Notes: generated by a model from the sequence alone, not told the origin. A stretch of 57,675 nt of DNA from Acidobacteriota bacterium (GCA_016210845.1 JACQTK010000024.1:1-57675); one strand, 5' to 3'. Counted from the first letter of the stretch, positions 1-57,675 are shown. A program made the numbers and translations.

Positions 1-16
1 ATCTGGAGGAGATCGA

Positions 17-1033
17 ATGTCGTCTGGCCCGTCGTCGATGACCATCCTGTATCGGCGATATGCCGAGTACCAACCGGTCGACGTCACGAAGCTGCGGCCC
101 GGCGACTCGTACAAGCAATTGATTGAGAAGCGGACGCACCCGATCGACGAGCTCGTCCGGCGGCACGGCGCGATTCCCGACGACCTGCTGACGCCGCGCG
201 CCTGCCCCACGTGCGGCAGCGTGGATGCGCGGCACGAGCTGGACAAGGATCACATGCGGCTGGTGCGCTGCTCGGCCTGCGACCTGGTCTACGTCAGCCC
301 GACTTTCGACGAAGAGCACTATCGGACGGTGTATGCGTCAGAGGACTACCAGGAGATCGTGCGCGACCTCGGGATCAAGAGCCACGCGTACAGGGTGGAG
401 CGGTTCGGCCGTGAACGCGTGGGCCTGATGGCGCGGCACCTCGCCGCGAGCCGGCCGCGGCTGCTCGACGTGGGGTGCAGCACCGGCTTCGTCGTGGAAG
501 CCGCCCGCGACGCCGGGTGGGACGCGGCCGGCATCGATCTGAATCCGTCGGCCATCGAGTTCGGCGTGGCGCGGGGCCTCGACCTGCGCTGCGCGGCGCT
601 CGAGGACGCGGGATTCGAGGCGGCCGGCTTCGATGCCGTGTCGCTCTTCGACGTGCTCGAGCATCTGCTGGACCCGGTCCGGACGCTGCGCGCGTGCACG
701 CGCCTGCTGAAGCGGGGCGGCATCGTCTTTCTCTACGTGCCGAACTACGACTCCGCGTCGCGCCTGCTGATGGGGAAGGACGCACACTTCATCTGGCCCA
801 CGCACCATCTCAACTACTACACGCCGGCCACGCTTCGCGATCTGATGGCGCGCGAAGGGCTCGAGACGGTCTACGTGGCGACCGAGGGCCTCGACATCGC
901 CGACTACCTGTGGTACCGGCGCGAGGTCGTCGGCAAGGAGGATGGGGGCGTCGAGGAGATCGCGGATCTGCTCCAGTTCTTCGTGAACGCAGGCGCCTAC
1001 GGCAAGAACCTTCGCGTGATCGCACGTCGATGA
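17..1033 (+). CDS. Class I SAM-dependent methyltransferase with N-terminal CxxC...CxxC motif
   Basis: LLDVGCSTG SAM motif, DVLEHL, CPTC/CSAC pairs; GGAGGA RBS upstream. Confidence 0.85.
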   Translation: MSSGPSSMTILYRRYAEYQPVDVTKLRPGDSYKQLIEKRTHPIDELVRRHGAIPDDLLTPRACPTCGSVDARHELDKDHMRLVRCSACDLVYVSPTFDEEHYRTVYASEDYQEIVRDLGIKSHAYRVERFGRERVGLMARHLAASRPRLLDVGCSTGFVVEAARDAGWDAAGIDLNPSAIEFGVARGLDLRCAALEDAGFEAAGFDAVSLFDVLEHLLDPVRTLRACTRLLKRGGIVFLYVPNYDSASRLLMGKDAHFIWPTHHLNYYTPATLRDLMAREGLETVYVATEGLDIADYLWYRREVVGKEDGGVEEIADLLQFFVNAGAYGKNLRVIARR

Positions 1034-2733
1034 GGGTCCTGTTCGCCGCGCTGCACCTGGCCTACTTCCGCAACTTCGAGTCGGCGATCCGCGAGCTTGC
1101 GGCGCGCGGCCACCAGGTGCATCTGGCGGGCGAGGAGACGGAGGCCCTGGGCGGGGAAGCGCTGGCACGGCGGCTCGCCTCGGAGCATCCCGGCCGCGTG
1201 ACGTGGGCGCAGCTGCCGTCGCTCGAGCACGAGCCCTGGTACGACGCCGCGCGGCGGATGCGCCTGGCGCTCGACTACATCCGGGCGCTCGACCCGAGGT
1301 ACCCGCCGAAGCTGCGCGTGCGGGCGGAAGCGCGGACCGCGCGCGTGGTGCGGTGGGCGTCGCGCCTGCCTGCCGGCCGTCCCATGACGCTGGCGGCGCT
1401 GAAACGCTTCGAGCGCGTGATGCCGACGAGCGACGCGCTCGTCGCCTACCTGCGCGATCGGGCGCCGGACCTGGTCGTCCTCACGTCGCTCACGTACGCG
1501 CGCTCGCAGCAGCTCGATGTCCTCAAGGCGGCCCGGGCGCTGGGAATTCCGGTCGCGGCCGCGATCATGAGCTGGGATCACCTCTCGAGCAAAGCGCTGC
1601 TGCACGTCGTGCCGGATCTCGTGCTGGTCTGGAACGACACGCAGCGCCGCGAGGCCGTGGAGATGCATGGCATCCCCGCCGATCGGGTCGTGCTGACCGG
1701 GGCGCAGTGCTACGACCAGTGGTTCACGCGCGCGCCCGAGCGGAGCCGCGAGGCGTTCTGCCGCGCGATGGGCCTGCGCGCCGATCGCCCGTTCGTGCTG
1801 TGGGTGCATTCGGCGCTGAGTCCGACCCCGGACCCACCGGAGCCAGTGCTGGTCACCCGGTGGATCGAGGCGCTTCGGAGCAGCGCCAATCCGCGACTGC
1901 GTGAGCTCGGCGTGCTCGTGCGTCCGCATCCGGAGCGGCTCAAGGAGTGGGCCGGCGTCCGCATCGACCAGTACGAGAACGTAGCCTTTCATGGCCGTAA
2001 TCCCATCGACCGCGACGCGCAGAACGACTACTTCGATTCGCTCTTCTACAGCAGCGCGGTCGCGGGCCTCGTGACGAGCGCGTTCCTCGAGGCGGCGATC
2101 GTGGGCCGTCCCGTGCTGACCTTCACCCTCCCGGAGTACCGGATGCACCAGGAGGAGATGATCCATTTTCAGTACCTGACCACCGTCGGGGGCGGGCTCC
2201 TGCAGATGGCGGCCGACCTCGACACGCACCTCACGCAGCTGGCCGCGGCCGTGGCGCTCGGCGGCGTCCGCGACGAGCGCAACCGCCGTTTCCTGACCGC
2301 ATTCGTACGTCCGGGTGGACTCGACACGCCTGCCACGCCCGCGTTCGCCGACGCGCTCGAGCGGCTCCAGCGTCAAGGTGCCGGTCCGGATGCATCGCTC
2401 GAGCGCGAGCGCTGGCTGCGGCCGATCGTGCTGCCGCTGGCGGCGTGGTCGCGTCGCGGCATCGGACGCTGGCTGATGAACGACATGCGGGCCGACGCCG
2501 TGGACGAGCACATCGACCGGCGTCTGCGAACGATTCGGGCGCGGCGCGCCGCCAAGGAGGCGCGCCAGCGAGCCGAGAGCCGCCGGCGCGCGTTCCGGCA
2601 GCGGCGCCACGCGCTGCTCCTGAAGGCGAAAGAGGCAAGGAGCGCGATACGGACCCTGCGCTTCCACACCGCCACGCTGGCCCACCGTATTCTCGGGCTC
2701 GCAGGCATCGACCGCGGCGAGCGCGGCGGCTGA
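1030..2733 (+). CDS. Putative GT-B glycosyltransferase, SWDxL/RPHP family, paralog 1
   Basis: ATGA overlap with upstream stop; MRVLF..YFRNFE, SWDHLSSK, VRPHP, TSAFLEAAIVGRP; Arg-rich C-terminal tail. Confidence 0.7.
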   Translation: MRVLFAALHLAYFRNFESAIRELAARGHQVHLAGEETEALGGEALARRLASEHPGRVTWAQLPSLEHEPWYDAARRMRLALDYIRALDPRYPPKLRVRAEARTARVVRWASRLPAGRPMTLAALKRFERVMPTSDALVAYLRDRAPDLVVLTSLTYARSQQLDVLKAARALGIPVAAAIMSWDHLSSKALLHVVPDLVLVWNDTQRREAVEMHGIPADRVVLTGAQCYDQWFTRAPERSREAFCRAMGLRADRPFVLWVHSALSPTPDPPEPVLVTRWIEALRSSANPRLRELGVLVRPHPERLKEWAGVRIDQYENVAFHGRNPIDRDAQNDYFDSLFYSSAVAGLVTSAFLEAAIVGRPVLTFTLPEYRMHQEEMIHFQYLTTVGGGLLQMAADLDTHLTQLAAAVALGGVRDERNRRFLTAFVRPGGLDTPATPAFADALERLQRQGAGPDASLERERWLRPIVLPLAAWSRRGIGRWLMNDMRADAVDEHIDRRLRTIRARRAAKEARQRAESRRRAFRQRRHALLLKAKEARSAIRTLRFHTATLAHRILGLAGIDRGERGG

Positions 2734-2837
2734 AGCCCCCTGATCGCGGGGGCTGAAGCCCCCGCTCTACAGGCGGATAGCCTATCCACCTGTAGAGCGC
2801 ACGCTTCAGCGTGCGCGATCGTGCGCGATCGTGCGCG
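2722..2837. repeat. GTAG-type REP doublet with flanking tandem partial units
   Basis: CGCGGGGGCTGAAGCCCCCGCTCTAC (ends 2770), then GTAGAGCGCACGCTTCAGCGTGCGCGATC, then further GTGCGCGATC units. Confidence 0.8.
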
Positions 2838-2851
2838 TTTTCTAACAGTCA

Positions 2852-3649
2852 ATGCGCGCCATTGTCCTGACCAGCACGATGCGGCGGCACCAGTTCGTCG
2901 CCAACACGCTCGCCGCGCGGATGGAAGTGGCCGGCGTGTGGCAGGAGGAGAAGTCGTTCCAGCCGCTGAAATATGCCGAGTCGGCGGACGACGAAGCCGT
3001 CATCGCGCGGCACTTCGCCGCGCGCGACGCGTCGGAGGAACGCTATTTCGCGGATCACGCCGCGGTGCGCGCGCCGGTCCATCGAACGCCGCCGGGCGGC
3101 TGCAACGCGGCCGACGAGATCCACGCGATGCGCGTCCTCCGCCCCAATGTCGTCCTGGTGTTCGGGACGGGACTGCTCAAGCAGCCGCTGATCGACGCGT
3201 TTCCGGGCATGATGATCAACATCCACCTGGGCCTGTCGCCCTTCTACCGCGGCGCGGGCACCAATTTCTGGCCGCTGGTGAACCGCGAGCCCGAGTACTG
3301 CGGGGCCACGATCCACTTCATCGACATCGGCGTGGACACCGGACCGATCGTCGCCCACGTGCGCCCCGACATTCAGCGCGGCGACGGTCCGCACGACATC
3401 GGAAACGAGACGATCGTCGCGGCTGCCGACGCGCTGGCCGCCGCGGCCGCGGCGCACGTCGCGTCGCCGCTGCAGGGCGTGGTGCAGACGGGGGGAGGGC
3501 GTCTGTACACGCGAAGCGACTTCTCGGCGGCCGCCGTGCGGCGGCTCTATGCGAACCTCGCGGACGGGATGATCGACGAATACGTCGCCCGGCGCGCCGC
3601 GCGCGACGCGAAGGTACAGCTCGTCACGATGCAGGCTGGCACGCGGTAA
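2852..3649 (+). CDS. Formyltransferase (N10-formyl-THF dependent, sugar N-formyltransferase-like)
   Basis: INIHLGLSPFYRG, GATIH, VDTGPI formyltransferase motifs. Confidence 0.85.
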   Translation: MRAIVLTSTMRRHQFVANTLAARMEVAGVWQEEKSFQPLKYAESADDEAVIARHFAARDASEERYFADHAAVRAPVHRTPPGGCNAADEIHAMRVLRPNVVLVFGTGLLKQPLIDAFPGMMINIHLGLSPFYRGAGTNFWPLVNREPEYCGATIHFIDIGVDTGPIVAHVRPDIQRGDGPHDIGNETIVAAADALAAAAAAHVASPLQGVVQTGGGRLYTRSDFSAAAVRRLYANLADGMIDEYVARRAARDAKVQLVTMQAGTR

Positions 3650-4614
3650 TGGGGAACACGTGCCTCGTGGTGATGTACCACTACGTCCGCGACAGCGCCA
3701 CGACTCCATTTCCGGAGATCCGGGCGCTCCCGCCGGCCCTCATCGAACGGCAGCTCGATTGGCTGCAGCGCGAGCACCATCTCATCTCGCTCCACGAGCT
3801 CGAGGCGGCCATGGATGGGCACGCCCGGCTGCCTCCCAACGCCGCCCTCGTGACCTTCGACGACGGCTTCATCGACCACTACGAGGCGGTCTTTCCGATT
3901 CTGCGCAGGCGCGGCGTGAGCGGCGTGTTCTTCCTCGCGCAGCGGCCCTACGAGGCGTCGCCCAGGGTCCTCGGCGTGCACAAGACGCACTTCCTGCTCG
4001 CGCATCTGGGTGCGGAGGCGTTCGCCGCCGCGGTGCTGCGCGAGCACGAGCCCGCTCTCGTGGCGGTCGATGCGGGCCGTGAGGACGTCTTCGGCGCGGA
4101 CCGGTGGGAGCACGCCGACGAGCGGACCATCAAGCACCTGCTCAACTACGGGCTGCCGTTCGACGAGGCCGAGCGCATCCTCGACGCGCTCTTCGCGCGG
4201 CACCTGGGACCGCAGGAGTCGTTCGCGCGTGAGCTGTACCTGGGTGAGCCGATGATCGCCGGCATGGCTGCGGCGGGCATGACGTTCGGGTATCACACGC
4301 GCTCCCACCGGATGCTGTCGCGGCTGGACGTGGAGGAACAGGAGCGCGAGCTTCGGGACGGGGTGGCCTGGATCAGGCGGCTCACGGGCCAGGCGCGCGT
4401 CTCCTTCTGCTATCCGTGGGGCGGCCCGAAGACCTACACGACGGGGACGGTCCAGATCCTCGCAGGGAACGGATATTCGGTGGCCTTTACCAGCGTTCGC
4501 CGCCGCGTCGACCTGAGCCGCGACGGTCGCTTCGAGCTGCCGCGCATCGATGCGCGCGACCTGCCCCCCTACGTCACCGGCGAGCCGGCCACACCGCCTG
4601 GGGAACCGTCATGA
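3649..4614 (+). CDS. Polysaccharide deacetylase family protein
   Basis: TAATG overlap; VMYHYVR, TFDDG, HTRSH, FCYPWG (NodB/CE4 motifs). Confidence 0.85.
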   Translation: MGNTCLVVMYHYVRDSATTPFPEIRALPPALIERQLDWLQREHHLISLHELEAAMDGHARLPPNAALVTFDDGFIDHYEAVFPILRRRGVSGVFFLAQRPYEASPRVLGVHKTHFLLAHLGAEAFAAAVLREHEPALVAVDAGREDVFGADRWEHADERTIKHLLNYGLPFDEAERILDALFARHLGPQESFARELYLGEPMIAGMAAAGMTFGYHTRSHRMLSRLDVEEQERELRDGVAWIRRLTGQARVSFCYPWGGPKTYTTGTVQILAGNGYSVAFTSVRRRVDLSRDGRFELPRIDARDLPPYVTGEPATPPGEPS

Positions 4615-6809
4615 CGGACGATCTCGCCCAGCCACGGGAGTTCCAGGCCTACCTGCGCGCGCGCGACGCCGTGCTCCGCATGAAGGGCATGGCGCCGGCC
4701 GACGCGTCCGCCCCGAGCGCCTACTGGGCGGAGGAGCTCGACAACATCGACTACATGATCGAGGCCTCGCCGCTCGTCGTACGGAAGCTGCGCCACCACG
4801 CGTTCCACATCACGGGCATCCGGCCGTACGACTACCGCGAGAAGCACGACGGCCGGCGGCAGCAGTTCGAGGGACGGCTCAGGGCGCTGCGCGCGATCGG
4901 CGGCGACGGGCTGCTCGTGCCGGAATCCCCGGTCCTCGGCGGCTACGGGTACGACATCGACGGGCGCCTGTTCAACGTGGACACGATCAAGTTCTACGAA
5001 GTGCTGATCGGCATGGAGCGCGGCGGTGTGCTCGGCGCGATCCGCGGTACCCCACCCCACCGCGCAAGCGTGCGCGGTGTGGACCCCGGGGACCGGCCGC
5101 TGGTGTGCGAGATCGGCGGGGGCTGGGGCGGCTTCGCCTATCAGTTCAAGACGCTCTTCCCGCGCGCCACCTACGTCATCGTCGACTTTCCGGAGCTGTT
5201 CCTCTTCTCGGCCACGTATCTCGCCACGGTGTTCCCTCAGGCACGGATCGTGTTCGCGGGCACCGACGACGCCGCGGCGATCGAGGGGTGGCGCGACGCG
5301 GATGTCGTCTTCGTGCCGCACACCAGGTCGCGCCTGGTGTCGGCCCTGCCGCTGGATCTCACCGTGAACATGGTGTCGTTCCAGGAGATGACCGATACCC
5401 AGGTGCGCGGCTACGCCGCGATGGCGGCGGCGGCGGGATGCCCGCTGCTCTACAGCATGAATCGCGAGCGATCGCTGTACAACGCCGAGCTCGTCAGCGT
5501 GAGCCACGCCCTGGCGGAGTCCTACACCCTCACGGAGGTCAGCGTCCTCGAGACCGACTACACGAGTACGTTCAAGAATCCGCCGAAGACGCCCCGCCTG
5601 CCCGCCGTAGCTCCAGCGAAGGCGGGTCCGGCCGATCCGTCCGAGCCGAGGTACCGCCATCTGGTGGGACGACTGAATGCCGCAGCGCATCGGCGCGCTC
5701 CGAGCTCCGTGCAGCCTCGCCCCGGTGTCGGCGCCGCCGGGCCGCGCGTCGTGCTGGGGATGACGCTCTACAACAACGCCCGCTATCTCCCCTCCGCGAT
5801 CGAGTCGCTGCTGGCGCAGACCCACGGAGACTTCGGCCTCCTGCTTCTCGACGACGCGTCGACGGACGGGACGGAGGAGGTCGCGAAGGGGTTCGTGGAG
5901 CGTGATGGGCGCGTCCGGTACCTCCGCCACGCCACCCGGCAGGCGATGATCGCGACCTGGCGCGAGGTGGCCGAGACGGCGGCGCGCCAGTGGCCGTCGG
6001 CGGAGTACTTCGCGTGGGTCAGCGATCACGACTGGTGGCATCCGCGCTGGCTCGAGCGGATGATCGCCGAGCTGGACGCGGACGCCGGCGCCGTGCTCGC
6101 CTATCCGATCACGCGCCGTGTGACCAGCGCGGGCGAGGAGATCGACAAGGGCGCGAGGCTGTTCGACACCGCTGCCGACTCCGATCTCCGCGCACGGTGG
6201 CGGCGCTTCTGTCGAGAAGGCGTCGGCGCCGGAGACATGGTGTACGGGCTGGTGCGCCTCGACGCACTGCGTGCCGCCAGCGTCTTCCGCCCGGTGCTGC
6301 GGCCGGATCGCCTGCTCATCGCAGAGCTCACGCTGCAGGGGCGCATTCGACAGGTGCCCGAAGTGCTCTGGTTCCGGCGGCAGTCCAGCGGCGCCAGCGT
6401 CGACCGGCAGACGACGACGCTGATGCTGCCAGGTGCCGAGCCGCGATGGTTCTCCTGGCCGCCGTGGGCGCAGCACACCATGGTGCTCTGGCGCGAGTAT
6501 GCTGCCCGCCAGGACCGCGCCCCGTGTCTCACACGTGCCCGCTGGATCCGTATGCTCGCGCATTACCAGGTGTGCTACGGCTGGCGCCACTTCAGGAAGA
6601 CCGCCGCGTCGCACGCGGTCGGGCGCGGCGTCGACCGCGTCCTCTGGGCGCGCAAGATGGTGAAGCACCACTACCACCACGCGGTCTATCACACATTGAT
6701 CGGCTCGCGCGTGGCCCTTGCCAGGCTGCGGCGCCTCACGCGACGGGGCATGTACGAGGCGCTCATGCTGACGCACCGTCTCGGGCTGCGGGGCCGCTCT
6801 GAGTTGTGA
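4611..6809 (+). CDS. Fusion: putative sugar O-methyltransferase (TIGR04371/NanM-like) + GT2 glycosyltransferase
   Basis: EIGGGWGG..YVIVDFPE..SFQEM in N-half; GMTLYNN, LLAQT, DDASTDGT, SDHD in C-half; ATGA overlap. Confidence 0.75.
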   Translation: MTDDLAQPREFQAYLRARDAVLRMKGMAPADASAPSAYWAEELDNIDYMIEASPLVVRKLRHHAFHITGIRPYDYREKHDGRRQQFEGRLRALRAIGGDGLLVPESPVLGGYGYDIDGRLFNVDTIKFYEVLIGMERGGVLGAIRGTPPHRASVRGVDPGDRPLVCEIGGGWGGFAYQFKTLFPRATYVIVDFPELFLFSATYLATVFPQARIVFAGTDDAAAIEGWRDADVVFVPHTRSRLVSALPLDLTVNMVSFQEMTDTQVRGYAAMAAAAGCPLLYSMNRERSLYNAELVSVSHALAESYTLTEVSVLETDYTSTFKNPPKTPRLPAVAPAKAGPADPSEPRYRHLVGRLNAAAHRRAPSSVQPRPGVGAAGPRVVLGMTLYNNARYLPSAIESLLAQTHGDFGLLLLDDASTDGTEEVAKGFVERDGRVRYLRHATRQAMIATWREVAETAARQWPSAEYFAWVSDHDWWHPRWLERMIAELDADAGAVLAYPITRRVTSAGEEIDKGARLFDTAADSDLRARWRRFCREGVGAGDMVYGLVRLDALRAASVFRPVLRPDRLLIAELTLQGRIRQVPEVLWFRRQSSGASVDRQTTTLMLPGAEPRWFSWPPWAQHTMVLWREYAARQDRAPCLTRARWIRMLAHYQVCYGWRHFRKTAASHAVGRGVDRVLWARKMVKHHYHHAVYHTLIGSRVALARLRRLTRRGMYEALMLTHRLGLRGRSEL

Positions 6810-6812
6810 GTT

Positions 6813-8048
6813 ATGGGCTCAGAACTCAAGACTCATTACTCAAAACTCCTCGACGTGCATCTCGATCCAATCCGCGTGAACGTTGGCGGGCGGCCCGTGC
6901 TGGTCGTGATGCCAGACGTGTCGCGGATCGAGGGCCTCAGCGTGGAGCTGCTGGCGACGTACAACCGCGCACGGGCCGAACATGCCGACGCATGCCTGCT
7001 CACCTCGGTGGAGCCATCCCACCATCCACTCCTCGCGCTCGAGCCGTCGGATCTGCGGATCGTTCACGCAGACGGCGTCAGCGGTGCCTGGCTTCGGCTG
7101 CTGTGGCGGATGGCGGCCGTGGAGCGGCGCGCGGTGGATGGCTGGTCGCGCGCTTCGCGCGCCTTTCGGGTCGAGTGGTCACGTGAGCTCAGGCGCCAGG
7201 GCGGGGACGAACGGCTGCCGCTCGAACTGCGCGGATGGCTGCGGGCGCGCGCGCGGCGATCACTCGCGAAGGCAGCCGTGCCGCCGGGCGCGACCACACG
7301 GTTCCCACGCCGGCTGCTGCGCGATCGCGTGCATGCGTCGCTGCCGTCGGGAATGCTCGCCGAGGCGTCGGCCACGGCGCGTGCCCTTGGCATCGATCCT
7401 GCCGTCCCCACCGTGACCGTCGACGTGCGCCGGCGGCCTGACACCTGCGCGTCCGTGAGCTCGTGGCTGGCAAACCGAGGCTACTGCGTCGTACGGGTTG
7501 GAGAGGCGCCCGATCCTGTTCCCGTCCGCGCCACGATCGACCTCGCGTCGTCACGGCAGCGGACGCCGCTCCTCGACCTGTTCGTGCTGTCGACGTCGAG
7601 GTTCCTCGTGTGCGATTCGCTCGAGGCGCAGCACGTCGCGTACCTGACGAATACGCCGTCGCTGCTGCTGAACGCGCACGATCCGTTCAGCGGGTACCCC
7701 GTGCGCGACGACGGTCTGTTCACGCTCAGCACCCCAGTCGACCTCGATACAGGGCAGACCCTGACGCCTGACGCGCTGCTGCACGAGGCCCGTCTCAAGG
7801 ACGTGCGCGATTGCGGCTTCCGCGACAACACGGCGGCGGAGGTGCTCGCGGCCGTACAGGAAATGCACGACGGGGTGACGGCTGGCTGGAGCACCTCCCC
7901 GGGCCAGATTCGATTCCGCGACCGGGTCGCCGCGGCAGGCGAGGCCATGGCGGCGCGCGTGGCCGCGGCGGCCGAGTGGGGACCCGACGCGGGGTTCATC
8001 GGCGACGGCCGGCTGGCGCGCTGGCAGGCGGAGGGATCAGCGTCATGA
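6813..8048 (+). CDS. Putative glycosyltransferase (TIGR04372-like)
   Basis: GYCVVRVG..LDLFVLSTSRFLVCDS..P..DNTAAEV pattern; follows a TIGR04371-like gene; family recalled from memory. Confidence 0.55.
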   Translation: MGSELKTHYSKLLDVHLDPIRVNVGGRPVLVVMPDVSRIEGLSVELLATYNRARAEHADACLLTSVEPSHHPLLALEPSDLRIVHADGVSGAWLRLLWRMAAVERRAVDGWSRASRAFRVEWSRELRRQGGDERLPLELRGWLRARARRSLAKAAVPPGATTRFPRRLLRDRVHASLPSGMLAEASATARALGIDPAVPTVTVDVRRRPDTCASVSSWLANRGYCVVRVGEAPDPVPVRATIDLASSRQRTPLLDLFVLSTSRFLVCDSLEAQHVAYLTNTPSLLLNAHDPFSGYPVRDDGLFTLSTPVDLDTGQTLTPDALLHEARLKDVRDCGFRDNTAAEVLAAVQEMHDGVTAGWSTSPGQIRFRDRVAAAGEAMAARVAAAAEWGPDAGFIGDGRLARWQAEGSAS

Positions 8049-9853
8049 GCCGCATCCTGTTCGTCATGCTGCACCCCGGTTTCATCCGCTACTACGAGGG
8101 GGCGCTCGAAGGGCTGGCCGGGGCGGGACACGAGGTGCGGCTGGCCTTCGAGGTCAGCCACGACAAGCTGGGCGCCAATGCGCTCGCACGGCGGCTCGAG
8201 GCGGCCTCTCCACGGATCACCTGCGGGGACGCGCCCACACGGTCGGACAGCGTGCGCGACTTCCTCGCGCGCCTCGACCGCTCCGCGACGCGCAGCGGCC
8301 TGGCACGCCAGCGCGGAGGGCGACGGGAGGCGCGCGAGCATGCCTGGGAGAGCCTGGCCACCACTGTGCGGCTCATCCTCGACTACCTGCGCTTCCTCGA
8401 ACCGGCGTTCGCGCGGGCCGACAAGCTGCGGGACCGGGCGGAGAAGCGGCTGCCGCGCGTCTACGTACCTGTGGTTCGAGCGGTTGCCGCCGCCGGCGGA
8501 CGCACGCGGCGCGCGTTCGCGGCCGTGCTTCGCGCGGTCGAAAGGGCCATTCCCACCAGCCCCGCGCTCGAGGCGTTCGTCCGCGGGCAGCGGCCCGACC
8601 TGCTGCTGCTGACACCGCTCATCGAGCTCGGCTCCCAGCAGGTCGACTACGTCAAGTGCGCGCGGCGGCTGGGCATCCGCAGCGCACTCTGTGTGGCGAG
8701 TTGGGACAACCTGACGAGCAAGGGGCTGATTCGCGTCATCCCCGACCACGTGATCGTCTGGAACGACGTGCAGAAGACGGAGGCCGTTGCGCTCCACGGC
8801 GTCCCGCCGGATCGCGTGGTCGTCACGGGAGCGCAGGTGTTCGACCGCTGGTTCGACGCCCGACCGAGTCGATCGCGCGAAGCGTTCTGCCGTGCCGTGG
8901 GGCTCGATCCGGATCGTCCGTTCGTGCTGTACGTCGGATCGTCGACGTTCGTCGCGCCCGATGAGGTGCCGTTCGCCGAGCGCTGGATCGCGCGGCTGCG
9001 CGACAGCGGGGATCCCACCGTCGCCTCGCTCGGGGTGCTCGTCCGGCCGCATCCGGCCAACGCTCGTCAGTGGCGGACGTTGGACCCCAGGATATGGCCG
9101 AACGTCGCGATATGGCCCCCGATCGACGGCGATCCCAACGGCCCCGACGTCCATCGCGACTACTTCGATTCGCTCTTCTACAGCTCGGCGGTGGTTGGCA
9201 TCAACACGAGCGCGCAGCTCGAGGCGGGCATCGTCGGCCGGCCGGTGCTCACCGTCCGCGCTCCCGAATTCGCGCACTCGCAGGCGGGGACGCTGCACTT
9301 CCAGCACCTCGTGAGCGCAGATGGCGGCCTCGTCCAGGCGGCAGCCACCCTTGACGAGCATGTCGAGCAGCTCGGCCGTGTCGTGCGGGGGGAGCGCGAC
9401 CCGTCCGAGGCCAACCGGCGCTTCGTGCGCTCGTTCATCCGTCCCCACGGCGAGGACGTGGCGGCCGGAGGGGTGTTCGTCGGCGCCATCGAGACGCTCG
9501 CGCGGATGCCGCCACCGGCGCCCCGCGGGCCGTCGTGGTCCACGGTCCTCGCGCGGCCTTTCGCATACGCCGCCGCGAAGGCGGCGGGCGTCCTGGCGGA
9601 AGACCGGCCGTTGTGGGTCTATCCGCTGCGGCCCGCCGTGACGGCGGCCGTCTGGATGGGGGCGACCGTGTTCTGGGCGCGCACAGCGATGCGTGAACAC
9701 GTGAGGCCGAGAATCAAGCGGCTGCGGCGGGGTGCGCAGCGTGCGCGCCACGAATCGGCGCACGCGGTGGAGAAGCGGTGGAAGCGGGCGCGGCGCCGCG
9801 CGAGGCGCGCGCTGGCCATCGCAAACAGCGCCGTGCGAAGGGAGCAACCGTGA
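8045..9853 (+). CDS. Putative GT-B glycosyltransferase, SWDxL/RPHP family, paralog 2
   Basis: ATGA overlap; ASWDNLTSK, VRPHP, YFDSLFYS, NTSAQLEA. Confidence 0.7.
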   Translation: MSRILFVMLHPGFIRYYEGALEGLAGAGHEVRLAFEVSHDKLGANALARRLEAASPRITCGDAPTRSDSVRDFLARLDRSATRSGLARQRGGRREAREHAWESLATTVRLILDYLRFLEPAFARADKLRDRAEKRLPRVYVPVVRAVAAAGGRTRRAFAAVLRAVERAIPTSPALEAFVRGQRPDLLLLTPLIELGSQQVDYVKCARRLGIRSALCVASWDNLTSKGLIRVIPDHVIVWNDVQKTEAVALHGVPPDRVVVTGAQVFDRWFDARPSRSREAFCRAVGLDPDRPFVLYVGSSTFVAPDEVPFAERWIARLRDSGDPTVASLGVLVRPHPANARQWRTLDPRIWPNVAIWPPIDGDPNGPDVHRDYFDSLFYSSAVVGINTSAQLEAGIVGRPVLTVRAPEFAHSQAGTLHFQHLVSADGGLVQAAATLDEHVEQLGRVVRGERDPSEANRRFVRSFIRPHGEDVAAGGVFVGAIETLARMPPPAPRGPSWSTVLARPFAYAAAKAAGVLAEDRPLWVYPLRPAVTAAVWMGATVFWARTAMREHVRPRIKRLRRGAQRARHESAHAVEKRWKRARRRARRALAIANSAVRREQP

Positions 9854-9899
9854 CACTAACGCGCTGTCTCTCACAAGTACTCCAGCGCGTTAGTGTCAC
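9850..9899. repeat. Perfect 17-bp inverted repeat overlapping a stop codon
   Basis: GTGACACTAACGCGCTG (9850-9866) / CAGCGCGTTAGTGTCAC (9883-9899). Confidence 0.8.
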
Positions 9900-9934
9900 T
9901 AGGAGACACAGGATCGTAATCCCAGCGCGGCTTT

Positions 9935-10090
9935 GGACCGCTATGCGGCCCCCAACGAGAATTATGTACTTGTTGCTGCTCCGCATAGCGGTCCTAGGCG
10001 CGCAGAGCGTGCCAAGCAGATACTGGCAACCAGCCAAGGGCTCGGCTCTGCGAACAACGGGATATCAAGGGCGAGCCCTTGGCTGGTTGC
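9935..10090 (+). mobile_element. Composite three-hairpin element, copy 1 (complete, flanked by direct repeats)
   Basis: GGACCGCTATGCGG..CCGCATAGCGGTCC-TAGGCGCGCAGAGCGTGCCAAG-CAGATACTG-GCAACCAGCCAAGGGCTCG..CGAGCCCTTGGCTGGTTGC; GCGGCTTTG at 9927-9935 and 10089-10097. Confidence 0.75.
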
Positions 10091-10130
10091 GGCTTTGCCG
10101 CGCTGGGATCATCACGTCCGGGAACCGTTC

Positions 10131-12800
10131 ATGAAGCTGGTGTTCTTCGCGCGGCACTGGTCGTACCTGCGCAACTTCGAGTCGGCGATCGAGGAGCTGG
10201 CGGCGCGCGGGCACCACGTGCACCTGGCGGCCGACGTCGAAGAGGCGCTCGGTGGACGGGAGATGATCGAGCGGCTGGTGGCGCGCTATCCCGCGCAGCT
10301 GTCGATGGGCAGCGCGCCCGGCCGCGCGCACGGAGCGTGGCCGGAGCTGGCTCAGCGCATCCGGCACTCGCTCGACTACCTGCGGTTTCTCGGGCCGCGC
10401 TACGGGTCCACGACACCGCAGCTGCTCGCGCGGGCGCGCGACCGCGCCCCCCGCTCGATGCTGGCGCTGATGCGGCTGCGGCCCTTTCGGACGGAGAAGG
10501 GACGCGCGGCCGCCGCCAGCGTCTTCCATGCGCTCGAACGCGGTCTGCCCCGCCGTCGGGACCTCGAGCGGTTCATCGCGGACCAGCGGCCCGACGCGGT
10601 GTTGATCACGCCGCTGGTCGACCTCGGCTCCCGCCAGCTGGATCATCTTCGCGCCGCGAAGAGGCTGGGCGTCCGGACGATCCTGCCGGTCGGAAGTTGG
10701 GATCACCTCTCGTGCAAGGCGCTGCTCCGGCTCCTGCCGGACGCGCTGCTCGTGTGGAACGAGGCCCAGAAGGCGGAAGCGGTGGGGATGCACGGCGTGC
10801 CCACGGATCGCGTGGTCGTGACCGGCGCGCAGTGCTACGACCAGTGGTGGGGGCGCCGCCCGACGCGCACCCGCGAGGAGTTCTGCGCGAGAGTCGGACT
10901 CCGGGCCGATCGCCGGTTCGTGCTCTACGTCTGCTCCGCGCTCCTGCGCGGCACGGCGGACGAGCCGATGTTCGTGCTCGACTGGATTCGCGCCATCCGC
11001 GCGAGCGCCGATCCGCGGCTCAAGGACATCGGCATTCTCGTCCGCCCGCATCCGGCGCGGCTCAAGGAGTGGTCCAAGGTCGACTTCTCCGGCCATCGCA
11101 ACGTCGCGTTCTGGGGGGCGCACCCGGTGGACGCCGAGGCGAAGGACGACTACTTCGAGTCGATGTACTACAGCGCCGCGGTGGTCGGGCTGAACACGAG
11201 CGCGTTCGTCGAGGCGTCGGTCGTGGGCAAGCCGGTCCATACCATCCTGCTGCCAGAGATCTCCGCCGCCAATCAGGAGGGGACGCTTCACTTTCACTAC
11301 CTGCTGACGATGAACGGGGGCTTGCTCCGCGCGGCCCGATCGTTCGACGAGCATGTCGCGCTGCTGGCCGACTCGCTGGCCGGCGAGGGCGGCGGCGACG
11401 TCAAGGCCGCCCGGTTTGCCGAGGCGTTCGTCCGTCCGTTTGGCCCCGATGTGCCCGCGACGCCCCGGTTCGTGGACGCCGTGGAACGGGTGGCTGCGGG
11501 GCCGGCTCCCCCGCGCGAGCGGATCGGGTTCGCCGCGCTTCTGCAGGTGGTGCTCTATCCGCTGGCTGCGGTCCTCGCGCTTCACCTGCGCACGCAGCTG
11601 TGGCGGAAGCGCGTCCGCAACAGCGTCCGCAGGCAGTACAGGGCGTTGACGCACTACCTGCTGAACGACCTGGTGCTGATGCTCGTCCGGGGATTGCGCA
11701 AGGCGGCGCGCGCGGCCGAGGCGCCCGCGCAGCCCGGGGCCTTGACGCCGAAGCCCGGTCGTCCGCGCGATCCCGCCAAACGGCAGTGGGGGTGGAAGGT
11801 CGAAGAGGCCAGCGAGGTTCGCGAGCTCGTGACGCTGCTCGGCCGCAGCGAGGGCCCGATCGTCGTGGGACCCTGGCTGTCCGAGATCGGCTTCGAGCTG
11901 CTCTACTGGATCCCGTTCCTCGCCTGGGCGAAGGCGTACGGCAACTTCGACGCCGACCGGCTCGTCGTCATTTCGCGGGGCGGCGTGCAGCCATGGTACG
12001 CGCAGGTGACGCCCCACTATGAGGACGTATTGGGGATCTACGGGCTGGACGAGTTCCGCCGCAAGAACGACGAGCGCATCGCGGCGCATCAGGGACGGCT
12101 CAAGCACACCGCCGTGTCGCCGTTCGACAAGGAGATCGTCGATCGCGTCACGTCGAAGCGGGGGCTGCGCGGCGCCAAGCTGCTGCACCCGGCCGAGATG
12201 TACCGCCTGTTCGACCATTTCTGGTTCCAGCGGACGCCGATCACGCTCGTCGAGTCGTTCACGCGCTTCGCGACGCTGCAGCCTGGTCCGCCGTGGCCGC
12301 TGCGCCACACGCTCCCCGAGCGGTACGTGGCGGCCAAGTTCTACGGCAATACCGCGCTGCCGGACACGCCCGAGAACCGCGCGTTCATCGCCGCATTTCT
12401 CGGCCAGCTGGCGCAGCACGTCGACGTCGTGCTGCTCAATACGGCGGATCGCTTCGACGATCACGAGGACTTTCCGCCGGAGCTGCGGAGCCGCGTGCAT
12501 TCGATCGAGCACCTGATGCGCCCCGAGGACAACCTGGCGGTGCAGACCGAGGTGATCCGCCACGCGACCGCGTTTGTCGGGACCTACGGCGGCTTTTCGT
12601 ACCTGGCGCCGCTGGTCGGCGTCGACACGGTGGCGTTCTACTCGCATCCGAGCCGGTTCCGCTTCGACCACCTCGAGGTGGCCAAGCGCGTCTTTGCCGG
12701 CCTGCGGTGCGGCGCGTTCGTCGAGCTCGACACCCGTGCGCTGGATGTGGTGCGGCTGGCCTTCGGGCGGTCGCTGCCGCAGCTGGTCGAATCCCGCTGA
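10131..12800 (+). CDS. Two-domain protein: SWDxL/RPHP GT-like domain + GPW..LYWIPFL domain
   Basis: MKLVFF..YLRNFE start matches paralogs; GSWDHLSCK, VRPHP; C-half GPWLSEIGFELLYWIPFL and FVGTYGGFSYLAP. Confidence 0.7.
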   Translation: MKLVFFARHWSYLRNFESAIEELAARGHHVHLAADVEEALGGREMIERLVARYPAQLSMGSAPGRAHGAWPELAQRIRHSLDYLRFLGPRYGSTTPQLLARARDRAPRSMLALMRLRPFRTEKGRAAAASVFHALERGLPRRRDLERFIADQRPDAVLITPLVDLGSRQLDHLRAAKRLGVRTILPVGSWDHLSCKALLRLLPDALLVWNEAQKAEAVGMHGVPTDRVVVTGAQCYDQWWGRRPTRTREEFCARVGLRADRRFVLYVCSALLRGTADEPMFVLDWIRAIRASADPRLKDIGILVRPHPARLKEWSKVDFSGHRNVAFWGAHPVDAEAKDDYFESMYYSAAVVGLNTSAFVEASVVGKPVHTILLPEISAANQEGTLHFHYLLTMNGGLLRAARSFDEHVALLADSLAGEGGGDVKAARFAEAFVRPFGPDVPATPRFVDAVERVAAGPAPPRERIGFAALLQVVLYPLAAVLALHLRTQLWRKRVRNSVRRQYRALTHYLLNDLVLMLVRGLRKAARAAEAPAQPGALTPKPGRPRDPAKRQWGWKVEEASEVRELVTLLGRSEGPIVVGPWLSEIGFELLYWIPFLAWAKAYGNFDADRLVVISRGGVQPWYAQVTPHYEDVLGIYGLDEFRRKNDERIAAHQGRLKHTAVSPFDKEIVDRVTSKRGLRGAKLLHPAEMYRLFDHFWFQRTPITLVESFTRFATLQPGPPWPLRHTLPERYVAAKFYGNTALPDTPENRAFIAAFLGQLAQHVDVVLLNTADRFDDHEDFPPELRSRVHSIEHLMRPEDNLAVQTEVIRHATAFVGTYGGFSYLAPLVGVDTVAFYSHPSRFRFDHLEVAKRVFAGLRCGAFVELDTRALDVVRLAFGRSLPQLVESR

Positions 12801-14032
12801 TGGCTGCTCACACCGCGCTGAAGAACCTGCTGCTCAAAGGTGGTCGGCGGCTCGCCGGGCGAACGCGCTGGGCTTCCAAGGTGACCTGGGAAGCGGTGAA
12901 GGACGCCTTCCACGTCGTGCGTGGCTGGATCCTGGGCGCCCGCGATGTGAGCGTGAACGCGGGCAAGGACGTCTTCCGCCGCGCGCGAAGGCCGGTCCGC
13001 CGCGTGCAGCGGCGCCGCCGTCAGCTCGAGGAGCAGTGGCAGCACTATCGGACCGAATGGGCGATCGAGCGTGAGCTCGAGGACGTCGCCTTGCGCGATC
13101 GCACCCTGGTCGTGGGCCCCTGGTTCTCGGAGGTCGGCTTCGAGACGCTCTACTGGATTCCGTTCCTGCAGTGGGCGAAGCTGGCGTTTCGTCTCGATCC
13201 GGAGAGGGTCGTCGCCGTGTCACGCGGTGGCGTGGCGGCGTGGTACCAGGAGATCGCCGCGCGCTATATCGACATCTGGGATGGCATGGAGCCGGCCGAA
13301 TTCGCCGCCCGCAACGCGGCGCGTCCCGTCACGAAGCAGTACGAGCCGTCCGCGCTCGATCGCGACATCCTGGACCATGTCGCCAGGCGTCTGGGAACGC
13401 GGGATTTCGACGTCATCCACCCCAGCCTGATGTACCGGCTCTTCACGCTCTACTGGACCGGTCAGCGCGCCATGGGCTTCGTCGATACGCATACGCGCTT
13501 CACGCGTCAGAGCGTCGTGCCGACGGTCGATCCCGCGCTGCTGCCGCGCGAGTACGTGGCGGTGAAGCTCTACGCGGCGCGGTCGCTTCCGGACACACCC
13601 GATGTCCGCGCGCGGCTCCGGACGCTCGTGACGAGCCTCGCGGAGCGGCTGCCCGTGGTGCTGCTCGACACCGGGCTCGTGCTCCAGGACGACCACGAGG
13701 ACTACGCTTTTGCGTCGCAGGACGTGATCAGCGCGAAGCGCTGGATGACGCCGCAGAACAACCTCGGAGCCCAGACGCAGATCGTGGCTGGCGCGCAGGC
13801 GTTCGTGGGGACCTGCGGCAGCATCGCGTGGCTGGCGCCGCGGCTCGGCGTCGACACCTCGGCGCTGTTCGTCGACCCTTCGTGGCTGCACGCGCACCTG
13901 GCGGTGGCCATGCGGGCGTATCACAAGCTCGAGGCGGGACGTTTCGCCGCCGCCGATCTGCGGGCCCTCGATCCGCTGCAGGTCGGGCACCTGGTCGCCC
14001 GGGCGCACACCAGCCAAGGGCTCCACCCGTGA
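12800..14032 (+). CDS. Putative glycosyltransferase, GPW..LYWIPFL family
   Basis: TGATG overlap; GPWFSEVGFETLYWIPFL, FVGTCGSIAWLAP. Confidence 0.6.
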   Translation: MAAHTALKNLLLKGGRRLAGRTRWASKVTWEAVKDAFHVVRGWILGARDVSVNAGKDVFRRARRPVRRVQRRRRQLEEQWQHYRTEWAIERELEDVALRDRTLVVGPWFSEVGFETLYWIPFLQWAKLAFRLDPERVVAVSRGGVAAWYQEIAARYIDIWDGMEPAEFAARNAARPVTKQYEPSALDRDILDHVARRLGTRDFDVIHPSLMYRLFTLYWTGQRAMGFVDTHTRFTRQSVVPTVDPALLPREYVAVKLYAARSLPDTPDVRARLRTLVTSLAERLPVVLLDTGLVLQDDHEDYAFASQDVISAKRWMTPQNNLGAQTQIVAGAQAFVGTCGSIAWLAPRLGVDTSALFVDPSWLHAHLAVAMRAYHKLEAGRFAAADLRALDPLQVGHLVARAHTSQGLHP

Positions 14033-14230
14033 TATCCACACAGAGCCCTTGGCTGGTTGCCGGTATCTCTTCCACCCCAACGCGCAAAGTCCGCGCGACG
14101 CCACCCCATCGCGCAGTGCGCGATGGGGACCCCGGGTTGGGGGCCCCGGCTTGGCGCGCTCCGCGCGCCTAGGACCGCTATGCGCGTCACAATCTGGACG
14201 AAATTCACGCAACGAGCCGCATAGCGGTCC
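14009..14230 (-). mobile_element. Composite three-hairpin element, copy 2 (inverted, with nested insertion at 14072-14149)
   Basis: ACCAGCCAAGGGCTC..GAGCCCTTGGCTGGTTGCCGGTATCT, insert, CTTGGCGCGCTCCGCGCGCCTAGGACCGCTATGCG..CGCATAGCGGTCC. Confidence 0.75.
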
Positions 14231-14242
14231 GACAGCCCTGTC

Positions 14243-15796
14243 GTGAACGTCCTCTTCATCGCTCGGCACTTCACGTACTTCCGCAACTACGACGCGGCGT
14301 TGCGCGAGCTGGCCGCGCGAGGTCACCGCATTCATCTGGCGGTGGAGATTGACGACAAGATGGGAGGGATCGCTGCCGTGCGGGCGCTCACCGCGGCGTC
14401 CTCGGCGATCACGTCCGGCAAGGTGCCGCTGCGCCGCGCGGATGCCTGGAGCGGCGTGGCGCGCCGGCTGAGGCTCGGCCTCGACTACCTGCGGTACCTC
14501 GACCCCTTTTACGATTCAGCGCCGCTGCGGCGCGTGCGCGCCCGCGACCGCACGCCACGCCTGCTCGCGGCGCTGGCGGATCCGCCGCTGGTCGGCGGCG
14601 AGCGCTGGCGCCGGACGTACGGACGCCTTCTGCACGCCCTCGACGTGGCCGTGCCGCCGCCGGACTCGATCGTCGAATACCTCCGCACGCAGGCGCCCGA
14701 TGTGATGCTGATCACTCCGCTGGTCGATCTCGGATCGCAGCAGCTCGATTACGTGCGGGCCGCGCGGCAGCTCGGCATCCCCTGCGGCCTGGCAGTGTGG
14801 AGCTGGGATCACCTGTCCAGCAAGGCCCTGCTTCGCGTGTACCCCGACCGGGTGTTCGTCTGGAACGCCATCCAGCGCGATGAGGCCGTGCGTGTGCACC
14901 GCGTCCCTGCCGACCGGGTCGTGGTGACCGGCGCGCAGTGTTTCGATCACTGGTTCACGCGGACGCCGTCCCGCACGCGAGCCGACTTCTGCGAGGCGCT
15001 TGGGCTTCCGGCAGGCCGTCCCCTCGTACTCTACGTGTGCACGGCGCTCATCAAGGGCAGCCCCTCCGAAGTGGAGTTCGTCCGCGAATGGTTGACGTGG
15101 CTGCGCGGCAGCGACGATCGGGCGGTGGCGGAGGCAGGCGTCCTCGTGCGACCGCACCCTTCGTCCGCAGGGATGTGGCGGGGTGTCGATCTCTCGGCCT
15201 ATGGGCCTGTGGCCGTGTGGGGCGGCAACCCGGTGGACGAGCCCTCCCGCCGCGACTACTTCGACTCGCTCTATCACAGCGCGGCCGTCGTCGGACTGAA
15301 CACCAGCGCGTTTCTCGAGGCGGCTATCGTCGGCCGCGAGGTGCTCACCGTTCTCGTGCCGCGGTTCCACGACAATCAGATGGGAACGGCGCACTTTCGC
15401 TACCTGCTGCAGGTCGGCGGCGGCATGCTGCGCGTGGCAGACGATGCGGCCCGTCATGTGGAGCAGCTTGGAGCGGCCCTGCGGCGCACGGCGGGCGCGG
15501 AGCACCCGCATCGCGCATTCCTGGAAGCCTTCCTGCGCCCGCAGGGCCTCGATCGTCCCAGCACGCCGCTGTTCGTCGAAGCGGTAGAAGAGCTGCGCGA
15601 GTGCGCCGTCCAGCCGGCGATGCGAGCCGGCCGCTGGAAGCGCGCGGTGCTCGGGCAGGCTGCGAGGGCCATGTCGGCGCTGCTCGGCGATTCGCTCACG
15701 CGATCGCCGCGCGAGCTCGATCCGGCACGGCAGGCGCGGATCGCTGCGGCCGCGAGCGCGAGTGCCGCCGGCGGGCAGGACACGGACCGTGCCTGA
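14243..15796 (+). CDS. Putative GT-B glycosyltransferase, SWDxL/RPHP family, paralog 4
   Basis: GTG start, NVLFIARHFTYFRNY; WSWDHLSSK, VRPHP, NTSAFLEAAIVG. Confidence 0.7.
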   Translation: MNVLFIARHFTYFRNYDAALRELAARGHRIHLAVEIDDKMGGIAAVRALTAASSAITSGKVPLRRADAWSGVARRLRLGLDYLRYLDPFYDSAPLRRVRARDRTPRLLAALADPPLVGGERWRRTYGRLLHALDVAVPPPDSIVEYLRTQAPDVMLITPLVDLGSQQLDYVRAARQLGIPCGLAVWSWDHLSSKALLRVYPDRVFVWNAIQRDEAVRVHRVPADRVVVTGAQCFDHWFTRTPSRTRADFCEALGLPAGRPLVLYVCTALIKGSPSEVEFVREWLTWLRGSDDRAVAEAGVLVRPHPSSAGMWRGVDLSAYGPVAVWGGNPVDEPSRRDYFDSLYHSAAVVGLNTSAFLEAAIVGREVLTVLVPRFHDNQMGTAHFRYLLQVGGGMLRVADDAARHVEQLGAALRRTAGAEHPHRAFLEAFLRPQGLDRPSTPLFVEAVEELRECAVQPAMRAGRWKRAVLGQAARAMSALLGDSLTRSPRELDPARQARIAAAASASAAGGQDTDRA

Positions 15797-15825
15797 ATCA
15801 GAAAACGTGAATCCGAATCACGTCG

Positions 15826-15956
15826 GTGCCTGGTGCTTCGTGCCTGGTGCCTGGTTGGGATTGGTGCCTGGTTCCTGGTGGGTGCCTGGTGCACCGAGCA
15901 CCGCCAAGCACAGGGCACCTCGCACCGCCAGGCACGAAGCACGAAGCACCAAGCAC
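15826..15956. repeat. Inverted degenerate heptamer array (GTGCCTG)n/(CACGAAG-like)n
   Basis: Tandem GTGCYTS units followed by reverse-complement-like units, intergenic. Confidence 0.75.
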
Positions 15957-15961
15957 TGACA

Positions 15962-17026
15962 ATGACTCCAACACCCCCGGTGAACGATGCCCTCGCCGGC
16001 CTCGGTCGGGGGCGCTGCCTCATCATCGGCGAGGTGGCGCTCACGCACGACGGCTCGCTCGGCCTCGCGCATGCCTTCATCGATGCCATCGCCAGTGCGG
16101 GCGCCGACGCCGTCAAGTTCCAGACGCACATCGCCGCGGCCGAGAGCACACCGTCCGAGCCGTTTCGCGTGCCGTTCAGCCGTCAGGATTCCACACGGTA
16201 TGCGTACTGGAAGCGGATGGAGTTCGCCGAGGACCAGTGGCGCGGCCTCGCTGAGCACTGCCGCCAGCGGCAGGTGCTGTTTGTCTCGTCGCCGTTCTCC
16301 CTCGAGGCGGTGGAGCTGTTGCGGCGCGTCGGGCAGCCGCTCTGGAAGATCGCGTCGGGCGAGACGGGCAATACGACGCTGCTCGACCGCATCCTCGACG
16401 ACGGGGCGCCCGTGCTGCTGTCGACGGGCATGAGCCCGCTGGCGGAAATCGACGCGGCTGTCGCGCGCGTGAAAGCACGCGGCGTGCCCGTGGGCGTGTT
16501 TCAGACCACGACGGCCTATCCCTGTCCGGCCGAGAAGGTCGGTCTCAACCTCATTCCGTTCTACCGGGAACGCTACGGCTGCTGGGTGGGGCTGTCCGAC
16601 CATTCGGCGACCATCTACCCCGGTCTGGCGGGCGCGGCCATCGGCATGGACCTGCTCGAGGTGCACGTGGCGCTCTCACGCGAGATGTTCGGTCCGGACG
16701 TCGTTGCCTCCGTGACGACCGCGGAGTTGAAGCAACTGGTCGATGGTGTGCGGTTCATCGCGCGGATGCGGGCATCCCCTCTCGACAAGGACGCGTCGGC
16801 GGCGGAAACGGCATCGCTCCGCCAGATCTTCACGCGCAGCATCGTCGCCAGGGAGGCGCTGCCTGCGGGAACCGTCCTCACGCGGGATCATCTCGTGCTC
16901 AAGAAGCCAGGAACGGGCCTGCCCCCGTCGCGTGTCGAGGAGATCGTCGGCCGTCGACTCGCGCGCGCGGTCTCGGCCGACCAGCTCCTCTCGGCCGACG
17001 ACATCGAAGGGCTCAGCGCGTCGTGA
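15962..17026 (+). CDS. neuB: N-acetylneuraminate synthase family protein (NeuB-like 1) with C-terminal SAF domain
   Basis: HDGSLG, ADAVKFQTH, KIASGE, LSTGMS, GLSDHS, KKPGTG. Confidence 0.9.
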   Translation: MTPTPPVNDALAGLGRGRCLIIGEVALTHDGSLGLAHAFIDAIASAGADAVKFQTHIAAAESTPSEPFRVPFSRQDSTRYAYWKRMEFAEDQWRGLAEHCRQRQVLFVSSPFSLEAVELLRRVGQPLWKIASGETGNTTLLDRILDDGAPVLLSTGMSPLAEIDAAVARVKARGVPVGVFQTTTAYPCPAEKVGLNLIPFYRERYGCWVGLSDHSATIYPGLAGAAIGMDLLEVHVALSREMFGPDVVASVTTAELKQLVDGVRFIARMRASPLDKDASAAETASLRQIFTRSIVAREALPAGTVLTRDHLVLKKPGTGLPPSRVEEIVGRRLARAVSADQLLSADDIEGLSAS

Positions 17027-18039
17027 GGTCGCTGCGGGGGCTGGTGCCGTCTCGGGTTCGGCGGGCTGTCAGCGTCCGGCTCGCGCTGCGCCTCAGCCGC
17101 CGTGTGTCCGACGAGCTGGCGGCGCTGGCCGCAAGCCGACGGCCGATCGTTGTGGGTCCCTGGCTCGGCGAGGTGGGGTACGAGCTGCTGTATTGGATTC
17201 CGTTCCTCGCCTGGTTTTCAGAACGGTTCGAGGTCGATCCGTCCCGTCTGGTCGTGCTGTCGCGGGGGGGAACCGCGTCGTGGTACGCGCCGTTCGCCGG
17301 CCACTACCGGGACGTGCTGGACTACGTGAGCCCCGAGGCGTATCGCGCGCATCATGACGCGCGCGTGCGCGAGGTCGGCGAGCAGAAGCAGACTCGCATC
17401 ACGGCGTTCGACCGGCAGGTGGTCGCGCGGGCCGCCGCCGACGCGGGCCTCGATGGCGCGGGCCTGCTTCATCCCTCGACGATGTACCGGGTATTGCAGC
17501 CGTTCTGGTGGGGGCACCTGGACGAATCGTGGGTCCACCGCCACACGCGCTACCGGCGGCACGCCGCTGCGGACCGTGCCGAGCTTCCTCAGCTTCCTGC
17601 GTCGTACTGCGCGGTGAAGTTCTATTTCAACGACTGCTTTCCGGCGACGGAGGCCAACCGGGCGTTCGTGCGGGGGGTCGTGGCGCGTCTCGCGCGGGAA
17701 GGCCCGGTGGTGTCGCTGTCGGCCGGCGCGGTGCTCGACGATCACGGCGCGTGCTCGGTGGCAGGGCACGGCGTGCTCGACCTCGCCCGCGTGGGTCCGC
17801 CCGCGCGGAATCTGCACGTCCAGAGCGCGATCGTGGCGCACGCCCGTGCGTTCGTCGGCACGTACGGCGGCTTCGCGTATCTCGCGCCGTTCTACGGCGT
17901 GCCCTCCACCGGGTACTTCGACGACGCCTCGGGCTTTGCCCCCTCGCATCTCCGGATGGCCCGATCGGCCTTCGCCTCGATCGGCGCGGGCGATCTGCTC
18001 GACGTTCGTTCGGTCTCCGATATTGACGGTAGTCGATGA
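17023..18039 (+). CDS. Putative glycosyltransferase, GPW..LYWIPFL family
   Basis: GTGA overlap; GPWLGEVGYELLYWIPFL, FVGTYGGFAYLAP. Confidence 0.6.
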   Translation: MRSLRGLVPSRVRRAVSVRLALRLSRRVSDELAALAASRRPIVVGPWLGEVGYELLYWIPFLAWFSERFEVDPSRLVVLSRGGTASWYAPFAGHYRDVLDYVSPEAYRAHHDARVREVGEQKQTRITAFDRQVVARAAADAGLDGAGLLHPSTMYRVLQPFWWGHLDESWVHRHTRYRRHAAADRAELPQLPASYCAVKFYFNDCFPATEANRAFVRGVVARLAREGPVVSLSAGAVLDDHGACSVAGHGVLDLARVGPPARNLHVQSAIVAHARAFVGTYGGFAYLAPFYGVPSTGYFDDASGFAPSHLRMARSAFASIGAGDLLDVRSVSDIDGSR

Positions 18040-18040
18040 C

Positions 18041-19177
18041 ATGACGCTCAGACACATCCTTGTGACCGGTGGCGCCGGATACATCGGATCCCATCTCGCG
18101 GACGCGCTCGTGGGGCGGGGGTGCCGCGTGACGGTGCTCGACAATCTCGAGCCGCAGGTTCACCGCTCGGGCACGTGGCCGTCGTACGCGAATCCGGCCG
18201 TGCGGTACGTCCGGGGCGACGTCCGCGATCGCGCAATCCTCGAGCCGCTCGTGCTCGCCTCCGACGCCGTCGTCCACTGTGCCGCGGCGGTGAGCGTCGG
18301 GCAGAGCATGTATCAGGTGGACCGATACGTGGACGTCAACACGCGCGGCACCGCGTTGCTGCTCGACATCCTGGTGAACGCGAAACACCACGTGCGCAAG
18401 GTGCTGGTCGCCTCGTCTATCGGCGTGTACGGCGAGGGCGCGTATCGCTGTCAGGCGCACGGCATGGTGGCACCGGGCATCCGGCCCGAGGCGCAGCTCG
18501 CTGCCCGCGACTGGGAGCAGCGGTGCCCGTCTTGCGGCGACCACGTCGCATCGGTGCCCACGCCCGAGGGCAAGGCGCTGTATCGCGACAACATCTATTC
18601 GATGACCAAGTACCACCAGGAGGAGATGGCGCTGCTGATCGGGCGGACCTACGGCATCCCGGTCGTGGCGCCGCGCTTCTTCAACGTCTACGGGCCGCGC
18701 CAGAGCCTGAGCAACCCGTACGCGGGCATCGTGGCCATCTGGCTCAGCCGGCTGCTGACGGGCAAGCAGCCGATCGTCTTCGAGGACGGCGGCCAGCTGC
18801 GGGACTTCGTGTCGGTCCACGACGTCGTGGAGTGTCTGGTGCTCATGCTGGAGAACGCGGGGGCGGACTTCCTGCCGGTGAACGTCGGATCCGGGCAGGC
18901 GATTCCGATCCTGGAGATCGCCCGTCTGCTGGCGCGGCTGCTCGGCGTGCCGGTCGAGCCGCTCGTGGCTCAGCGGGGCCGCAAGTTCGACATCAGACAC
19001 AACACGGCCGACATCACACGGGCACGCGAGGCCCTGGGGTTCGAGCCGCGCGTCTCGCTGGAGCACGGGTTCGCAGAGCTGATCGAGTGGGCGCGATCGA
19101 CACCCGACGTGGCGGTCGACTATTTCGACCAGGCGCTCGAGGAGCTGGAGCAGAAGGGGCTGCTCGTCAAATCGTGA
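18041..19177 (+). CDS. NAD-dependent epimerase/dehydratase
   Basis: VTGGAGYIG, YSMTK (YxxxK), FNVYGP, RDFVSV; Cys-containing insert. Confidence 0.9.
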   Translation: MTLRHILVTGGAGYIGSHLADALVGRGCRVTVLDNLEPQVHRSGTWPSYANPAVRYVRGDVRDRAILEPLVLASDAVVHCAAAVSVGQSMYQVDRYVDVNTRGTALLLDILVNAKHHVRKVLVASSIGVYGEGAYRCQAHGMVAPGIRPEAQLAARDWEQRCPSCGDHVASVPTPEGKALYRDNIYSMTKYHQEEMALLIGRTYGIPVVAPRFFNVYGPRQSLSNPYAGIVAIWLSRLLTGKQPIVFEDGGQLRDFVSVHDVVECLVLMLENAGADFLPVNVGSGQAIPILEIARLLARLLGVPVEPLVAQRGRKFDIRHNTADITRAREALGFEPRVSLEHGFAELIEWARSTPDVAVDYFDQALEELEQKGLLVKS

Positions 19178-19638
19178 TCCTCGAGTTCGATGAGCTGAAG
19201 GACTACCGCGGCCGCGTCGCCATGGTGGACGGGGCCTTCGACCCGCTGCACCGCGGTCACATCGAATACTTCCGCGCCGCGTGCGAAGCCGTCGACGTGC
19301 CGCTGCTGTGCAACGTCGCCTCGGACCGGTACGTGCGGACCAAGCATCCGCCGCTGCTGCCCGAGGAGCAGCGCGCGGCGATCGTCGACGCCGTCCGGTA
19401 CATCTCCTACACCCACATCAACCGCGTCGACACCGAGACGATCCTCCGCGAGCTGAGGCCGAAGTACTACGTGAAGGGGAAGGACTGGGACGGCCGGCTG
19501 CCTCCGGAGCAGGTGCGCATCTGCGCCGAGCTCGGCATTGGCCTCGTCTATCTGGACACCGTGTTCGACTCGTCCACGCGCATCCTCGAGCAGTTCCTCT
19601 CGGCGTACAGAGGGAACCAGCCAAGGGGCTGTCCTTGA
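19174..19638 (+). CDS. Cytidylyl/adenylyltransferase (TagD / RfaE domain II-like)
   Basis: GAFDPLHRGH (HxGH), VKGKDW, SSTRI; GTGA overlap. Confidence 0.8.
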   Translation: MILEFDELKDYRGRVAMVDGAFDPLHRGHIEYFRAACEAVDVPLLCNVASDRYVRTKHPPLLPEEQRAAIVDAVRYISYTHINRVDTETILRELRPKYYVKGKDWDGRLPPEQVRICAELGIGLVYLDTVFDSSTRILEQFLSAYRGNQPRGCP

Positions 19639-19702
19639 TACCCCCGGTGGCACCCCCTGGCTGGTTGGCCAGTATTTGGGTGGCGCGCTTCGCGCGCCTG
19701 GG
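19615..19702 (-). mobile_element. Composite element, copy 3 (inverted, partial: hairpin B + core)
   Basis: AACCAGCCAAGGGG..CCCCCTGGCTGGTTGGCCAGTAT..TGGCGCGCTTCGCGCGCCTGGG. Confidence 0.65.
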
Positions 19703-19708
19703 CACACG

Positions 19709-20395
19709 ATGAACATCACGGAGTTCGAGCAGGCGATCCTGAATCAGCAGTCGGTGGAATCCGGGCACTACGACACCGAGTACTGGACCGGCGACTGGCG
19801 GGCGGACGGCAACAACTACAACCTCGAGACCAGGAGGCGGATCGAGGCCAGGAACCCGGCGCTCATCAAGAACGTCTTCCACCCACGGCGTGCGCTGGAT
19901 CTCGGCTGTGGGCCAGGGGCGCTGATGCATCTGCTGTGGGAGCTGGGCGTCGTCGCCGACGGCATCGACTTCGCCGAGTCCAGCGTACGCCTGGCCACTC
20001 CAGAGGTCCGCGACCGTATCACCGTGGGACAGGTCACGGATCCGACGCTCAAGCCGGCCGGTGCCTACGACCTGGTCATCTGCCGCGAGGTGCTGGAGCA
20101 CCTCACGGTGCTCCAGGTGCGGCAGGCGGTGGCCAACATGGTGCGGATGACGTCGAGGTTCATCTACGTGACGACGCGCTTCCACCCGCGGCCGGCGAGC
20201 CTGCTCGACTTCACGACCCAGTTCGACGTGGATCCGACGCACATCACGCTGCTCAACAAGGACCTTCTGCGGCTGATGTTCGTCCTCGACGGCTGCCGAT
20301 CGCGGCCGGACCTGGAGGCCCAAATGGACTGGGGCCACAAGGGGCGTGTGCTGGTGCTGGAAAAGCTTTCAGCCCAGCCAAGGGCTCGCCGTTGA
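19709..20395 (+). CDS. Class I SAM-dependent methyltransferase
   Basis: LDLGCGPG, EVLEHL, DPTHI. Confidence 0.85.
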   Translation: MNITEFEQAILNQQSVESGHYDTEYWTGDWRADGNNYNLETRRRIEARNPALIKNVFHPRRALDLGCGPGALMHLLWELGVVADGIDFAESSVRLATPEVRDRITVGQVTDPTLKPAGAYDLVICREVLEHLTVLQVRQAVANMVRMTSRFIYVTTRFHPRPASLLDFTTQFDVDPTHITLLNKDLLRLMFVLDGCRSRPDLEAQMDWGHKGRVLVLEKLSAQPRARR

Positions 20396-20584
20396 TATCC
20401 GTGCGTGCGGAACCTCGCCCTTGGACCGCTATGCGGCCCCCAACGGGAATCCCGTATCCGCTGCCGCTCCGCATAGCGGTCCTCTAGGCGCGCGGCGCGC
20501 GCCAAGTAGATACTGGCAACCAGCCAAGGGCTCGATGTCATGAACATGAACAAGAACACATCAGGGGCGAGCCCTTGGCTGGTT
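20374..20584 (+). mobile_element. Composite element, copy 4 (complete at 20423-20584, preceded by an interrupted hairpin B)
   Basis: CCAGCCAAGGGCTCG..GCCCTT, then GGACCGCTATGCGG..CCGCATAGCGGTCC, core, CAACCAGCCAAGGGCTCG..CGAGCCCTTGGCTGGTT. Confidence 0.75.
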
Positions 20585-21691
20585 CCTTCCATCGACCTCC
20601 AGGCGCAGTACCGCAGCCTCAAGCCCGAGATCGACGCGGCCGTTGCGCGCGTGATCGAGGGGGGGGTGTACGTGCTCGGCCCCTTCGTCGAGCAGTTCGA
20701 GGCCGACCTTGCCCGATACTGCGGCGTCCGGCACGCAGTCGCGACCAATTCCGGGACCAGCGCGCTGCACCTCTCGCTGCTGGCCGCTGGCGTCGGCGCG
20801 GGGGACGAGGTCATCACGGTGCCGTTCACGTTCGTCGCCACCGTGTCCGCCGTGCTCTACGTCGGCGCGCGGCCGGTGTTCGTGGACATCGAGCCCGACT
20901 ATCACTGTCTGGACGTGACGAAGGTCGAGGCGGCCCTCACCCCGCGGACGCGTGCGATTGTGCCGGTGCATCTGTATGGGCAGACAATCGACATGGAGCC
21001 GCTGCTCGAGATCGCACGCCGCCATCGGCTGGTCGTGATCGAGGACGCCTGCCAGGCGCACGGCGCCGAGGATCGCGGTCGGCGTGCGGGATCGATGGGC
21101 GACATCGGGTGCTTCAGCTTCTACCCCGCCAAGAATCTGGGCGCGTTCGGAGAGGGCGGCGCGGCCGTCACCGACAATCCGCAGTGCGCCGAGACGATGA
21201 GGCTGCTGCGAAGCTGGGGAGAGAAGACGCGGTACGAGCATACGCTCAAGGGGTTCAACTATCGGATGGACGCCATCCAGGGTGCCGTCCTCGGGGTGAA
21301 GTTGAGGCACCTGAACGCGTGGACGGACGCCCGCCGCCGACATGCGGCGACGTATCGACGGCTGCTGGCGGATACGCCTGCGCGTGCCCCGATGGAGCGG
21401 CCAGGATCGCGCCACGTGTACACCGTGTACGCCGTGCGGCTCGCGCAGCGCGACGTGTGGCGCGCGCGCCTCCGCGAGGCGCAGATCGAGACGGGCGTCC
21501 ACTATCCGATTCCGGTCCACCTTCAGCCTGCGTATCGCGACCTCGGCTATGCCGAGGGCGACTTTCCGGTGTCCGAGGCGGCGGCGCGCGAGGTGCTGTC
21601 GCTCCCGCTGTTCCCGGAGATGACCGACGGGCAGATCGAGGAGGTGGCCCGGGCGCTCCAGATTCCCGTGGCCGCGAAGGCGGACGCGTAA
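20540..21691 (+). CDS. DegT/DnrJ/EryC1/StrS PLP-dependent sugar aminotransferase
   Basis: IDLQAQY, NSGTSAL, VPVHLYGQ, EDACQAHG, SFYPAKNLG, GFNYRM. Confidence 0.92.
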   Translation: MNMNKNTSGASPWLVPSIDLQAQYRSLKPEIDAAVARVIEGGVYVLGPFVEQFEADLARYCGVRHAVATNSGTSALHLSLLAAGVGAGDEVITVPFTFVATVSAVLYVGARPVFVDIEPDYHCLDVTKVEAALTPRTRAIVPVHLYGQTIDMEPLLEIARRHRLVVIEDACQAHGAEDRGRRAGSMGDIGCFSFYPAKNLGAFGEGGAAVTDNPQCAETMRLLRSWGEKTRYEHTLKGFNYRMDAIQGAVLGVKLRHLNAWTDARRRHAATYRRLLADTPARAPMERPGSRHVYTVYAVRLAQRDVWRARLREAQIETGVHYPIPVHLQPAYRDLGYAEGDFPVSEAAAREVLSLPLFPEMTDGQIEEVARALQIPVAAKADA

Positions 21692-21736
21692 GTTCTTCGC
21701 CAATCGAGAGATAGCCAGTCGCCCGGCGACGTGCGA

Positions 21737-21742
21737 TAGAAT
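21737..21742 (+). promoter_or_regulatory. Candidate sigma70 -10 box (TAGAAT), internal promoter
   Basis: Rare AT-rich hexamer in an intergenic gap upstream of a GAGG RBS and ATG 21770. Confidence 0.35.
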
Positions 21743-21769
21743 GGCGGCTTCCCTTATGTCCGAGGCCTG

Positions 21770-22693
21770 ATGATCGACTGCATCGCGGGATATCACCTCA
21801 ACCCGTGGACCTGTGGCATCGCCAAATTCAACGGCATCCTCGCGCAGCACCTGGACGTGCCCGTGGTCAGGTTCGGATCCGACGCGCAACGGTCGTACCG
21901 GCATCCGCTGCTGTCGATCAAGGTCGTGGAGTTCGCGCCTGAGGACGCGCGGGCGCTCGATGACTGGGTCGTCGATCACCGGGGGCAGTTCGATCTCTTC
22001 CTGCACGGGTACGACGGCGCCGATATCGAGCGGCGGGCGATTGCCGCGGCGGGGCGCGTCTACGGCGTCAACCGTGAGATCGCCCAGGCCGTAGCGCCGT
22101 CGCGCCCCGACCTCGTCGAGGTCTTCTGCCCGGGAATGCTCGTCAACCCGCAGCGCGTCCACCGGACGGAGCTGTCCGTGTTCACCTTCGGCATGGCGCA
22201 CAAGATTCGCGTGCCGCTCTATCGCCGCTTGCGGGACCTGCTCGAGGCGACGGGCAAGAGCTATTCGGTGTTCGTCTCGACCGCCCTGCACGAGAATACG
22301 AGCTTCGACGACTCGTTCGTCGTCCGGTTCGAGGAGCTGCAGGGGATCTTCAACGGTCAGGTGTACTTCATGGGCTACCTGTCGGACACAGCCGTCTTCA
22401 ACCACCTGGTCGAGTGCACGTTTCTCGCGGCGTTCTTCGAGAAGGGGCTGCGGGCGAACAACACCACGGTCAACGCCGCCATGGAGTGCGGCTGCGCGGT
22501 GATCACGAACCTCGACGCGCACTCGCCCGCGGGTCTCGTGCACATGAAGAACGTGATCGACATCAACGCCTGCGACCGCCTGCCCGACCTCGAGCAGGCC
22601 GGCCGGATCGGGCGCGCGGCGCGAGAGCTGGCGCGCGCCGAGTACGGCTGGGATCAGCTGGTGGCGCAGCTGCGGTCCGTCGTACGGACATAG
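21770..22693 (+). CDS. Hypothetical protein, possibly divergent GT-B glycosyltransferase
   Basis: Strong coding bias; N-terminal CGIAKFN and C-terminal AAMECGCAVIT..YGWD resemble GT4 features. Confidence 0.55.
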   Translation: MIDCIAGYHLNPWTCGIAKFNGILAQHLDVPVVRFGSDAQRSYRHPLLSIKVVEFAPEDARALDDWVVDHRGQFDLFLHGYDGADIERRAIAAAGRVYGVNREIAQAVAPSRPDLVEVFCPGMLVNPQRVHRTELSVFTFGMAHKIRVPLYRRLRDLLEATGKSYSVFVSTALHENTSFDDSFVVRFEELQGIFNGQVYFMGYLSDTAVFNHLVECTFLAAFFEKGLRANNTTVNAAMECGCAVITNLDAHSPAGLVHMKNVIDINACDRLPDLEQAGRIGRAARELARAEYGWDQLVAQLRSVVRT

Positions 22694-22695
22694 GA

Positions 22696-22856
22696 GTCGC
22701 GCAGGGCTGGAGCTGTCGCGCAGGGCTGGAGCTGTCGCGCAGGCTAAAGCTGTCGCGCAGGCTAAAGCTGTCGCGCAGGCTAAAGCCTGCGCTCTACAGG
22801 GGGACGGGGACATGGACACCTTCACCTGTAGAGCGGGGGCTTCAGCCCCCGCGATC
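22696..22856. repeat. GTAG-type REP doublet preceded by four 18-19 bp tandem partial copies
   Basis: GTCGCGCAGGGCTGGAGCT x2, GTCGCGCAGGCTAAAGCT x2, ..GCCTGCGCTCTAC; GTAGAGCGGGGGCTTCAGCCCCCGCGATC. Confidence 0.8.
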
Positions 22857-22858
22857 GG

Positions 22859-23950
22859 ATGGGAGAGATCGAATTGGCAGCGACATTGACCATCGGCAAT
22901 CGCGAGATCGGCGATCACTCGCCGTGCTACGTCATCGCGGAAATCGGCCACAACCATCAGGGGAGCCTCGAGAAGGCGCGCGAGCTGTTCCGCGAGGCCA
23001 AGCTGGCCGGCGCGCACGCCGTCAAGCTGCAGAAGCGCGACAACAAGGGGTTGTACACGGGCGCCGCGTACCACAGGCCGTACGACAACGAGAACAGCTT
23101 CGGGGCCACCTACGGCGAGCACCGCGAGTTCCTCGAATTCGGCCTCTCGGAGTACCGTGCGCTGCAGGCGTACGCGCGTGAGCTGGGCGTGGACTTCTTT
23201 TCCACCGCCTTTGACCTCGCGAGCGCCGATTTCCTCGAGGCGCTCGATGTCCCCGCCTACAAGATCGCGTCGGGGGACCTGAAGAGCACGCCGCTGCTGA
23301 GGCACGTCGCCGGGTTCGGCAAGCCCATGATTCTCTCGACCGGCGGCGCCCTGCTCGACGACGTGCGGCGCGCGTACGACGCGGTGATGCCGATCAACCC
23401 GCGGCTGGCCATCCTGCAGTGCACGGCCGGCTATCCCGCGGCCTTCGAGGAGCTGGACCTCCGGGTGATCGCCACGTACCGGGAGCAGTTCCCCGACGCC
23501 GTCATCGGCTTTTCGAGCCACGACAACGGCATCGCCATGCCCCTGGCCGCCTACATGCTGGGCGCGCGGATCGTAGAGAAGCACTTCACGCTCAACCGCG
23601 CCATGAAGGGGACGGATCACGCCTTCTCGCTCGAGCCGCTGGGCCTGCGCAAGATGGTCCGCGACCTGGAGCGCACCTACAAAGCGCTCGGCGACGGCGT
23701 GAAGAAGGTGTACGAGAGCGAGAAGGCGCCGATCGTCAAGATGGGAAAGAGCCTCGTCATCGTGCGGGATCTGCCCGCGGGTCACGTGCTCGGCCCGGGC
23801 GACGTCGTCATGAAGTCGCCCGGCGGCGGCCTCCCCCCGTACGAGCTCGAGCGCGTGCTCGGGCGGGTCACGCTCCGGGAGCTCTACGAGGACGATTTCC
23901 TCTCGTACGACGTGCTCGCAGAGCCGAAAGCGGAATTCGCCCGTTCGTGA
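22859..23950 (+). CDS. neuB: N-acetylneuraminate synthase family protein (NeuB-like 2, KLQKR type) with SAF domain
   Basis: VIAEIGHNHQG, AVKLQKR, KIASGD, GFSSH, EKHFTL, GTDH, KSPGGG. Confidence 0.9.
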   Translation: MGEIELAATLTIGNREIGDHSPCYVIAEIGHNHQGSLEKARELFREAKLAGAHAVKLQKRDNKGLYTGAAYHRPYDNENSFGATYGEHREFLEFGLSEYRALQAYARELGVDFFSTAFDLASADFLEALDVPAYKIASGDLKSTPLLRHVAGFGKPMILSTGGALLDDVRRAYDAVMPINPRLAILQCTAGYPAAFEELDLRVIATYREQFPDAVIGFSSHDNGIAMPLAAYMLGARIVEKHFTLNRAMKGTDHAFSLEPLGLRKMVRDLERTYKALGDGVKKVYESEKAPIVKMGKSLVIVRDLPAGHVLGPGDVVMKSPGGGLPPYELERVLGRVTLRELYEDDFLSYDVLAEPKAEFARS

Positions 23951-23956
23951 GCGCCG

Positions 23957-24130
23957 GGACCGCTATACGGCTCGTTGCGAGGATTCTGGGCTCGTTGTCA
24001 CGCGTGATTGACTGTCGTATAGCCGTCCCAGGCGCGCGGAGCGCGCCAAGAGAGACTGGAAACCAGCCTGGGGCTCCATCATGAGCGTAGGGCATTCGCG
24101 TGTTCTCGCCAGCGGAGCTGAGGGCTGGTT
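23957..24130 (+). mobile_element. Composite element, copy 5 (degenerate, overlaps SDR start)
   Basis: GGACCGCTATACGG..TCGTATAGCCGTCC-CAGGCGCGCGGAGCGCGCCAAG..AACCAGCCTGGGGCTCC..GGAGCTGAGGGCTGGTT. Confidence 0.7.
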
Positions 24131-24926
24131 CCGCCTCGATGATCACGTGGCCCTCGTCACGGGGGCCTGCGGCACGCTCGGGCCGATATGGGTGGAAGCC
24201 CTGCTCGAGGCGGGCGCGCGCGTGGCGGCCCTGGAGTTGCCAGGCGCGCCGGCATCCGCTGGATACAAGGCGCTGGAGAGCCGCTGCCGCGATCGGCTCC
24301 GCCGCTTCGACTGCGACATCACGAACCGCGACTCCATCGAGACGGCCGCCGCGGCTCTCGTGCGCGAGATCGGAGAGCCTGCCGTGCTCGTCAACAACGC
24401 AGGAGTCGATCAGCCGCCCGACGCGGGCGGCGCGCGGTCCCCGATCGAGGCGCTGCCCATCGAGCAGTTTCGCCGCATGGTGGAAGTCAACCTGCTCGGC
24501 ACGTTTCAGGTGACCCAGGTCATCGGTGGCGGCATGGCGGCCCGTGGCAGCGGCTCGATCGTCAACATCGGGTCGCTGTACGCGGCGGTGTCTCCCGATC
24601 AGCGGCTGTACGATCACATGCCTGGAGACGTGCCGTTCCTGAAGTCGCCCGCCTACGGCGCCTCGAAGGCGGCGGTGGTGAACATGACCAAGTACTTCGC
24701 CGCGCTCTGGGGATCGTGCGGCGTGCGCGTCAACGCGCTGTCGCCAGGCGGCGTGCAGGGCGCGCAGGACGACCAGTTCAAAGCCAAGTACGGCGCGCGC
24801 GTGCCTCTGGGCCGGATGGCCCAGGCCGAGGATTTGAAAGGCCCCCTGGTGTTTCTCGCCTCCCGTGCCTCCTCCTACGTCACGGGGCACGAGCTGCGCG
24901 TGGACGGCGGCTTCACGGCCTGGTAA
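24081..24926 (+). CDS. SDR oxidoreductase (PtmA-like)
   Basis: VTGACGTLG, NNAG, YGASK, VRVNALSPGG, SSYVTG..VDGG. Confidence 0.85.
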   Translation: MSVGHSRVLASGAEGWFRLDDHVALVTGACGTLGPIWVEALLEAGARVAALELPGAPASAGYKALESRCRDRLRRFDCDITNRDSIETAAAALVREIGEPAVLVNNAGVDQPPDAGGARSPIEALPIEQFRRMVEVNLLGTFQVTQVIGGGMAARGSGSIVNIGSLYAAVSPDQRLYDHMPGDVPFLKSPAYGASKAAVVNMTKYFAALWGSCGVRVNALSPGGVQGAQDDQFKAKYGARVPLGRMAQAEDLKGPLVFLASRASSYVTGHELRVDGGFTAW

Positions 24927-24933
24927 TGGGCGC

Positions 24934-26439
24934 ATGAGTGTCTCGACCGCGGCGCAGCCCGGGCGCGTCGACCTGACGACGATTCCGTCGCCCGTGCCCA
25001 ATCAGATCGACGGGCAGGACGTGCGGGCCGCCGACGGCCGCACGTTCGCGAAGGTCGATCCCGCCACCGGCCGCGTCATCTGTCAGGTGCCCCGCTCGAG
25101 CGCGGCCGACGTCCAGCGCGCTGTCGACGCCGCGAAGCGGGCCCAGCCGGCCTGGGCCGCCACGACGGTCGTGAAGCGTGGCGACATCCTTCGCCAGATT
25201 GCCCTCCTGATGCGCGAGCATCGCGCGGCCATCGCCGAGCTCGTGTCGAAGGAAACCGGCAAGTCGAAGAAGGACGCGCTCGGCGAGACCGACGCCGCCA
25301 TCGAAATGGGGTTCTTCGTCGCGGGCGAGGGGCGCCGCTTCTACGGCCAGACGACGACGAGCGCCGTGCCGAACAAGTCGGCGATGGTGATGCGTCAGCC
25401 GCTCGGCGTGGCGGGACTCATCATCGCGGCCAACACCCCGATCGCCAACGTCGCCTGGAAGGCGTTTCCGGCCCTGCTGTGCGGCAACGCGGCCGTCATG
25501 AAGGCGGCCGAGGACACGCCGCTTTCCGCGTGGGCCTTTGGCGTCCTTGCGCGCGAGGCTGGCGTGCCCGACGGCGTCTATGCCACCGTGCACGGCTACG
25601 GCGAGGAGGCGGGTGCGCCCCTCGTCGAGCATCCGGACGTTGCCGTGGTGAGCTTCACCGGCTCCTGCGAGGTGGGCCGCTGGATCGCCCAGACGGCCGG
25701 CCGCCGCCTCGCGAAGGTGTGCCTCGAGCTGGGCGGCAAGAATCCGTTGATCGTCTGCGATGACGCCGACCTGCAGAACGCCGTGGCGTGGGCGCTGGGG
25801 TCTGCCTTCAGCAACGCGGGACAGCGGTGCGCCGCTGGCAGCCGCATCATCGTGTTCGACGCGGTGTACGACCGCTTCAAGCAGATGCTGGTCGAGGCGA
25901 CCGGACGCGTGAAAGTGGGCACCGGCGACACGGATGACTACGGTCCGGTCATCAACGAAGAGCAGATGACGAACATGCTGGCGGCGGTCGAGCGCGCCAG
26001 GGCAGCGGGCGCCGTGGTGGTGACGGGCGGCCACCGGCTGACGGGCGGAGCGTACGGCGACGGGTACTTCGTGGCCCCGACGATCGTGGAGCATGTCGGG
26101 CCACACGACGAGATCTCGCGGAGCGAGCTGTTCGGGCCGATCACGTGCCTCTATCGCGTGCAGGGATTCGAGGAGGCGATCGCGCTGGCCAACGACTCGC
26201 CCTTCGGCCTGACCGCCGCCCTTCACACGCAGAACCTCGACCGGGCGATGACGTTCGTCGGACGCATTCAGGCAGGTGTGGCCGTGGTCAACGGCGGCAC
26301 CTACGGCAGCGAGCCGCACATGCCGTTCGGCGGCCTGCGGCAGTCGGGCAACGGCTGGCGCGAGGCTGGCACGCAGGCCTTGGACGTCTATTCCGACCTG
26401 AAGACCGTGTACATCAATCACAACCCCGGTCGGGCGTAA
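24934..26439 (+). CDS. Aldehyde dehydrogenase
   Basis: FTGS, LELGGKNP, GQRC, ELFGP, PFGG. Confidence 0.92.
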   Translation: MSVSTAAQPGRVDLTTIPSPVPNQIDGQDVRAADGRTFAKVDPATGRVICQVPRSSAADVQRAVDAAKRAQPAWAATTVVKRGDILRQIALLMREHRAAIAELVSKETGKSKKDALGETDAAIEMGFFVAGEGRRFYGQTTTSAVPNKSAMVMRQPLGVAGLIIAANTPIANVAWKAFPALLCGNAAVMKAAEDTPLSAWAFGVLAREAGVPDGVYATVHGYGEEAGAPLVEHPDVAVVSFTGSCEVGRWIAQTAGRRLAKVCLELGGKNPLIVCDDADLQNAVAWALGSAFSNAGQRCAAGSRIIVFDAVYDRFKQMLVEATGRVKVGTGDTDDYGPVINEEQMTNMLAAVERARAAGAVVVTGGHRLTGGAYGDGYFVAPTIVEHVGPHDEISRSELFGPITCLYRVQGFEEAIALANDSPFGLTAALHTQNLDRAMTFVGRIQAGVAVVNGGTYGSEPHMPFGGLRQSGNGWREAGTQALDVYSDLKTVYINHNPGRA

Positions 26440-27266
26440 TGCCATCCGTCGTTGCCTTGATCCCCGCCCGCTACGGGTCGAAACGCGTGCCGGGGAAGAA
26501 CGTTCGTGTGCTGCAAGGCCATCCGGTGCTGGCGTACACGATTGCGCCAGCGCTCGAGAGCGGCGTGTTCGGGTCGGTGATCGTCTCGACCGATTCAGAG
26601 GAGATCGCGGCCGTGGCCAGGCACTACGGGGCCGAGGTGCCGTTCCTGCGGCCGGCTGCATTCGCCGGCGACACGTCGCCGGACATCGAATGGCTGGAGT
26701 ACGCGCTGGCCGAGCTGCGGCGGCGCGGCCGATCGTGGGACTGCTTCAGCCTGCTCCGGCCCACGAGCCCCTTCCGGACCTCCGACACGATCAGGCGTGC
26801 GTGGGCCAGGTTCACCGCGCAGGAGGGCGTCGACTCGCTGCGCGCCGTGGAGAAGTGCGCCCAGCACCCGGGCAAGATGTGGATCGTGCGCGGCGATCGG
26901 ATGGTCCCCTTGCTGCCCTTCGGGCTGGCCTCGCCGAAGCCGCAGGGCGGCGAAGGCGGGGAGGGGCAGCCCTGGCACAGCACGCCGTATCAGGCGCTGC
27001 CGCCCGTCTACGTGCAGAACGCGTCGCTCGAAATGGCGTGGACGCGCGTGGTCGTCGAGCGCCGCACGATCGCGGGCGATGTCCTCGTGCCGTTCCTGAC
27101 GGAGGGGTACGAGGGCTTCGACATCAACGACGCGTACGACTGGATGATCGCGGAGCGGCTGCTGGCGGACGGTCTGGCCACACTGCCTCCCGTGCCCCAG
27201 GTCCCGTACGGCGCGGTGCGCGTGAATCACGTGTCGCAACCAGGGTCAGGAATCTTGAATGGGTGA
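26439..27266 (+). CDS. neuA: Acylneuraminate cytidylyltransferase (CMP-ulosonate synthetase)
   Basis: IPARYGSKRVPGKN, VSTDS, VPFLRP, RPTSPFR, DIND; TAATG overlap. Confidence 0.88.
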   Translation: MPSVVALIPARYGSKRVPGKNVRVLQGHPVLAYTIAPALESGVFGSVIVSTDSEEIAAVARHYGAEVPFLRPAAFAGDTSPDIEWLEYALAELRRRGRSWDCFSLLRPTSPFRTSDTIRRAWARFTAQEGVDSLRAVEKCAQHPGKMWIVRGDRMVPLLPFGLASPKPQGGEGGEGQPWHSTPYQALPPVYVQNASLEMAWTRVVVERRTIAGDVLVPFLTEGYEGFDINDAYDWMIAERLLADGLATLPPVPQVPYGAVRVNHVSQPGSGILNG

Positions 27267-29241
27267 TCTTCAGACCGACCAGGGCGAGCGCCTCGAGCTG
27301 ATCTCCGTTCCTGCAACCGAGTTCCGCCGCGTCCTCGACGCCAAGGCGTCGGCTGTGGCGAAGACGGAGGCGTGTGCGGCGCTGGCGCGCATCAACACGC
27401 TCTCCATGATCGCGGGCGCCTGGTCGGGCCACATCGGCACGAGCTTCAGCTCGCTCGAGATCATGAGCTGGCTGTTCCTCAACGAGATCCGCCGCCTCGA
27501 CCGGGGCCCCGCGGCCTGCGACATCTTCTTCTCGTCCAAGGGGCACGATGCGCCCGCCCTGTACTCGGTGCTCATCGGCCTCGGGCTGCTGCCGGCCGAA
27601 AAGGCGCACGAGCTCCGGCGGCTTCACGGGCTGCCTGGACATCCCCACGTCGAGACGCCGTACGTCCAGGCGAACACGGGATCGCTCGGCATGGGCATCT
27701 CCAAGGCGAAGGGGATGGCGATTGCCAATCGCCACCTTCATCCCGAGGCTCGGCCGCGCATCTTCGTCCTCACGGGAGACGGCGAGCTGCAGGAGGGGCA
27801 GGTCTGGGAGTCGCTGGCGTCGGCCGCCCGTCTCGCTCTCGGCGAAATCGTCGCCATCGTCGATCACAACAAGATTCAGTCCGACACCTGGGTCGACCGC
27901 GTCAGCCCGCTCGGCGATCTCGAGGCGAAGTTCCGGTCGTTCGGCTGGCACGTCAGCCGTGTCGACGGCCATGACGTGCCCGCGCTCGAGCGCACGTTCC
28001 GCGCCCTCGACGCGGTGATCGATCGGCCCAAGGTGATCGTCGCGGACACCATCAAGGGGCGGGGCGTCTCGTTCATGGAAGGGCCGGCCATGAAGCCTGG
28101 CGAGCTCTACGGCTACCATTCGGGCGCACCGGGTGAAGAGAGCTACCGTGCGGGCGTGAAGGAGCTGCTGGCGTCGGCCGAGCGGCTGGTCGCCAGTCTC
28201 GGGCTGGGCGCGCTGACCATCGAGACCCGTACGCGAAATCCGCGCAGGGAGCCGCGCAAGACGGATAACCTGATTGCGGCGTACAGCCAGGCGCTGCTCG
28301 ATCAGGCGGATCGCAACCCCCATCTCATCGTGCTCGACGCCGATCTGATCAAGGACTGCGGGCTCGTGCCGTTCGCGGCGAAACACCCCCAGCGGTTCGT
28401 CGAGTGCGGCATCGCCGAGCAGGACATGGTGTCGACGGCCTGCGGGATGGCGCACGTCGGTGCGCTCCCCATCGCGCACTCGTTCGCGTGCTTCCTGGCG
28501 GCGCGGCCGAACGAGCAGATCTACAACCAGTGCAGCGAAGGCTCGAAGGTGATCTACGTGGGCTCGCTGGCCGGACTGCTGCCAGGCGGCCCCGGCCACT
28601 CGCACCAGTCGGTTCGTGACATCTCGGCGCTCGGCGCAGTGCCGAACCTGCTGTTGGCCGAACCGGGCCTCGAGGCCGAAGTACATGCGCTCGTCGACCA
28701 CCTCGTCAACAGAACCTCGGAGAGCGCGTACCTGCGGCTCGTCTCAGTGAAGTGGCCGATCCCGTTTCGGTATCCGGACGGTCAGTCTGTCGAGGCGGGC
28801 AAGGGCTGGGTCGTGCGCGAGGGCCGCGATCTGCTGGTGTTCGGGTACGGTCCGTGGCTGCTCGCCAACGCGTACGAGGCTGCCGAGGAAGTCGAGCGGA
28901 GCAGCGGCGTGAGCGTCAGGGTCGTCAATCTCCCGTGGCTCAATCGCGTGGACGGGGGTTGGCTGAGAGAGACCATCGGCGGGCGTCGCGCGGTCGTGAC
29001 GCTCGACAACCACTACGTGCATGGCGGCCAGGGCGACATGCTGGCCGCGGCGATCGCCAGGCTCGGCCTCGAGCAGGCTCCTGAGGTGACTCGCCTGGGC
29101 GTGACCGAACTGCCCGAATGCGGCACCAACGAGGAGGTGCTTTCGTACCACGGGCTGGACGTGCCTGCCCTCGTGAAGGCGTTCCTGGGTGCTGCCGCCA
29201 GACTTGGGGCGACAGCCGGAAGTCGGACGGGCTCCGTATGA
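27259..29241 (+). CDS. Transketolase family ThDP enzyme (single chain)
   Basis: GHIG, SKGH, GHP, TGSLG, GDGELQEG..N ThDP motif, GIAEQDM, GHSHQ. Confidence 0.88.
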   Translation: MGDLQTDQGERLELISVPATEFRRVLDAKASAVAKTEACAALARINTLSMIAGAWSGHIGTSFSSLEIMSWLFLNEIRRLDRGPAACDIFFSSKGHDAPALYSVLIGLGLLPAEKAHELRRLHGLPGHPHVETPYVQANTGSLGMGISKAKGMAIANRHLHPEARPRIFVLTGDGELQEGQVWESLASAARLALGEIVAIVDHNKIQSDTWVDRVSPLGDLEAKFRSFGWHVSRVDGHDVPALERTFRALDAVIDRPKVIVADTIKGRGVSFMEGPAMKPGELYGYHSGAPGEESYRAGVKELLASAERLVASLGLGALTIETRTRNPRREPRKTDNLIAAYSQALLDQADRNPHLIVLDADLIKDCGLVPFAAKHPQRFVECGIAEQDMVSTACGMAHVGALPIAHSFACFLAARPNEQIYNQCSEGSKVIYVGSLAGLLPGGPGHSHQSVRDISALGAVPNLLLAEPGLEAEVHALVDHLVNRTSESAYLRLVSVKWPIPFRYPDGQSVEAGKGWVVREGRDLLVFGYGPWLLANAYEAAEEVERSSGVSVRVVNLPWLNRVDGGWLRETIGGRRAVVTLDNHYVHGGQGDMLAAAIARLGLEQAPEVTRLGVTELPECGTNEEVLSYHGLDVPALVKAFLGAAARLGATAGSRTGSV

Positions 29242-29951
29242 CCGTGCTGTTCTGGGACATCGACGGCACCCTCCTGACCACCGCCAAGGCCGGCGTGTTC
29301 GCGTGGAACGATGCTGTGCGCGAGCTGACGGGACGCGACTTCGAGCTGCTCACCGTGCGTATCGCCGGCCTCACCGACTATCAAATCGCCGTCAGGACCT
29401 TCGAGGCCATGGGCATCGAGCCCGATGACACGCTCGTCCGCTGCCTGGTGGATCGCTACGGCGAGCTGCTGCCTGGGAGCCTCCCGCGGAGGCAGGGGAG
29501 GGTGCTGCCGCACGTTCGCGAGATCCTCGAGCGGCTCCACCTGCGCTCGGGCATCCGCTCGTACCTGCTGACGGGCAACACACGGGCAGGCGCGGCGGCG
29601 AAGCTCACGCACTACGGCCTGATCGGATACTTTCCGGACGGCGCGTTCGCCGAGGACGCAGGAGACCGGTCGGCGATCGCCGAGCGGGCCCTGCAGCTGG
29701 CCAGGCGCGCGGGCCCCGTCTCCGGCGGCGGCGTCTTCGTCATCGGCGACACGCCGCACGACATCGATTGCGCGGCGGCGATCGACGCGCGCACGATCGC
29801 GGTGGCCACGGGGGGCTACTCGATCGAAGAGCTGCGCGTGCACGCGCCGTGGCGCGCATTCGACGAGCTGCCCACGCCGGACGAGTTCGAGCGGTTGATT
29901 GATGGAGGGGCCGACCTTCAGGTCGGCCCGCCAAGGACCCTGTCCGCATGA
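29238..29951 (+). CDS. HAD-family phosphatase
   Basis: WDIDGTLL, LTGN, IGDTPHD; ATGA overlaps at both ends. Confidence 0.88.
   Translation: MTVLFWDIDGTLLTTAKAGVFAWNDAVRELTGRDFELLTVRIAGLTDYQIAVRTFEAMGIEPDDTLVRCLVDRYGELLPGSLPRRQGRVLPHVREILERLHLRSGIRSYLLTGNTRAGAAAKLTHYGLIGYFPDGAFAEDAGDRSAIAERALQLARRAGPVSGGGVFVIGDTPHDIDCAAAIDARTIAVATGGYSIEELRVHAPWRAFDELPTPDEFERLIDGGADLQVGPPRTLSA
29904..29929. repeat. REP-like palindrome inside the 3' end of the HAD gene; related copy at 55834-55859
   Basis: GGAGGGGCCGACCTTCAGGTCGGCCC. Confidence 0.6.
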
Positions 29952-31660
29952 GACACGGCATCCGCCGGCTTCCGGCCCTCTGGCGCGCCACGCGGCTCGT
30001 GCGGCGGTGGTATTACGCCCGGTTCGAGGCCTACCCCGACTGGCGCGAGCCGATCGAGGCGGCCGCGGGTCTATGGGAGTCGGCACGCGGCGCCGCCCAG
30101 GGCGGCCCGCGCGTGCTGATGGCCAGCTCGATCGGCGCCTATGCCCATGCCGTGACGCTCGAGAGCGCGCTGGCGGCGGCGCTCACGTTCCGCGGCGCGG
30201 AGGTGCACGTGCTGGTCTGCGATGGCGCGCTGACGGCCTGCGCGGAGTGCGAGGCCTCGCTGTATCCGGACATCGCGCGGTTCGCCGCCCGCGGCCCGCA
30301 GGACGACCTCTGCCGCGACTGCCAGTGGCCGGCCGAGCGGGTCTACGCGCAGCTGGGTCTGAAGGTCCATCGCTACAGCGAGTGGCTCACGGCCGAAGAC
30401 CGTGCCGAGGCGCGACGTCTGGCCTCGACCCTCCCGGTGGATCGGATCGAGACCTTCACGCTCGATGGCCTGGCGATCGGCGAGCAGGCGTACGCGGGCG
30501 CGGTGCGTTTCTTTGCCACCGGTTCCCTGCACGGCGAGCCGCACGCGGAGCCAGTGCTGCGCCGCTATCTGGAATCGGCGCTGCTGACCGCATACGCCAC
30601 GCGGCGGCTCCTCCGCGGCGTCGGCTTCTCGGCCGCAGTGTTCACTCACGGCATCTACGTGCCCTGGGGCATCATGTGCGCGGTGGCGCGGCAGGAGCGC
30701 GTGCACGCTTCGACCTGGAACGTCGCGTACCGCAAGCGCCGGTTCATCTTCAGCCACGACGACACGTACCATCACACGCTGATGCGCGAGACGCGCGAGC
30801 ACTGGGAGGACCTCGAGCTGTCGGGCGCGCAGGAGCGCGAGCTGATGCAGTACCTGTCGAGCCGGCGCGAGGGGCTGTTCGACTGGATCGTCTTCCATCG
30901 GCCGACGAGACAGGACCCGGAAGAGATTGCACGGCGCGTCGGGATCGATCGGTCGAAGCCGGTGATCGGGCTGCTCACCAACGTGGCGTGGGATGCGCAG
31001 CTGCACTATCCGGCCAACGCCTTCCCGAACATGCTGGAGTGGCTCGTGCGGACCTGCGAGTACTTCGCGGCACGGCCCGATCTGCAACTGCTCGTGCGCG
31101 TCCACCCCGCCGAGATCAGCGGCTTTCCCCAGTCGCGGCAGCCGATCCTGCGAGAGCTGCGCAAGCGGGTGCCGAAGCTCGCGTCCAACATCTTCGTGGT
31201 GCCGCCCGAGAGCGGGATGAGCACCTACGCGCTGATGTCGCTCTGCAACGCCGCCCTCATCTACGGCACCAAGATGGGCGTCGAGCTGACCAGCGTGGGC
31301 CTGCCCGTGATCGTGGCCGGCGAAGCCTGGATCCGCAACAAAGGGCTCACGTACGACGTCAGCTCGCCGGAGGAATATTTCCGGCTGCTCGAGCAGCTGC
31401 CGTTCCCCGGGCGTCTGGGTCCCGAGCAGCTCGCCCGGGCCCGCCGCTACGCGTACCATTTCTTCTTCAACCGCATGATCCTGCTGCCCTTCATTCAGCC
31501 GAAGGCAGGCTACCCCATCTACCAGTTGCAGCTCGACCGCCTCCAACAATTGCTGCCCGGTGCCTCGCAGGGACTCGATACAATCTGCGACGGAATCCTG
31601 GCGGGAGCTCCGTTCGTGCTGGCGGAGAGGGTCCCGAAGCGGGAGCTCGTGACGTCGTAA
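29948..31660 (+). CDS. Capsule polysaccharide biosynthesis protein (KpsS/PF05159-like)
   Basis: LLTNVAWDA, VRVHPAE, YGTKMGVE..GLPVIVAG; Cys-rich N-terminal motif. Confidence 0.65.
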   Translation: MRHGIRRLPALWRATRLVRRWYYARFEAYPDWREPIEAAAGLWESARGAAQGGPRVLMASSIGAYAHAVTLESALAAALTFRGAEVHVLVCDGALTACAECEASLYPDIARFAARGPQDDLCRDCQWPAERVYAQLGLKVHRYSEWLTAEDRAEARRLASTLPVDRIETFTLDGLAIGEQAYAGAVRFFATGSLHGEPHAEPVLRRYLESALLTAYATRRLLRGVGFSAAVFTHGIYVPWGIMCAVARQERVHASTWNVAYRKRRFIFSHDDTYHHTLMRETREHWEDLELSGAQERELMQYLSSRREGLFDWIVFHRPTRQDPEEIARRVGIDRSKPVIGLLTNVAWDAQLHYPANAFPNMLEWLVRTCEYFAARPDLQLLVRVHPAEISGFPQSRQPILRELRKRVPKLASNIFVVPPESGMSTYALMSLCNAALIYGTKMGVELTSVGLPVIVAGEAWIRNKGLTYDVSSPEEYFRLLEQLPFPGRLGPEQLARARRYAYHFFFNRMILLPFIQPKAGYPIYQLQLDRLQQLLPGASQGLDTICDGILAGAPFVLAERVPKRELVTS

Positions 31661-31697
31661 CCAGTAGGGCCAGGCCCCTTGTGCCTGCCCACGTGCC

Positions 31698-33494
31698 TTG
31701 ACGCTCCTCCTGATCGTCGTGTTCGCCGTCGCCACCGCAGCGGCCGTGGCCGCCGGCGCACTCGTGCGGCGCGTGGCGCCAGCCATCGGGGCGGTCGTGC
31801 CGCCGCGTCCCGATCGCTGGCACGACACGCCGACGCCGACGATGGGCGGCGTGGCGATTGCGGCCGCGACGATGGCGGGGTTCGCGGCTGTGACGCTGCG
31901 TCCGGAGGCGATCGGCGCGCCGCGCGAATGGCTGGCGGTGCTGCTCGCGGCGCTGGCGATGTTCGTGGTCGGCGTGCTGGACGACCGCCTGCAGCTCTCG
32001 CCGGTGGCCAAGCTGGTCTCGTCGCTCGCAATCGGCGCGTTTCTCGTCTTTGCGCTGGCGGGCGCGGAGCCGGCGGGCGCGCTGCCGTCCTCGTACACCT
32101 TGGTGGCAACCATCTGGTTTGCCGGGATCTGCCATGCGTTCAACCTTCTCGACAACATGGACGGTCTCGCGGCCGGTGTCGCTTTTATTGCGACTATCTT
32201 CCTGTCGGCCCTTCTTGGGGCGTTTCTTGGCCCCACACTGGTCGTACTCCTCACCGCCTTGGCGGGAGCGCTGTTGGGCTTTCTCTACTGGAACCGGCCT
32301 CCGGCACGGATGTTCATGGGCGATTGTGGGAGCCTGTTCATAGGCGCCCTCCTGGCTGCGGCATCGCTGGTTCCCGTGTTTCAGTCTCGTGTCGCCTTCA
32401 TCAGTCCCGCCGTGATCGTCGCGCTGGTGTTCGTGGTCCCCTTGTTCGATACGGGGTTCGTTCTGGTTCTGCGACGGCTGGCCGGCCGAAAGGCGAGCAA
32501 GGGTGGAACCGATCACGTGTCACACAGGCTGGTGTCCCTCGGATTCTCAGAGCGCAGCGCGGTCCGGATTCTCTACCTGCTCGGATTCGTCGGCGGCGGC
32601 ACGGCATGGCTGCTGCTCGTCGGCAGCGGTGTCGAGCCGATGCTTCCTCTGGTTGCGGTTTTCGGGGTGCTCGTCGTCCTGCTCGGTCTCTATTTGGCGC
32701 GCGTCCCCGCCTACAACGCGGAAGATTTCATCGCGCTCCAGAAATGGTCTTTCGCACCGATCCTGAGGGATCTCGCGTTCAAATGGCACGCCGGACAGGT
32801 TCTGCTGGATCTCGTCCTCATCACCGTGTGCTACTACGCAGCGTACCGGTTACGGTTCGAGGGAGAGAGTCTCGACACGTTCCTGCCGTACTTCACCGCC
32901 ACGCTGCCGATCGTCCTCGGATGTCAGGTAGCATCGCTTTACGCATCTGGCTTGTACCAACGGTCATGGGAGACGTTTGGGCTACGAGACTTGTCGGCGG
33001 TCCTCCGTGGCGTCGGGATGGGATCGGTGCTGGCGGTGCTGTTACCCGCGTACCTCTACCGATTCGGCGGCTTTTCGTGGGCCGTCTTCATCCTGGATGG
33101 CATGCTGCTCAGCATGGCCATTGTCGGCACTCGTGCCTCGTTTCGCGCGATGAACCTCGTGGCGGCCGCGCGAAACAAGCGCAGCCGGCGTGTCCTGGTC
33201 TACGGGGCGGGTCAGTTCGGGCAGACGCTGGTACGCGAGATTCGCGCCAACCCTCACTGGAACATGAATCCGGTGGCATTCGTCGACGATGACCCGATGA
33301 AGCTCCGCCGCTGGATCATGGGGGTGCCTGTCCGTGGGACGATCGACACTCTTGGGGACACCATCAAGCGTTATTCGGTGGACGAGGTGATTGTGAGCAG
33401 TCCGTCGATCAACGGAAGGGTGGAAGAACGCATCCATGAGGTATGTGCGCGCCTCGACCGGCCCGTCAGGCGGCTCTACATGGAGATTCGCTAG
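31698..33494 (+). CDS. WecA/MraY-family polyprenyl-phosphate sugar-1-P transferase fused to a 4TM + Rossmann-like domain
   Basis: TPTMGG, GVLDD, NLLDNMDG, FMGDCG, DHVSHR; C-terminal VYGAG..FVDDDP; TTG start uncertain. Confidence 0.8.
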   Translation: MTLLLIVVFAVATAAAVAAGALVRRVAPAIGAVVPPRPDRWHDTPTPTMGGVAIAAATMAGFAAVTLRPEAIGAPREWLAVLLAALAMFVVGVLDDRLQLSPVAKLVSSLAIGAFLVFALAGAEPAGALPSSYTLVATIWFAGICHAFNLLDNMDGLAAGVAFIATIFLSALLGAFLGPTLVVLLTALAGALLGFLYWNRPPARMFMGDCGSLFIGALLAAASLVPVFQSRVAFISPAVIVALVFVVPLFDTGFVLVLRRLAGRKASKGGTDHVSHRLVSLGFSERSAVRILYLLGFVGGGTAWLLLVGSGVEPMLPLVAVFGVLVVLLGLYLARVPAYNAEDFIALQKWSFAPILRDLAFKWHAGQVLLDLVLITVCYYAAYRLRFEGESLDTFLPYFTATLPIVLGCQVASLYASGLYQRSWETFGLRDLSAVLRGVGMGSVLAVLLPAYLYRFGGFSWAVFILDGMLLSMAIVGTRASFRAMNLVAAARNKRSRRVLVYGAGQFGQTLVREIRANPHWNMNPVAFVDDDPMKLRRWIMGVPVRGTIDTLGDTIKRYSVDEVIVSSPSINGRVEERIHEVCARLDRPVRRLYMEIR

Positions 33495-33499
33495 ATCAA

Positions 33500-33619
<120 letters not shown>

Positions 33620-33623
33620 TACC

Positions 33624-34730
33624 GTGCGCATAGGCATCGATGGCCGCGCCTTTGCCTCACGTGCCGCCGGCGTGCGGCGGTATGTCGTGGGGCTCGTTCG
33701 CGGACTGCTCGCGGTCGATCCCACACTCCACATCGTCGCGCTCGGCGGCGTCGATTCCAGCGCGTTGCCGTCCGGGGTCGGCCACGTCGCGGAGCCCGCG
33801 CACCCCCCCTCGAATCTCGGCTGGACGCTGATGGGGCTGCCCCGGGCGGCCGCCCGCGCCTCGGTCGATCTGATTCATGCGCCTGCGTACACCGCGCCCA
33901 TATGGTCCGGCGTGCCCGTCGTCGTTACGATCCATGACGTCAGCTACGAGCGTCATCCCGAGTGGTATCCGTACCGCCGTGACTGGCTGCGGCGGGCATT
34001 CTACCGGCGAAGCGCGCGCGCGGCGGCACACGTGGTGACGGACTCGACGTTTTCGGCGGCGGAAATTGCGGCGGGATACGGTATTGCCTCGGCTCGCATT
34101 GCCGTCGTTCCGCTCGGCGTCGACGCCGGGTTCGCGCCCGCGGATCCCGACGTGCCGTGCGAGCTGCCGGCCGGTGTGGCTGCGCCGTATCTCCTGCACG
34201 TGGGCGACCTGCACGAGCGCCGCAACCTCGGCGTCGTGGTCGAGGCGCTGCTCACGGCGCGGCGGCGTTTCGGGGCGGTCCCTGCGGCGTCATTGGTGCT
34301 GGCCGGCGTGGATCGGGGAGTCGGCGACGGACTCTGCGCGACGGCCGCGCGAGCGGGCGCCCCGGACGCAGTGATTCGGCTCGGGGAGGTGAGCGAGGAG
34401 CGGCTGCGAACGCTCTACCGATGTGCGACGGCGCTGGTGTACCCGTCTCTCTATGAGGGGTTCGGGTTGCCCCTGGTGGAGGCGATGGCCAGTGGCACGC
34501 CCGTCATCGCGTCACGGGCGGCTTCGATCCCAGAGGTCGTGGGAGCAGCGGGCCTGCTGCTCGATCCCACGGACACCTCCGCCTGGACCGACGCGATCGT
34601 CCGGATCATGAACGACGAGCTGCTTCGGGCACGCATGAGGGCCGAAGGCCTGGTACGCGCCGCCGACTTCACGTGGGAGCGGACGGCCCTGTTGACACTC
34701 GACGTGTATCATCGCGTGTTGGAACACTGA
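33624..34730 (+). CDS. GT4 glycosyltransferase
   Basis: RIGIDGR, TIHDV, PSLYEGFGLPLVEAMASG. Confidence 0.9.
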   Translation: MRIGIDGRAFASRAAGVRRYVVGLVRGLLAVDPTLHIVALGGVDSSALPSGVGHVAEPAHPPSNLGWTLMGLPRAAARASVDLIHAPAYTAPIWSGVPVVVTIHDVSYERHPEWYPYRRDWLRRAFYRRSARAAAHVVTDSTFSAAEIAAGYGIASARIAVVPLGVDAGFAPADPDVPCELPAGVAAPYLLHVGDLHERRNLGVVVEALLTARRRFGAVPAASLVLAGVDRGVGDGLCATAARAGAPDAVIRLGEVSEERLRTLYRCATALVYPSLYEGFGLPLVEAMASGTPVIASRAASIPEVVGAAGLLLDPTDTSAWTDAIVRIMNDELLRARMRAEGLVRAADFTWERTALLTLDVYHRVLEH

Positions 34731-34740
34731 ACGCAGACCC

Positions 34741-35802
34741 TTGAATATCGAACCCCGAACGCGAACGTCGAACACGAAGCCGGAACCCCGAACCGGGAAC
34801 ACAGAACCCGACGTCTCGGTGATCATCGTCACGTGGAACGGCCGGCAGTACCTCGAACCCTGTCTGGCGGCGGTGGCGGCACAGGACGGCGTCGAGGCCG
34901 AGACGATCGTGGTGGACAACGGGTCGACCGACGGCACTGCCGAGTTCGTACGCGATCGATTCCCCTGGGTACGCCTCGTCACACTCGAGTCGAACCGCGG
35001 ATTCGCGGGCGGGAACAATGCGGGAGCGCGCGAGGCGCGGGGGCGCCATCTGGCCTTTCTCAACAACGATACCGTGGTGGATCGGGGCTGGCTGCGGGCC
35101 CTTCGCGCTGGAATCGACGTGGAATCGGGGTTCGTGCTCACGACCTCCCGCATCGTCTACATGCACGATCCCGACATCATCGACAGCGCGGGCGACGGAC
35201 TGCTCCGTTGGGGCGGCGCGTTCAAGCGGCATCACGGCTCGGCGGCGCACACGGCGAACGAATCGACCGAGGTCTTCGGCGTGTGCGGGGCCGCCTGCAT
35301 GATGTCCAGGGACGTCTTCGAGGAGCTGGGCGGCTTCGACGAGGACTTCTTCGCCTCGCACGAAGACGTCGACCTCTCTTACCGGGCACGTTTGCGCGGT
35401 TACCGGTGCCGCTACGTGGCGGACGCCGTGGTCAGACATCATGTGAGCGCCACGCTGGGAAAGCTCAGTCCGTTCGCCGTGTATCACGGTCAACGTAATC
35501 TGGAGTGGATGTACCTGAAGAATACGCCGTGGTCGCTCCTCGTCCGAACCCTGCTCGGTCATCTGCTCTATGACGCCGCAGCGGCGGTGTACTTCACGCG
35601 TGTGGGTCTGCTCGGGACGTTCGTCCGAGCGAAATGGGCCGCGCTGGCAGGTGTTCCCGCCATCCTCCGAAAGCGGATGTCGGTCCAGCGATCCAGACGG
35701 CTGAGAGCCGCTGAGATCGAGCGCCATCTTGAAACGCGGTGGCTGTCCATGAAGCTGCGTGAGAAGCGGCTCGACGTCGCACTCAGGGAGCGCACCCCGT
35801 GA
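34741..35802 (+). CDS. GT2 glycosyltransferase; N-terminus derived from GAAC repeats, start uncertain
   Basis: IIVTWN, VDNGSTDG, NRGFAGGNN, FLNND, EDVDL. Confidence 0.88.
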   Translation: MNIEPRTRTSNTKPEPRTGNTEPDVSVIIVTWNGRQYLEPCLAAVAAQDGVEAETIVVDNGSTDGTAEFVRDRFPWVRLVTLESNRGFAGGNNAGAREARGRHLAFLNNDTVVDRGWLRALRAGIDVESGFVLTTSRIVYMHDPDIIDSAGDGLLRWGGAFKRHHGSAAHTANESTEVFGVCGAACMMSRDVFEELGGFDEDFFASHEDVDLSYRARLRGYRCRYVADAVVRHHVSATLGKLSPFAVYHGQRNLEWMYLKNTPWSLLVRTLLGHLLYDAAAAVYFTRVGLLGTFVRAKWAALAGVPAILRKRMSVQRSRRLRAAEIERHLETRWLSMKLREKRLDVALRERTP

Positions 35803-36692
35803 ACGGCCCGGAAGTATCCGCGATCCTCGTCAATTACAACGCGGGCGGGGAGTTGCGCTCCGCCTTGCGCTCTATCGCGGATGAACTGGGCGCCTGCGCC
35901 TGGGAGGCGATTGTCGTCGATAACGCCTCATTCGATGGCAGCGGCACGATCGTTGCCGAATTCGCCCCCCACGCACGCTTGATTCGGAACGAACAGAACC
36001 TGGGTTTCGCGCGCGCTGTCAACCAGGGAATTGGGGCGACCTCAGCGTCTCTGGTGTTGATTATTAATCCCGACTGCCGTCTGGTTCCGGGTGCATTTGT
36101 TTCACTCAGGCGGGAACTGGAGCGGTCCGATTCTTGCGCCGTCGTGGGCCCGCGCATTCTCGATCCGGATGGCTCCGTTCAAGGAAGCGCGAGGGGCGAT
36201 CCCGACATGTTCACGGGACTATTCGGCCGAACTACGCTCCTGCGTCGACTCCTGCCCGATCTGGCGATCTCCAAGCGGAACGTCGTGGCCGACGGCACCA
36301 TTTGCGAGGGACCACCCAGTCTGTCGGTGGATTGGCTATCGGGAGCCTGCATGTTGGCGCGTCGTGACGCGTTGCGGAAGGTCAACGGCTTCGATGAGCG
36401 CTACTTCCTCTACTGGGAAGATGCGGACCTGTGTCGCCGACTCCGTGGCATCGGGTACCACGTCCGATATGTGCCGATCGCCACGGCCATCCATCGGGTC
36501 GGACACTCCAGTCGCAGCGCACGCGCCTCGGCCGTTCTCGCATTTCACGAAAGCGCGTACCTCTATTACGCGACGCATGTCGCTCCAGGGCCCTTCCAGC
36601 CGAAGCGCTCCCTGGCGCGCCTGCTGCTCTCCGCGAGGTGCTGGCTCCATCTGATATTCAACACTCAGGACGGGACGCGTCGTCGGTTGTGA
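35799..36692 (+). CDS. GT2 glycosyltransferase (rhamnosyltransferase-like)
   Basis: ILVNYN, VDNAS, NLGFA, INPD, GFDERYFLYWEDAD. Confidence 0.88.
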   Translation: MNGPEVSAILVNYNAGGELRSALRSIADELGACAWEAIVVDNASFDGSGTIVAEFAPHARLIRNEQNLGFARAVNQGIGATSASLVLIINPDCRLVPGAFVSLRRELERSDSCAVVGPRILDPDGSVQGSARGDPDMFTGLFGRTTLLRRLLPDLAISKRNVVADGTICEGPPSLSVDWLSGACMLARRDALRKVNGFDERYFLYWEDADLCRRLRGIGYHVRYVPIATAIHRVGHSSRSARASAVLAFHESAYLYYATHVAPGPFQPKRSLARLLLSARCWLHLIFNTQDGTRRRL

Positions 36693-36732
36693 TGATCGTG
36701 TCACCTGAACGGCAGCATCGTTCCCACTGGAA

Positions 36733-37836
36733 CTACAGGGTGTCCTCCACCAGCGCCGCCACGTGATTCCCGATCGCCAGGCAGGCCGTCAGCCCTGGCG
36801 ACTCGATGCCCGCTGCCTGCACCAGGCGCGGGCATTTCGTGTCTCTGGCGATCAGAAAATCCGCGAACGGTTCCTCAGGCGGGTGGAGCTTCGGGCGGAT
36901 GCCGCTCCCGCCCGGCCGCAGATCCTCGAGCCGCAGCTCTGGCAGCAGCTCGCGCGCCGGTTCGAGAAACCGCTCGATCGGGATCCGGTTCTCCTCATAG
37001 TCGTCTTTGCGAGCCTGGTAGCGGACGGTGGGGCCGAGCGTGACGACGCCATGCGTCGTCTTCGTGAGGTGTACGCCGAGTGAGTGCCCGGACGCGTGAG
37101 GGAGAGGATACACGGGCCCGTTGACGAGCCCTCGCTTCGATGGCACGAGCTCGGCGTACTCGCCACGACAGGGATAGATCCGGAAGGGCGCGCCGCCGAG
37201 CGCGGCTGACGCCTCGTCGGCATGGAGTCCGGCGGCGTTCACGACCGTCCGTGCCAGGATCGTTTCGGCCGGTGTTCGCAGCTCGAGCCCGTCCGGACGC
37301 TGTGTCGCACCCACCAGCGGCGTCCCCGTCAGCACGAACGCCTCGTGGCCCGCACACAGGCGAGCGAGCGTGCGCACCAGCGCCTCGGCTTCGATGACGC
37401 CCGTGTTCGGAGAGAAGAGTGCAGCCGTGCCGCGCACGTGCGGCTCGCGCGCGCGGATGAATGCGCGATCGACCAGCTGAAGTCCCTCGACGCCGTTGGC
37501 CTCGCCCCGCGCCCGCAGCCCTTCGAGGGCCTCGACCTCCCGATCGTCCTGCGCCACGATCAGCTTGCCCGTCCGCACGTGCGCGATGCCGTGCGTCGCG
37601 CAGAAGTCATAGAGCAGCCGCGCCCCCTCGACGCAGTGTCGTGCCTTGAGCGTGCCTCCGGGGTAGTACAGGCCGGCATGAATCACCTGGCTGTTGTGCG
37701 TGCTCGTGCCCATCCCGGCGCGCGGCTCGCGCTCGAGCACGCAGACGCTGTGTCCGCGTCGCGCGATCGCCAGCGCGGAGGCGAGGCCCACCACGCCCGC
37801 CCCGATGACGACGGTGTCGATGCGAGAAGTGTCCAT
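36733..37836 (-). CDS. FAD-dependent oxidoreductase (L-2-hydroxyglutarate oxidase-like)
   Basis: [39 protein letters not shown]. Confidence 0.85.
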
Positions 37837-37837
37837 A

Positions 37838-38003
37838 GGACCGCTATACGGCTCCTAATTGAGGATCTTGTATCGGTTGCGCGCCTGAGGTGTGAGCCGT
37901 ATAGCAGTCCTAGGCGCGCGGAGCGCGCCAAGCAGATACTGCCAACCAGCCAAGGGCTCGTCTCGGAGTTACTGGGATGCCAAGAGCGAGCCCTTGGCTG
38001 GTT
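37838..38003 (+). mobile_element. Composite element, copy 6 (complete, between divergent genes)
   Basis: GGACCGCTATACGGCTC..GAGCCGTATAGCAGTCC-TAGGCGCGCGGAGCGCGCCAAG-CAGATACTGCC-AACCAGCCAAGGGCTCG..CGAGCCCTTGGCTGGTT. Confidence 0.75.
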
Positions 38004-38028
38004 TTCGTGACATGGTACGATACGACGT

Positions 38029-38904
38029 TTGACGGCGGGCCCTGTTCTCGTGGTCGGCGCAGCCGGGCGGCTCGGCGCCGCGCTCGCTCGTGCCTTCGCC
38101 GACCGCGACGTCGTCTGCCACACCCGCGACTCGCTCGACATCACCGATCCGGACGCCGTGCGCCGCACCGTCGCCGCGGCGGCGCCCGGTGCGATTCTCA
38201 ACTGCGCCGCCTTCAACGACGTCGACGGCGCCGAGGAGCGGGCGGCCGATGCGCTGGCGGTCAACGCCCTGGCCGTGCGCGGCCTGGCGCGTGCGGCGGA
38301 GACGTGCAGCGCCGCGCTCGTGCACTTCGGCACCGACTTCGTGTTCGACGGCACCGCCACCGCGCCGTACGACGAGGAGGCGGCGCCGTCGCCTCGCGGC
38401 ACGTACGCGCTCACCAAGCTGATCGGCGAGTGGTTCGCGCTCGACGCGCCAGGGAGCTTCGTGCTTCGCGTGGAGAGCCTGTTCGGCGCGGTCCCTGGCT
38501 GGAGGGGACGTCGGAGCACTCTGGAGGGGATCGTCGAGGGCCTCGAACAGCATCGGGAGGTGAAGGTGTTCACCGATCGTGTCGTCTCGCCGAGCTACGT
38601 GGAAGATGTGGCGCGCGCCGCGAGACACCTGCTCGACAGCAGGGCCCAGCCAGGCGTGTATCACTGCGTGAATTCCGGCCAGGCGACGTGGTACGAGGTG
38701 GCGCAGGAAGCCGCCAGGCTGCTCGGCATCAGGGCGAGCGTGCAGCCCATCACCCTGGACCAGATGCCGCTGAAGGCGCCGCGTCCGCGTTTCTGTGCGC
38801 TGGCCAACCGGAAGCTGGCAGAGGCGGGCTTCACGATGCCTTCCTGGCAGGACGCGCTGCGGCGATGCCTCGAAAGCCGGACGTCGCGACGCCATATACA
38901 ATGA
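38029..38904 (+). CDS. rfbD: dTDP-4-dehydrorhamnose reductase family
   Basis: GAAGRLG, NCAAFNDVD, TDFVFDG, YALTK, PRP; candidate extended -10 TGgTACGAT at 38013-38021. Confidence 0.85.
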   Translation: MTAGPVLVVGAAGRLGAALARAFADRDVVCHTRDSLDITDPDAVRRTVAAAAPGAILNCAAFNDVDGAEERAADALAVNALAVRGLARAAETCSAALVHFGTDFVFDGTATAPYDEEAAPSPRGTYALTKLIGEWFALDAPGSFVLRVESLFGAVPGWRGRRSTLEGIVEGLEQHREVKVFTDRVVSPSYVEDVARAARHLLDSRAQPGVYHCVNSGQATWYEVAQEAARLLGIRASVQPITLDQMPLKAPRPRFCALANRKLAEAGFTMPSWQDALRRCLESRTSRRHIQ

Positions 38905-39903
<999 letters not shown>

Positions 39904-39914
39904 GGGAGGCCACC

Positions 39915-41207
39915 GTGACGCTGAAAGACAGGATTCGCGAGCGTCGGGCACGGGTCGGCGTCATCGGCCTCGGCTACGTCGGGCTGCCCCTGGCCGTGGA
40001 GTTTGCGAAGGAAGGCTTCGACGTCATGGGCTTCGACGTCGACGGTTCAAAGGTCGACCACATCAACGCGGGCCGCAGCTACGTCGGCGACGTCACGACG
40101 GAGGACGTGGCCCGCGTGGTCGAGGCGGGGCGGTTGCGAGCCACGACCGAGATGTCGCAGCTCCGCGACATGGACGCGATCGACATCTGCGTGCCGACGC
40201 CGCTCCGCAAGACCAAGGATCCCGACCTCTCCTACGTCGTCCAGGCCGTCGACGCGGTGAAGGCGCACCTCAGGCCCGCGCAACTCGTCATTCTGGAGTC
40301 CACCACGTATCCAGGGACGACGGACGAAGTGGTGCAGCCCGCGCTGGAAGAGCAGGGCCTCAAGGCGGGAGCCGACTTCTACCTTGCGTTCTCGCCAGAG
40401 CGCGTCGATCCGGGCAACCCGATGTACAGCACGCGCACCATTCCCAAGGTGGTCGGCGGCGTCGATGCCGTGAGCACGGAGCTGGCGTCGGACCTCTACC
40501 GGTCGATCATCGAGACCGTGGTGCCCGTCAGCTCGACGCAGGTGGCCGAGATGGTCAAGCTGCTCGAGAACACGTTCCGCGCGGTGAACATCGGCCTCGT
40601 CAACGAGATTGCGCTGATGTCGCATCGCATGAACATCGACGTCTGGGAGGTGATCGACGCGGCGAGCACGAAGCCCTTCGGCTTCATGCCGTTCTATCCG
40701 GGCCCCGGACTCGGCGGCCACTGCATCCCCATCGATCCGTTCTACCTGTCGTGGAAGGCCCGGCAGAACGGATTCGAGTGCCGCTTCATCGAGCTGGCCG
40801 GACACGTGAACGGATCGATGCCGACCTTCGTGGTGGAGCGCATCGGCGAGGCGCTCAACACCGTCAGGAAGGCCATCAACGGCTCGCGGATTCACACGTT
40901 CGGCGTCGCGTACAAGAAAGACGTGGGCGACATGCGCGAGTCGCCCGCGCTCGACGTCCTCGAACTGCTGCACCGGCGCGGCGCCGTGCTCAGCTACACG
41001 GATCCCTACGTGCCGCGGCTCCAGCACGGCGACATCAACCTCTGTTCGGTGTCGGAGGATCAGGCGGGCGACGGCGTCGATTGCGCCGTGATCTGCACCA
41101 ATCACAGGGCGTTCGACTATCCGGCGATCGTGCGCCGCTACCCGCTGATCGTCGACACGCGCAACGCGCTGAAGGGCCTCCAGGCGCCGCACGTGTTCCG
41201 GCTGTGA
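39915..41207 (+). CDS. Nucleotide-sugar dehydrogenase (UDP-GlcNAc/ManNAc 6-dehydrogenase family)
   Basis: GLGYVGLP, CVPTP, ESTTYPG, SPER, GGHCIP, RESP; GGAGG RBS before GTG. Confidence 0.92.
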   Translation: MTLKDRIRERRARVGVIGLGYVGLPLAVEFAKEGFDVMGFDVDGSKVDHINAGRSYVGDVTTEDVARVVEAGRLRATTEMSQLRDMDAIDICVPTPLRKTKDPDLSYVVQAVDAVKAHLRPAQLVILESTTYPGTTDEVVQPALEEQGLKAGADFYLAFSPERVDPGNPMYSTRTIPKVVGGVDAVSTELASDLYRSIIETVVPVSSTQVAEMVKLLENTFRAVNIGLVNEIALMSHRMNIDVWEVIDAASTKPFGFMPFYPGPGLGGHCIPIDPFYLSWKARQNGFECRFIELAGHVNGSMPTFVVERIGEALNTVRKAINGSRIHTFGVAYKKDVGDMRESPALDVLELLHRRGAVLSYTDPYVPRLQHGDINLCSVSEDQAGDGVDCAVICTNHRAFDYPAIVRRYPLIVDTRNALKGLQAPHVFRL

Positions 41208-41225
41208 TAGCGCAGCGCCGCGCGG

Positions 41226-41348
41226 GATCGCGGCGGCTGATGCCGCCCGACCGCGGCGGCTGATGCCGCCCGACCGCGGCGGCTAAAGCCGCCGCTCTAC
41301 AGGGGATAATTTTCCACCTGTAGAGCGCACGCTTCAGCGTGCGCGATC
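41226..41348. repeat. GTAG-type REP doublet with 23-bp tandem partial copies, between convergent genes
   Basis: GAYCGCGGCGGCTGATGCCGCCC x2, ..GCTAAAGCCGCCGCTCTAC; GTAGAGCGCACGCTTCAGCGTGCGCGATC. Confidence 0.8.
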
Positions 41349-43261
41349 TATCGCAGCGGGATCCATTCGATCCTTCCCTCGCCCCCTACCATCACCGCGA
41401 TGGGGCGTTCGGCGGTTCGCCGGCCGAGCGGGACCTCCTCGGTCCAGAACTGATTGACGCGGAGATCGACTCGGCGAAAGGGCGTGGAGGCGGCCTCTCG
41501 AATCGCCACGTCGTAGGCCACCCACCGGCCGCTCGTCACTTCCCGCCGATCCACGACTCGTCCGGCCACGGCAGTCTCGACGATCAGGGTCCGCACCGCC
41601 GGGCGATCGGGCGCACGCAGCCTCAGCCTGAGGAACCCTATCCCGTCCTGGATGTACGTCACGCCGTGACGCACCATCCAGCGGTACCGGGTGCCATCCG
41701 TGGCGGTGTCCGGCTGGTGAAAGCCTCGTTCCGGCGGCGGCGCGGCCGTGCGCGCATAGGCCGCCACGCCCTGGCCGACGCCGGCCAGGAGCAGCACGAT
41801 GGCTGCGACGGCAACGGGTCGGCGAAGGGCTGACGCGTCGGCGTCGGCACCGCCGCGGCCCGCCGCGACACCGAACGCCGCCCAGAAAGGGATCGCAGCT
41901 TCGGAGACGAGGAGGGGATGCCCGGTGAAACACGTCAGGAGGTACCCGAAGGTGCCAGCGAACAGGCCCATCAGAACACCGCGGTCCTTCGCTGTTCCCG
42001 TCCTGTCGCCTATCCAGCCCCGCCAGACGCACGCGCCCACGAGCCAGAGGAACAACGACCCGCCGACCACCCCGAGCTCGGCGAACTGCTGCGCGAAGTA
42101 GTTGTGGGCGTTCTCGTTGCCGTAGATCGCGCGCAGCCGGTCGGACATGAATTCCGACGATCGATCGAAATACCGGCCGATGCCCACGCCGTAGACCGGC
42201 GCCGACGCGAACATCCGCGCCGTGGTCGCCGAGAACTGGGATCGCAGGTTGACAGCCTGCCCCGCACTGCCCTGGACGTCGGTGCGCCAGTCGGCCATGA
42301 GGACCCCGGCCAGCAGCACCGCCACGAGCACCGAGGCCGCCGCGGCGATCTGAGCGCGAGTTGGCCTCCAGTCGATCTGGGCGGCTCCGAGCAGGAGCAG
42401 CCCGCCCAGGAACGCGACCGTCGACGAACGCGATCCGGTCAGCCAGACTGCAGGCAACATCACCAGAAGGAGTGTGATCCACCGTACACGACGGTCGGGA
42501 TCGAACAGCGTCAGCCCCGCAGCCGTCAGCCCCGCCAGCACGTACAGCGACCCCGCCGCGTTCAGGTCGGTCAGGTGCAGGCTGAAGCGTTCGCCCTGCA
42601 CGTAGCGTCCCAGGTACCACGCGCCGAACTCCACCTCCGACCACTGTCTGGCGACATCGAGCAGCGTGGCGAGCGCCAGCAGCGCCATCGAGACGACGAT
42701 CGTCCACGCCACCGCGCGGGCGATTCCCGCGTCGGTTCGCGTGATGCCCACGGCCGCCAGCAGCAGCGACACTCCGGTGAGGCTCTGAAGCAGCGTCCAC
42801 GTTTCGGGCTCCGGGCTGGAGAAGATCAGGTGATCTGGCGGAATGGAATGCCACGCCAGAAGGGGCAGGGCACCGGGCGGGACACCGCCCGCGCCACCGA
42901 TGGTGAGCGAGAGCCATGATGCGAGGGCGGCAGCTCCGTACAGCGCTGCAGGGATGGTGATGACGCGCGGCCACGAGCTCGAGAGGGGGTGCCAGAGACG
43001 CAGCAGCCAGGCCGCGATGAACGTCCAGGCGAAGAGCTCGGCGATGCGCGCGGGAGCCGGGGCGAGCAGCGCGCCCGTCGGGGCGAGCGCTGCGACGAGG
43101 AGCAGTCCCGCCCCGGGCCTCCAAAGCGTGAGCACGAGGATGGCTGAGGTCGCCACCGCACACCCGCGCGGCAGCTCGGGTGCGGCGGCGGCCAGCGCGA
43201 CGGGCCAGGCGAGCGCCGCGCCGAGCCCCAGCCGAATCGCAACAGTCAGGGCGCTTTTCAC
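41348..43261 (-). CDS. O-antigen ligase / Wzy-like membrane protein
   Basis: Many TM segments; TGSRS, PVYGVGIG, NAHNYFAQQFAELGVVG; start placed at GTG 43261, downstream of the repeat. Confidence 0.8.
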   Translation of the reverse strand: MKSALTVAIRLGLGAALAWPVALAAAAPELPRGCAVATSAILVLTLWRPGAGLLLVAALAPTGALLAPAPARIAELFAWTFIAAWLLRLWHPLSSSWPRVITIPAALYGAAALASWLSLTIGGAGGVPPGALPLLAWHSIPPDHLIFSSPEPETWTLLQSLTGVSLLLAAVGITRTDAGIARAVAWTIVVSMALLALATLLDVARQWSEVEFGAWYLGRYVQGERFSLHLTDLNAAGSLYVLAGLTAAGLTLFDPDRRVRWITLLLVMLPAVWLTGSRSSTVAFLGGLLLLGAAQIDWRPTRAQIAAAASVLVAVLLAGVLMADWRTDVQGSAGQAVNLRSQFSATTARMFASAPVYGVGIGRYFDRSSEFMSDRLRAIYGNENAHNYFAQQFAELGVVGGSLFLWLVGACVWRGWIGDRTGTAKDRGVLMGLFAGTFGYLLTCFTGHPLLVSEAAIPFWAAFGVAAGRGGADADASALRRPVAVAAIVLLLAGVGQGVAAYARTAAPPPERGFHQPDTATDGTRYRWMVRHGVTYIQDGIGFLRLRLRAPDRPAVRTLIVETAVAGRVVDRREVTSGRWVAYDVAIREAASTPFRRVDLRVNQFWTEEVPLGRRTAERPIAVMVGGEGRIEWIPLR

Positions 43262-43268
43262 ATCAACG

Positions 43269-43339
43269 GGCCACAGAGTCACAGAGACACAGAGTGGAGA
43301 CAAGAGGATTTGCCTCTGTGACTCTGAGTCTCTGTGGCC
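43269..43339. repeat. Inverted 8-mer array (CACAGAGW)n/(CTCTGTG)n
   Basis: GGCCACAGAGTCACAGAGACACAGAG..CTCTGTGACTCTGAGTCTCTGTGGCC. Confidence 0.7.
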
Positions 43340-43364
43340 TGTAGGGGTGAAAGACGCATCAGCG

Positions 43365-44675
43365 TCACGGGCGGCGGCCGATGGCCGCGTAATCGAGCCA
43401 CGTGAACAGCAGCCGGTTGAGCCGCTCCATGTTGGCGTTCAGCGTCTCGACCGAATCGCCCAGCGCGGCGTGTGGAGGGATCGGCTGCAGCTTGTCGTGC
43501 TCGGGATAGGGCGCCCGGTACCGGATCTCGACGCGCTGGAAGCCCGCCGCCACGAGCAGATACTCGAGCGTGTCCGGATGGATCGCGCGCTCGTGCGTCA
43601 GGTCGCGCAGATAGCTCTCGAAGAACGCGAACCAGCACCCGGGGTTGATGGTCTCGAGGACGATGGGCGCGGCGGGGCGGAGTTTGTGAAAGGCGGTGTC
43701 GAGCAGGGCCGCGAGATAGCGCGGCTCGAGGTGCTCGACGACCTGCGCCGCGAACAGCCCGCCGAGCGATCCGTCCGGCTGCGCCCGCAGGTACGTCAGG
43801 GCGTCGGCCTCCGTGGCCTCGAGACCGTCCTGGCGGCAGACGTCGACCATCGCGGCGTTGACATCGATGCCCCGGGCATTGATGCCGTGCTCGCGGAGCT
43901 GCGCGAGAAACTCGCCGCGGCCGCAGCCGACGTCGAGGACGTCGCTGGCGCCCTGGAACCACGGCAAGTACTCGGCCACGCGGCGCCGAATGTCCTCTCG
44001 CGACCCGCGGAACTGGTCCTCGAAGCCGACGTAGACGTGACTGTCGAGCTGCGGTGACGGAGACACGGAAGGCGCCGCCGCGCCAGCCGCCACAGCCGTC
44101 GGCTCGCGTGCGCTCGGCACGCCGCTCTCCGCGAGCCGCGCGACCTCGCGCTTCAGGCTCTGGGCCGCCTGCTGCAGCACGCCAATCGAGGTGCGCAGCT
44201 CCTCGTGCGAGGCCACGAGTGAAGCCACGGCGGCGTCGCTGCGGCGCTCGCGTGCGGCACTCGCCTGCTGGTGGCGCCGCAGATCGTCGACTGCCGCCTC
44301 CAGGCGCGCGGTCGCGGTCTCCAGCGAGGTGTGCAGCGCGGTATGTGCTTCGCGCAGCGTGTCCTCGACCCGCTCGATCGTCTGCCTCGTCCATTCGATC
44401 GTCTGCCTCGTCCATTCGATGGTCTGGACGCTGGCATGATGCGCCTCGATGCCGATCGCGGCGTTCCGGTTGATGTGATCGACGAGGGCCGCGTTGAACT
44501 GCTGCTGGCGGAACAGGATGCGCGCCAGGAAGGTCCGCAGGCGGTCCGCCAGCCGGCCGCGCCAGCCGTCGGACGCCGCGGGAACCGACAGGTCGTACAG
44601 CGTGTTGAGACGTTCGATCTGGTGACGATCGGGAGGGGGAATGGGTGCCGGACGCGGCGGCGAGGGCTCACTCAT
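43365..44675 (-). CDS. Coiled-coil + class I SAM methyltransferase (polysaccharide-associated)
   Basis: QQQFNAAL, heptad-rich middle, FEDQFRGS, LDVGCGRGE, QVVEHL, DLTH. Confidence 0.8.
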   Translation of the reverse strand: MSEPSPPRPAPIPPPDRHQIERLNTLYDLSVPAASDGWRGRLADRLRTFLARILFRQQQFNAALVDHINRNAAIGIEAHHASVQTIEWTRQTIEWTRQTIERVEDTLREAHTALHTSLETATARLEAAVDDLRRHQQASAARERRSDAAVASLVASHEELRTSIGVLQQAAQSLKREVARLAESGVPSAREPTAVAAGAAAPSVSPSPQLDSHVYVGFEDQFRGSREDIRRRVAEYLPWFQGASDVLDVGCGRGEFLAQLREHGINARGIDVNAAMVDVCRQDGLEATEADALTYLRAQPDGSLGGLFAAQVVEHLEPRYLAALLDTAFHKLRPAAPIVLETINPGCWFAFFESYLRDLTHERAIHPDTLEYLLVAAGFQRVEIRYRAPYPEHDKLQPIPPHAALGDSVETLNANMERLNRLLFTWLDYAAIGRRP

Positions 44676-44684
44676 CGAGTGGAC

Positions 44685-45464
44685 TCAGCGTCCGACCATC
44701 CCTTCGATCGGGCTGCTGGCCGTGGCGTACATCTTGCGCGGAATCCGTCCCGCCAGGCAGGCCAGGCGTCCGGCGATCACCGCATGCTTCATGGCCTCCG
44801 CCATGGCCACCGGCTCCTGCGCGCCAGCGATCGCCGTGTTCATCAACACCCCGTCGGCGCCGAGCTCCATGGCGAGCGCCGCATCCGACGCGGTTCCCAC
44901 GCCTGCATCCACGATCATCGGCACCAGAGAGAACTCGCGGATGATCCGGATGTTGTTCGCGTTCTGGACGCCGAGCCCGGAGCCGATCGGCGCGGCCAGC
45001 GGCATCACCGCCGAGGCGCCCGCGTCCTCGAGCTTGCGGCAGACCACCGGATCGTCGTTGGTGTAGGGCAGCACCACGAAGCCGTCGCGCACCAGGACGC
45101 GCGTGGCCTCGACGAGCGCCTCGTTGTCGGGAAACAGCGTCCGCTCGTCGCCGATGACTTCCAGCTTGACCCAGTTCGAGAGTCCGGCCTCGCGCCCCAG
45201 GTGCGCCGTCCGGATGGCTTCGTCGGCCGTGTAGCAGCCGGCCGTGTTGGGAAGGATGAAGATGCGGCTGGTGTCAATGTAGTCGAGCAGCGACTCGCGC
45301 GACCTGTCCGAGATGTTGACGCGCCGCACGGCGACCGTGACCATGTCGGCGCCCGAGGCCGCATGCGCCTGCGCCATGACGGCATGCGACGAGTACTTGC
45401 CGGTGCCTACGATGAGCCGCGACCGGAACGTCCGGCCGGCGATGACGAACGGTGTGTCAGTCAT
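44685..45464 (-). CDS. thiG: Thiazole synthase
   Basis: [44 protein letters not shown]. Confidence 0.96.
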
Positions 45465-45508
45465 ACACGGAAAGGGTTCACGAATCCCCGGTCACGACGC
45501 GCACGCGA

Positions 45509-45709
45509 TCAACCGCCGCCGACGAAGTTCACGATCTCGATTCGGTCGCCCTCGTGCACGAGCGTGTCGGCGAACAGGGGCCGCTTGAGAATCGTCAGGT
45601 TGTGCTCGACGGCCACCCGACGCGGATCGATAGCCAGCTTCGTCAGCAAGTCGGCCACTGTCAGCGGCTCGTCGAGCTCGTACGGCTCGCCGTTGAGCGT
45701 GATGAACAC
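45509..45709 (-). CDS. thiS: Sulfur carrier protein ThiS
   Basis: 66 aa, LNGE, VAVEHN, C-terminal FVGGG; adjacent to thiG. Confidence 0.95.
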   Translation of the reverse strand: MFITLNGEPYELDEPLTVADLLTKLAIDPRRVAVEHNLTILKRPLFADTLVHEGDRIEIVNFVGGG

Positions 45710-45734
45710 GTCAAAGCCAGGGCCCTGGGGCCTT

Positions 45735-45744
45735 TGTTATGATA
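45735..45744. promoter_or_regulatory. Overlapping divergent -10 boxes (TGtTATGAT on +, TATCAT on -)
   Basis: Only AT-rich patch in the 47-bp gap between the divergent thiS and egtB-like starts. Confidence 0.45.
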
Positions 45745-45756
45745 CGCGTTTCCCCG

Positions 45757-47097
45757 ATGCCGATCGACCGCACCGCCGTCCTCGGCCGCTTCCGGCGCAT
45801 GCGCGCGCGCACCCGGGCCCTGTTCGACCTCCTCGAACCGGCCGCGTACTACGAGCGCCCGATCGCACTGCGGAACCCCATCGTCTTCTATGAGGGGCAC
45901 GTCTCGGCGTTTGCCGTGAACACGCTGGTCAAGAAGGCGCTGGGCCTGCCCGGAATCGACGACCACCTCGAAGCGATCTTCGCGCGCGGCATCGATCCCG
46001 AGGCCGAGGCGGACGCGGTGGCCCGCGGCAACCCCGTGTGGCCGCCGCGCGAGGCCGTGCGCGCCTATACCGGGGCGGCCGACCGGCTGCTGGAGCGGGC
46101 GATCGCGGAAGCGGATGTGGAAGGGACGGCGGGGCGCCACGGGGACGCAGCGATGTTGGGCGGCGCACAGGCCCTCTGGGCCATTCTGGAGCACGAAGAG
46201 ATGCACCAGGAAACGCTCGCGTACATGTGGCACCGGGTGCCGTATGCCTTGAAGCGGAAGCCGGAGTCATACTTCACGACGCCGCCGCGGTTGACCCATG
46301 GCGCACCGCGCCCGGAGCGGGCGAGGATTCCGGGCGGCCGCGTGACGCTGGGCACGGCCGGCGACGCAGACTTCGCGTGGGACAATGAGCGGCCTTCGCA
46401 CGACGCCTTCGTCGACGCCTTTGTCATCGACGCCCACAACGTCACCAACGCCGGCTTCATGGCATTCGTCGAGGCGGGTGGGTATCAGGATCCCCACTGG
46501 TGGCGCCCAGAAGACTGGGCCTGGCGCACCGCGGAACGCATCACCCACCCGCCGTTCTGGCAGCACGAGGGCGGCACGTGGTACTGGCGGGGCATGTTCG
46601 AGCGCGTCCCCTTGCCTGCAGCCTGGCCGGTCTACGTCACGTGGGCGGAGGCCCACGCGTTCGCGCGATGGGTCGGACGACGATTGCCGACGGAAGCGGA
46701 GTTTCATCGCGCCGCGTTCGGGACTCCCGAAGGCCGCGAGCGCCGCTTCCCCTGGGGCGAGACGGCCGAGGGGCGTATGCCCGCGAACCTCGACTTCGCG
46801 CGGTGGGATCCGGAGCCCGTCGGCGCCCGTCCCGGGGCGGCGAGCGCGTTTGGCGTGCACGAGCTCGTCGGCAACGGCTGGGAGTGGACGTCCACCGTCT
46901 TTGCGCCGTTTGCGGGCTTCGAGCCCTTGCCGTCCTATCCCGAGTATTCCGCCGACTTCTTCGACGGCGATCATTTCGTCATGAAGGGCGCATCGCCCGC
47001 GACGCCACGGACGCTCGTGCGGCCCGGCTTCCGCAACTGGTTCCGTCCGCGCTATCCGTACGTGTACGCGGCATTTCGATGCGTGGGGGAGGCGTGA
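45757..47097 (+). CDS. egtB: EgtB/OvoA-family non-heme iron sulfoxide synthase (DinB + FGE-sulfatase domains)
   Basis: FYEGH, HEEMHQE (HxxxHxE), RLPTEAE, GNGWEW, RNWF; next to egtD. Confidence 0.75.
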   Translation: MPIDRTAVLGRFRRMRARTRALFDLLEPAAYYERPIALRNPIVFYEGHVSAFAVNTLVKKALGLPGIDDHLEAIFARGIDPEAEADAVARGNPVWPPREAVRAYTGAADRLLERAIAEADVEGTAGRHGDAAMLGGAQALWAILEHEEMHQETLAYMWHRVPYALKRKPESYFTTPPRLTHGAPRPERARIPGGRVTLGTAGDADFAWDNERPSHDAFVDAFVIDAHNVTNAGFMAFVEAGGYQDPHWWRPEDWAWRTAERITHPPFWQHEGGTWYWRGMFERVPLPAAWPVYVTWAEAHAFARWVGRRLPTEAEFHRAAFGTPEGRERRFPWGETAEGRMPANLDFARWDPEPVGARPGAASAFGVHELVGNGWEWTSTVFAPFAGFEPLPSYPEYSADFFDGDHFVMKGASPATPRTLVRPGFRNWFRPRYPYVYAAFRCVGEA

Positions 47098-47194
47098 CGT
47101 GGCGCGAACCCTGCCGGGTTCGCGAGGCGGGCCCGCAGGCGGGGCCCCCGCCGCGCCTGCGCGGCGGGGTGCCGTGGCCCGCCCCACGGCGCTC

Positions 47195-48157
47195 ATGAGC
47201 GTCCCCACCGAGGCGATGCTGCGCGACGCCTTTGCGGCGGACGTGACCGAGTACCTGCGGCGCACGCCGCGACAGCTGCCGTCGAAGTACTTCTACGACG
47301 AGCTCGGCTCGTCGCTCTTCGAAGCCATTGGCCGGCTGCCGTGGTACCGGATCACGCGCGCGGAGTCCGCGCTGCTGGCCCGCCACGCGCGCGAGATCCT
47401 GCGCCCGCTTCCCCATCCAGTCAGCCTCGCCGAGCTCGGATGCGGCAGCGGCGAGAAGCTGGCGATTCTGGTGAGCAGCGCCGTCGATCGTTTTCCGCTG
47501 ATTCAGCTCGTCGACGTCTCGCCGGCGGCGCTCGACACGGCGCGGTACCGGCTGGAGGCGCTGGGCGTCCGTGCGTCGCTCGCGCATCGCGCCACGTACG
47601 AAGACGGTCTGGAGCGGGCGGCCCGCCATCGTCCGGCCGGCGCGTCGCTCCTGGTGCTCTTCCTCGGCTCCAACATCGGCAACTTCGATCCGCCGATGGC
47701 CCGCGACCTGCTCGCCCGGATTCGTCGCGTGCTGCGGCGGGGCGACGCGCTGCTGCTGGGCAGCGACCTGGTGAAGCCCGAGCGCGAACTGCTGCTCGCG
47801 TACGACGACCCGCTCCAGGTGACGGCGGCGTTCAACCGCAATCTCCTGCGGAGGATCAACGACGAGCTGGGCGGCACCTTCGACCTCCAGGGCTTCGCGC
47901 ACCGCGCGACCTGGAACGCCGGCGCGCGCCGCGTGGAGATGCATCTGGTCAGCCGCCTCCGCCAGCACGTGCGCATCGCCGCCGCCGGCTTCGAGCTGAC
48001 GTTCGAGCCGGACGAGACGATCTGGACCGAGAGCTCGTACAAGTACGAGCCGTCCCAGGTGCTGGAGGAAGGCCTCGCCGCGGGGTTCGGCCGCGGCGAG
48101 CAGTGGATCGATCGCAGCGCGCGCTTCGTGCTGACCCGATTCAGCGTCCCAGTGTAG
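47195..48157 (+). CDS. egtD: L-histidine N-alpha-methyltransferase
   Basis: LPSKYFYD, ELGCGS, FLGSNIGNF, AYDD, FNRN, EMHL, TESSYK. Confidence 0.85.
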   Translation: MSVPTEAMLRDAFAADVTEYLRRTPRQLPSKYFYDELGSSLFEAIGRLPWYRITRAESALLARHAREILRPLPHPVSLAELGCGSGEKLAILVSSAVDRFPLIQLVDVSPAALDTARYRLEALGVRASLAHRATYEDGLERAARHRPAGASLLVLFLGSNIGNFDPPMARDLLARIRRVLRRGDALLLGSDLVKPERELLLAYDDPLQVTAAFNRNLLRRINDELGGTFDLQGFAHRATWNAGARRVEMHLVSRLRQHVRIAAAGFELTFEPDETIWTESSYKYEPSQVLEEGLAAGFGRGEQWIDRSARFVLTRFSVPV

Positions 48158-48215
48158 TAGAGCGGGGGCTTCAGCCCCCGCGCAGCCCCCGCGCGGGCTG
48201 AAGCCCGCGCGCTAC
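48157..48215. repeat. GTAG-type REP doublet with GTAG ends outward (REPIN-like)
   Basis: GTAGAGCGGGGGCTTCAGCCCCCGCG..CGCGGGCTGAAGCCCGCGCGCTAC. Confidence 0.75.
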
Positions 48216-48262
48216 AGGCCGACGACGTCAAGGCCGATATCCGATCCGGGATCCCTGTCTCC

Positions 48263-49900
48263 ATGAAGCTCCTTCGTCCCCTCCCACGAACGGTCACCCG
48301 CCCCCTGTCATTCGCCGTGCTGATCGCCTGGGTGGGCTGCATGGCCGTGCTCGTGAACCGCTCGTACCTGCAGGCCTCACCAGCCAACCTCGCCACCGAT
48401 CTCGCGCGATACGGGCCGTCGGCCATCTGGCGCGGCGTGTACTACCGCGGGGAGAAGGTGGGCTTCACGGTCAGCCAGGTCGTCCGGACGGGAGAGGGCT
48501 TCGAGCTGCAGGAAGACGGTCGCCTGCAGATGACGCTGTTCGGGTCGACGTCGGCCGCCGCCATTCGCACCACGGCGCGCGTGGACGAGCGATTCCGGCT
48601 GCGCTCGTTCGAGTTCTCGCTCGATCCCGGCACCGGTGCCGTGGAGGTCCGCGGGAGCATCGATGCGCCTCCGCAAGGGAGCTCGGGTCCGCATCGCCTG
48701 ACGATCGCCATCACGTCGGCGGGCGGCACACGGACCGAGCAGCGCGATGTGGCCGAGGCGCCCGTGTTGACGCTCAACTTGTCGCGCATCCTGGCGAGCG
48801 GGGGCCTGACTCCAGGTGCTCGCCACCGGTGGATGGTGCTCGATCCGGCCACGCTGCGGAACGCGCCGATCGACGTCGAAGTCGGACGCCGCGAGGTGGT
48901 GCGCGTGGGCGATACACGGGTGCCCGCGTTCCGCGTGGAGATGGCGTTCGAAGGCCTTCGCACGACGTCCTGGGTGACCGATACGGGCGAAGTCGTCCGC
49001 GAAGAGAGCCCGCTGGGGCTCATGACGGTGAAAGAGGATCCGGAGCGGGCGCAGGGGCTCGCCGTCCCCGGGCGCGTTCAGGCCGATCTGCTCAAGGCAT
49101 CCGCGGTGGTGCCCCGGACGCGCGAACGCATCGAGGATCCACGCGCGGTGCTCCGCCTCCGCATTCGCCTCGACGGGGCGGACCTGTCCGGGCCCGATCT
49201 CCAGGGCGCGGGTCAGCAGGTCAGCGGCAACGAGATCGAGATCGTCGACCCGCGCACGCTGGCCGCGGCCCCGTTGGAACGCGACCTCCAGCCGTATCTC
49301 GAGCCGGAGCCGCTCATCGAGAGCGACGCGCCCGAGATCCGCGCGGAGGCGGAGATGGCGCTGCGTGGGGTCGACGGTGCGCGGGCCCGGGCGGAGCGGC
49401 TGACGCGCTACGTGAACGCGCTGCTCGAAAAGAAGCCCACCGTCAGCCTGCCGTCTGCGCGCGACGTGCTGCGCACCAAGGTGGGCGACTGCAACGAGCA
49501 CACCGCGCTCTACGTGGCCATGGCACGCGCGGCGGGCATTCCGGCGAGGATTGCGGTGGGCCTGGTCTACGTGCTGGGCGCGCAGGGGGCCTTCTATTAC
49601 CACGCGTGGCCCGAGGTGTACCTGGACGAAGGGAACGGCCGCGGCCTGTGGCTGCCCGTCGATCCGACGCTCAATCAGTTTCCCGCCGACGCCACGCACG
49701 TGCGGCTCGCACGCGGCGGTCTCGACCGACAGGCCGCCATCGTGCCGCTCGTCGGGCGCCTGGAGATGACCGTGCTCGATCTCGAGCAGGATCCCGCCGC
49801 CACGCCGATCATCGTTGGACGGGAGCAGGCCGGCCTGCCGCCGCTCGCGCCGGCCGTGACTCGCGCACGGCCCGATCCCTGTGGGTGCGACGAGCCATGA
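48263..49900 (+). CDS. Membrane-anchored transglutaminase-like domain protein
   Basis: N-terminal TM; GDCNEH, YHAWPEVY, VDPT (Cys-His-Asp triad). Confidence 0.85.
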   Translation: MKLLRPLPRTVTRPLSFAVLIAWVGCMAVLVNRSYLQASPANLATDLARYGPSAIWRGVYYRGEKVGFTVSQVVRTGEGFELQEDGRLQMTLFGSTSAAAIRTTARVDERFRLRSFEFSLDPGTGAVEVRGSIDAPPQGSSGPHRLTIAITSAGGTRTEQRDVAEAPVLTLNLSRILASGGLTPGARHRWMVLDPATLRNAPIDVEVGRREVVRVGDTRVPAFRVEMAFEGLRTTSWVTDTGEVVREESPLGLMTVKEDPERAQGLAVPGRVQADLLKASAVVPRTRERIEDPRAVLRLRIRLDGADLSGPDLQGAGQQVSGNEIEIVDPRTLAAAPLERDLQPYLEPEPLIESDAPEIRAEAEMALRGVDGARARAERLTRYVNALLEKKPTVSLPSARDVLRTKVGDCNEHTALYVAMARAAGIPARIAVGLVYVLGAQGAFYYHAWPEVYLDEGNGRGLWLPVDPTLNQFPADATHVRLARGGLDRQAAIVPLVGRLEMTVLDLEQDPAATPIIVGREQAGLPPLAPAVTRARPDPCGCDEP

Positions 49901-50649
49901 TCGCCGTCGAGCATCTCGTCAAGCGCTACGGCCGCTTCACGGCGGTCGACGATGTCAGCCTGAAGGTGGAGCCTGGCGAGATCCACGGCTTCCTGGGGCC
50001 GAATGGGGCCGGCAAGACGACCACGCTCCGCATGATCGCGGGGCTGCTCGAGCCCGACTCGGGACGGATTGTCGTCAACGGGCACGACCTCGCCGCCCGT
50101 CCCGACGCCGCGAAGGCCTCGCTGGGCTTCATCCCCGATCGGCCGTTCATCTACGAGAAGCTGACCGCCGGTGAGTTTCTGCGCTTTCATGGCGGGCTGT
50201 ACGGGCTCGACGGCAACGGGATTCACGCGCGCGTGCGCGAGATGCTCGACCTGTTCGAGCTGCGGCGCTGGGAGGACGAGCTCGTGGAGAGCTTCTCCCA
50301 CGGCATGAAGCAGCGGCTCGTCATGAGCGCGGCCTTCCTGCACCGGCCGCGGGCGGTGGCGGTGGACGAGCCGATGGTCGGCCTCGATCCCAGAGGCGCC
50401 CGGCTGATCAAGGACGTGTTCCGCCGCATGAGCGCGCACGGCGTGGCGATCCTCATGAGCACGCACACGCTCGAGGTCGCCCAGGAGATGTGCCATCGCG
50501 TCAGCATCATCCACAAGGGGCGCATCATTGCCCAGGACACCGTCGACGAGGTGCGCCGGATGGCGGGGGGCCACGACGAGCACCTGACGTCGGTATTCCT
50601 CAAGCTGACCGGCGGCAGCGGCCTGCAGGAGATAGACGAGGTCGTATGA
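49897..50649 (+). CDS. ABC transporter ATP-binding protein
   Basis: GPNGAGKTT, FSHGMKQR, VDEP, STH; ATGA overlaps. Confidence 0.92.
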   Translation: MIAVEHLVKRYGRFTAVDDVSLKVEPGEIHGFLGPNGAGKTTTLRMIAGLLEPDSGRIVVNGHDLAARPDAAKASLGFIPDRPFIYEKLTAGEFLRFHGGLYGLDGNGIHARVREMLDLFELRRWEDELVESFSHGMKQRLVMSAAFLHRPRAVAVDEPMVGLDPRGARLIKDVFRRMSAHGVAILMSTHTLEVAQEMCHRVSIIHKGRIIAQDTVDEVRRMAGGHDEHLTSVFLKLTGGSGLQEIDEVV

Positions 50650-52337
50650 CGGCGCAGGCCTTCCCGTACCTCCTCGTGCCGCATCTGTGGTCGTCGCGCA
50701 ACCGCGTGCGGCGCAGGGAGCGGGGCGACCTCGTGCGGGCCGGGCTGTTCGGCTCCATCGGGGTCGCGGTCTGCGCGGCGCTTTTCGGCGGCGCGTACTG
50801 GCTCACGGGGCAGCTGCTCGAGTACGCCGAGTTCGGCGACTACCTGCTGCGGCTCGGGCTCTCGTGGCTGTTCCTCACGTTCCTCGCGTTTCTCGCGTTC
50901 AGCGGCGTGGTCACCGCGCTCTCGACCTTCTTCCTGGCTGACGACCTGCGCCTGCTGATGGCGGCGCCCGTGGCGGCGCGGCGGCTGTTCCACGCGCGGT
51001 TCGCGCGCACGCTGGGGCAGGCGTCCTGGATGGTGGTGATCTTTCTGACGCCCGTCCTGATCGGCATCGGCGCGGCGCGCTGCGCGCCGCCGCTGTTCTA
51101 CGCGACTGCGGTGGCCACCGTCCTGCCGTTCTCCATGATTCCTGTCGCCTGCGGGACCGCGGCCACGCTGCTGCTGGTGAACATTCTCCCCGCGCGCCGG
51201 GCCCGCGACATCCTCATGCTGATGGGGCTGCTGTTTGCGGCGGCGCTCATCCTGCTGCTGCGCTTCATCCGGCCGGAGCGGCTGCTCCGAGTGGAATCGC
51301 TGCCTGACATCACCGACTTCTTTGCCACGCTCCAATCGCCCATCACGCCGATGCTGCCGTCGTTCTGGGCGGGGGAATCACTGTTCGCCAGCCTCCAAGG
51401 CGGCCTCGACTGGCTCCACACGGGCGCGCTCTGGACGACGGCCCTGGTGTGCACGCTCGTGGTGGGGGCGGCAAGCGAGCGCTGGCACTTCGCCGGCTAC
51501 AGCCGGTCGCAGGAAGCCCCGAAGGCCCGCTTCACCCAGCTCCGCAGCCTCGATCGGTTGGCACGGCTGGCGCCGCTGTCACGTGTACGGCGCCACCTGC
51601 TGCTGAAGGACGCGAAGATCTTCCTGCGCGACATCAGCCAGATCCTGCAGCTGCTGCCGCTGCTCGCGCTGGTGCTGCTCTATCTCTACAACTTCCGCGT
51701 GCTGGATCTGGAGCGCATCCCCTACATGAGCGGCGTCATCAAGAACGCCTACGGGTTCGTCAATCTCGGCATGGCGGGCTTCGTGATGGCGACGGTGGCG
51801 GTGCGGTTCGTGTTTCCGGCCGTGTCGGCCGAGGGCGGCGCGTTCTGGATCATCCGGACCGCCCCGGTGTCGATGCACGATTTCCTCTGGTCCAAGTTCT
51901 GGACCGGCCTGGTGCCGGTATTCGTGCTCACGGAGACGCTGACGATGGCCGCCAACGAGCTGCTCGGCATCGATCCGTTCCTGAAGGTCGTGTCCGCCGG
52001 CGCGATCCTCTTCATGAGCCTCGCGCTGGTGGGTTTGGCCACCGGGCTCGGTGCGCGCTATCCGAGGTTCGGGGCGGATCCCAACCAGGTGGCGGGATCC
52101 TATGGCGGCGTGGCCTTCATGATCCTGGCGGTCCTCTACATCCTCGTGATGATTGCGCTGCTCGGCTGGCCCTCGTCCATCTACTTGTTCCGGCAGGTCC
52201 GCGGGCTGCCGCTGCGCGGCGCCGACGAGATCCGCTTCGGGGTCTGCTTTGCCGCGGCCGCCGCGCTCAGTCTCGGCACGTGGCTGACGGCGATGCGCGC
52301 GGGCGTCCGCGCGCTGAAGGAACTGGATCGCCGATAG
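50646..52337 (+). CDS. Putative ABC transporter permease
   Basis: About 12 hydrophobic segments; SAEG..FWIIRTAPV; coupled to the ATPase. Confidence 0.8.
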   Translation: MTAQAFPYLLVPHLWSSRNRVRRRERGDLVRAGLFGSIGVAVCAALFGGAYWLTGQLLEYAEFGDYLLRLGLSWLFLTFLAFLAFSGVVTALSTFFLADDLRLLMAAPVAARRLFHARFARTLGQASWMVVIFLTPVLIGIGAARCAPPLFYATAVATVLPFSMIPVACGTAATLLLVNILPARRARDILMLMGLLFAAALILLLRFIRPERLLRVESLPDITDFFATLQSPITPMLPSFWAGESLFASLQGGLDWLHTGALWTTALVCTLVVGAASERWHFAGYSRSQEAPKARFTQLRSLDRLARLAPLSRVRRHLLLKDAKIFLRDISQILQLLPLLALVLLYLYNFRVLDLERIPYMSGVIKNAYGFVNLGMAGFVMATVAVRFVFPAVSAEGGAFWIIRTAPVSMHDFLWSKFWTGLVPVFVLTETLTMAANELLGIDPFLKVVSAGAILFMSLALVGLATGLGARYPRFGADPNQVAGSYGGVAFMILAVLYILVMIALLGWPSSIYLFRQVRGLPLRGADEIRFGVCFAAAAALSLGTWLTAMRAGVRALKELDRR

Positions 52338-52355
52338 GGGCACGTCCTGCCCCTA
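52335..52355. terminator. Hairpin joining two convergent stop codons
   Basis: TAGGGGCA-CGTCC-TGCCCCTA; each arm contains the TAG of one convergent gene; no U-tract. Confidence 0.4.
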
Positions 52356-53330
52356 CGTCCGGATCATCTCCTGTGCGTACACCGCCGCCCCCAGCAGCCC
52401 CGCCTCGGGATTCAGGATGACCTTCACGGGCATCTGCGCCACGAGATCCGACATCACACCCTTGGCGCGAAACGCCTCCATGAACCGCCCGTCCTGCAGC
52501 GCCGGGAGGATCTTGGGCGCCATGCCGCCGCCGACGTAGACCCCCGACGTCGCGACGCCCCGAAGCGCCAGATTCCCCGCCTCGGCGCCGTACGCGCTCA
52601 CGAAGATCGACAACGCCTCCACGCAGGCCGGGCAGTGCGCCGCCAGAGCGGCCTGCGAGATGGCCGCCGGTTCCAGAGCGGCCGTGACCCCGCGCAGGGC
52701 GGAGCACTCCCGGCGTCCGTGCGTGAACCGGTGCAGGTTCACCAGGCCCGGTCCGCTGACGACGTGCTCGACCTCGACCCGCCCGTACTCGGCCCGCAGC
52801 ATCCGCAGCAGCTCGATCTCGCGGTCCGTGCGCGGCGCGAAATCGGCGTGCCCGCCTTCCGACGGCACGGGACGCAGCCGGCCGCCGACGCGGGGCACGT
52901 AGGCCTCGCCCAGCCCCGTTCCCGCGGCAATCACCACGGCGTTCCCGTCTTCGCGCGTCACGCCGTGCTGCAGCGGCACGACCTCGCCGGGGGTGAGCAC
53001 CTCGGCGCTGTTGGCCATCGCCTCGAGATCGTTGAGCAGGCGCACGCGTGTCGTGCCGGCGCCCGCCGCCATCTCGGCCGTGCTCACGTTCCAGGTGATG
53101 TTCGTCAGGTGCGCCGCATCGCCGACGACGGGGCCCGCCACGCCGCTGACGAACGCGTCGATCGTGAGCGGGCGCTGCACGTCCCGCGCGAACGCGTCGA
53201 GGATCTCGGTGAAGCTGTTGAAGGCAGCTGTCTCGTAGGCGCGAACGGCCACGGGCCGTGGACGCTCGCCGGCAGGCTCGAAGAGTCCGAGCAGCGTCTT
53301 GGTGCCGCCGACGTCGCCTGCGAGAAGCAC
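52353..53330 (-). CDS. glk: Glucokinase
   Basis: GDVGGTK, VAGPV, LNDLEA, GTGLG, SEGGH, VSGPGL, GGMAPK. Confidence 0.92.
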   Translation of the reverse strand: MLLAGDVGGTKTLLGLFEPAGERPRPVAVRAYETAAFNSFTEILDAFARDVQRPLTIDAFVSGVAGPVVGDAAHLTNITWNVSTAEMAAGAGTTRVRLLNDLEAMANSAEVLTPGEVVPLQHGVTREDGNAVVIAAGTGLGEAYVPRVGGRLRPVPSEGGHADFAPRTDREIELLRMLRAEYGRVEVEHVVSGPGLVNLHRFTHGRRECSALRGVTAALEPAAISQAALAAHCPACVEALSIFVSAYGAEAGNLALRGVATSGVYVGGGMAPKILPALQDGRFMEAFRAKGVMSDLVAQMPVKVILNPEAGLLGAAVYAQEMIRT

Positions 53331-53336
53331 CAGTGG

Positions 53337-53344
53337 ATTATATT
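53337..53344. promoter_or_regulatory. Bidirectional -10 element for two probably leaderless genes
   Basis: ATTATATT reads TATAAT on - and TATATT on +, each followed by 6 nt and then GTG. Confidence 0.5.
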
Positions 53345-53350
53345 GGCAGC

Positions 53351-54166
53351 GTGACGTCCACCGGCCCCGCGTCCATGTCCAGACGTCAACTGCTCGAGCG
53401 GTACCCGCGTGTGCGCGAAGACCATCTCCGCTACATGCAGAAGTGGGGGCTCATCCGTCCGTCGAGAGGACGGGATGGCGAGACGCAGTACGCGTTTCGG
53501 GATCTGGCGGTCGTCCGCCAGGCCGACGAGGCGCTGGCCGGGGGCGCGAGCTTTCGCGCCGTGCTGCGCCATCTGCTCGCGTCGCGATCGGGACAGTTGA
53601 CGCTGGACTTCCGCCTCGACGCGCAGCCCGCCAAGGTGCTGAAGCTCAAGCGGCGCGAGCTGCCGCCGCTGGCGGCGCTGATGGACCCCGCGCCCGCGCC
53701 GCAGGGAGCGTCGTCGGCGGAGCAGTTCTTCGTAGCGGGCTCGATTCTCGATGACGGAGATCCGGCGAACGTCGACGAGGCGTCGGCTGCGTACCGGCGC
53801 GCGCTGGAAGTCGATCCCTACCTGGTGCCGGCGCTGATCAACCTCGCCAACATCCACTATGCCCGCGACGAGATCGCCGAGGCACAGGCGCTGTACGAGC
53901 GCGCAATCGCGCTCGAGCCCGACGTCTTCGAGGCGCACTTCAACCTGGGCAACATCTTCCACGACCTCGGGCGGTACCGAGCGGCGCAAGCCTGCTACCG
54001 GGACGCGCTCAAGCTGAATCCCGCCTACGCGGCCGCGCACTTCTATCTGGCGGTGACGCTGGAAAAGGACGGCCAGTCGCAGGAGGCGCGCTCGCACTGG
54101 CGCGCCTACCAGCGACTCGCCCCGAACGGAGAATGGGTGGATTTGGCGAAAGAGTTCTCGGACTGA
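53351..54166 (+). CDS. MerR-like HTH + TPR-repeat protein (alternative start ATG 53375)
   Basis: LRYMQKWGLIRP..YAFRDL MerR-like wing; TPR repeats ALINLANI, AHFNLGNI, AHFYLAV. Confidence 0.75.
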   Translation: MTSTGPASMSRRQLLERYPRVREDHLRYMQKWGLIRPSRGRDGETQYAFRDLAVVRQADEALAGGASFRAVLRHLLASRSGQLTLDFRLDAQPAKVLKLKRRELPPLAALMDPAPAPQGASSAEQFFVAGSILDDGDPANVDEASAAYRRALEVDPYLVPALINLANIHYARDEIAEAQALYERAIALEPDVFEAHFNLGNIFHDLGRYRAAQACYRDALKLNPAYAAAHFYLAVTLEKDGQSQEARSHWRAYQRLAPNGEWVDLAKEFSD

Positions 54167-54168
54167 TC

Positions 54169-54245
54169 GATCGCGCACGCTGAAGCGTGCGCTCTACCTG
54201 TGATAAGCCGTCCCCCTGTAGAGCGGCGGCTTCGGCCGCCGCGAT
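54169..54245. repeat. GTAG-type REP doublet between convergent genes
   Basis: GATCGCGCACGCTGAAGCGTGCGCTCTAC..GTAGAGCGGCGGCTTCGGCCGCCGCGAT. Confidence 0.8.
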
Positions 54246-54247
54246 GC

Positions 54248-54548
54248 TCAGTACGAATAGTCCTCGCTCGGCGTCCGCTTCTTCGGCACGCGGCGGAGCT
54301 TGTAGTACTGGCAGTCCGGACACCACGCGTCGGCATCGAATCCCGTGGTCCCCGCGTACGGCTTCACCTCGCGGTGCGTGCAGAACGCGGCGTTGCCGTT
54401 CTCCTCGGGCTGCATCCACCGGCACGACCGGAACCGGACGACCGCGGCCGACTGCGGGCTGTCGGAGGTCGCGGGCGCAGTCGCCTCGGCGGGTGCGGGC
54501 GTCGTGCCGCCGTCGTGCGCGTCGGGCGTCGTCAATCCGGATGTGCTG

Positions 54549-54568
<20 letters not shown>
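54248..54568 (-). CDS. Small hypothetical protein with four-Cys motif
   Basis: TTG start with GGAG RBS overlapping the helicase end; SCRW..FCTH..WCPDCQYYK. Confidence 0.6.
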
Positions 54569-55859
<1,291 letters not shown>

Positions 55860-55865
55860 TTGAGG

Positions 55866-56084
55866 TTATCGAGCGCGGAAGGTGATGATGCCGCGGACCG
55901 GGTCGTACGGGGAGACGCCGACCGTCACGCGGTCACCAGGGACGACCTTGATTCGAAAGCGCCGCATCCGCCCGCTCAGTTGCGCGAGCACTTCGTGCCC
56001 CGCGTCGCACTGAACGCGATAGAGCCCTCCGGAGTGCACGGCGACGACCGTCCCTTGCATGTCTATGAGATCGTCTTTGCTCAA
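55866..56084 (-). CDS. infA: Translation initiation factor IF-1 (divergent stand-alone copy)
   Basis: 72 aa; GHEVLAQLSGRMR..IKVVPGDRV..SPYD..RG. Confidence 0.9.
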   Translation of the reverse strand: MSKDDLIDMQGTVVAVHSGGLYRVQCDAGHEVLAQLSGRMRRFRIKVVPGDRVTVGVSPYDPVRGIITFRAR

Positions 56085-56191
56085 CAGCTCATCCTTTCGC
56101 GCTACCTAGCAATCAGTGTGCCACATCGAGGGGACAGGGGGAAGGGGGAAGGGGACAGGGCTGGTCCAGGGGGCAGCCTGGAGAGAGGAGG

Positions 56192-57529
56192 CTACAGAGC
56201 GCGCACGCGTGCTTCCACCTGCTTCGCGAGCGTCGCGTAGTCGTCGCCGCGCAGGCGAAACGGCGCCCCGAACGCCACGCGCACGCTGCCAGGTCTCGCC
56301 ATCTTCCACGTCGGATGCAGCACGTGGTCCACGCCGTCGAGGCGCACGGGCACGACGGGCACGTCGAGGCGCGACGCGATCATGCTGATGCCGCCGCGAA
56401 ACGGCTTGATGTCGCCCGTCTCGGAGCGCACGCCCTCGGGAAAGATCAGGATCGACCAGCCGCTCCCGGTCAGCTCGCCCATGTACCGCAGCGTGTGCCG
56501 CGCCCCAGCCTCCCGCTGCGGAATAGGGAAGGTATTGAAGAAGAAGCAGGCCAGATAGTAGTTCAGCGAATTCGTGAACCATTGGCGCCAGGGATGTTCC
56601 GCGCGGTAGAAGTGCGCCGTGAAGAACTCCTTGAGCATGGCGGGCGCCACCCGCGCGCGCCAGCGGCCTGGGAGCGCCGCCACGATCACGGGTACGTCCA
56701 TGTGGCTCTGGTGATTCGAGGCGAAGACGACTGGTCCCTCGAGATGCGCCAGATGTTCCAGGCCCTCGACACGCGCGTGGGCGAACACGCGCGCGAGCGG
56801 GACGATCCAGGTCGCGAGCGACAACCGCCTGATGATGCGCACGGGCCACGCGCGATTCCAGACGGGGAAGTCCACGGGCTCCTCGGCGTCCTCGACCGAT
56901 GGCCCACGCTCGACGAGCCGCTTCAGGTCGCCGACGCGGCTGGCCTCCGCAAAGCGCGCCTCGTCGACGCGGGTCTGAAAGCGGTCTTCGAGCGCCACCA
57001 TCAGCTCCACGCGTTCGAGCGAGCTCAGTCCGAGCTCCTCGAGCGTCGTCTCGCCGCTGATGTCGCGCCCGCGAGCGAAGCGGGCGACGAGCGCTTCGAG
57101 GGTATCGTCGCGCGGCGCGTCCAGCCGCCTCCCCCCCGACGCCACCCAGTCGCGGATCGCCGCGCGCCTCAGCTTGCGCGTCCCCTCGGTCCTTGGCAGC
57201 GCGCCGGTCGGCCACACCGACGCGCCGCGGATTCGTTGGTGGTCCTGGAGGCGCATGTTGGCGTCCCGCACGATGGCATCGACGTTCGCGCCGGACTCCA
57301 CGACCAGCACCGCATGAACGCGCTCTTCACCGTCCTGTGTCGTGCCGACGACGGCCGATTCGCGCACACTGGGCAGCCCATCGAGCACGCGCTCGACGTC
57401 TTCGGGAAACACGTTGAGCCCTTCGGGCGTCACGATCATCTCCTTCTTGCGGCCCTTGATGAAGAGCCGCCCCTCGGCGTCGCGCTCGCCGATGTCGCCC
57501 GTGTGCAGCCATCCTTGCTCGTCGAGCAC
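56192..57529 (-). pseudogene. 5'-truncated long-chain acyl-CoA ligase C-terminus + ACP + PlsC acyltransferase
   Basis: Homology starts at GWLHTGDIG..GRKKE; LGLSSL carrier Ser; NHQSHMD and IFPEG; main AMP-binding domain absent. Confidence 0.6.
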
Positions 57530-57630
57530 GCCTTCGGGCTGAGGCCTGAGCCCTGGGGCCTGCTGTATCGGAAAGCAAGGTCCTCGCCCGAATCGAACCA
57601 CGGGCGAAGGTCGGCCGTATAATCGACTCG

Positions 57631-57675
57631 ATGACGGTCGCACCGCGGACGCTCGTGCGTGTGACACTCCTTGCC
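57631..57675 (+). CDS. Probable start of a leaderless gene running off the window (MTVAPRTLVRVTLLA...)
   Basis: Perfect TATAAT at 57618-57623, 7 nt before ATG; signal-peptide-like start. Confidence 0.35.
   Translation, partial: MTVAPRTLVRVTLLA

Follow-up and report, generated by a model that had tools for sequence, protein, structure and literature searches.

A high-copy three-hairpin repeat in Acidobacteriota: very probably a mobile non-autonomous element, perhaps moved by an HUH-like enzyme

Introduction

How does one composite, hairpin-rich sequence come to lie six times along a single bacterial locus, and what, if anything, moves it? The question is raised by a stretch of 57,675 nucleotides from the draft genome of an Acidobacteriota bacterium (GCA_016210845.1, JACQTK010000024.1:1-57675; hereafter the window), whose host probably belongs to the order Vicinamibacterales. 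The original prediction described six copies of one three-hairpin arrangement and offered two readings of them, a non-autonomous element moved through folded single-stranded DNA (HUH- or RAYT-like) and a structured RNA module punctuating a long operon.

Results

All six predicted copies are present in the window (Table 1). The 148-nt consensus consists, in order, of hairpin A (~60 nt), a GC core hairpin (17 nt), a AAGCAGATACTG linker and hairpin B (~55 nt), the three hairpins being unrelated palindromes. Copy 1 folds into three hairpins at -56.4 kcal/mol (z = -9.7), and none of 200 shuffled sequences folds as well. A 22-nt core pattern with at most 3 mismatches gives 5 matches, against 0 in 100 shuffles; the core of copy 3, which is more diverged, was missed by this pattern and recovered by nhmmer.

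Table 1. Positions of the repeat copies, their parts and associated modules in the window
Feature	Position	Strand	Remarks
Repeat H, left part	9850-9932	+	hairpin GTGACACTAACGCGC...GCGCGTTAGTGTCAC, CAGATAC-like linker, left arm of hairpin CCCAGCGCGGC
Copy 1	9935-10090 (nhmmer 9935-10089)	+	full length; model positions 1-147, E 8e-42
Copy 1, hairpin A	~9935-9994	+	
Copy 1, core	9997-10013	+	
Copy 1, linker	~10014-10025	+	
Copy 1, hairpin B	10026-10090	+	
Repeat H, right arm	10091-10110	+	GCCGCGCTGGGAT; H-family hairpin split by copy 1
Copy 2	14009-14230	-	full length; nhmmer 14009-14070 and 14144-14230 around a 73-nt insert
Module D	14071-14143	-	palindromic, CCGGGGCCCCCAAC...GTTGGGGTGGA; nested in copy 2 between core and linker
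Copy 3	19615-19711	-	lacks hairpin A; core, linker and hairpin B present (model positions 51-146)
B-like fragment	20370-20405	-	resembles one arm and loop of hairpin B, inverted; just upstream of copy 4
Copy 4	20423-20584	+	full length
Copy 5	23957-24130	+	A, core and linker intact; nhmmer 23957-24079, model positions 1-114
Copy 6	37838-38004	+	full length

The compensatory change originally noticed in hairpin A is real: at pair 11-51, 109 of 145 full-length genomic copies carry G-C, 25 carry A-T and 4 carry G-T. Compensatory pairs are present in all three stems, and double changes across genera are found at 8 of 29 consensus pairs. Variants are linked across A, core and B (A11-51 with core 65-79, for instance, at p = 0.004), and the composite therefore copies as a unit. 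The claim that loops diverge while arms are kept does not hold in general, since conservation, within the genome as well as across genera, extends to an inner hairpin of A (AACGAG-AATTTTGTA-CTCGTT) and to the 3' portion of the B loop (GGGATATCAAGGGC); the loop differences among the window copies are subfamilies and insertions. Each hairpin is palindromic within itself only. The left end reads (TT)GGACCGCTATGC and the right end, reverse-complemented, reads AACCAGCCAAGG; these do not match, which bears out the view that the ends of the element form no inverted repeat.

Several copies are themselves mosaics or are embedded in other repeats. The host of copy 1 is a second mosaic repeat, H, with copy 1 lying inside the loop of an H hairpin. 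Module D occurs at 10 loci in the genome, 6 of them in or adjoining family members, and its placement between core and linker recurs in further copies of the genome; the D module of copy 2 itself holds a further hairpin insert. The B-like fragment upstream of copy 4 has weak nhmmer support (20374-20482, minus strand, E 2e-7; 20366-20399, E 0.9), and hairpin B of copy 5 is enlarged and degenerate, its right arm reaching up to ~24130.

The repeat is not a feature local to the operon. Genome-wide, 437 raw nhmmer matches collapse into 284 non-overlapping loci, of which 163 are full-length (A-core-B) and the others core-B (46), A only (24), A-core (15), A-core-partial B (13), B only (13) or otherwise composed (10). 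They sum to 34,739 nt, or 0.83% of the 4.18-Mb draft assembly; 33 of them reach a contig end. When each of 145 full copies is compared with its nearest neighbour, identity is 0.93 at the median and 1.00 at most, and for 9 copies it is at least 0.98. The family has related copies in 8 of 31 close relatives and, across the order, in 11 of the 151 genomes sampled, so it is both genome-wide and order-wide, and the whole element, loops included, is 72-85% conserved across families of the order. A search of the window against Rfam 15 returned no match at the gathering threshold (copy 6 gave hairpin-like noise only, far below it), and our literature search found no description of the element, in agreement with the initial failure to recognise a named family.

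The sites occupied by the repeat vary. In a contig of a related strain (~95-97% identical; X5 record 25), 6 letters replace window positions 14012-14237, that is, 226 nt of copy 2, in a comparison made on assembled contigs and not on reads, in which the letters of the empty site were not seen. At copies 3, 4 and 5, the match to other related-strain contigs breaks off no more than a few bases from the edge of the copy. The gene gcvH is flanked on both sides by elements in this genome, and no element lies beside gcvH in the 29 relatives' loci examined; in the 7 of these loci that were read, the likely start of the following gene overlaps the gcvH stop or lies no more than ~40 nt from it. At one relative's gcvH locus a single weak partial B match lies ~1.3 kb off. 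Insertions thus differ between strains and between genera. Copies outside this locus and empty sites in relatives, whose absence the original prediction had counted against mobility, were both found.

One family copy is nested within a second, in its hairpin A loop, and the right terminus of B is retained at 5 of the 24 A-only loci. Copies have also served as sites for other elements: one is interrupted by an IS110-family IS (C147) and one by a DDE IS (C130), and two further IS110-family ISs abut truncated copies (C189, C290).

The junctions read YTGG/ACC...GGCT/GGTY, the slash marking the boundary of the element. In 110 copies, the left flank before ACCGC has T73/C25, T86, G98 and G103 at its four positions, and the right flank after GGCT has G94, G94, T90 and T67/C25. 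No variable target-site duplication was found at any offset or length in 108 copies (best 14% vs 7% in shuffles). Twelve paralogous unoccupied sites, from two host-hairpin subfamilies, read TTGGTT or GTGGTT, the occupied form being TTGG/element/GGTT. Flanks pair into a stem of at least 9 bp in 7 of 142 copies, against 0.7 expected, and some copies therefore sit in hairpin loops. If the cut is assumed to follow ...GGCTG, the next four letters are GTTC in 29 of the 110 copies, GTTG in 21, GTTT in 7 and GTCC in 6, with T at the second position in 90; the tetranucleotide before GACCGC is CTTG in 23 of 110. A subfamily of 8 copies has AG and not GG at the left junction, with TTAG on both sides in 4 of the 8, and fits no simple junction model.

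In the window, copies reach up to or into the starts of genes. Copy 3 adjoins the start codon of the methyltransferase gene downstream of it (ATG at 19709). The B loop of copy 4 contains in-frame ATGs (20540, 20546) of a DegT-family aminotransferase gene, whose homologues align only from residue 4-28 on, mostly 12-14. The probable ATG (24081) of a short-chain dehydrogenase gene lies in hairpin B of copy 5, and copy 6 fills the spacer between two divergent genes, with the start codon of an FAD oxidoreductase gene at 37834-37836 (minus strand) and the start of an RmlD-like gene at 38029. Genome-wide the neighbours of copies are unrelated housekeeping genes, and element sites in relatives are not orthologous. 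By the calls of a crude GC3-based gene caller covering 71% of the genome, copies are enriched in divergent-gene spacers (54 of 156, vs 276 of 1172 background spacers) and depleted in convergent ones (13 of 156 vs 239 of 1172; chi-square for context, p = 7e-5). In tandem contexts 49 copies have the same orientation as the genes and 40 the opposite one, and there is no preference for turning the A end or the B end toward genes (p = 0.13).

Discussion

The constant sharp ends, the nested copy and the identical copies point to copy-and-insert events, and the element is very probably a mobile non-autonomous repeat. Strain-variable sites, together with the lack of terminal inverted repeats and of a variable duplication, support the original description of a non-autonomous dispersed element, and the latter two features also uphold its separation from a classical MITE. 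An enzyme encoded elsewhere would move the element; this mover would recognise two different hairpin-bearing ends and cut at short conserved motifs.

For this mover, an HUH nuclease working by rolling circles or single-stranded-DNA circles is the likeliest kind of enzyme. The earlier proposal of movement through folded single-stranded DNA stands as the leading reading, though unproven, and tests of whether a single strand is active disagree with one another. In the outer stems, G:T occurs in 62 cells vs 16 for A:C, these cells not being independent. By folding energy, the top strand is the more stable in 78 of 145 copies and the bottom in 64-66 (p = 0.13-0.16). Orientation relative to local GC skew is 142:102, on short contigs, and relative to dnaA it is 5:11 by hand count in one relative's 5.4-Mb contig.

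Which HUH enzyme might this be? An IS91-like Y2 enzyme is a candidate that we put forward tentatively, with more doubt than conviction. In passages of PMC13181058, IS91-family elements are described as having no inverted repeats and generating no duplication; terIS carries one palindrome, whereas oriIS may have one or two; CTTG, GTTC or GTCC targets adjoin oriIS, ~80-90 bp of each end is enough for transposition, and single-stranded DNA circles are formed. As far as that description goes, our element is similar in its two different ends with subterminal palindromes, in its lack of inverted repeats and of a duplication, and in having one palindrome at one end and two at the other, reminiscent of ter and ori. 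The tetranucleotide flanking its two-palindrome end resembles the IS91 targets without being identical to them. Unlike canonical IS91, however, its left-flank YTG is conserved as strongly as the right flank, and targeting explains the right GTTY only.

Y2_Tnp genes are found in 8 of 11 element-positive vs 38 of 140 element-negative genomes in the order sample (Fisher p = 0.003, odds ratio ~7) and in 5 of 8 vs 4 of 23 in the relatives sample (p = 0.03), statistics that ignore the relatedness of the genomes. This co-occurrence is the only link between Y2 and the element. Y2 genes are common regardless, 46 of the 151 genomes having them, and they are missing from three element-positive ones (G047, G059, G119). 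None of 18 Y2 loci (6 + 12) in element-positive genomes, scanned ~1.5-2.5 kb on each side unless a contig end intervened, has element-like ends; the best Y2 match of this genome is a C-terminal remnant, and we found no autonomous copy of the element. A natural, non-autonomous derivative of IS91 with such a size and copy number is not known to us, the literature search having been less than exhaustive.

The junction anatomy also fits IS607-type movement well, in which a serine recombinase excises a circle and exchanges strands over a GG common to the termini and the target. Passages of PMC6188088 give a GG target, GG termini, no terminal inverted repeats and no target duplication for IS607. Our element likewise lacks inverted repeats and a duplication, and has GG at both junctions (98-103 and 94 of 110); the 12 paralogous sites that are unoccupied each show one GG. 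The enzymes speak against it: in none of 5 element-rich genomes does an IS607-family TnpA reach the NF033518 cut-off (best 48 bits vs 110), the serine recombinase matches are of the ordinary resolvase type, with an N-terminal catalytic domain and not HTH-first, none of these adjoins an element, and TnpB is found in 0 of the 5 genomes. A strict 2-bp crossover would not allow the 8-copy subfamily with AG on the left and GG on the right. The ends of the element are large hairpins and not arrays of short direct repeats; no IS607-type subterminal direct repeats were seen in a search that was not systematic. We therefore regard IS607-type movement as unlikely.

Similarly improbable, in our view, is a DNA or RNA element without a transposase of its own, used by the host, spread by recombination and kept by selection, for instance by binding a nucleoid or regulatory protein or by serving as a promoter or leader cassette. 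The conservation of loops across families of the order, the bias toward divergent and away from convergent spacers, and the leaders and start codons supplied by copies would all fit such a use. Nevertheless, no sigma-70-like promoter was found in the two copies scanned, orientation toward genes shows no preference, sites are non-orthologous between genera and variable between strains, and the ends and the nested and identical copies have the marks of copying and insertion noted above.

A REP/BIME-type system, in which the hairpins are a REP mosaic cut and copied by a domesticated Y1 HUH transposase (RAYT or TIRYT), is a still weaker candidate and in our judgement very unlikely. The element resembles REPs, BIMEs and REPINs in its high-copy extragenic palindromic units, its mosaics with a conserved linker and its persistence in a lineage, and the genome does have a Y1_Tnp gene. 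According to passages of PMC3733652, Y1 genes of Acidobacteria bear long double-palindromic flanks, which favours this reading, and REPs persist in a lineage and are targets for IS insertion, just as copies of our element are IS-interrupted. However, the sole Y1 gene of this genome (C212:14229-14540) is flanked by a different, GTAG-tagged REP family (TCCACCTGTAGAGCG-hairpin), and the RAYT part of the original prediction is therefore unsupported; a separate, genuine GTAG-REP/RAYT system exists in the same genome. No element was found at E <= 1 at any of 30 Y1 loci (this genome's own and 29 from 20 relatives). Nor does presence track: Y1 occurs in 21 of 31 genomes and the element in 8 of 31, and a Y1 match is lacking in G018, a genome rich in the element and 85% complete. 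The consensus carries neither a GTAG nor a CGTC tag, its hairpins are two to three times REP length, and they are three unrelated palindromes and not one REP in alternating orientation.

That the copies are cis-acting structured RNA modules in long sugar operon transcripts, serving for example processing, stability or translational coupling, is very unlikely: stable hairpins with compensatory changes, and several copies within one operon overlapping start codons, would suit this alternative of the original prediction, but orientation is mixed, both in this one operon, where copies 2 and 3 run in reverse, and across the genome, the 284 loci adjoin unrelated genes at strain-variable, non-orthologous sites, Rfam gives nothing above noise and the strand asymmetry of folding is not significant.

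Among other small repeats, PATEs, which derive from IS200/IS605, have two ends that differ from one another, each with a hairpin in subterminal position; a conserved tetranucleotide precedes the left end on its 5' side, and no duplication is made. Our element shares the non-identical hairpin ends, the conserved left flank and the lack of a duplication; unlike PATEs, its hairpins reach the very termini, there is no matching Y1 gene and the orientation counts above show no strong replication bias. RIME of rhizobia, BOX of pneumococcus, Correia of Neisseria and bcr1 of Bacillus cereus are repeats of 100-200 nt built of palindromic modules, intergenic near gene starts, present in tens to hundreds of copies and with a mover mostly unknown or borrowed; where their ends are known, the termini are inverted repeats, usually with a TA or short duplication. 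The element is equally small, modular, spacer-filling and high-copy, but has no inverted-repeat termini and neither a TA nor a short duplication. Pneumococcal repeats are the topic of PMC3049150.

On balance, and with no great margin of confidence, we favour as the best overall explanation a high-copy non-autonomous element of ~148 nt, arranged A-core-linker-B and moved by an HUH-like enzyme from elsewhere. As a side effect, copies fill entire intergenic spacers and in places give the next gene its 5' leader or even its start codon.

Architecture and covariation of the element

The six window copies share one layout, as originally noted: a long hairpin A (GGACCGCTATRCGG ... CCGYATAGCGGTCC), a short GC core hairpin (GGCGCGCGGAGCGCGCC) followed by the linker AAGNAGATACTG, and a long hairpin B (AACCAGCCAAGGGCTC ... 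GAGCCCTTGGCTGGTT). A 22-nt core pattern allowing up to three mismatches matches five times in the window and never in 100 shuffles, and copy 1 folds into three hairpins at -56.4 kcal/mol (z = -9.7 relative to shuffles). Copy 3 has a more diverged core and no hairpin A, copy 5 has an enlarged and degenerate hairpin B, and in copy 2 a 73-nt insert separates core from linker. An extra palindromic module, D, lies between core and linker in several copies, copy 2 among them.

The element consensus is 148 nt long. It had been thought that the loops diverge while the arms are kept, and this does not hold in the genome. Conservation there extends to an inner hairpin within A (AACGAG-AATTTTGTA-CTCGTT), to the B loop over its 3' half (GGGATATCAAGGGC) and to the linker; the same parts are also kept in copies from other genera. 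The compensatory change noticed in hairpin A recurs at pair 11-51 among 145 full copies, and in this set each of the three stems carries compensatory pairs (Table). In 30 sequences from several genera, two-sided changes occur at 8 of 29 consensus pairs. Variants of the modules are linked (A11-51 with core 65-79, p = 0.004; core with B104-137, p = 0.04), indicating that the composite propagates as one unit with subfamilies. Single modules are found alone too.

Table. Features discussed in the text; C-numbers are contigs, of the genome holding the window unless another genome is named
Feature	Location	Details
Element copy 1	window 9935-10090 (+)	
Element copy 2	window 14009-14230 (-)	
Element copy 3	window 19615-19711 (-)	
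Element copy 4	window 20423-20584 (+)	
Element copy 5	window 23957-24130 (+)	
Element copy 6	window 37838-38004 (+)	
Stem A pair	consensus 11-51	main G-C (109), alternative A-T (25)
Stem A pair	consensus 16-46	main C-G (70), alternative T-A (18)
Stem A pair	consensus 3-59	main A-T (132), alternative C-G (7)
Stem A pair	consensus 7-55	main C-G (133), alternative T-A (8)
Stem core pair	consensus 65-79	main G-C (110), alternative C-G (26)
Stem B pair	consensus 104-137	main A-T (115), alternative C-G (17)
H mosaic repeat	window 9850-9932 + 10091-10110	~10 further genome loci, e.g. C5:29580-29720, C300:21430-21560
GTAG-type REP family	window 2718-2820, 22705-22856, 41225-41348, 48163-48220, 54172-54246; C212:12729-16040 (L011)	
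IS110-family IS	C147:1408-3124	at CTAG between hairpin A and core
IS110-family IS	C189:1-2302	ahead of core-B copy without hairpin A
IS110-family IS	C290:150-about 1700	adjoins copy cut short at right end, GGCT^GGTT
DDE_Tnp_1 IS	C130:985-2985	at another copy's A/core CTAG; inverted repeats CCCATGTTTGCGGT, CTAG duplication
Paralogous large genes	window about 475-2733, 7811-9853, 10131-12800, 14243-15796	four or more, 500-890 aa
Shorter repeats shared with these genes	window 12293-14032, 17023-18039	
Secreted paralogues	C291:1113-2024 (L186), C161:1867-2754 (L188)	~300 aa, 45% identical
Multi-copy repeat of relative G010	G010 C3:58294-61900, C16, C30:3266500-3270000	at least 14 more places; at least 3.5 kb, 99% identity

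Abundance and distribution

The draft genome that contains the window measures 4.18 Mb and is split into 305 contigs, of which the window is one. The blastn search proposed originally gave 127 matches in this genome covering at least 80% of copy 1, and exact words occur 115 times for the core 17-mer, 244 times for the A arm (each hairpin being counted twice) and 87 times for the B arm. With a profile built from 110 full copies, nhmmer returned 437 hits, which reduce to 284 non-overlapping loci: 163 A-core-B, 46 core-B, 24 A only, 15 A-core, 13 A-core-partial B, 13 B only and 10 of other classes. The family is genome-wide and not confined to the long operon that it had been suggested to punctuate. 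Its loci sum to 34,739 nt, or 0.83% of the assembly, and the true copy number is probably higher because 33 of the 284 touch a contig end.

Matches were found in 8 of 31 close relatives and, in an even sample of the order, in 11 of 151 genomes, 10 of 80 genera and 7 of 19 families. This distribution is patchy and module content varies by genome, one relative holding A plus core only and another mainly core plus B. Full-length copies from other families are 72–82% identical to copy 1; mean pairwise identity among the copies of this genome is 0.795. Nineteen loci were recovered by an exact-pattern scan of species genomes, 17 of them in five metagenome-assembled genomes labelled Acidobacteria, Acidobacteriota or Vicinamibacterales, which suggests that the organism of the window is itself a member of Vicinamibacterales. 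The other two (L025, L030), both full-length copies, lie in a metagenome bin labelled Bifidobacteriaceae and are probably mis-binned acidobacterial DNA rather than the result of inter-phylum transfer. There was no blastn match to the element in plasmid and phage collections, and no copy in 794 kb of metagenome loci around the DegT gene, where the best match was 70% identical and no close strain was present.

Evidence for mobility

Two tests of mobility had been named, copies beyond this locus and empty orthologous sites. The former are present, at the 284 loci, and the latter were found in part. Copy 2 takes up 226 nt of the window, and in their place a related strain has 6 letters on a 4.3-kb contig (~95-97% identical), this being a comparison of assembled contigs. 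Contigs of two related strains cease to match at 19701, 20580 and 23950, positions that lie only a few bases from an edge of copy 3, 4 or 5, and carry 69-492 further letters of their own. In addition, gcvH is flanked on both sides by elements in this genome and has none beside it in 29 relatives' loci (a weak partial B match lies ~1.3 kb off in one locus); in the seven relatives' loci that we read, its stop codon overlaps the likely start of the next gene or is at most ~40 nt away. The strain contig without copy 2 also has 103 extra letters at window 12794-12799, between two paralogous large genes, which may be another strain-specific insertion.

One copy is nested in the hairpin A loop of another. 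Nearest-neighbour identity has a median of 0.93 over 145 copies, nine of which have a partner at 0.98 or above, with one identical pair. The right terminus of B is retained at 5 of the 24 'A-only' loci, as expected if both termini matter. Our search found no head-to-tail or abutting copies preserving a circle junction, and genes flanking the copies of five relatives, searched back in this genome, had almost no homologues there.

Ends and target sites

As noted at the outset, the two ends are not inverted repeats of each other, and terminal inverted repeats are absent. Since no variable target duplication was seen at any assumed boundary either, the element is indeed not a classical MITE. With ACCGC and GGCT as anchors in 110 copies, the flank on the left is Y-T-G-G (T73/C25, T86, G98, G103) and that on the right G-G-T-Y (G94, G94, T90, T67/C25), with no conservation farther out. 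Three copies sit in the hairpin loop of another repeat family, of which 12 unoccupied paralogues exist. The unoccupied sites read GCGT-TTGGTT-GCGGC (or GTGGTT) and the occupied ones GCGT-TTGG/ACC...GGCT/GGTT-GCGGC (slashes at the junctions), so that the net insertion is the element plus at most three bases of overlap. Three models accommodate these junctions: cutting after YTG without duplication, cutting after YTGG, and exchange over a shared GG. An eight-copy subfamily, in which AG replaces GG on the left and the 3' arm of A is changed to match, has TTAG on both sides in four copies and fits no simple junction model. Flank stems of at least 9 bp surround 7 of 142 copies against 0.7 expected, and this excess marks hairpin loops as a favoured but minor target. 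Taken together, sharp junctions and ends without inverted repeats or duplication point away from the usual DDE and RAYT enzymes as the mover.

Copy 1 lies in a second mosaic repeat, H, made of a hairpin GTGACACTAACGCGC..., then TAGCAGATACAGG, then a hairpin CCCAGCGCGGC-GTTTGGTTGC-GGC.... The second loop of H is a recurrent insertion site of the element, and a CAGATAC linker motif is common to both.

Candidate movers

Five enzyme families were tested as the mover: Y1 HUH, TnpB, IS607 TnpA, IS110 and Y2 HUH. The element has the end structure of both IS91-like and IS607-like elements, a partner gene being found for neither.

According to a 2026 paper (PMC13181058), IS91-family elements have two different ends without inverted repeats and make no duplication; terIS has a single subterminal palindrome and oriIS one or two, with a target tetranucleotide CTTG, GTTC or GTCC adjoining oriIS; the elements can transpose with 89 and 82 bp of their ends and form single-stranded circles as intermediates. 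Our element is likewise asymmetric, a single palindrome lying at one end and two at the opposite end, within ~65 plus 80 nt in total. Among 110 copies, ...GGCTG is followed by GTTC in 29, GTTG in 21 and GTCC in 6, and CTTG precedes GACC in 23. Among 31 relatives, 9 have Y2 HUH genes of the IS91 family (5 of 8 that carry the element versus 4 of 23 that lack it, p = 0.03), as do 46 of the 151 order-sample genomes (8 of 11 versus 38 of 140, odds ratio 7.2, p = 0.003); the tests ignore relatedness, and the samples have three genomes in common. Element-like ends were seen at none of the 18 Y2 loci examined in element-positive genomes, and the ends of a full-length IS91-type gene in the relative G013, read by eye, bear no clear likeness to those of the element. 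The best Y2 match in this genome is a C-terminal remnant, in a fragmented draft from which multi-copy insertion sequences are likely missing.

One may speculate, and we consider it rather unlikely, that the element is the first natural high-copy 'mini' rolling-circle (IS91/Y2 HUH) element, or a client of an unrecognised domesticated HUH-type enzyme. According to this speculation, a ter-like end with one hairpin would have been fused to an ori-like end with two, the element would be copied through a single-stranded circle and inserted without a footprint at YTG^GTY, and element and enzyme would persist together across the whole order, much as REPINs persist with RAYTs. A strand-specific intermediate is possible. 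On the written strand, G:T exceeds A:C in the outer stems (A 35:7, B 27:9; total 62:16, binomial p ~1e-7), many of these cells being inherited together; across genera a hand count gave 16 versus 11. There is no difference in folding energy between the strands, the top one being more stable in 78 of 145 copies and the bottom one in 64-66 (p = 0.13-0.16); orientation follows local GC skew weakly (142:102), and on a 5.4-Mb contig of a relative the top strand is leading in 5 copies and lagging in 11 relative to dnaA (hand count).

Exchange over the shared GG, as in IS607, is compatible with the junctions and fits them as well as the IS91 picture does, the source (PMC6188088) giving IS607 a GG target and GG termini without repeats or duplication. 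However, the enzyme is missing: none of the five element-rich genomes has an IS607 TnpA above cut-off, the matches being resolvase-type proteins. Weak serine-recombinase matches also led to a multi-copy repeat of the relative G010, which is not similar to the element. That repeat lies in many small contigs and in the main contig, and has a 249-aa open frame with the weak serine-recombinase match.

IS110-family genes are present in all five element-rich genomes, and at least three different IS110-family insertion sequences lie in or against element copies of this genome. IS110 elements require a long specific target. Mobilisation by this family was rejected, as only ~6 bases are conserved around the insertions and the IS110 copies lie in or against the element and do not form its ends. 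Rather, IS110-type elements seem to land preferentially in the element, much as they do in REPs elsewhere.

A link to RAYTs, suggested originally, found no support, none of 30 Y1 loci (this genome's own and 29 from relatives) holding the element. Y1 HUH (RAYT/IS200) genes occur in 21 of 31 relatives, and the only one in this genome lies between inverted copies of another, classical REP family tagged with GTAG, in a typical REP-RAYT arrangement. Unlike REPs with RAYTs, our element has neither a tag nor a linked Y1 gene. In the GTAG-type unit, TCTACAGG, which reads GTAG on the opposite strand, comes after a hairpin GCGGCGGCTGAAGCCGCCGC, and the units often form inverted pairs; at 22705-22786 they are accompanied by 18-19-nt tandem repeats.

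TnpB is absent from the five element-rich genomes, and integron attC sites, group II introns and retroelements were set aside on anatomy alone. A Pfam scan of the 18 proteins enclosed by element pairs revealed no recombinase: 15 matched ordinary housekeeping or envelope families and three had no match, two of the latter being paralogous secreted proteins. These two (L186, L188), each encoded between two element copies in inverted orientation, have no Pfam or NCBIfam match.

Gene context

The window carries a sugar-nucleotide/surface-polysaccharide cluster (NeuB, DegT aminotransferase, cytidylyltransferase, methyltransferase, short-chain dehydrogenase and RmlD-like protein) whose spacers are filled by element copies. 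Copy 6 starts 1 nt from the start codon of a divergent FAD oxidoreductase gene. Upstream of the conserved part of DegT, all in-frame ATGs lie in copy 4; DegT homologues align from residue 4-28, mostly 12-14, which corresponds to nucleotide 20579, still within the copy. The dehydrogenase gene probably starts within copy 5.

With our own crude GC3-based gene caller, which covered 71% of the genome, 89 copies lie between tandem, 54 between divergent and 13 between convergent genes, compared with 657, 276 and 239 background spacers (chi-square p = 7e-5). In tandem contexts 49 copies have the same orientation as the genes and 40 the opposite one, and 133 of 222 element ends face a gene start, the background figure being 985 of 1882. 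A scan of two copies gave no sigma-70-like promoter.

Interleaved with the sugar-pathway genes are paralogous large genes, 60-80% identical over 125-290-nt stretches; four of them (7976-9850, 10131-12797, 12293-14029, 14243-15793) have no Pfam match at E <= 1e-5.

Significance

In kind, the element joins the dispersed palindromic repeats of intergenic regions, such as REP/BIME. RIME, BOX and Correia, to which it may be likened, are repeats of the same general sort. It matched no named family, in line with the original prediction: Rfam gave no match at gathering thresholds, an E-value scan yielding sub-threshold hairpin noise, and a full-text literature search found no description of repeats in the order Vicinamibacterales. 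Work on dispersed intergenic repeats has, to our knowledge, covered proteobacteria and firmicutes well and scarcely touched Acidobacteriota, an abundant phylum of soil and groundwater whose members are mostly uncultured.

The family makes up nearly 1% of the genome and breaks short-read assemblies. Its copies take up entire intergenic spacers, and some housekeeping and sugar-pathway genes owe their leader or start codon to them. With the family model, repeats can already be masked, strain-level insertion differences detected in metagenomes and start-codon calls improved in these genomes. If the mover is IS91-like, the family would be a natural, compact substrate for studying rolling-circle transposition.
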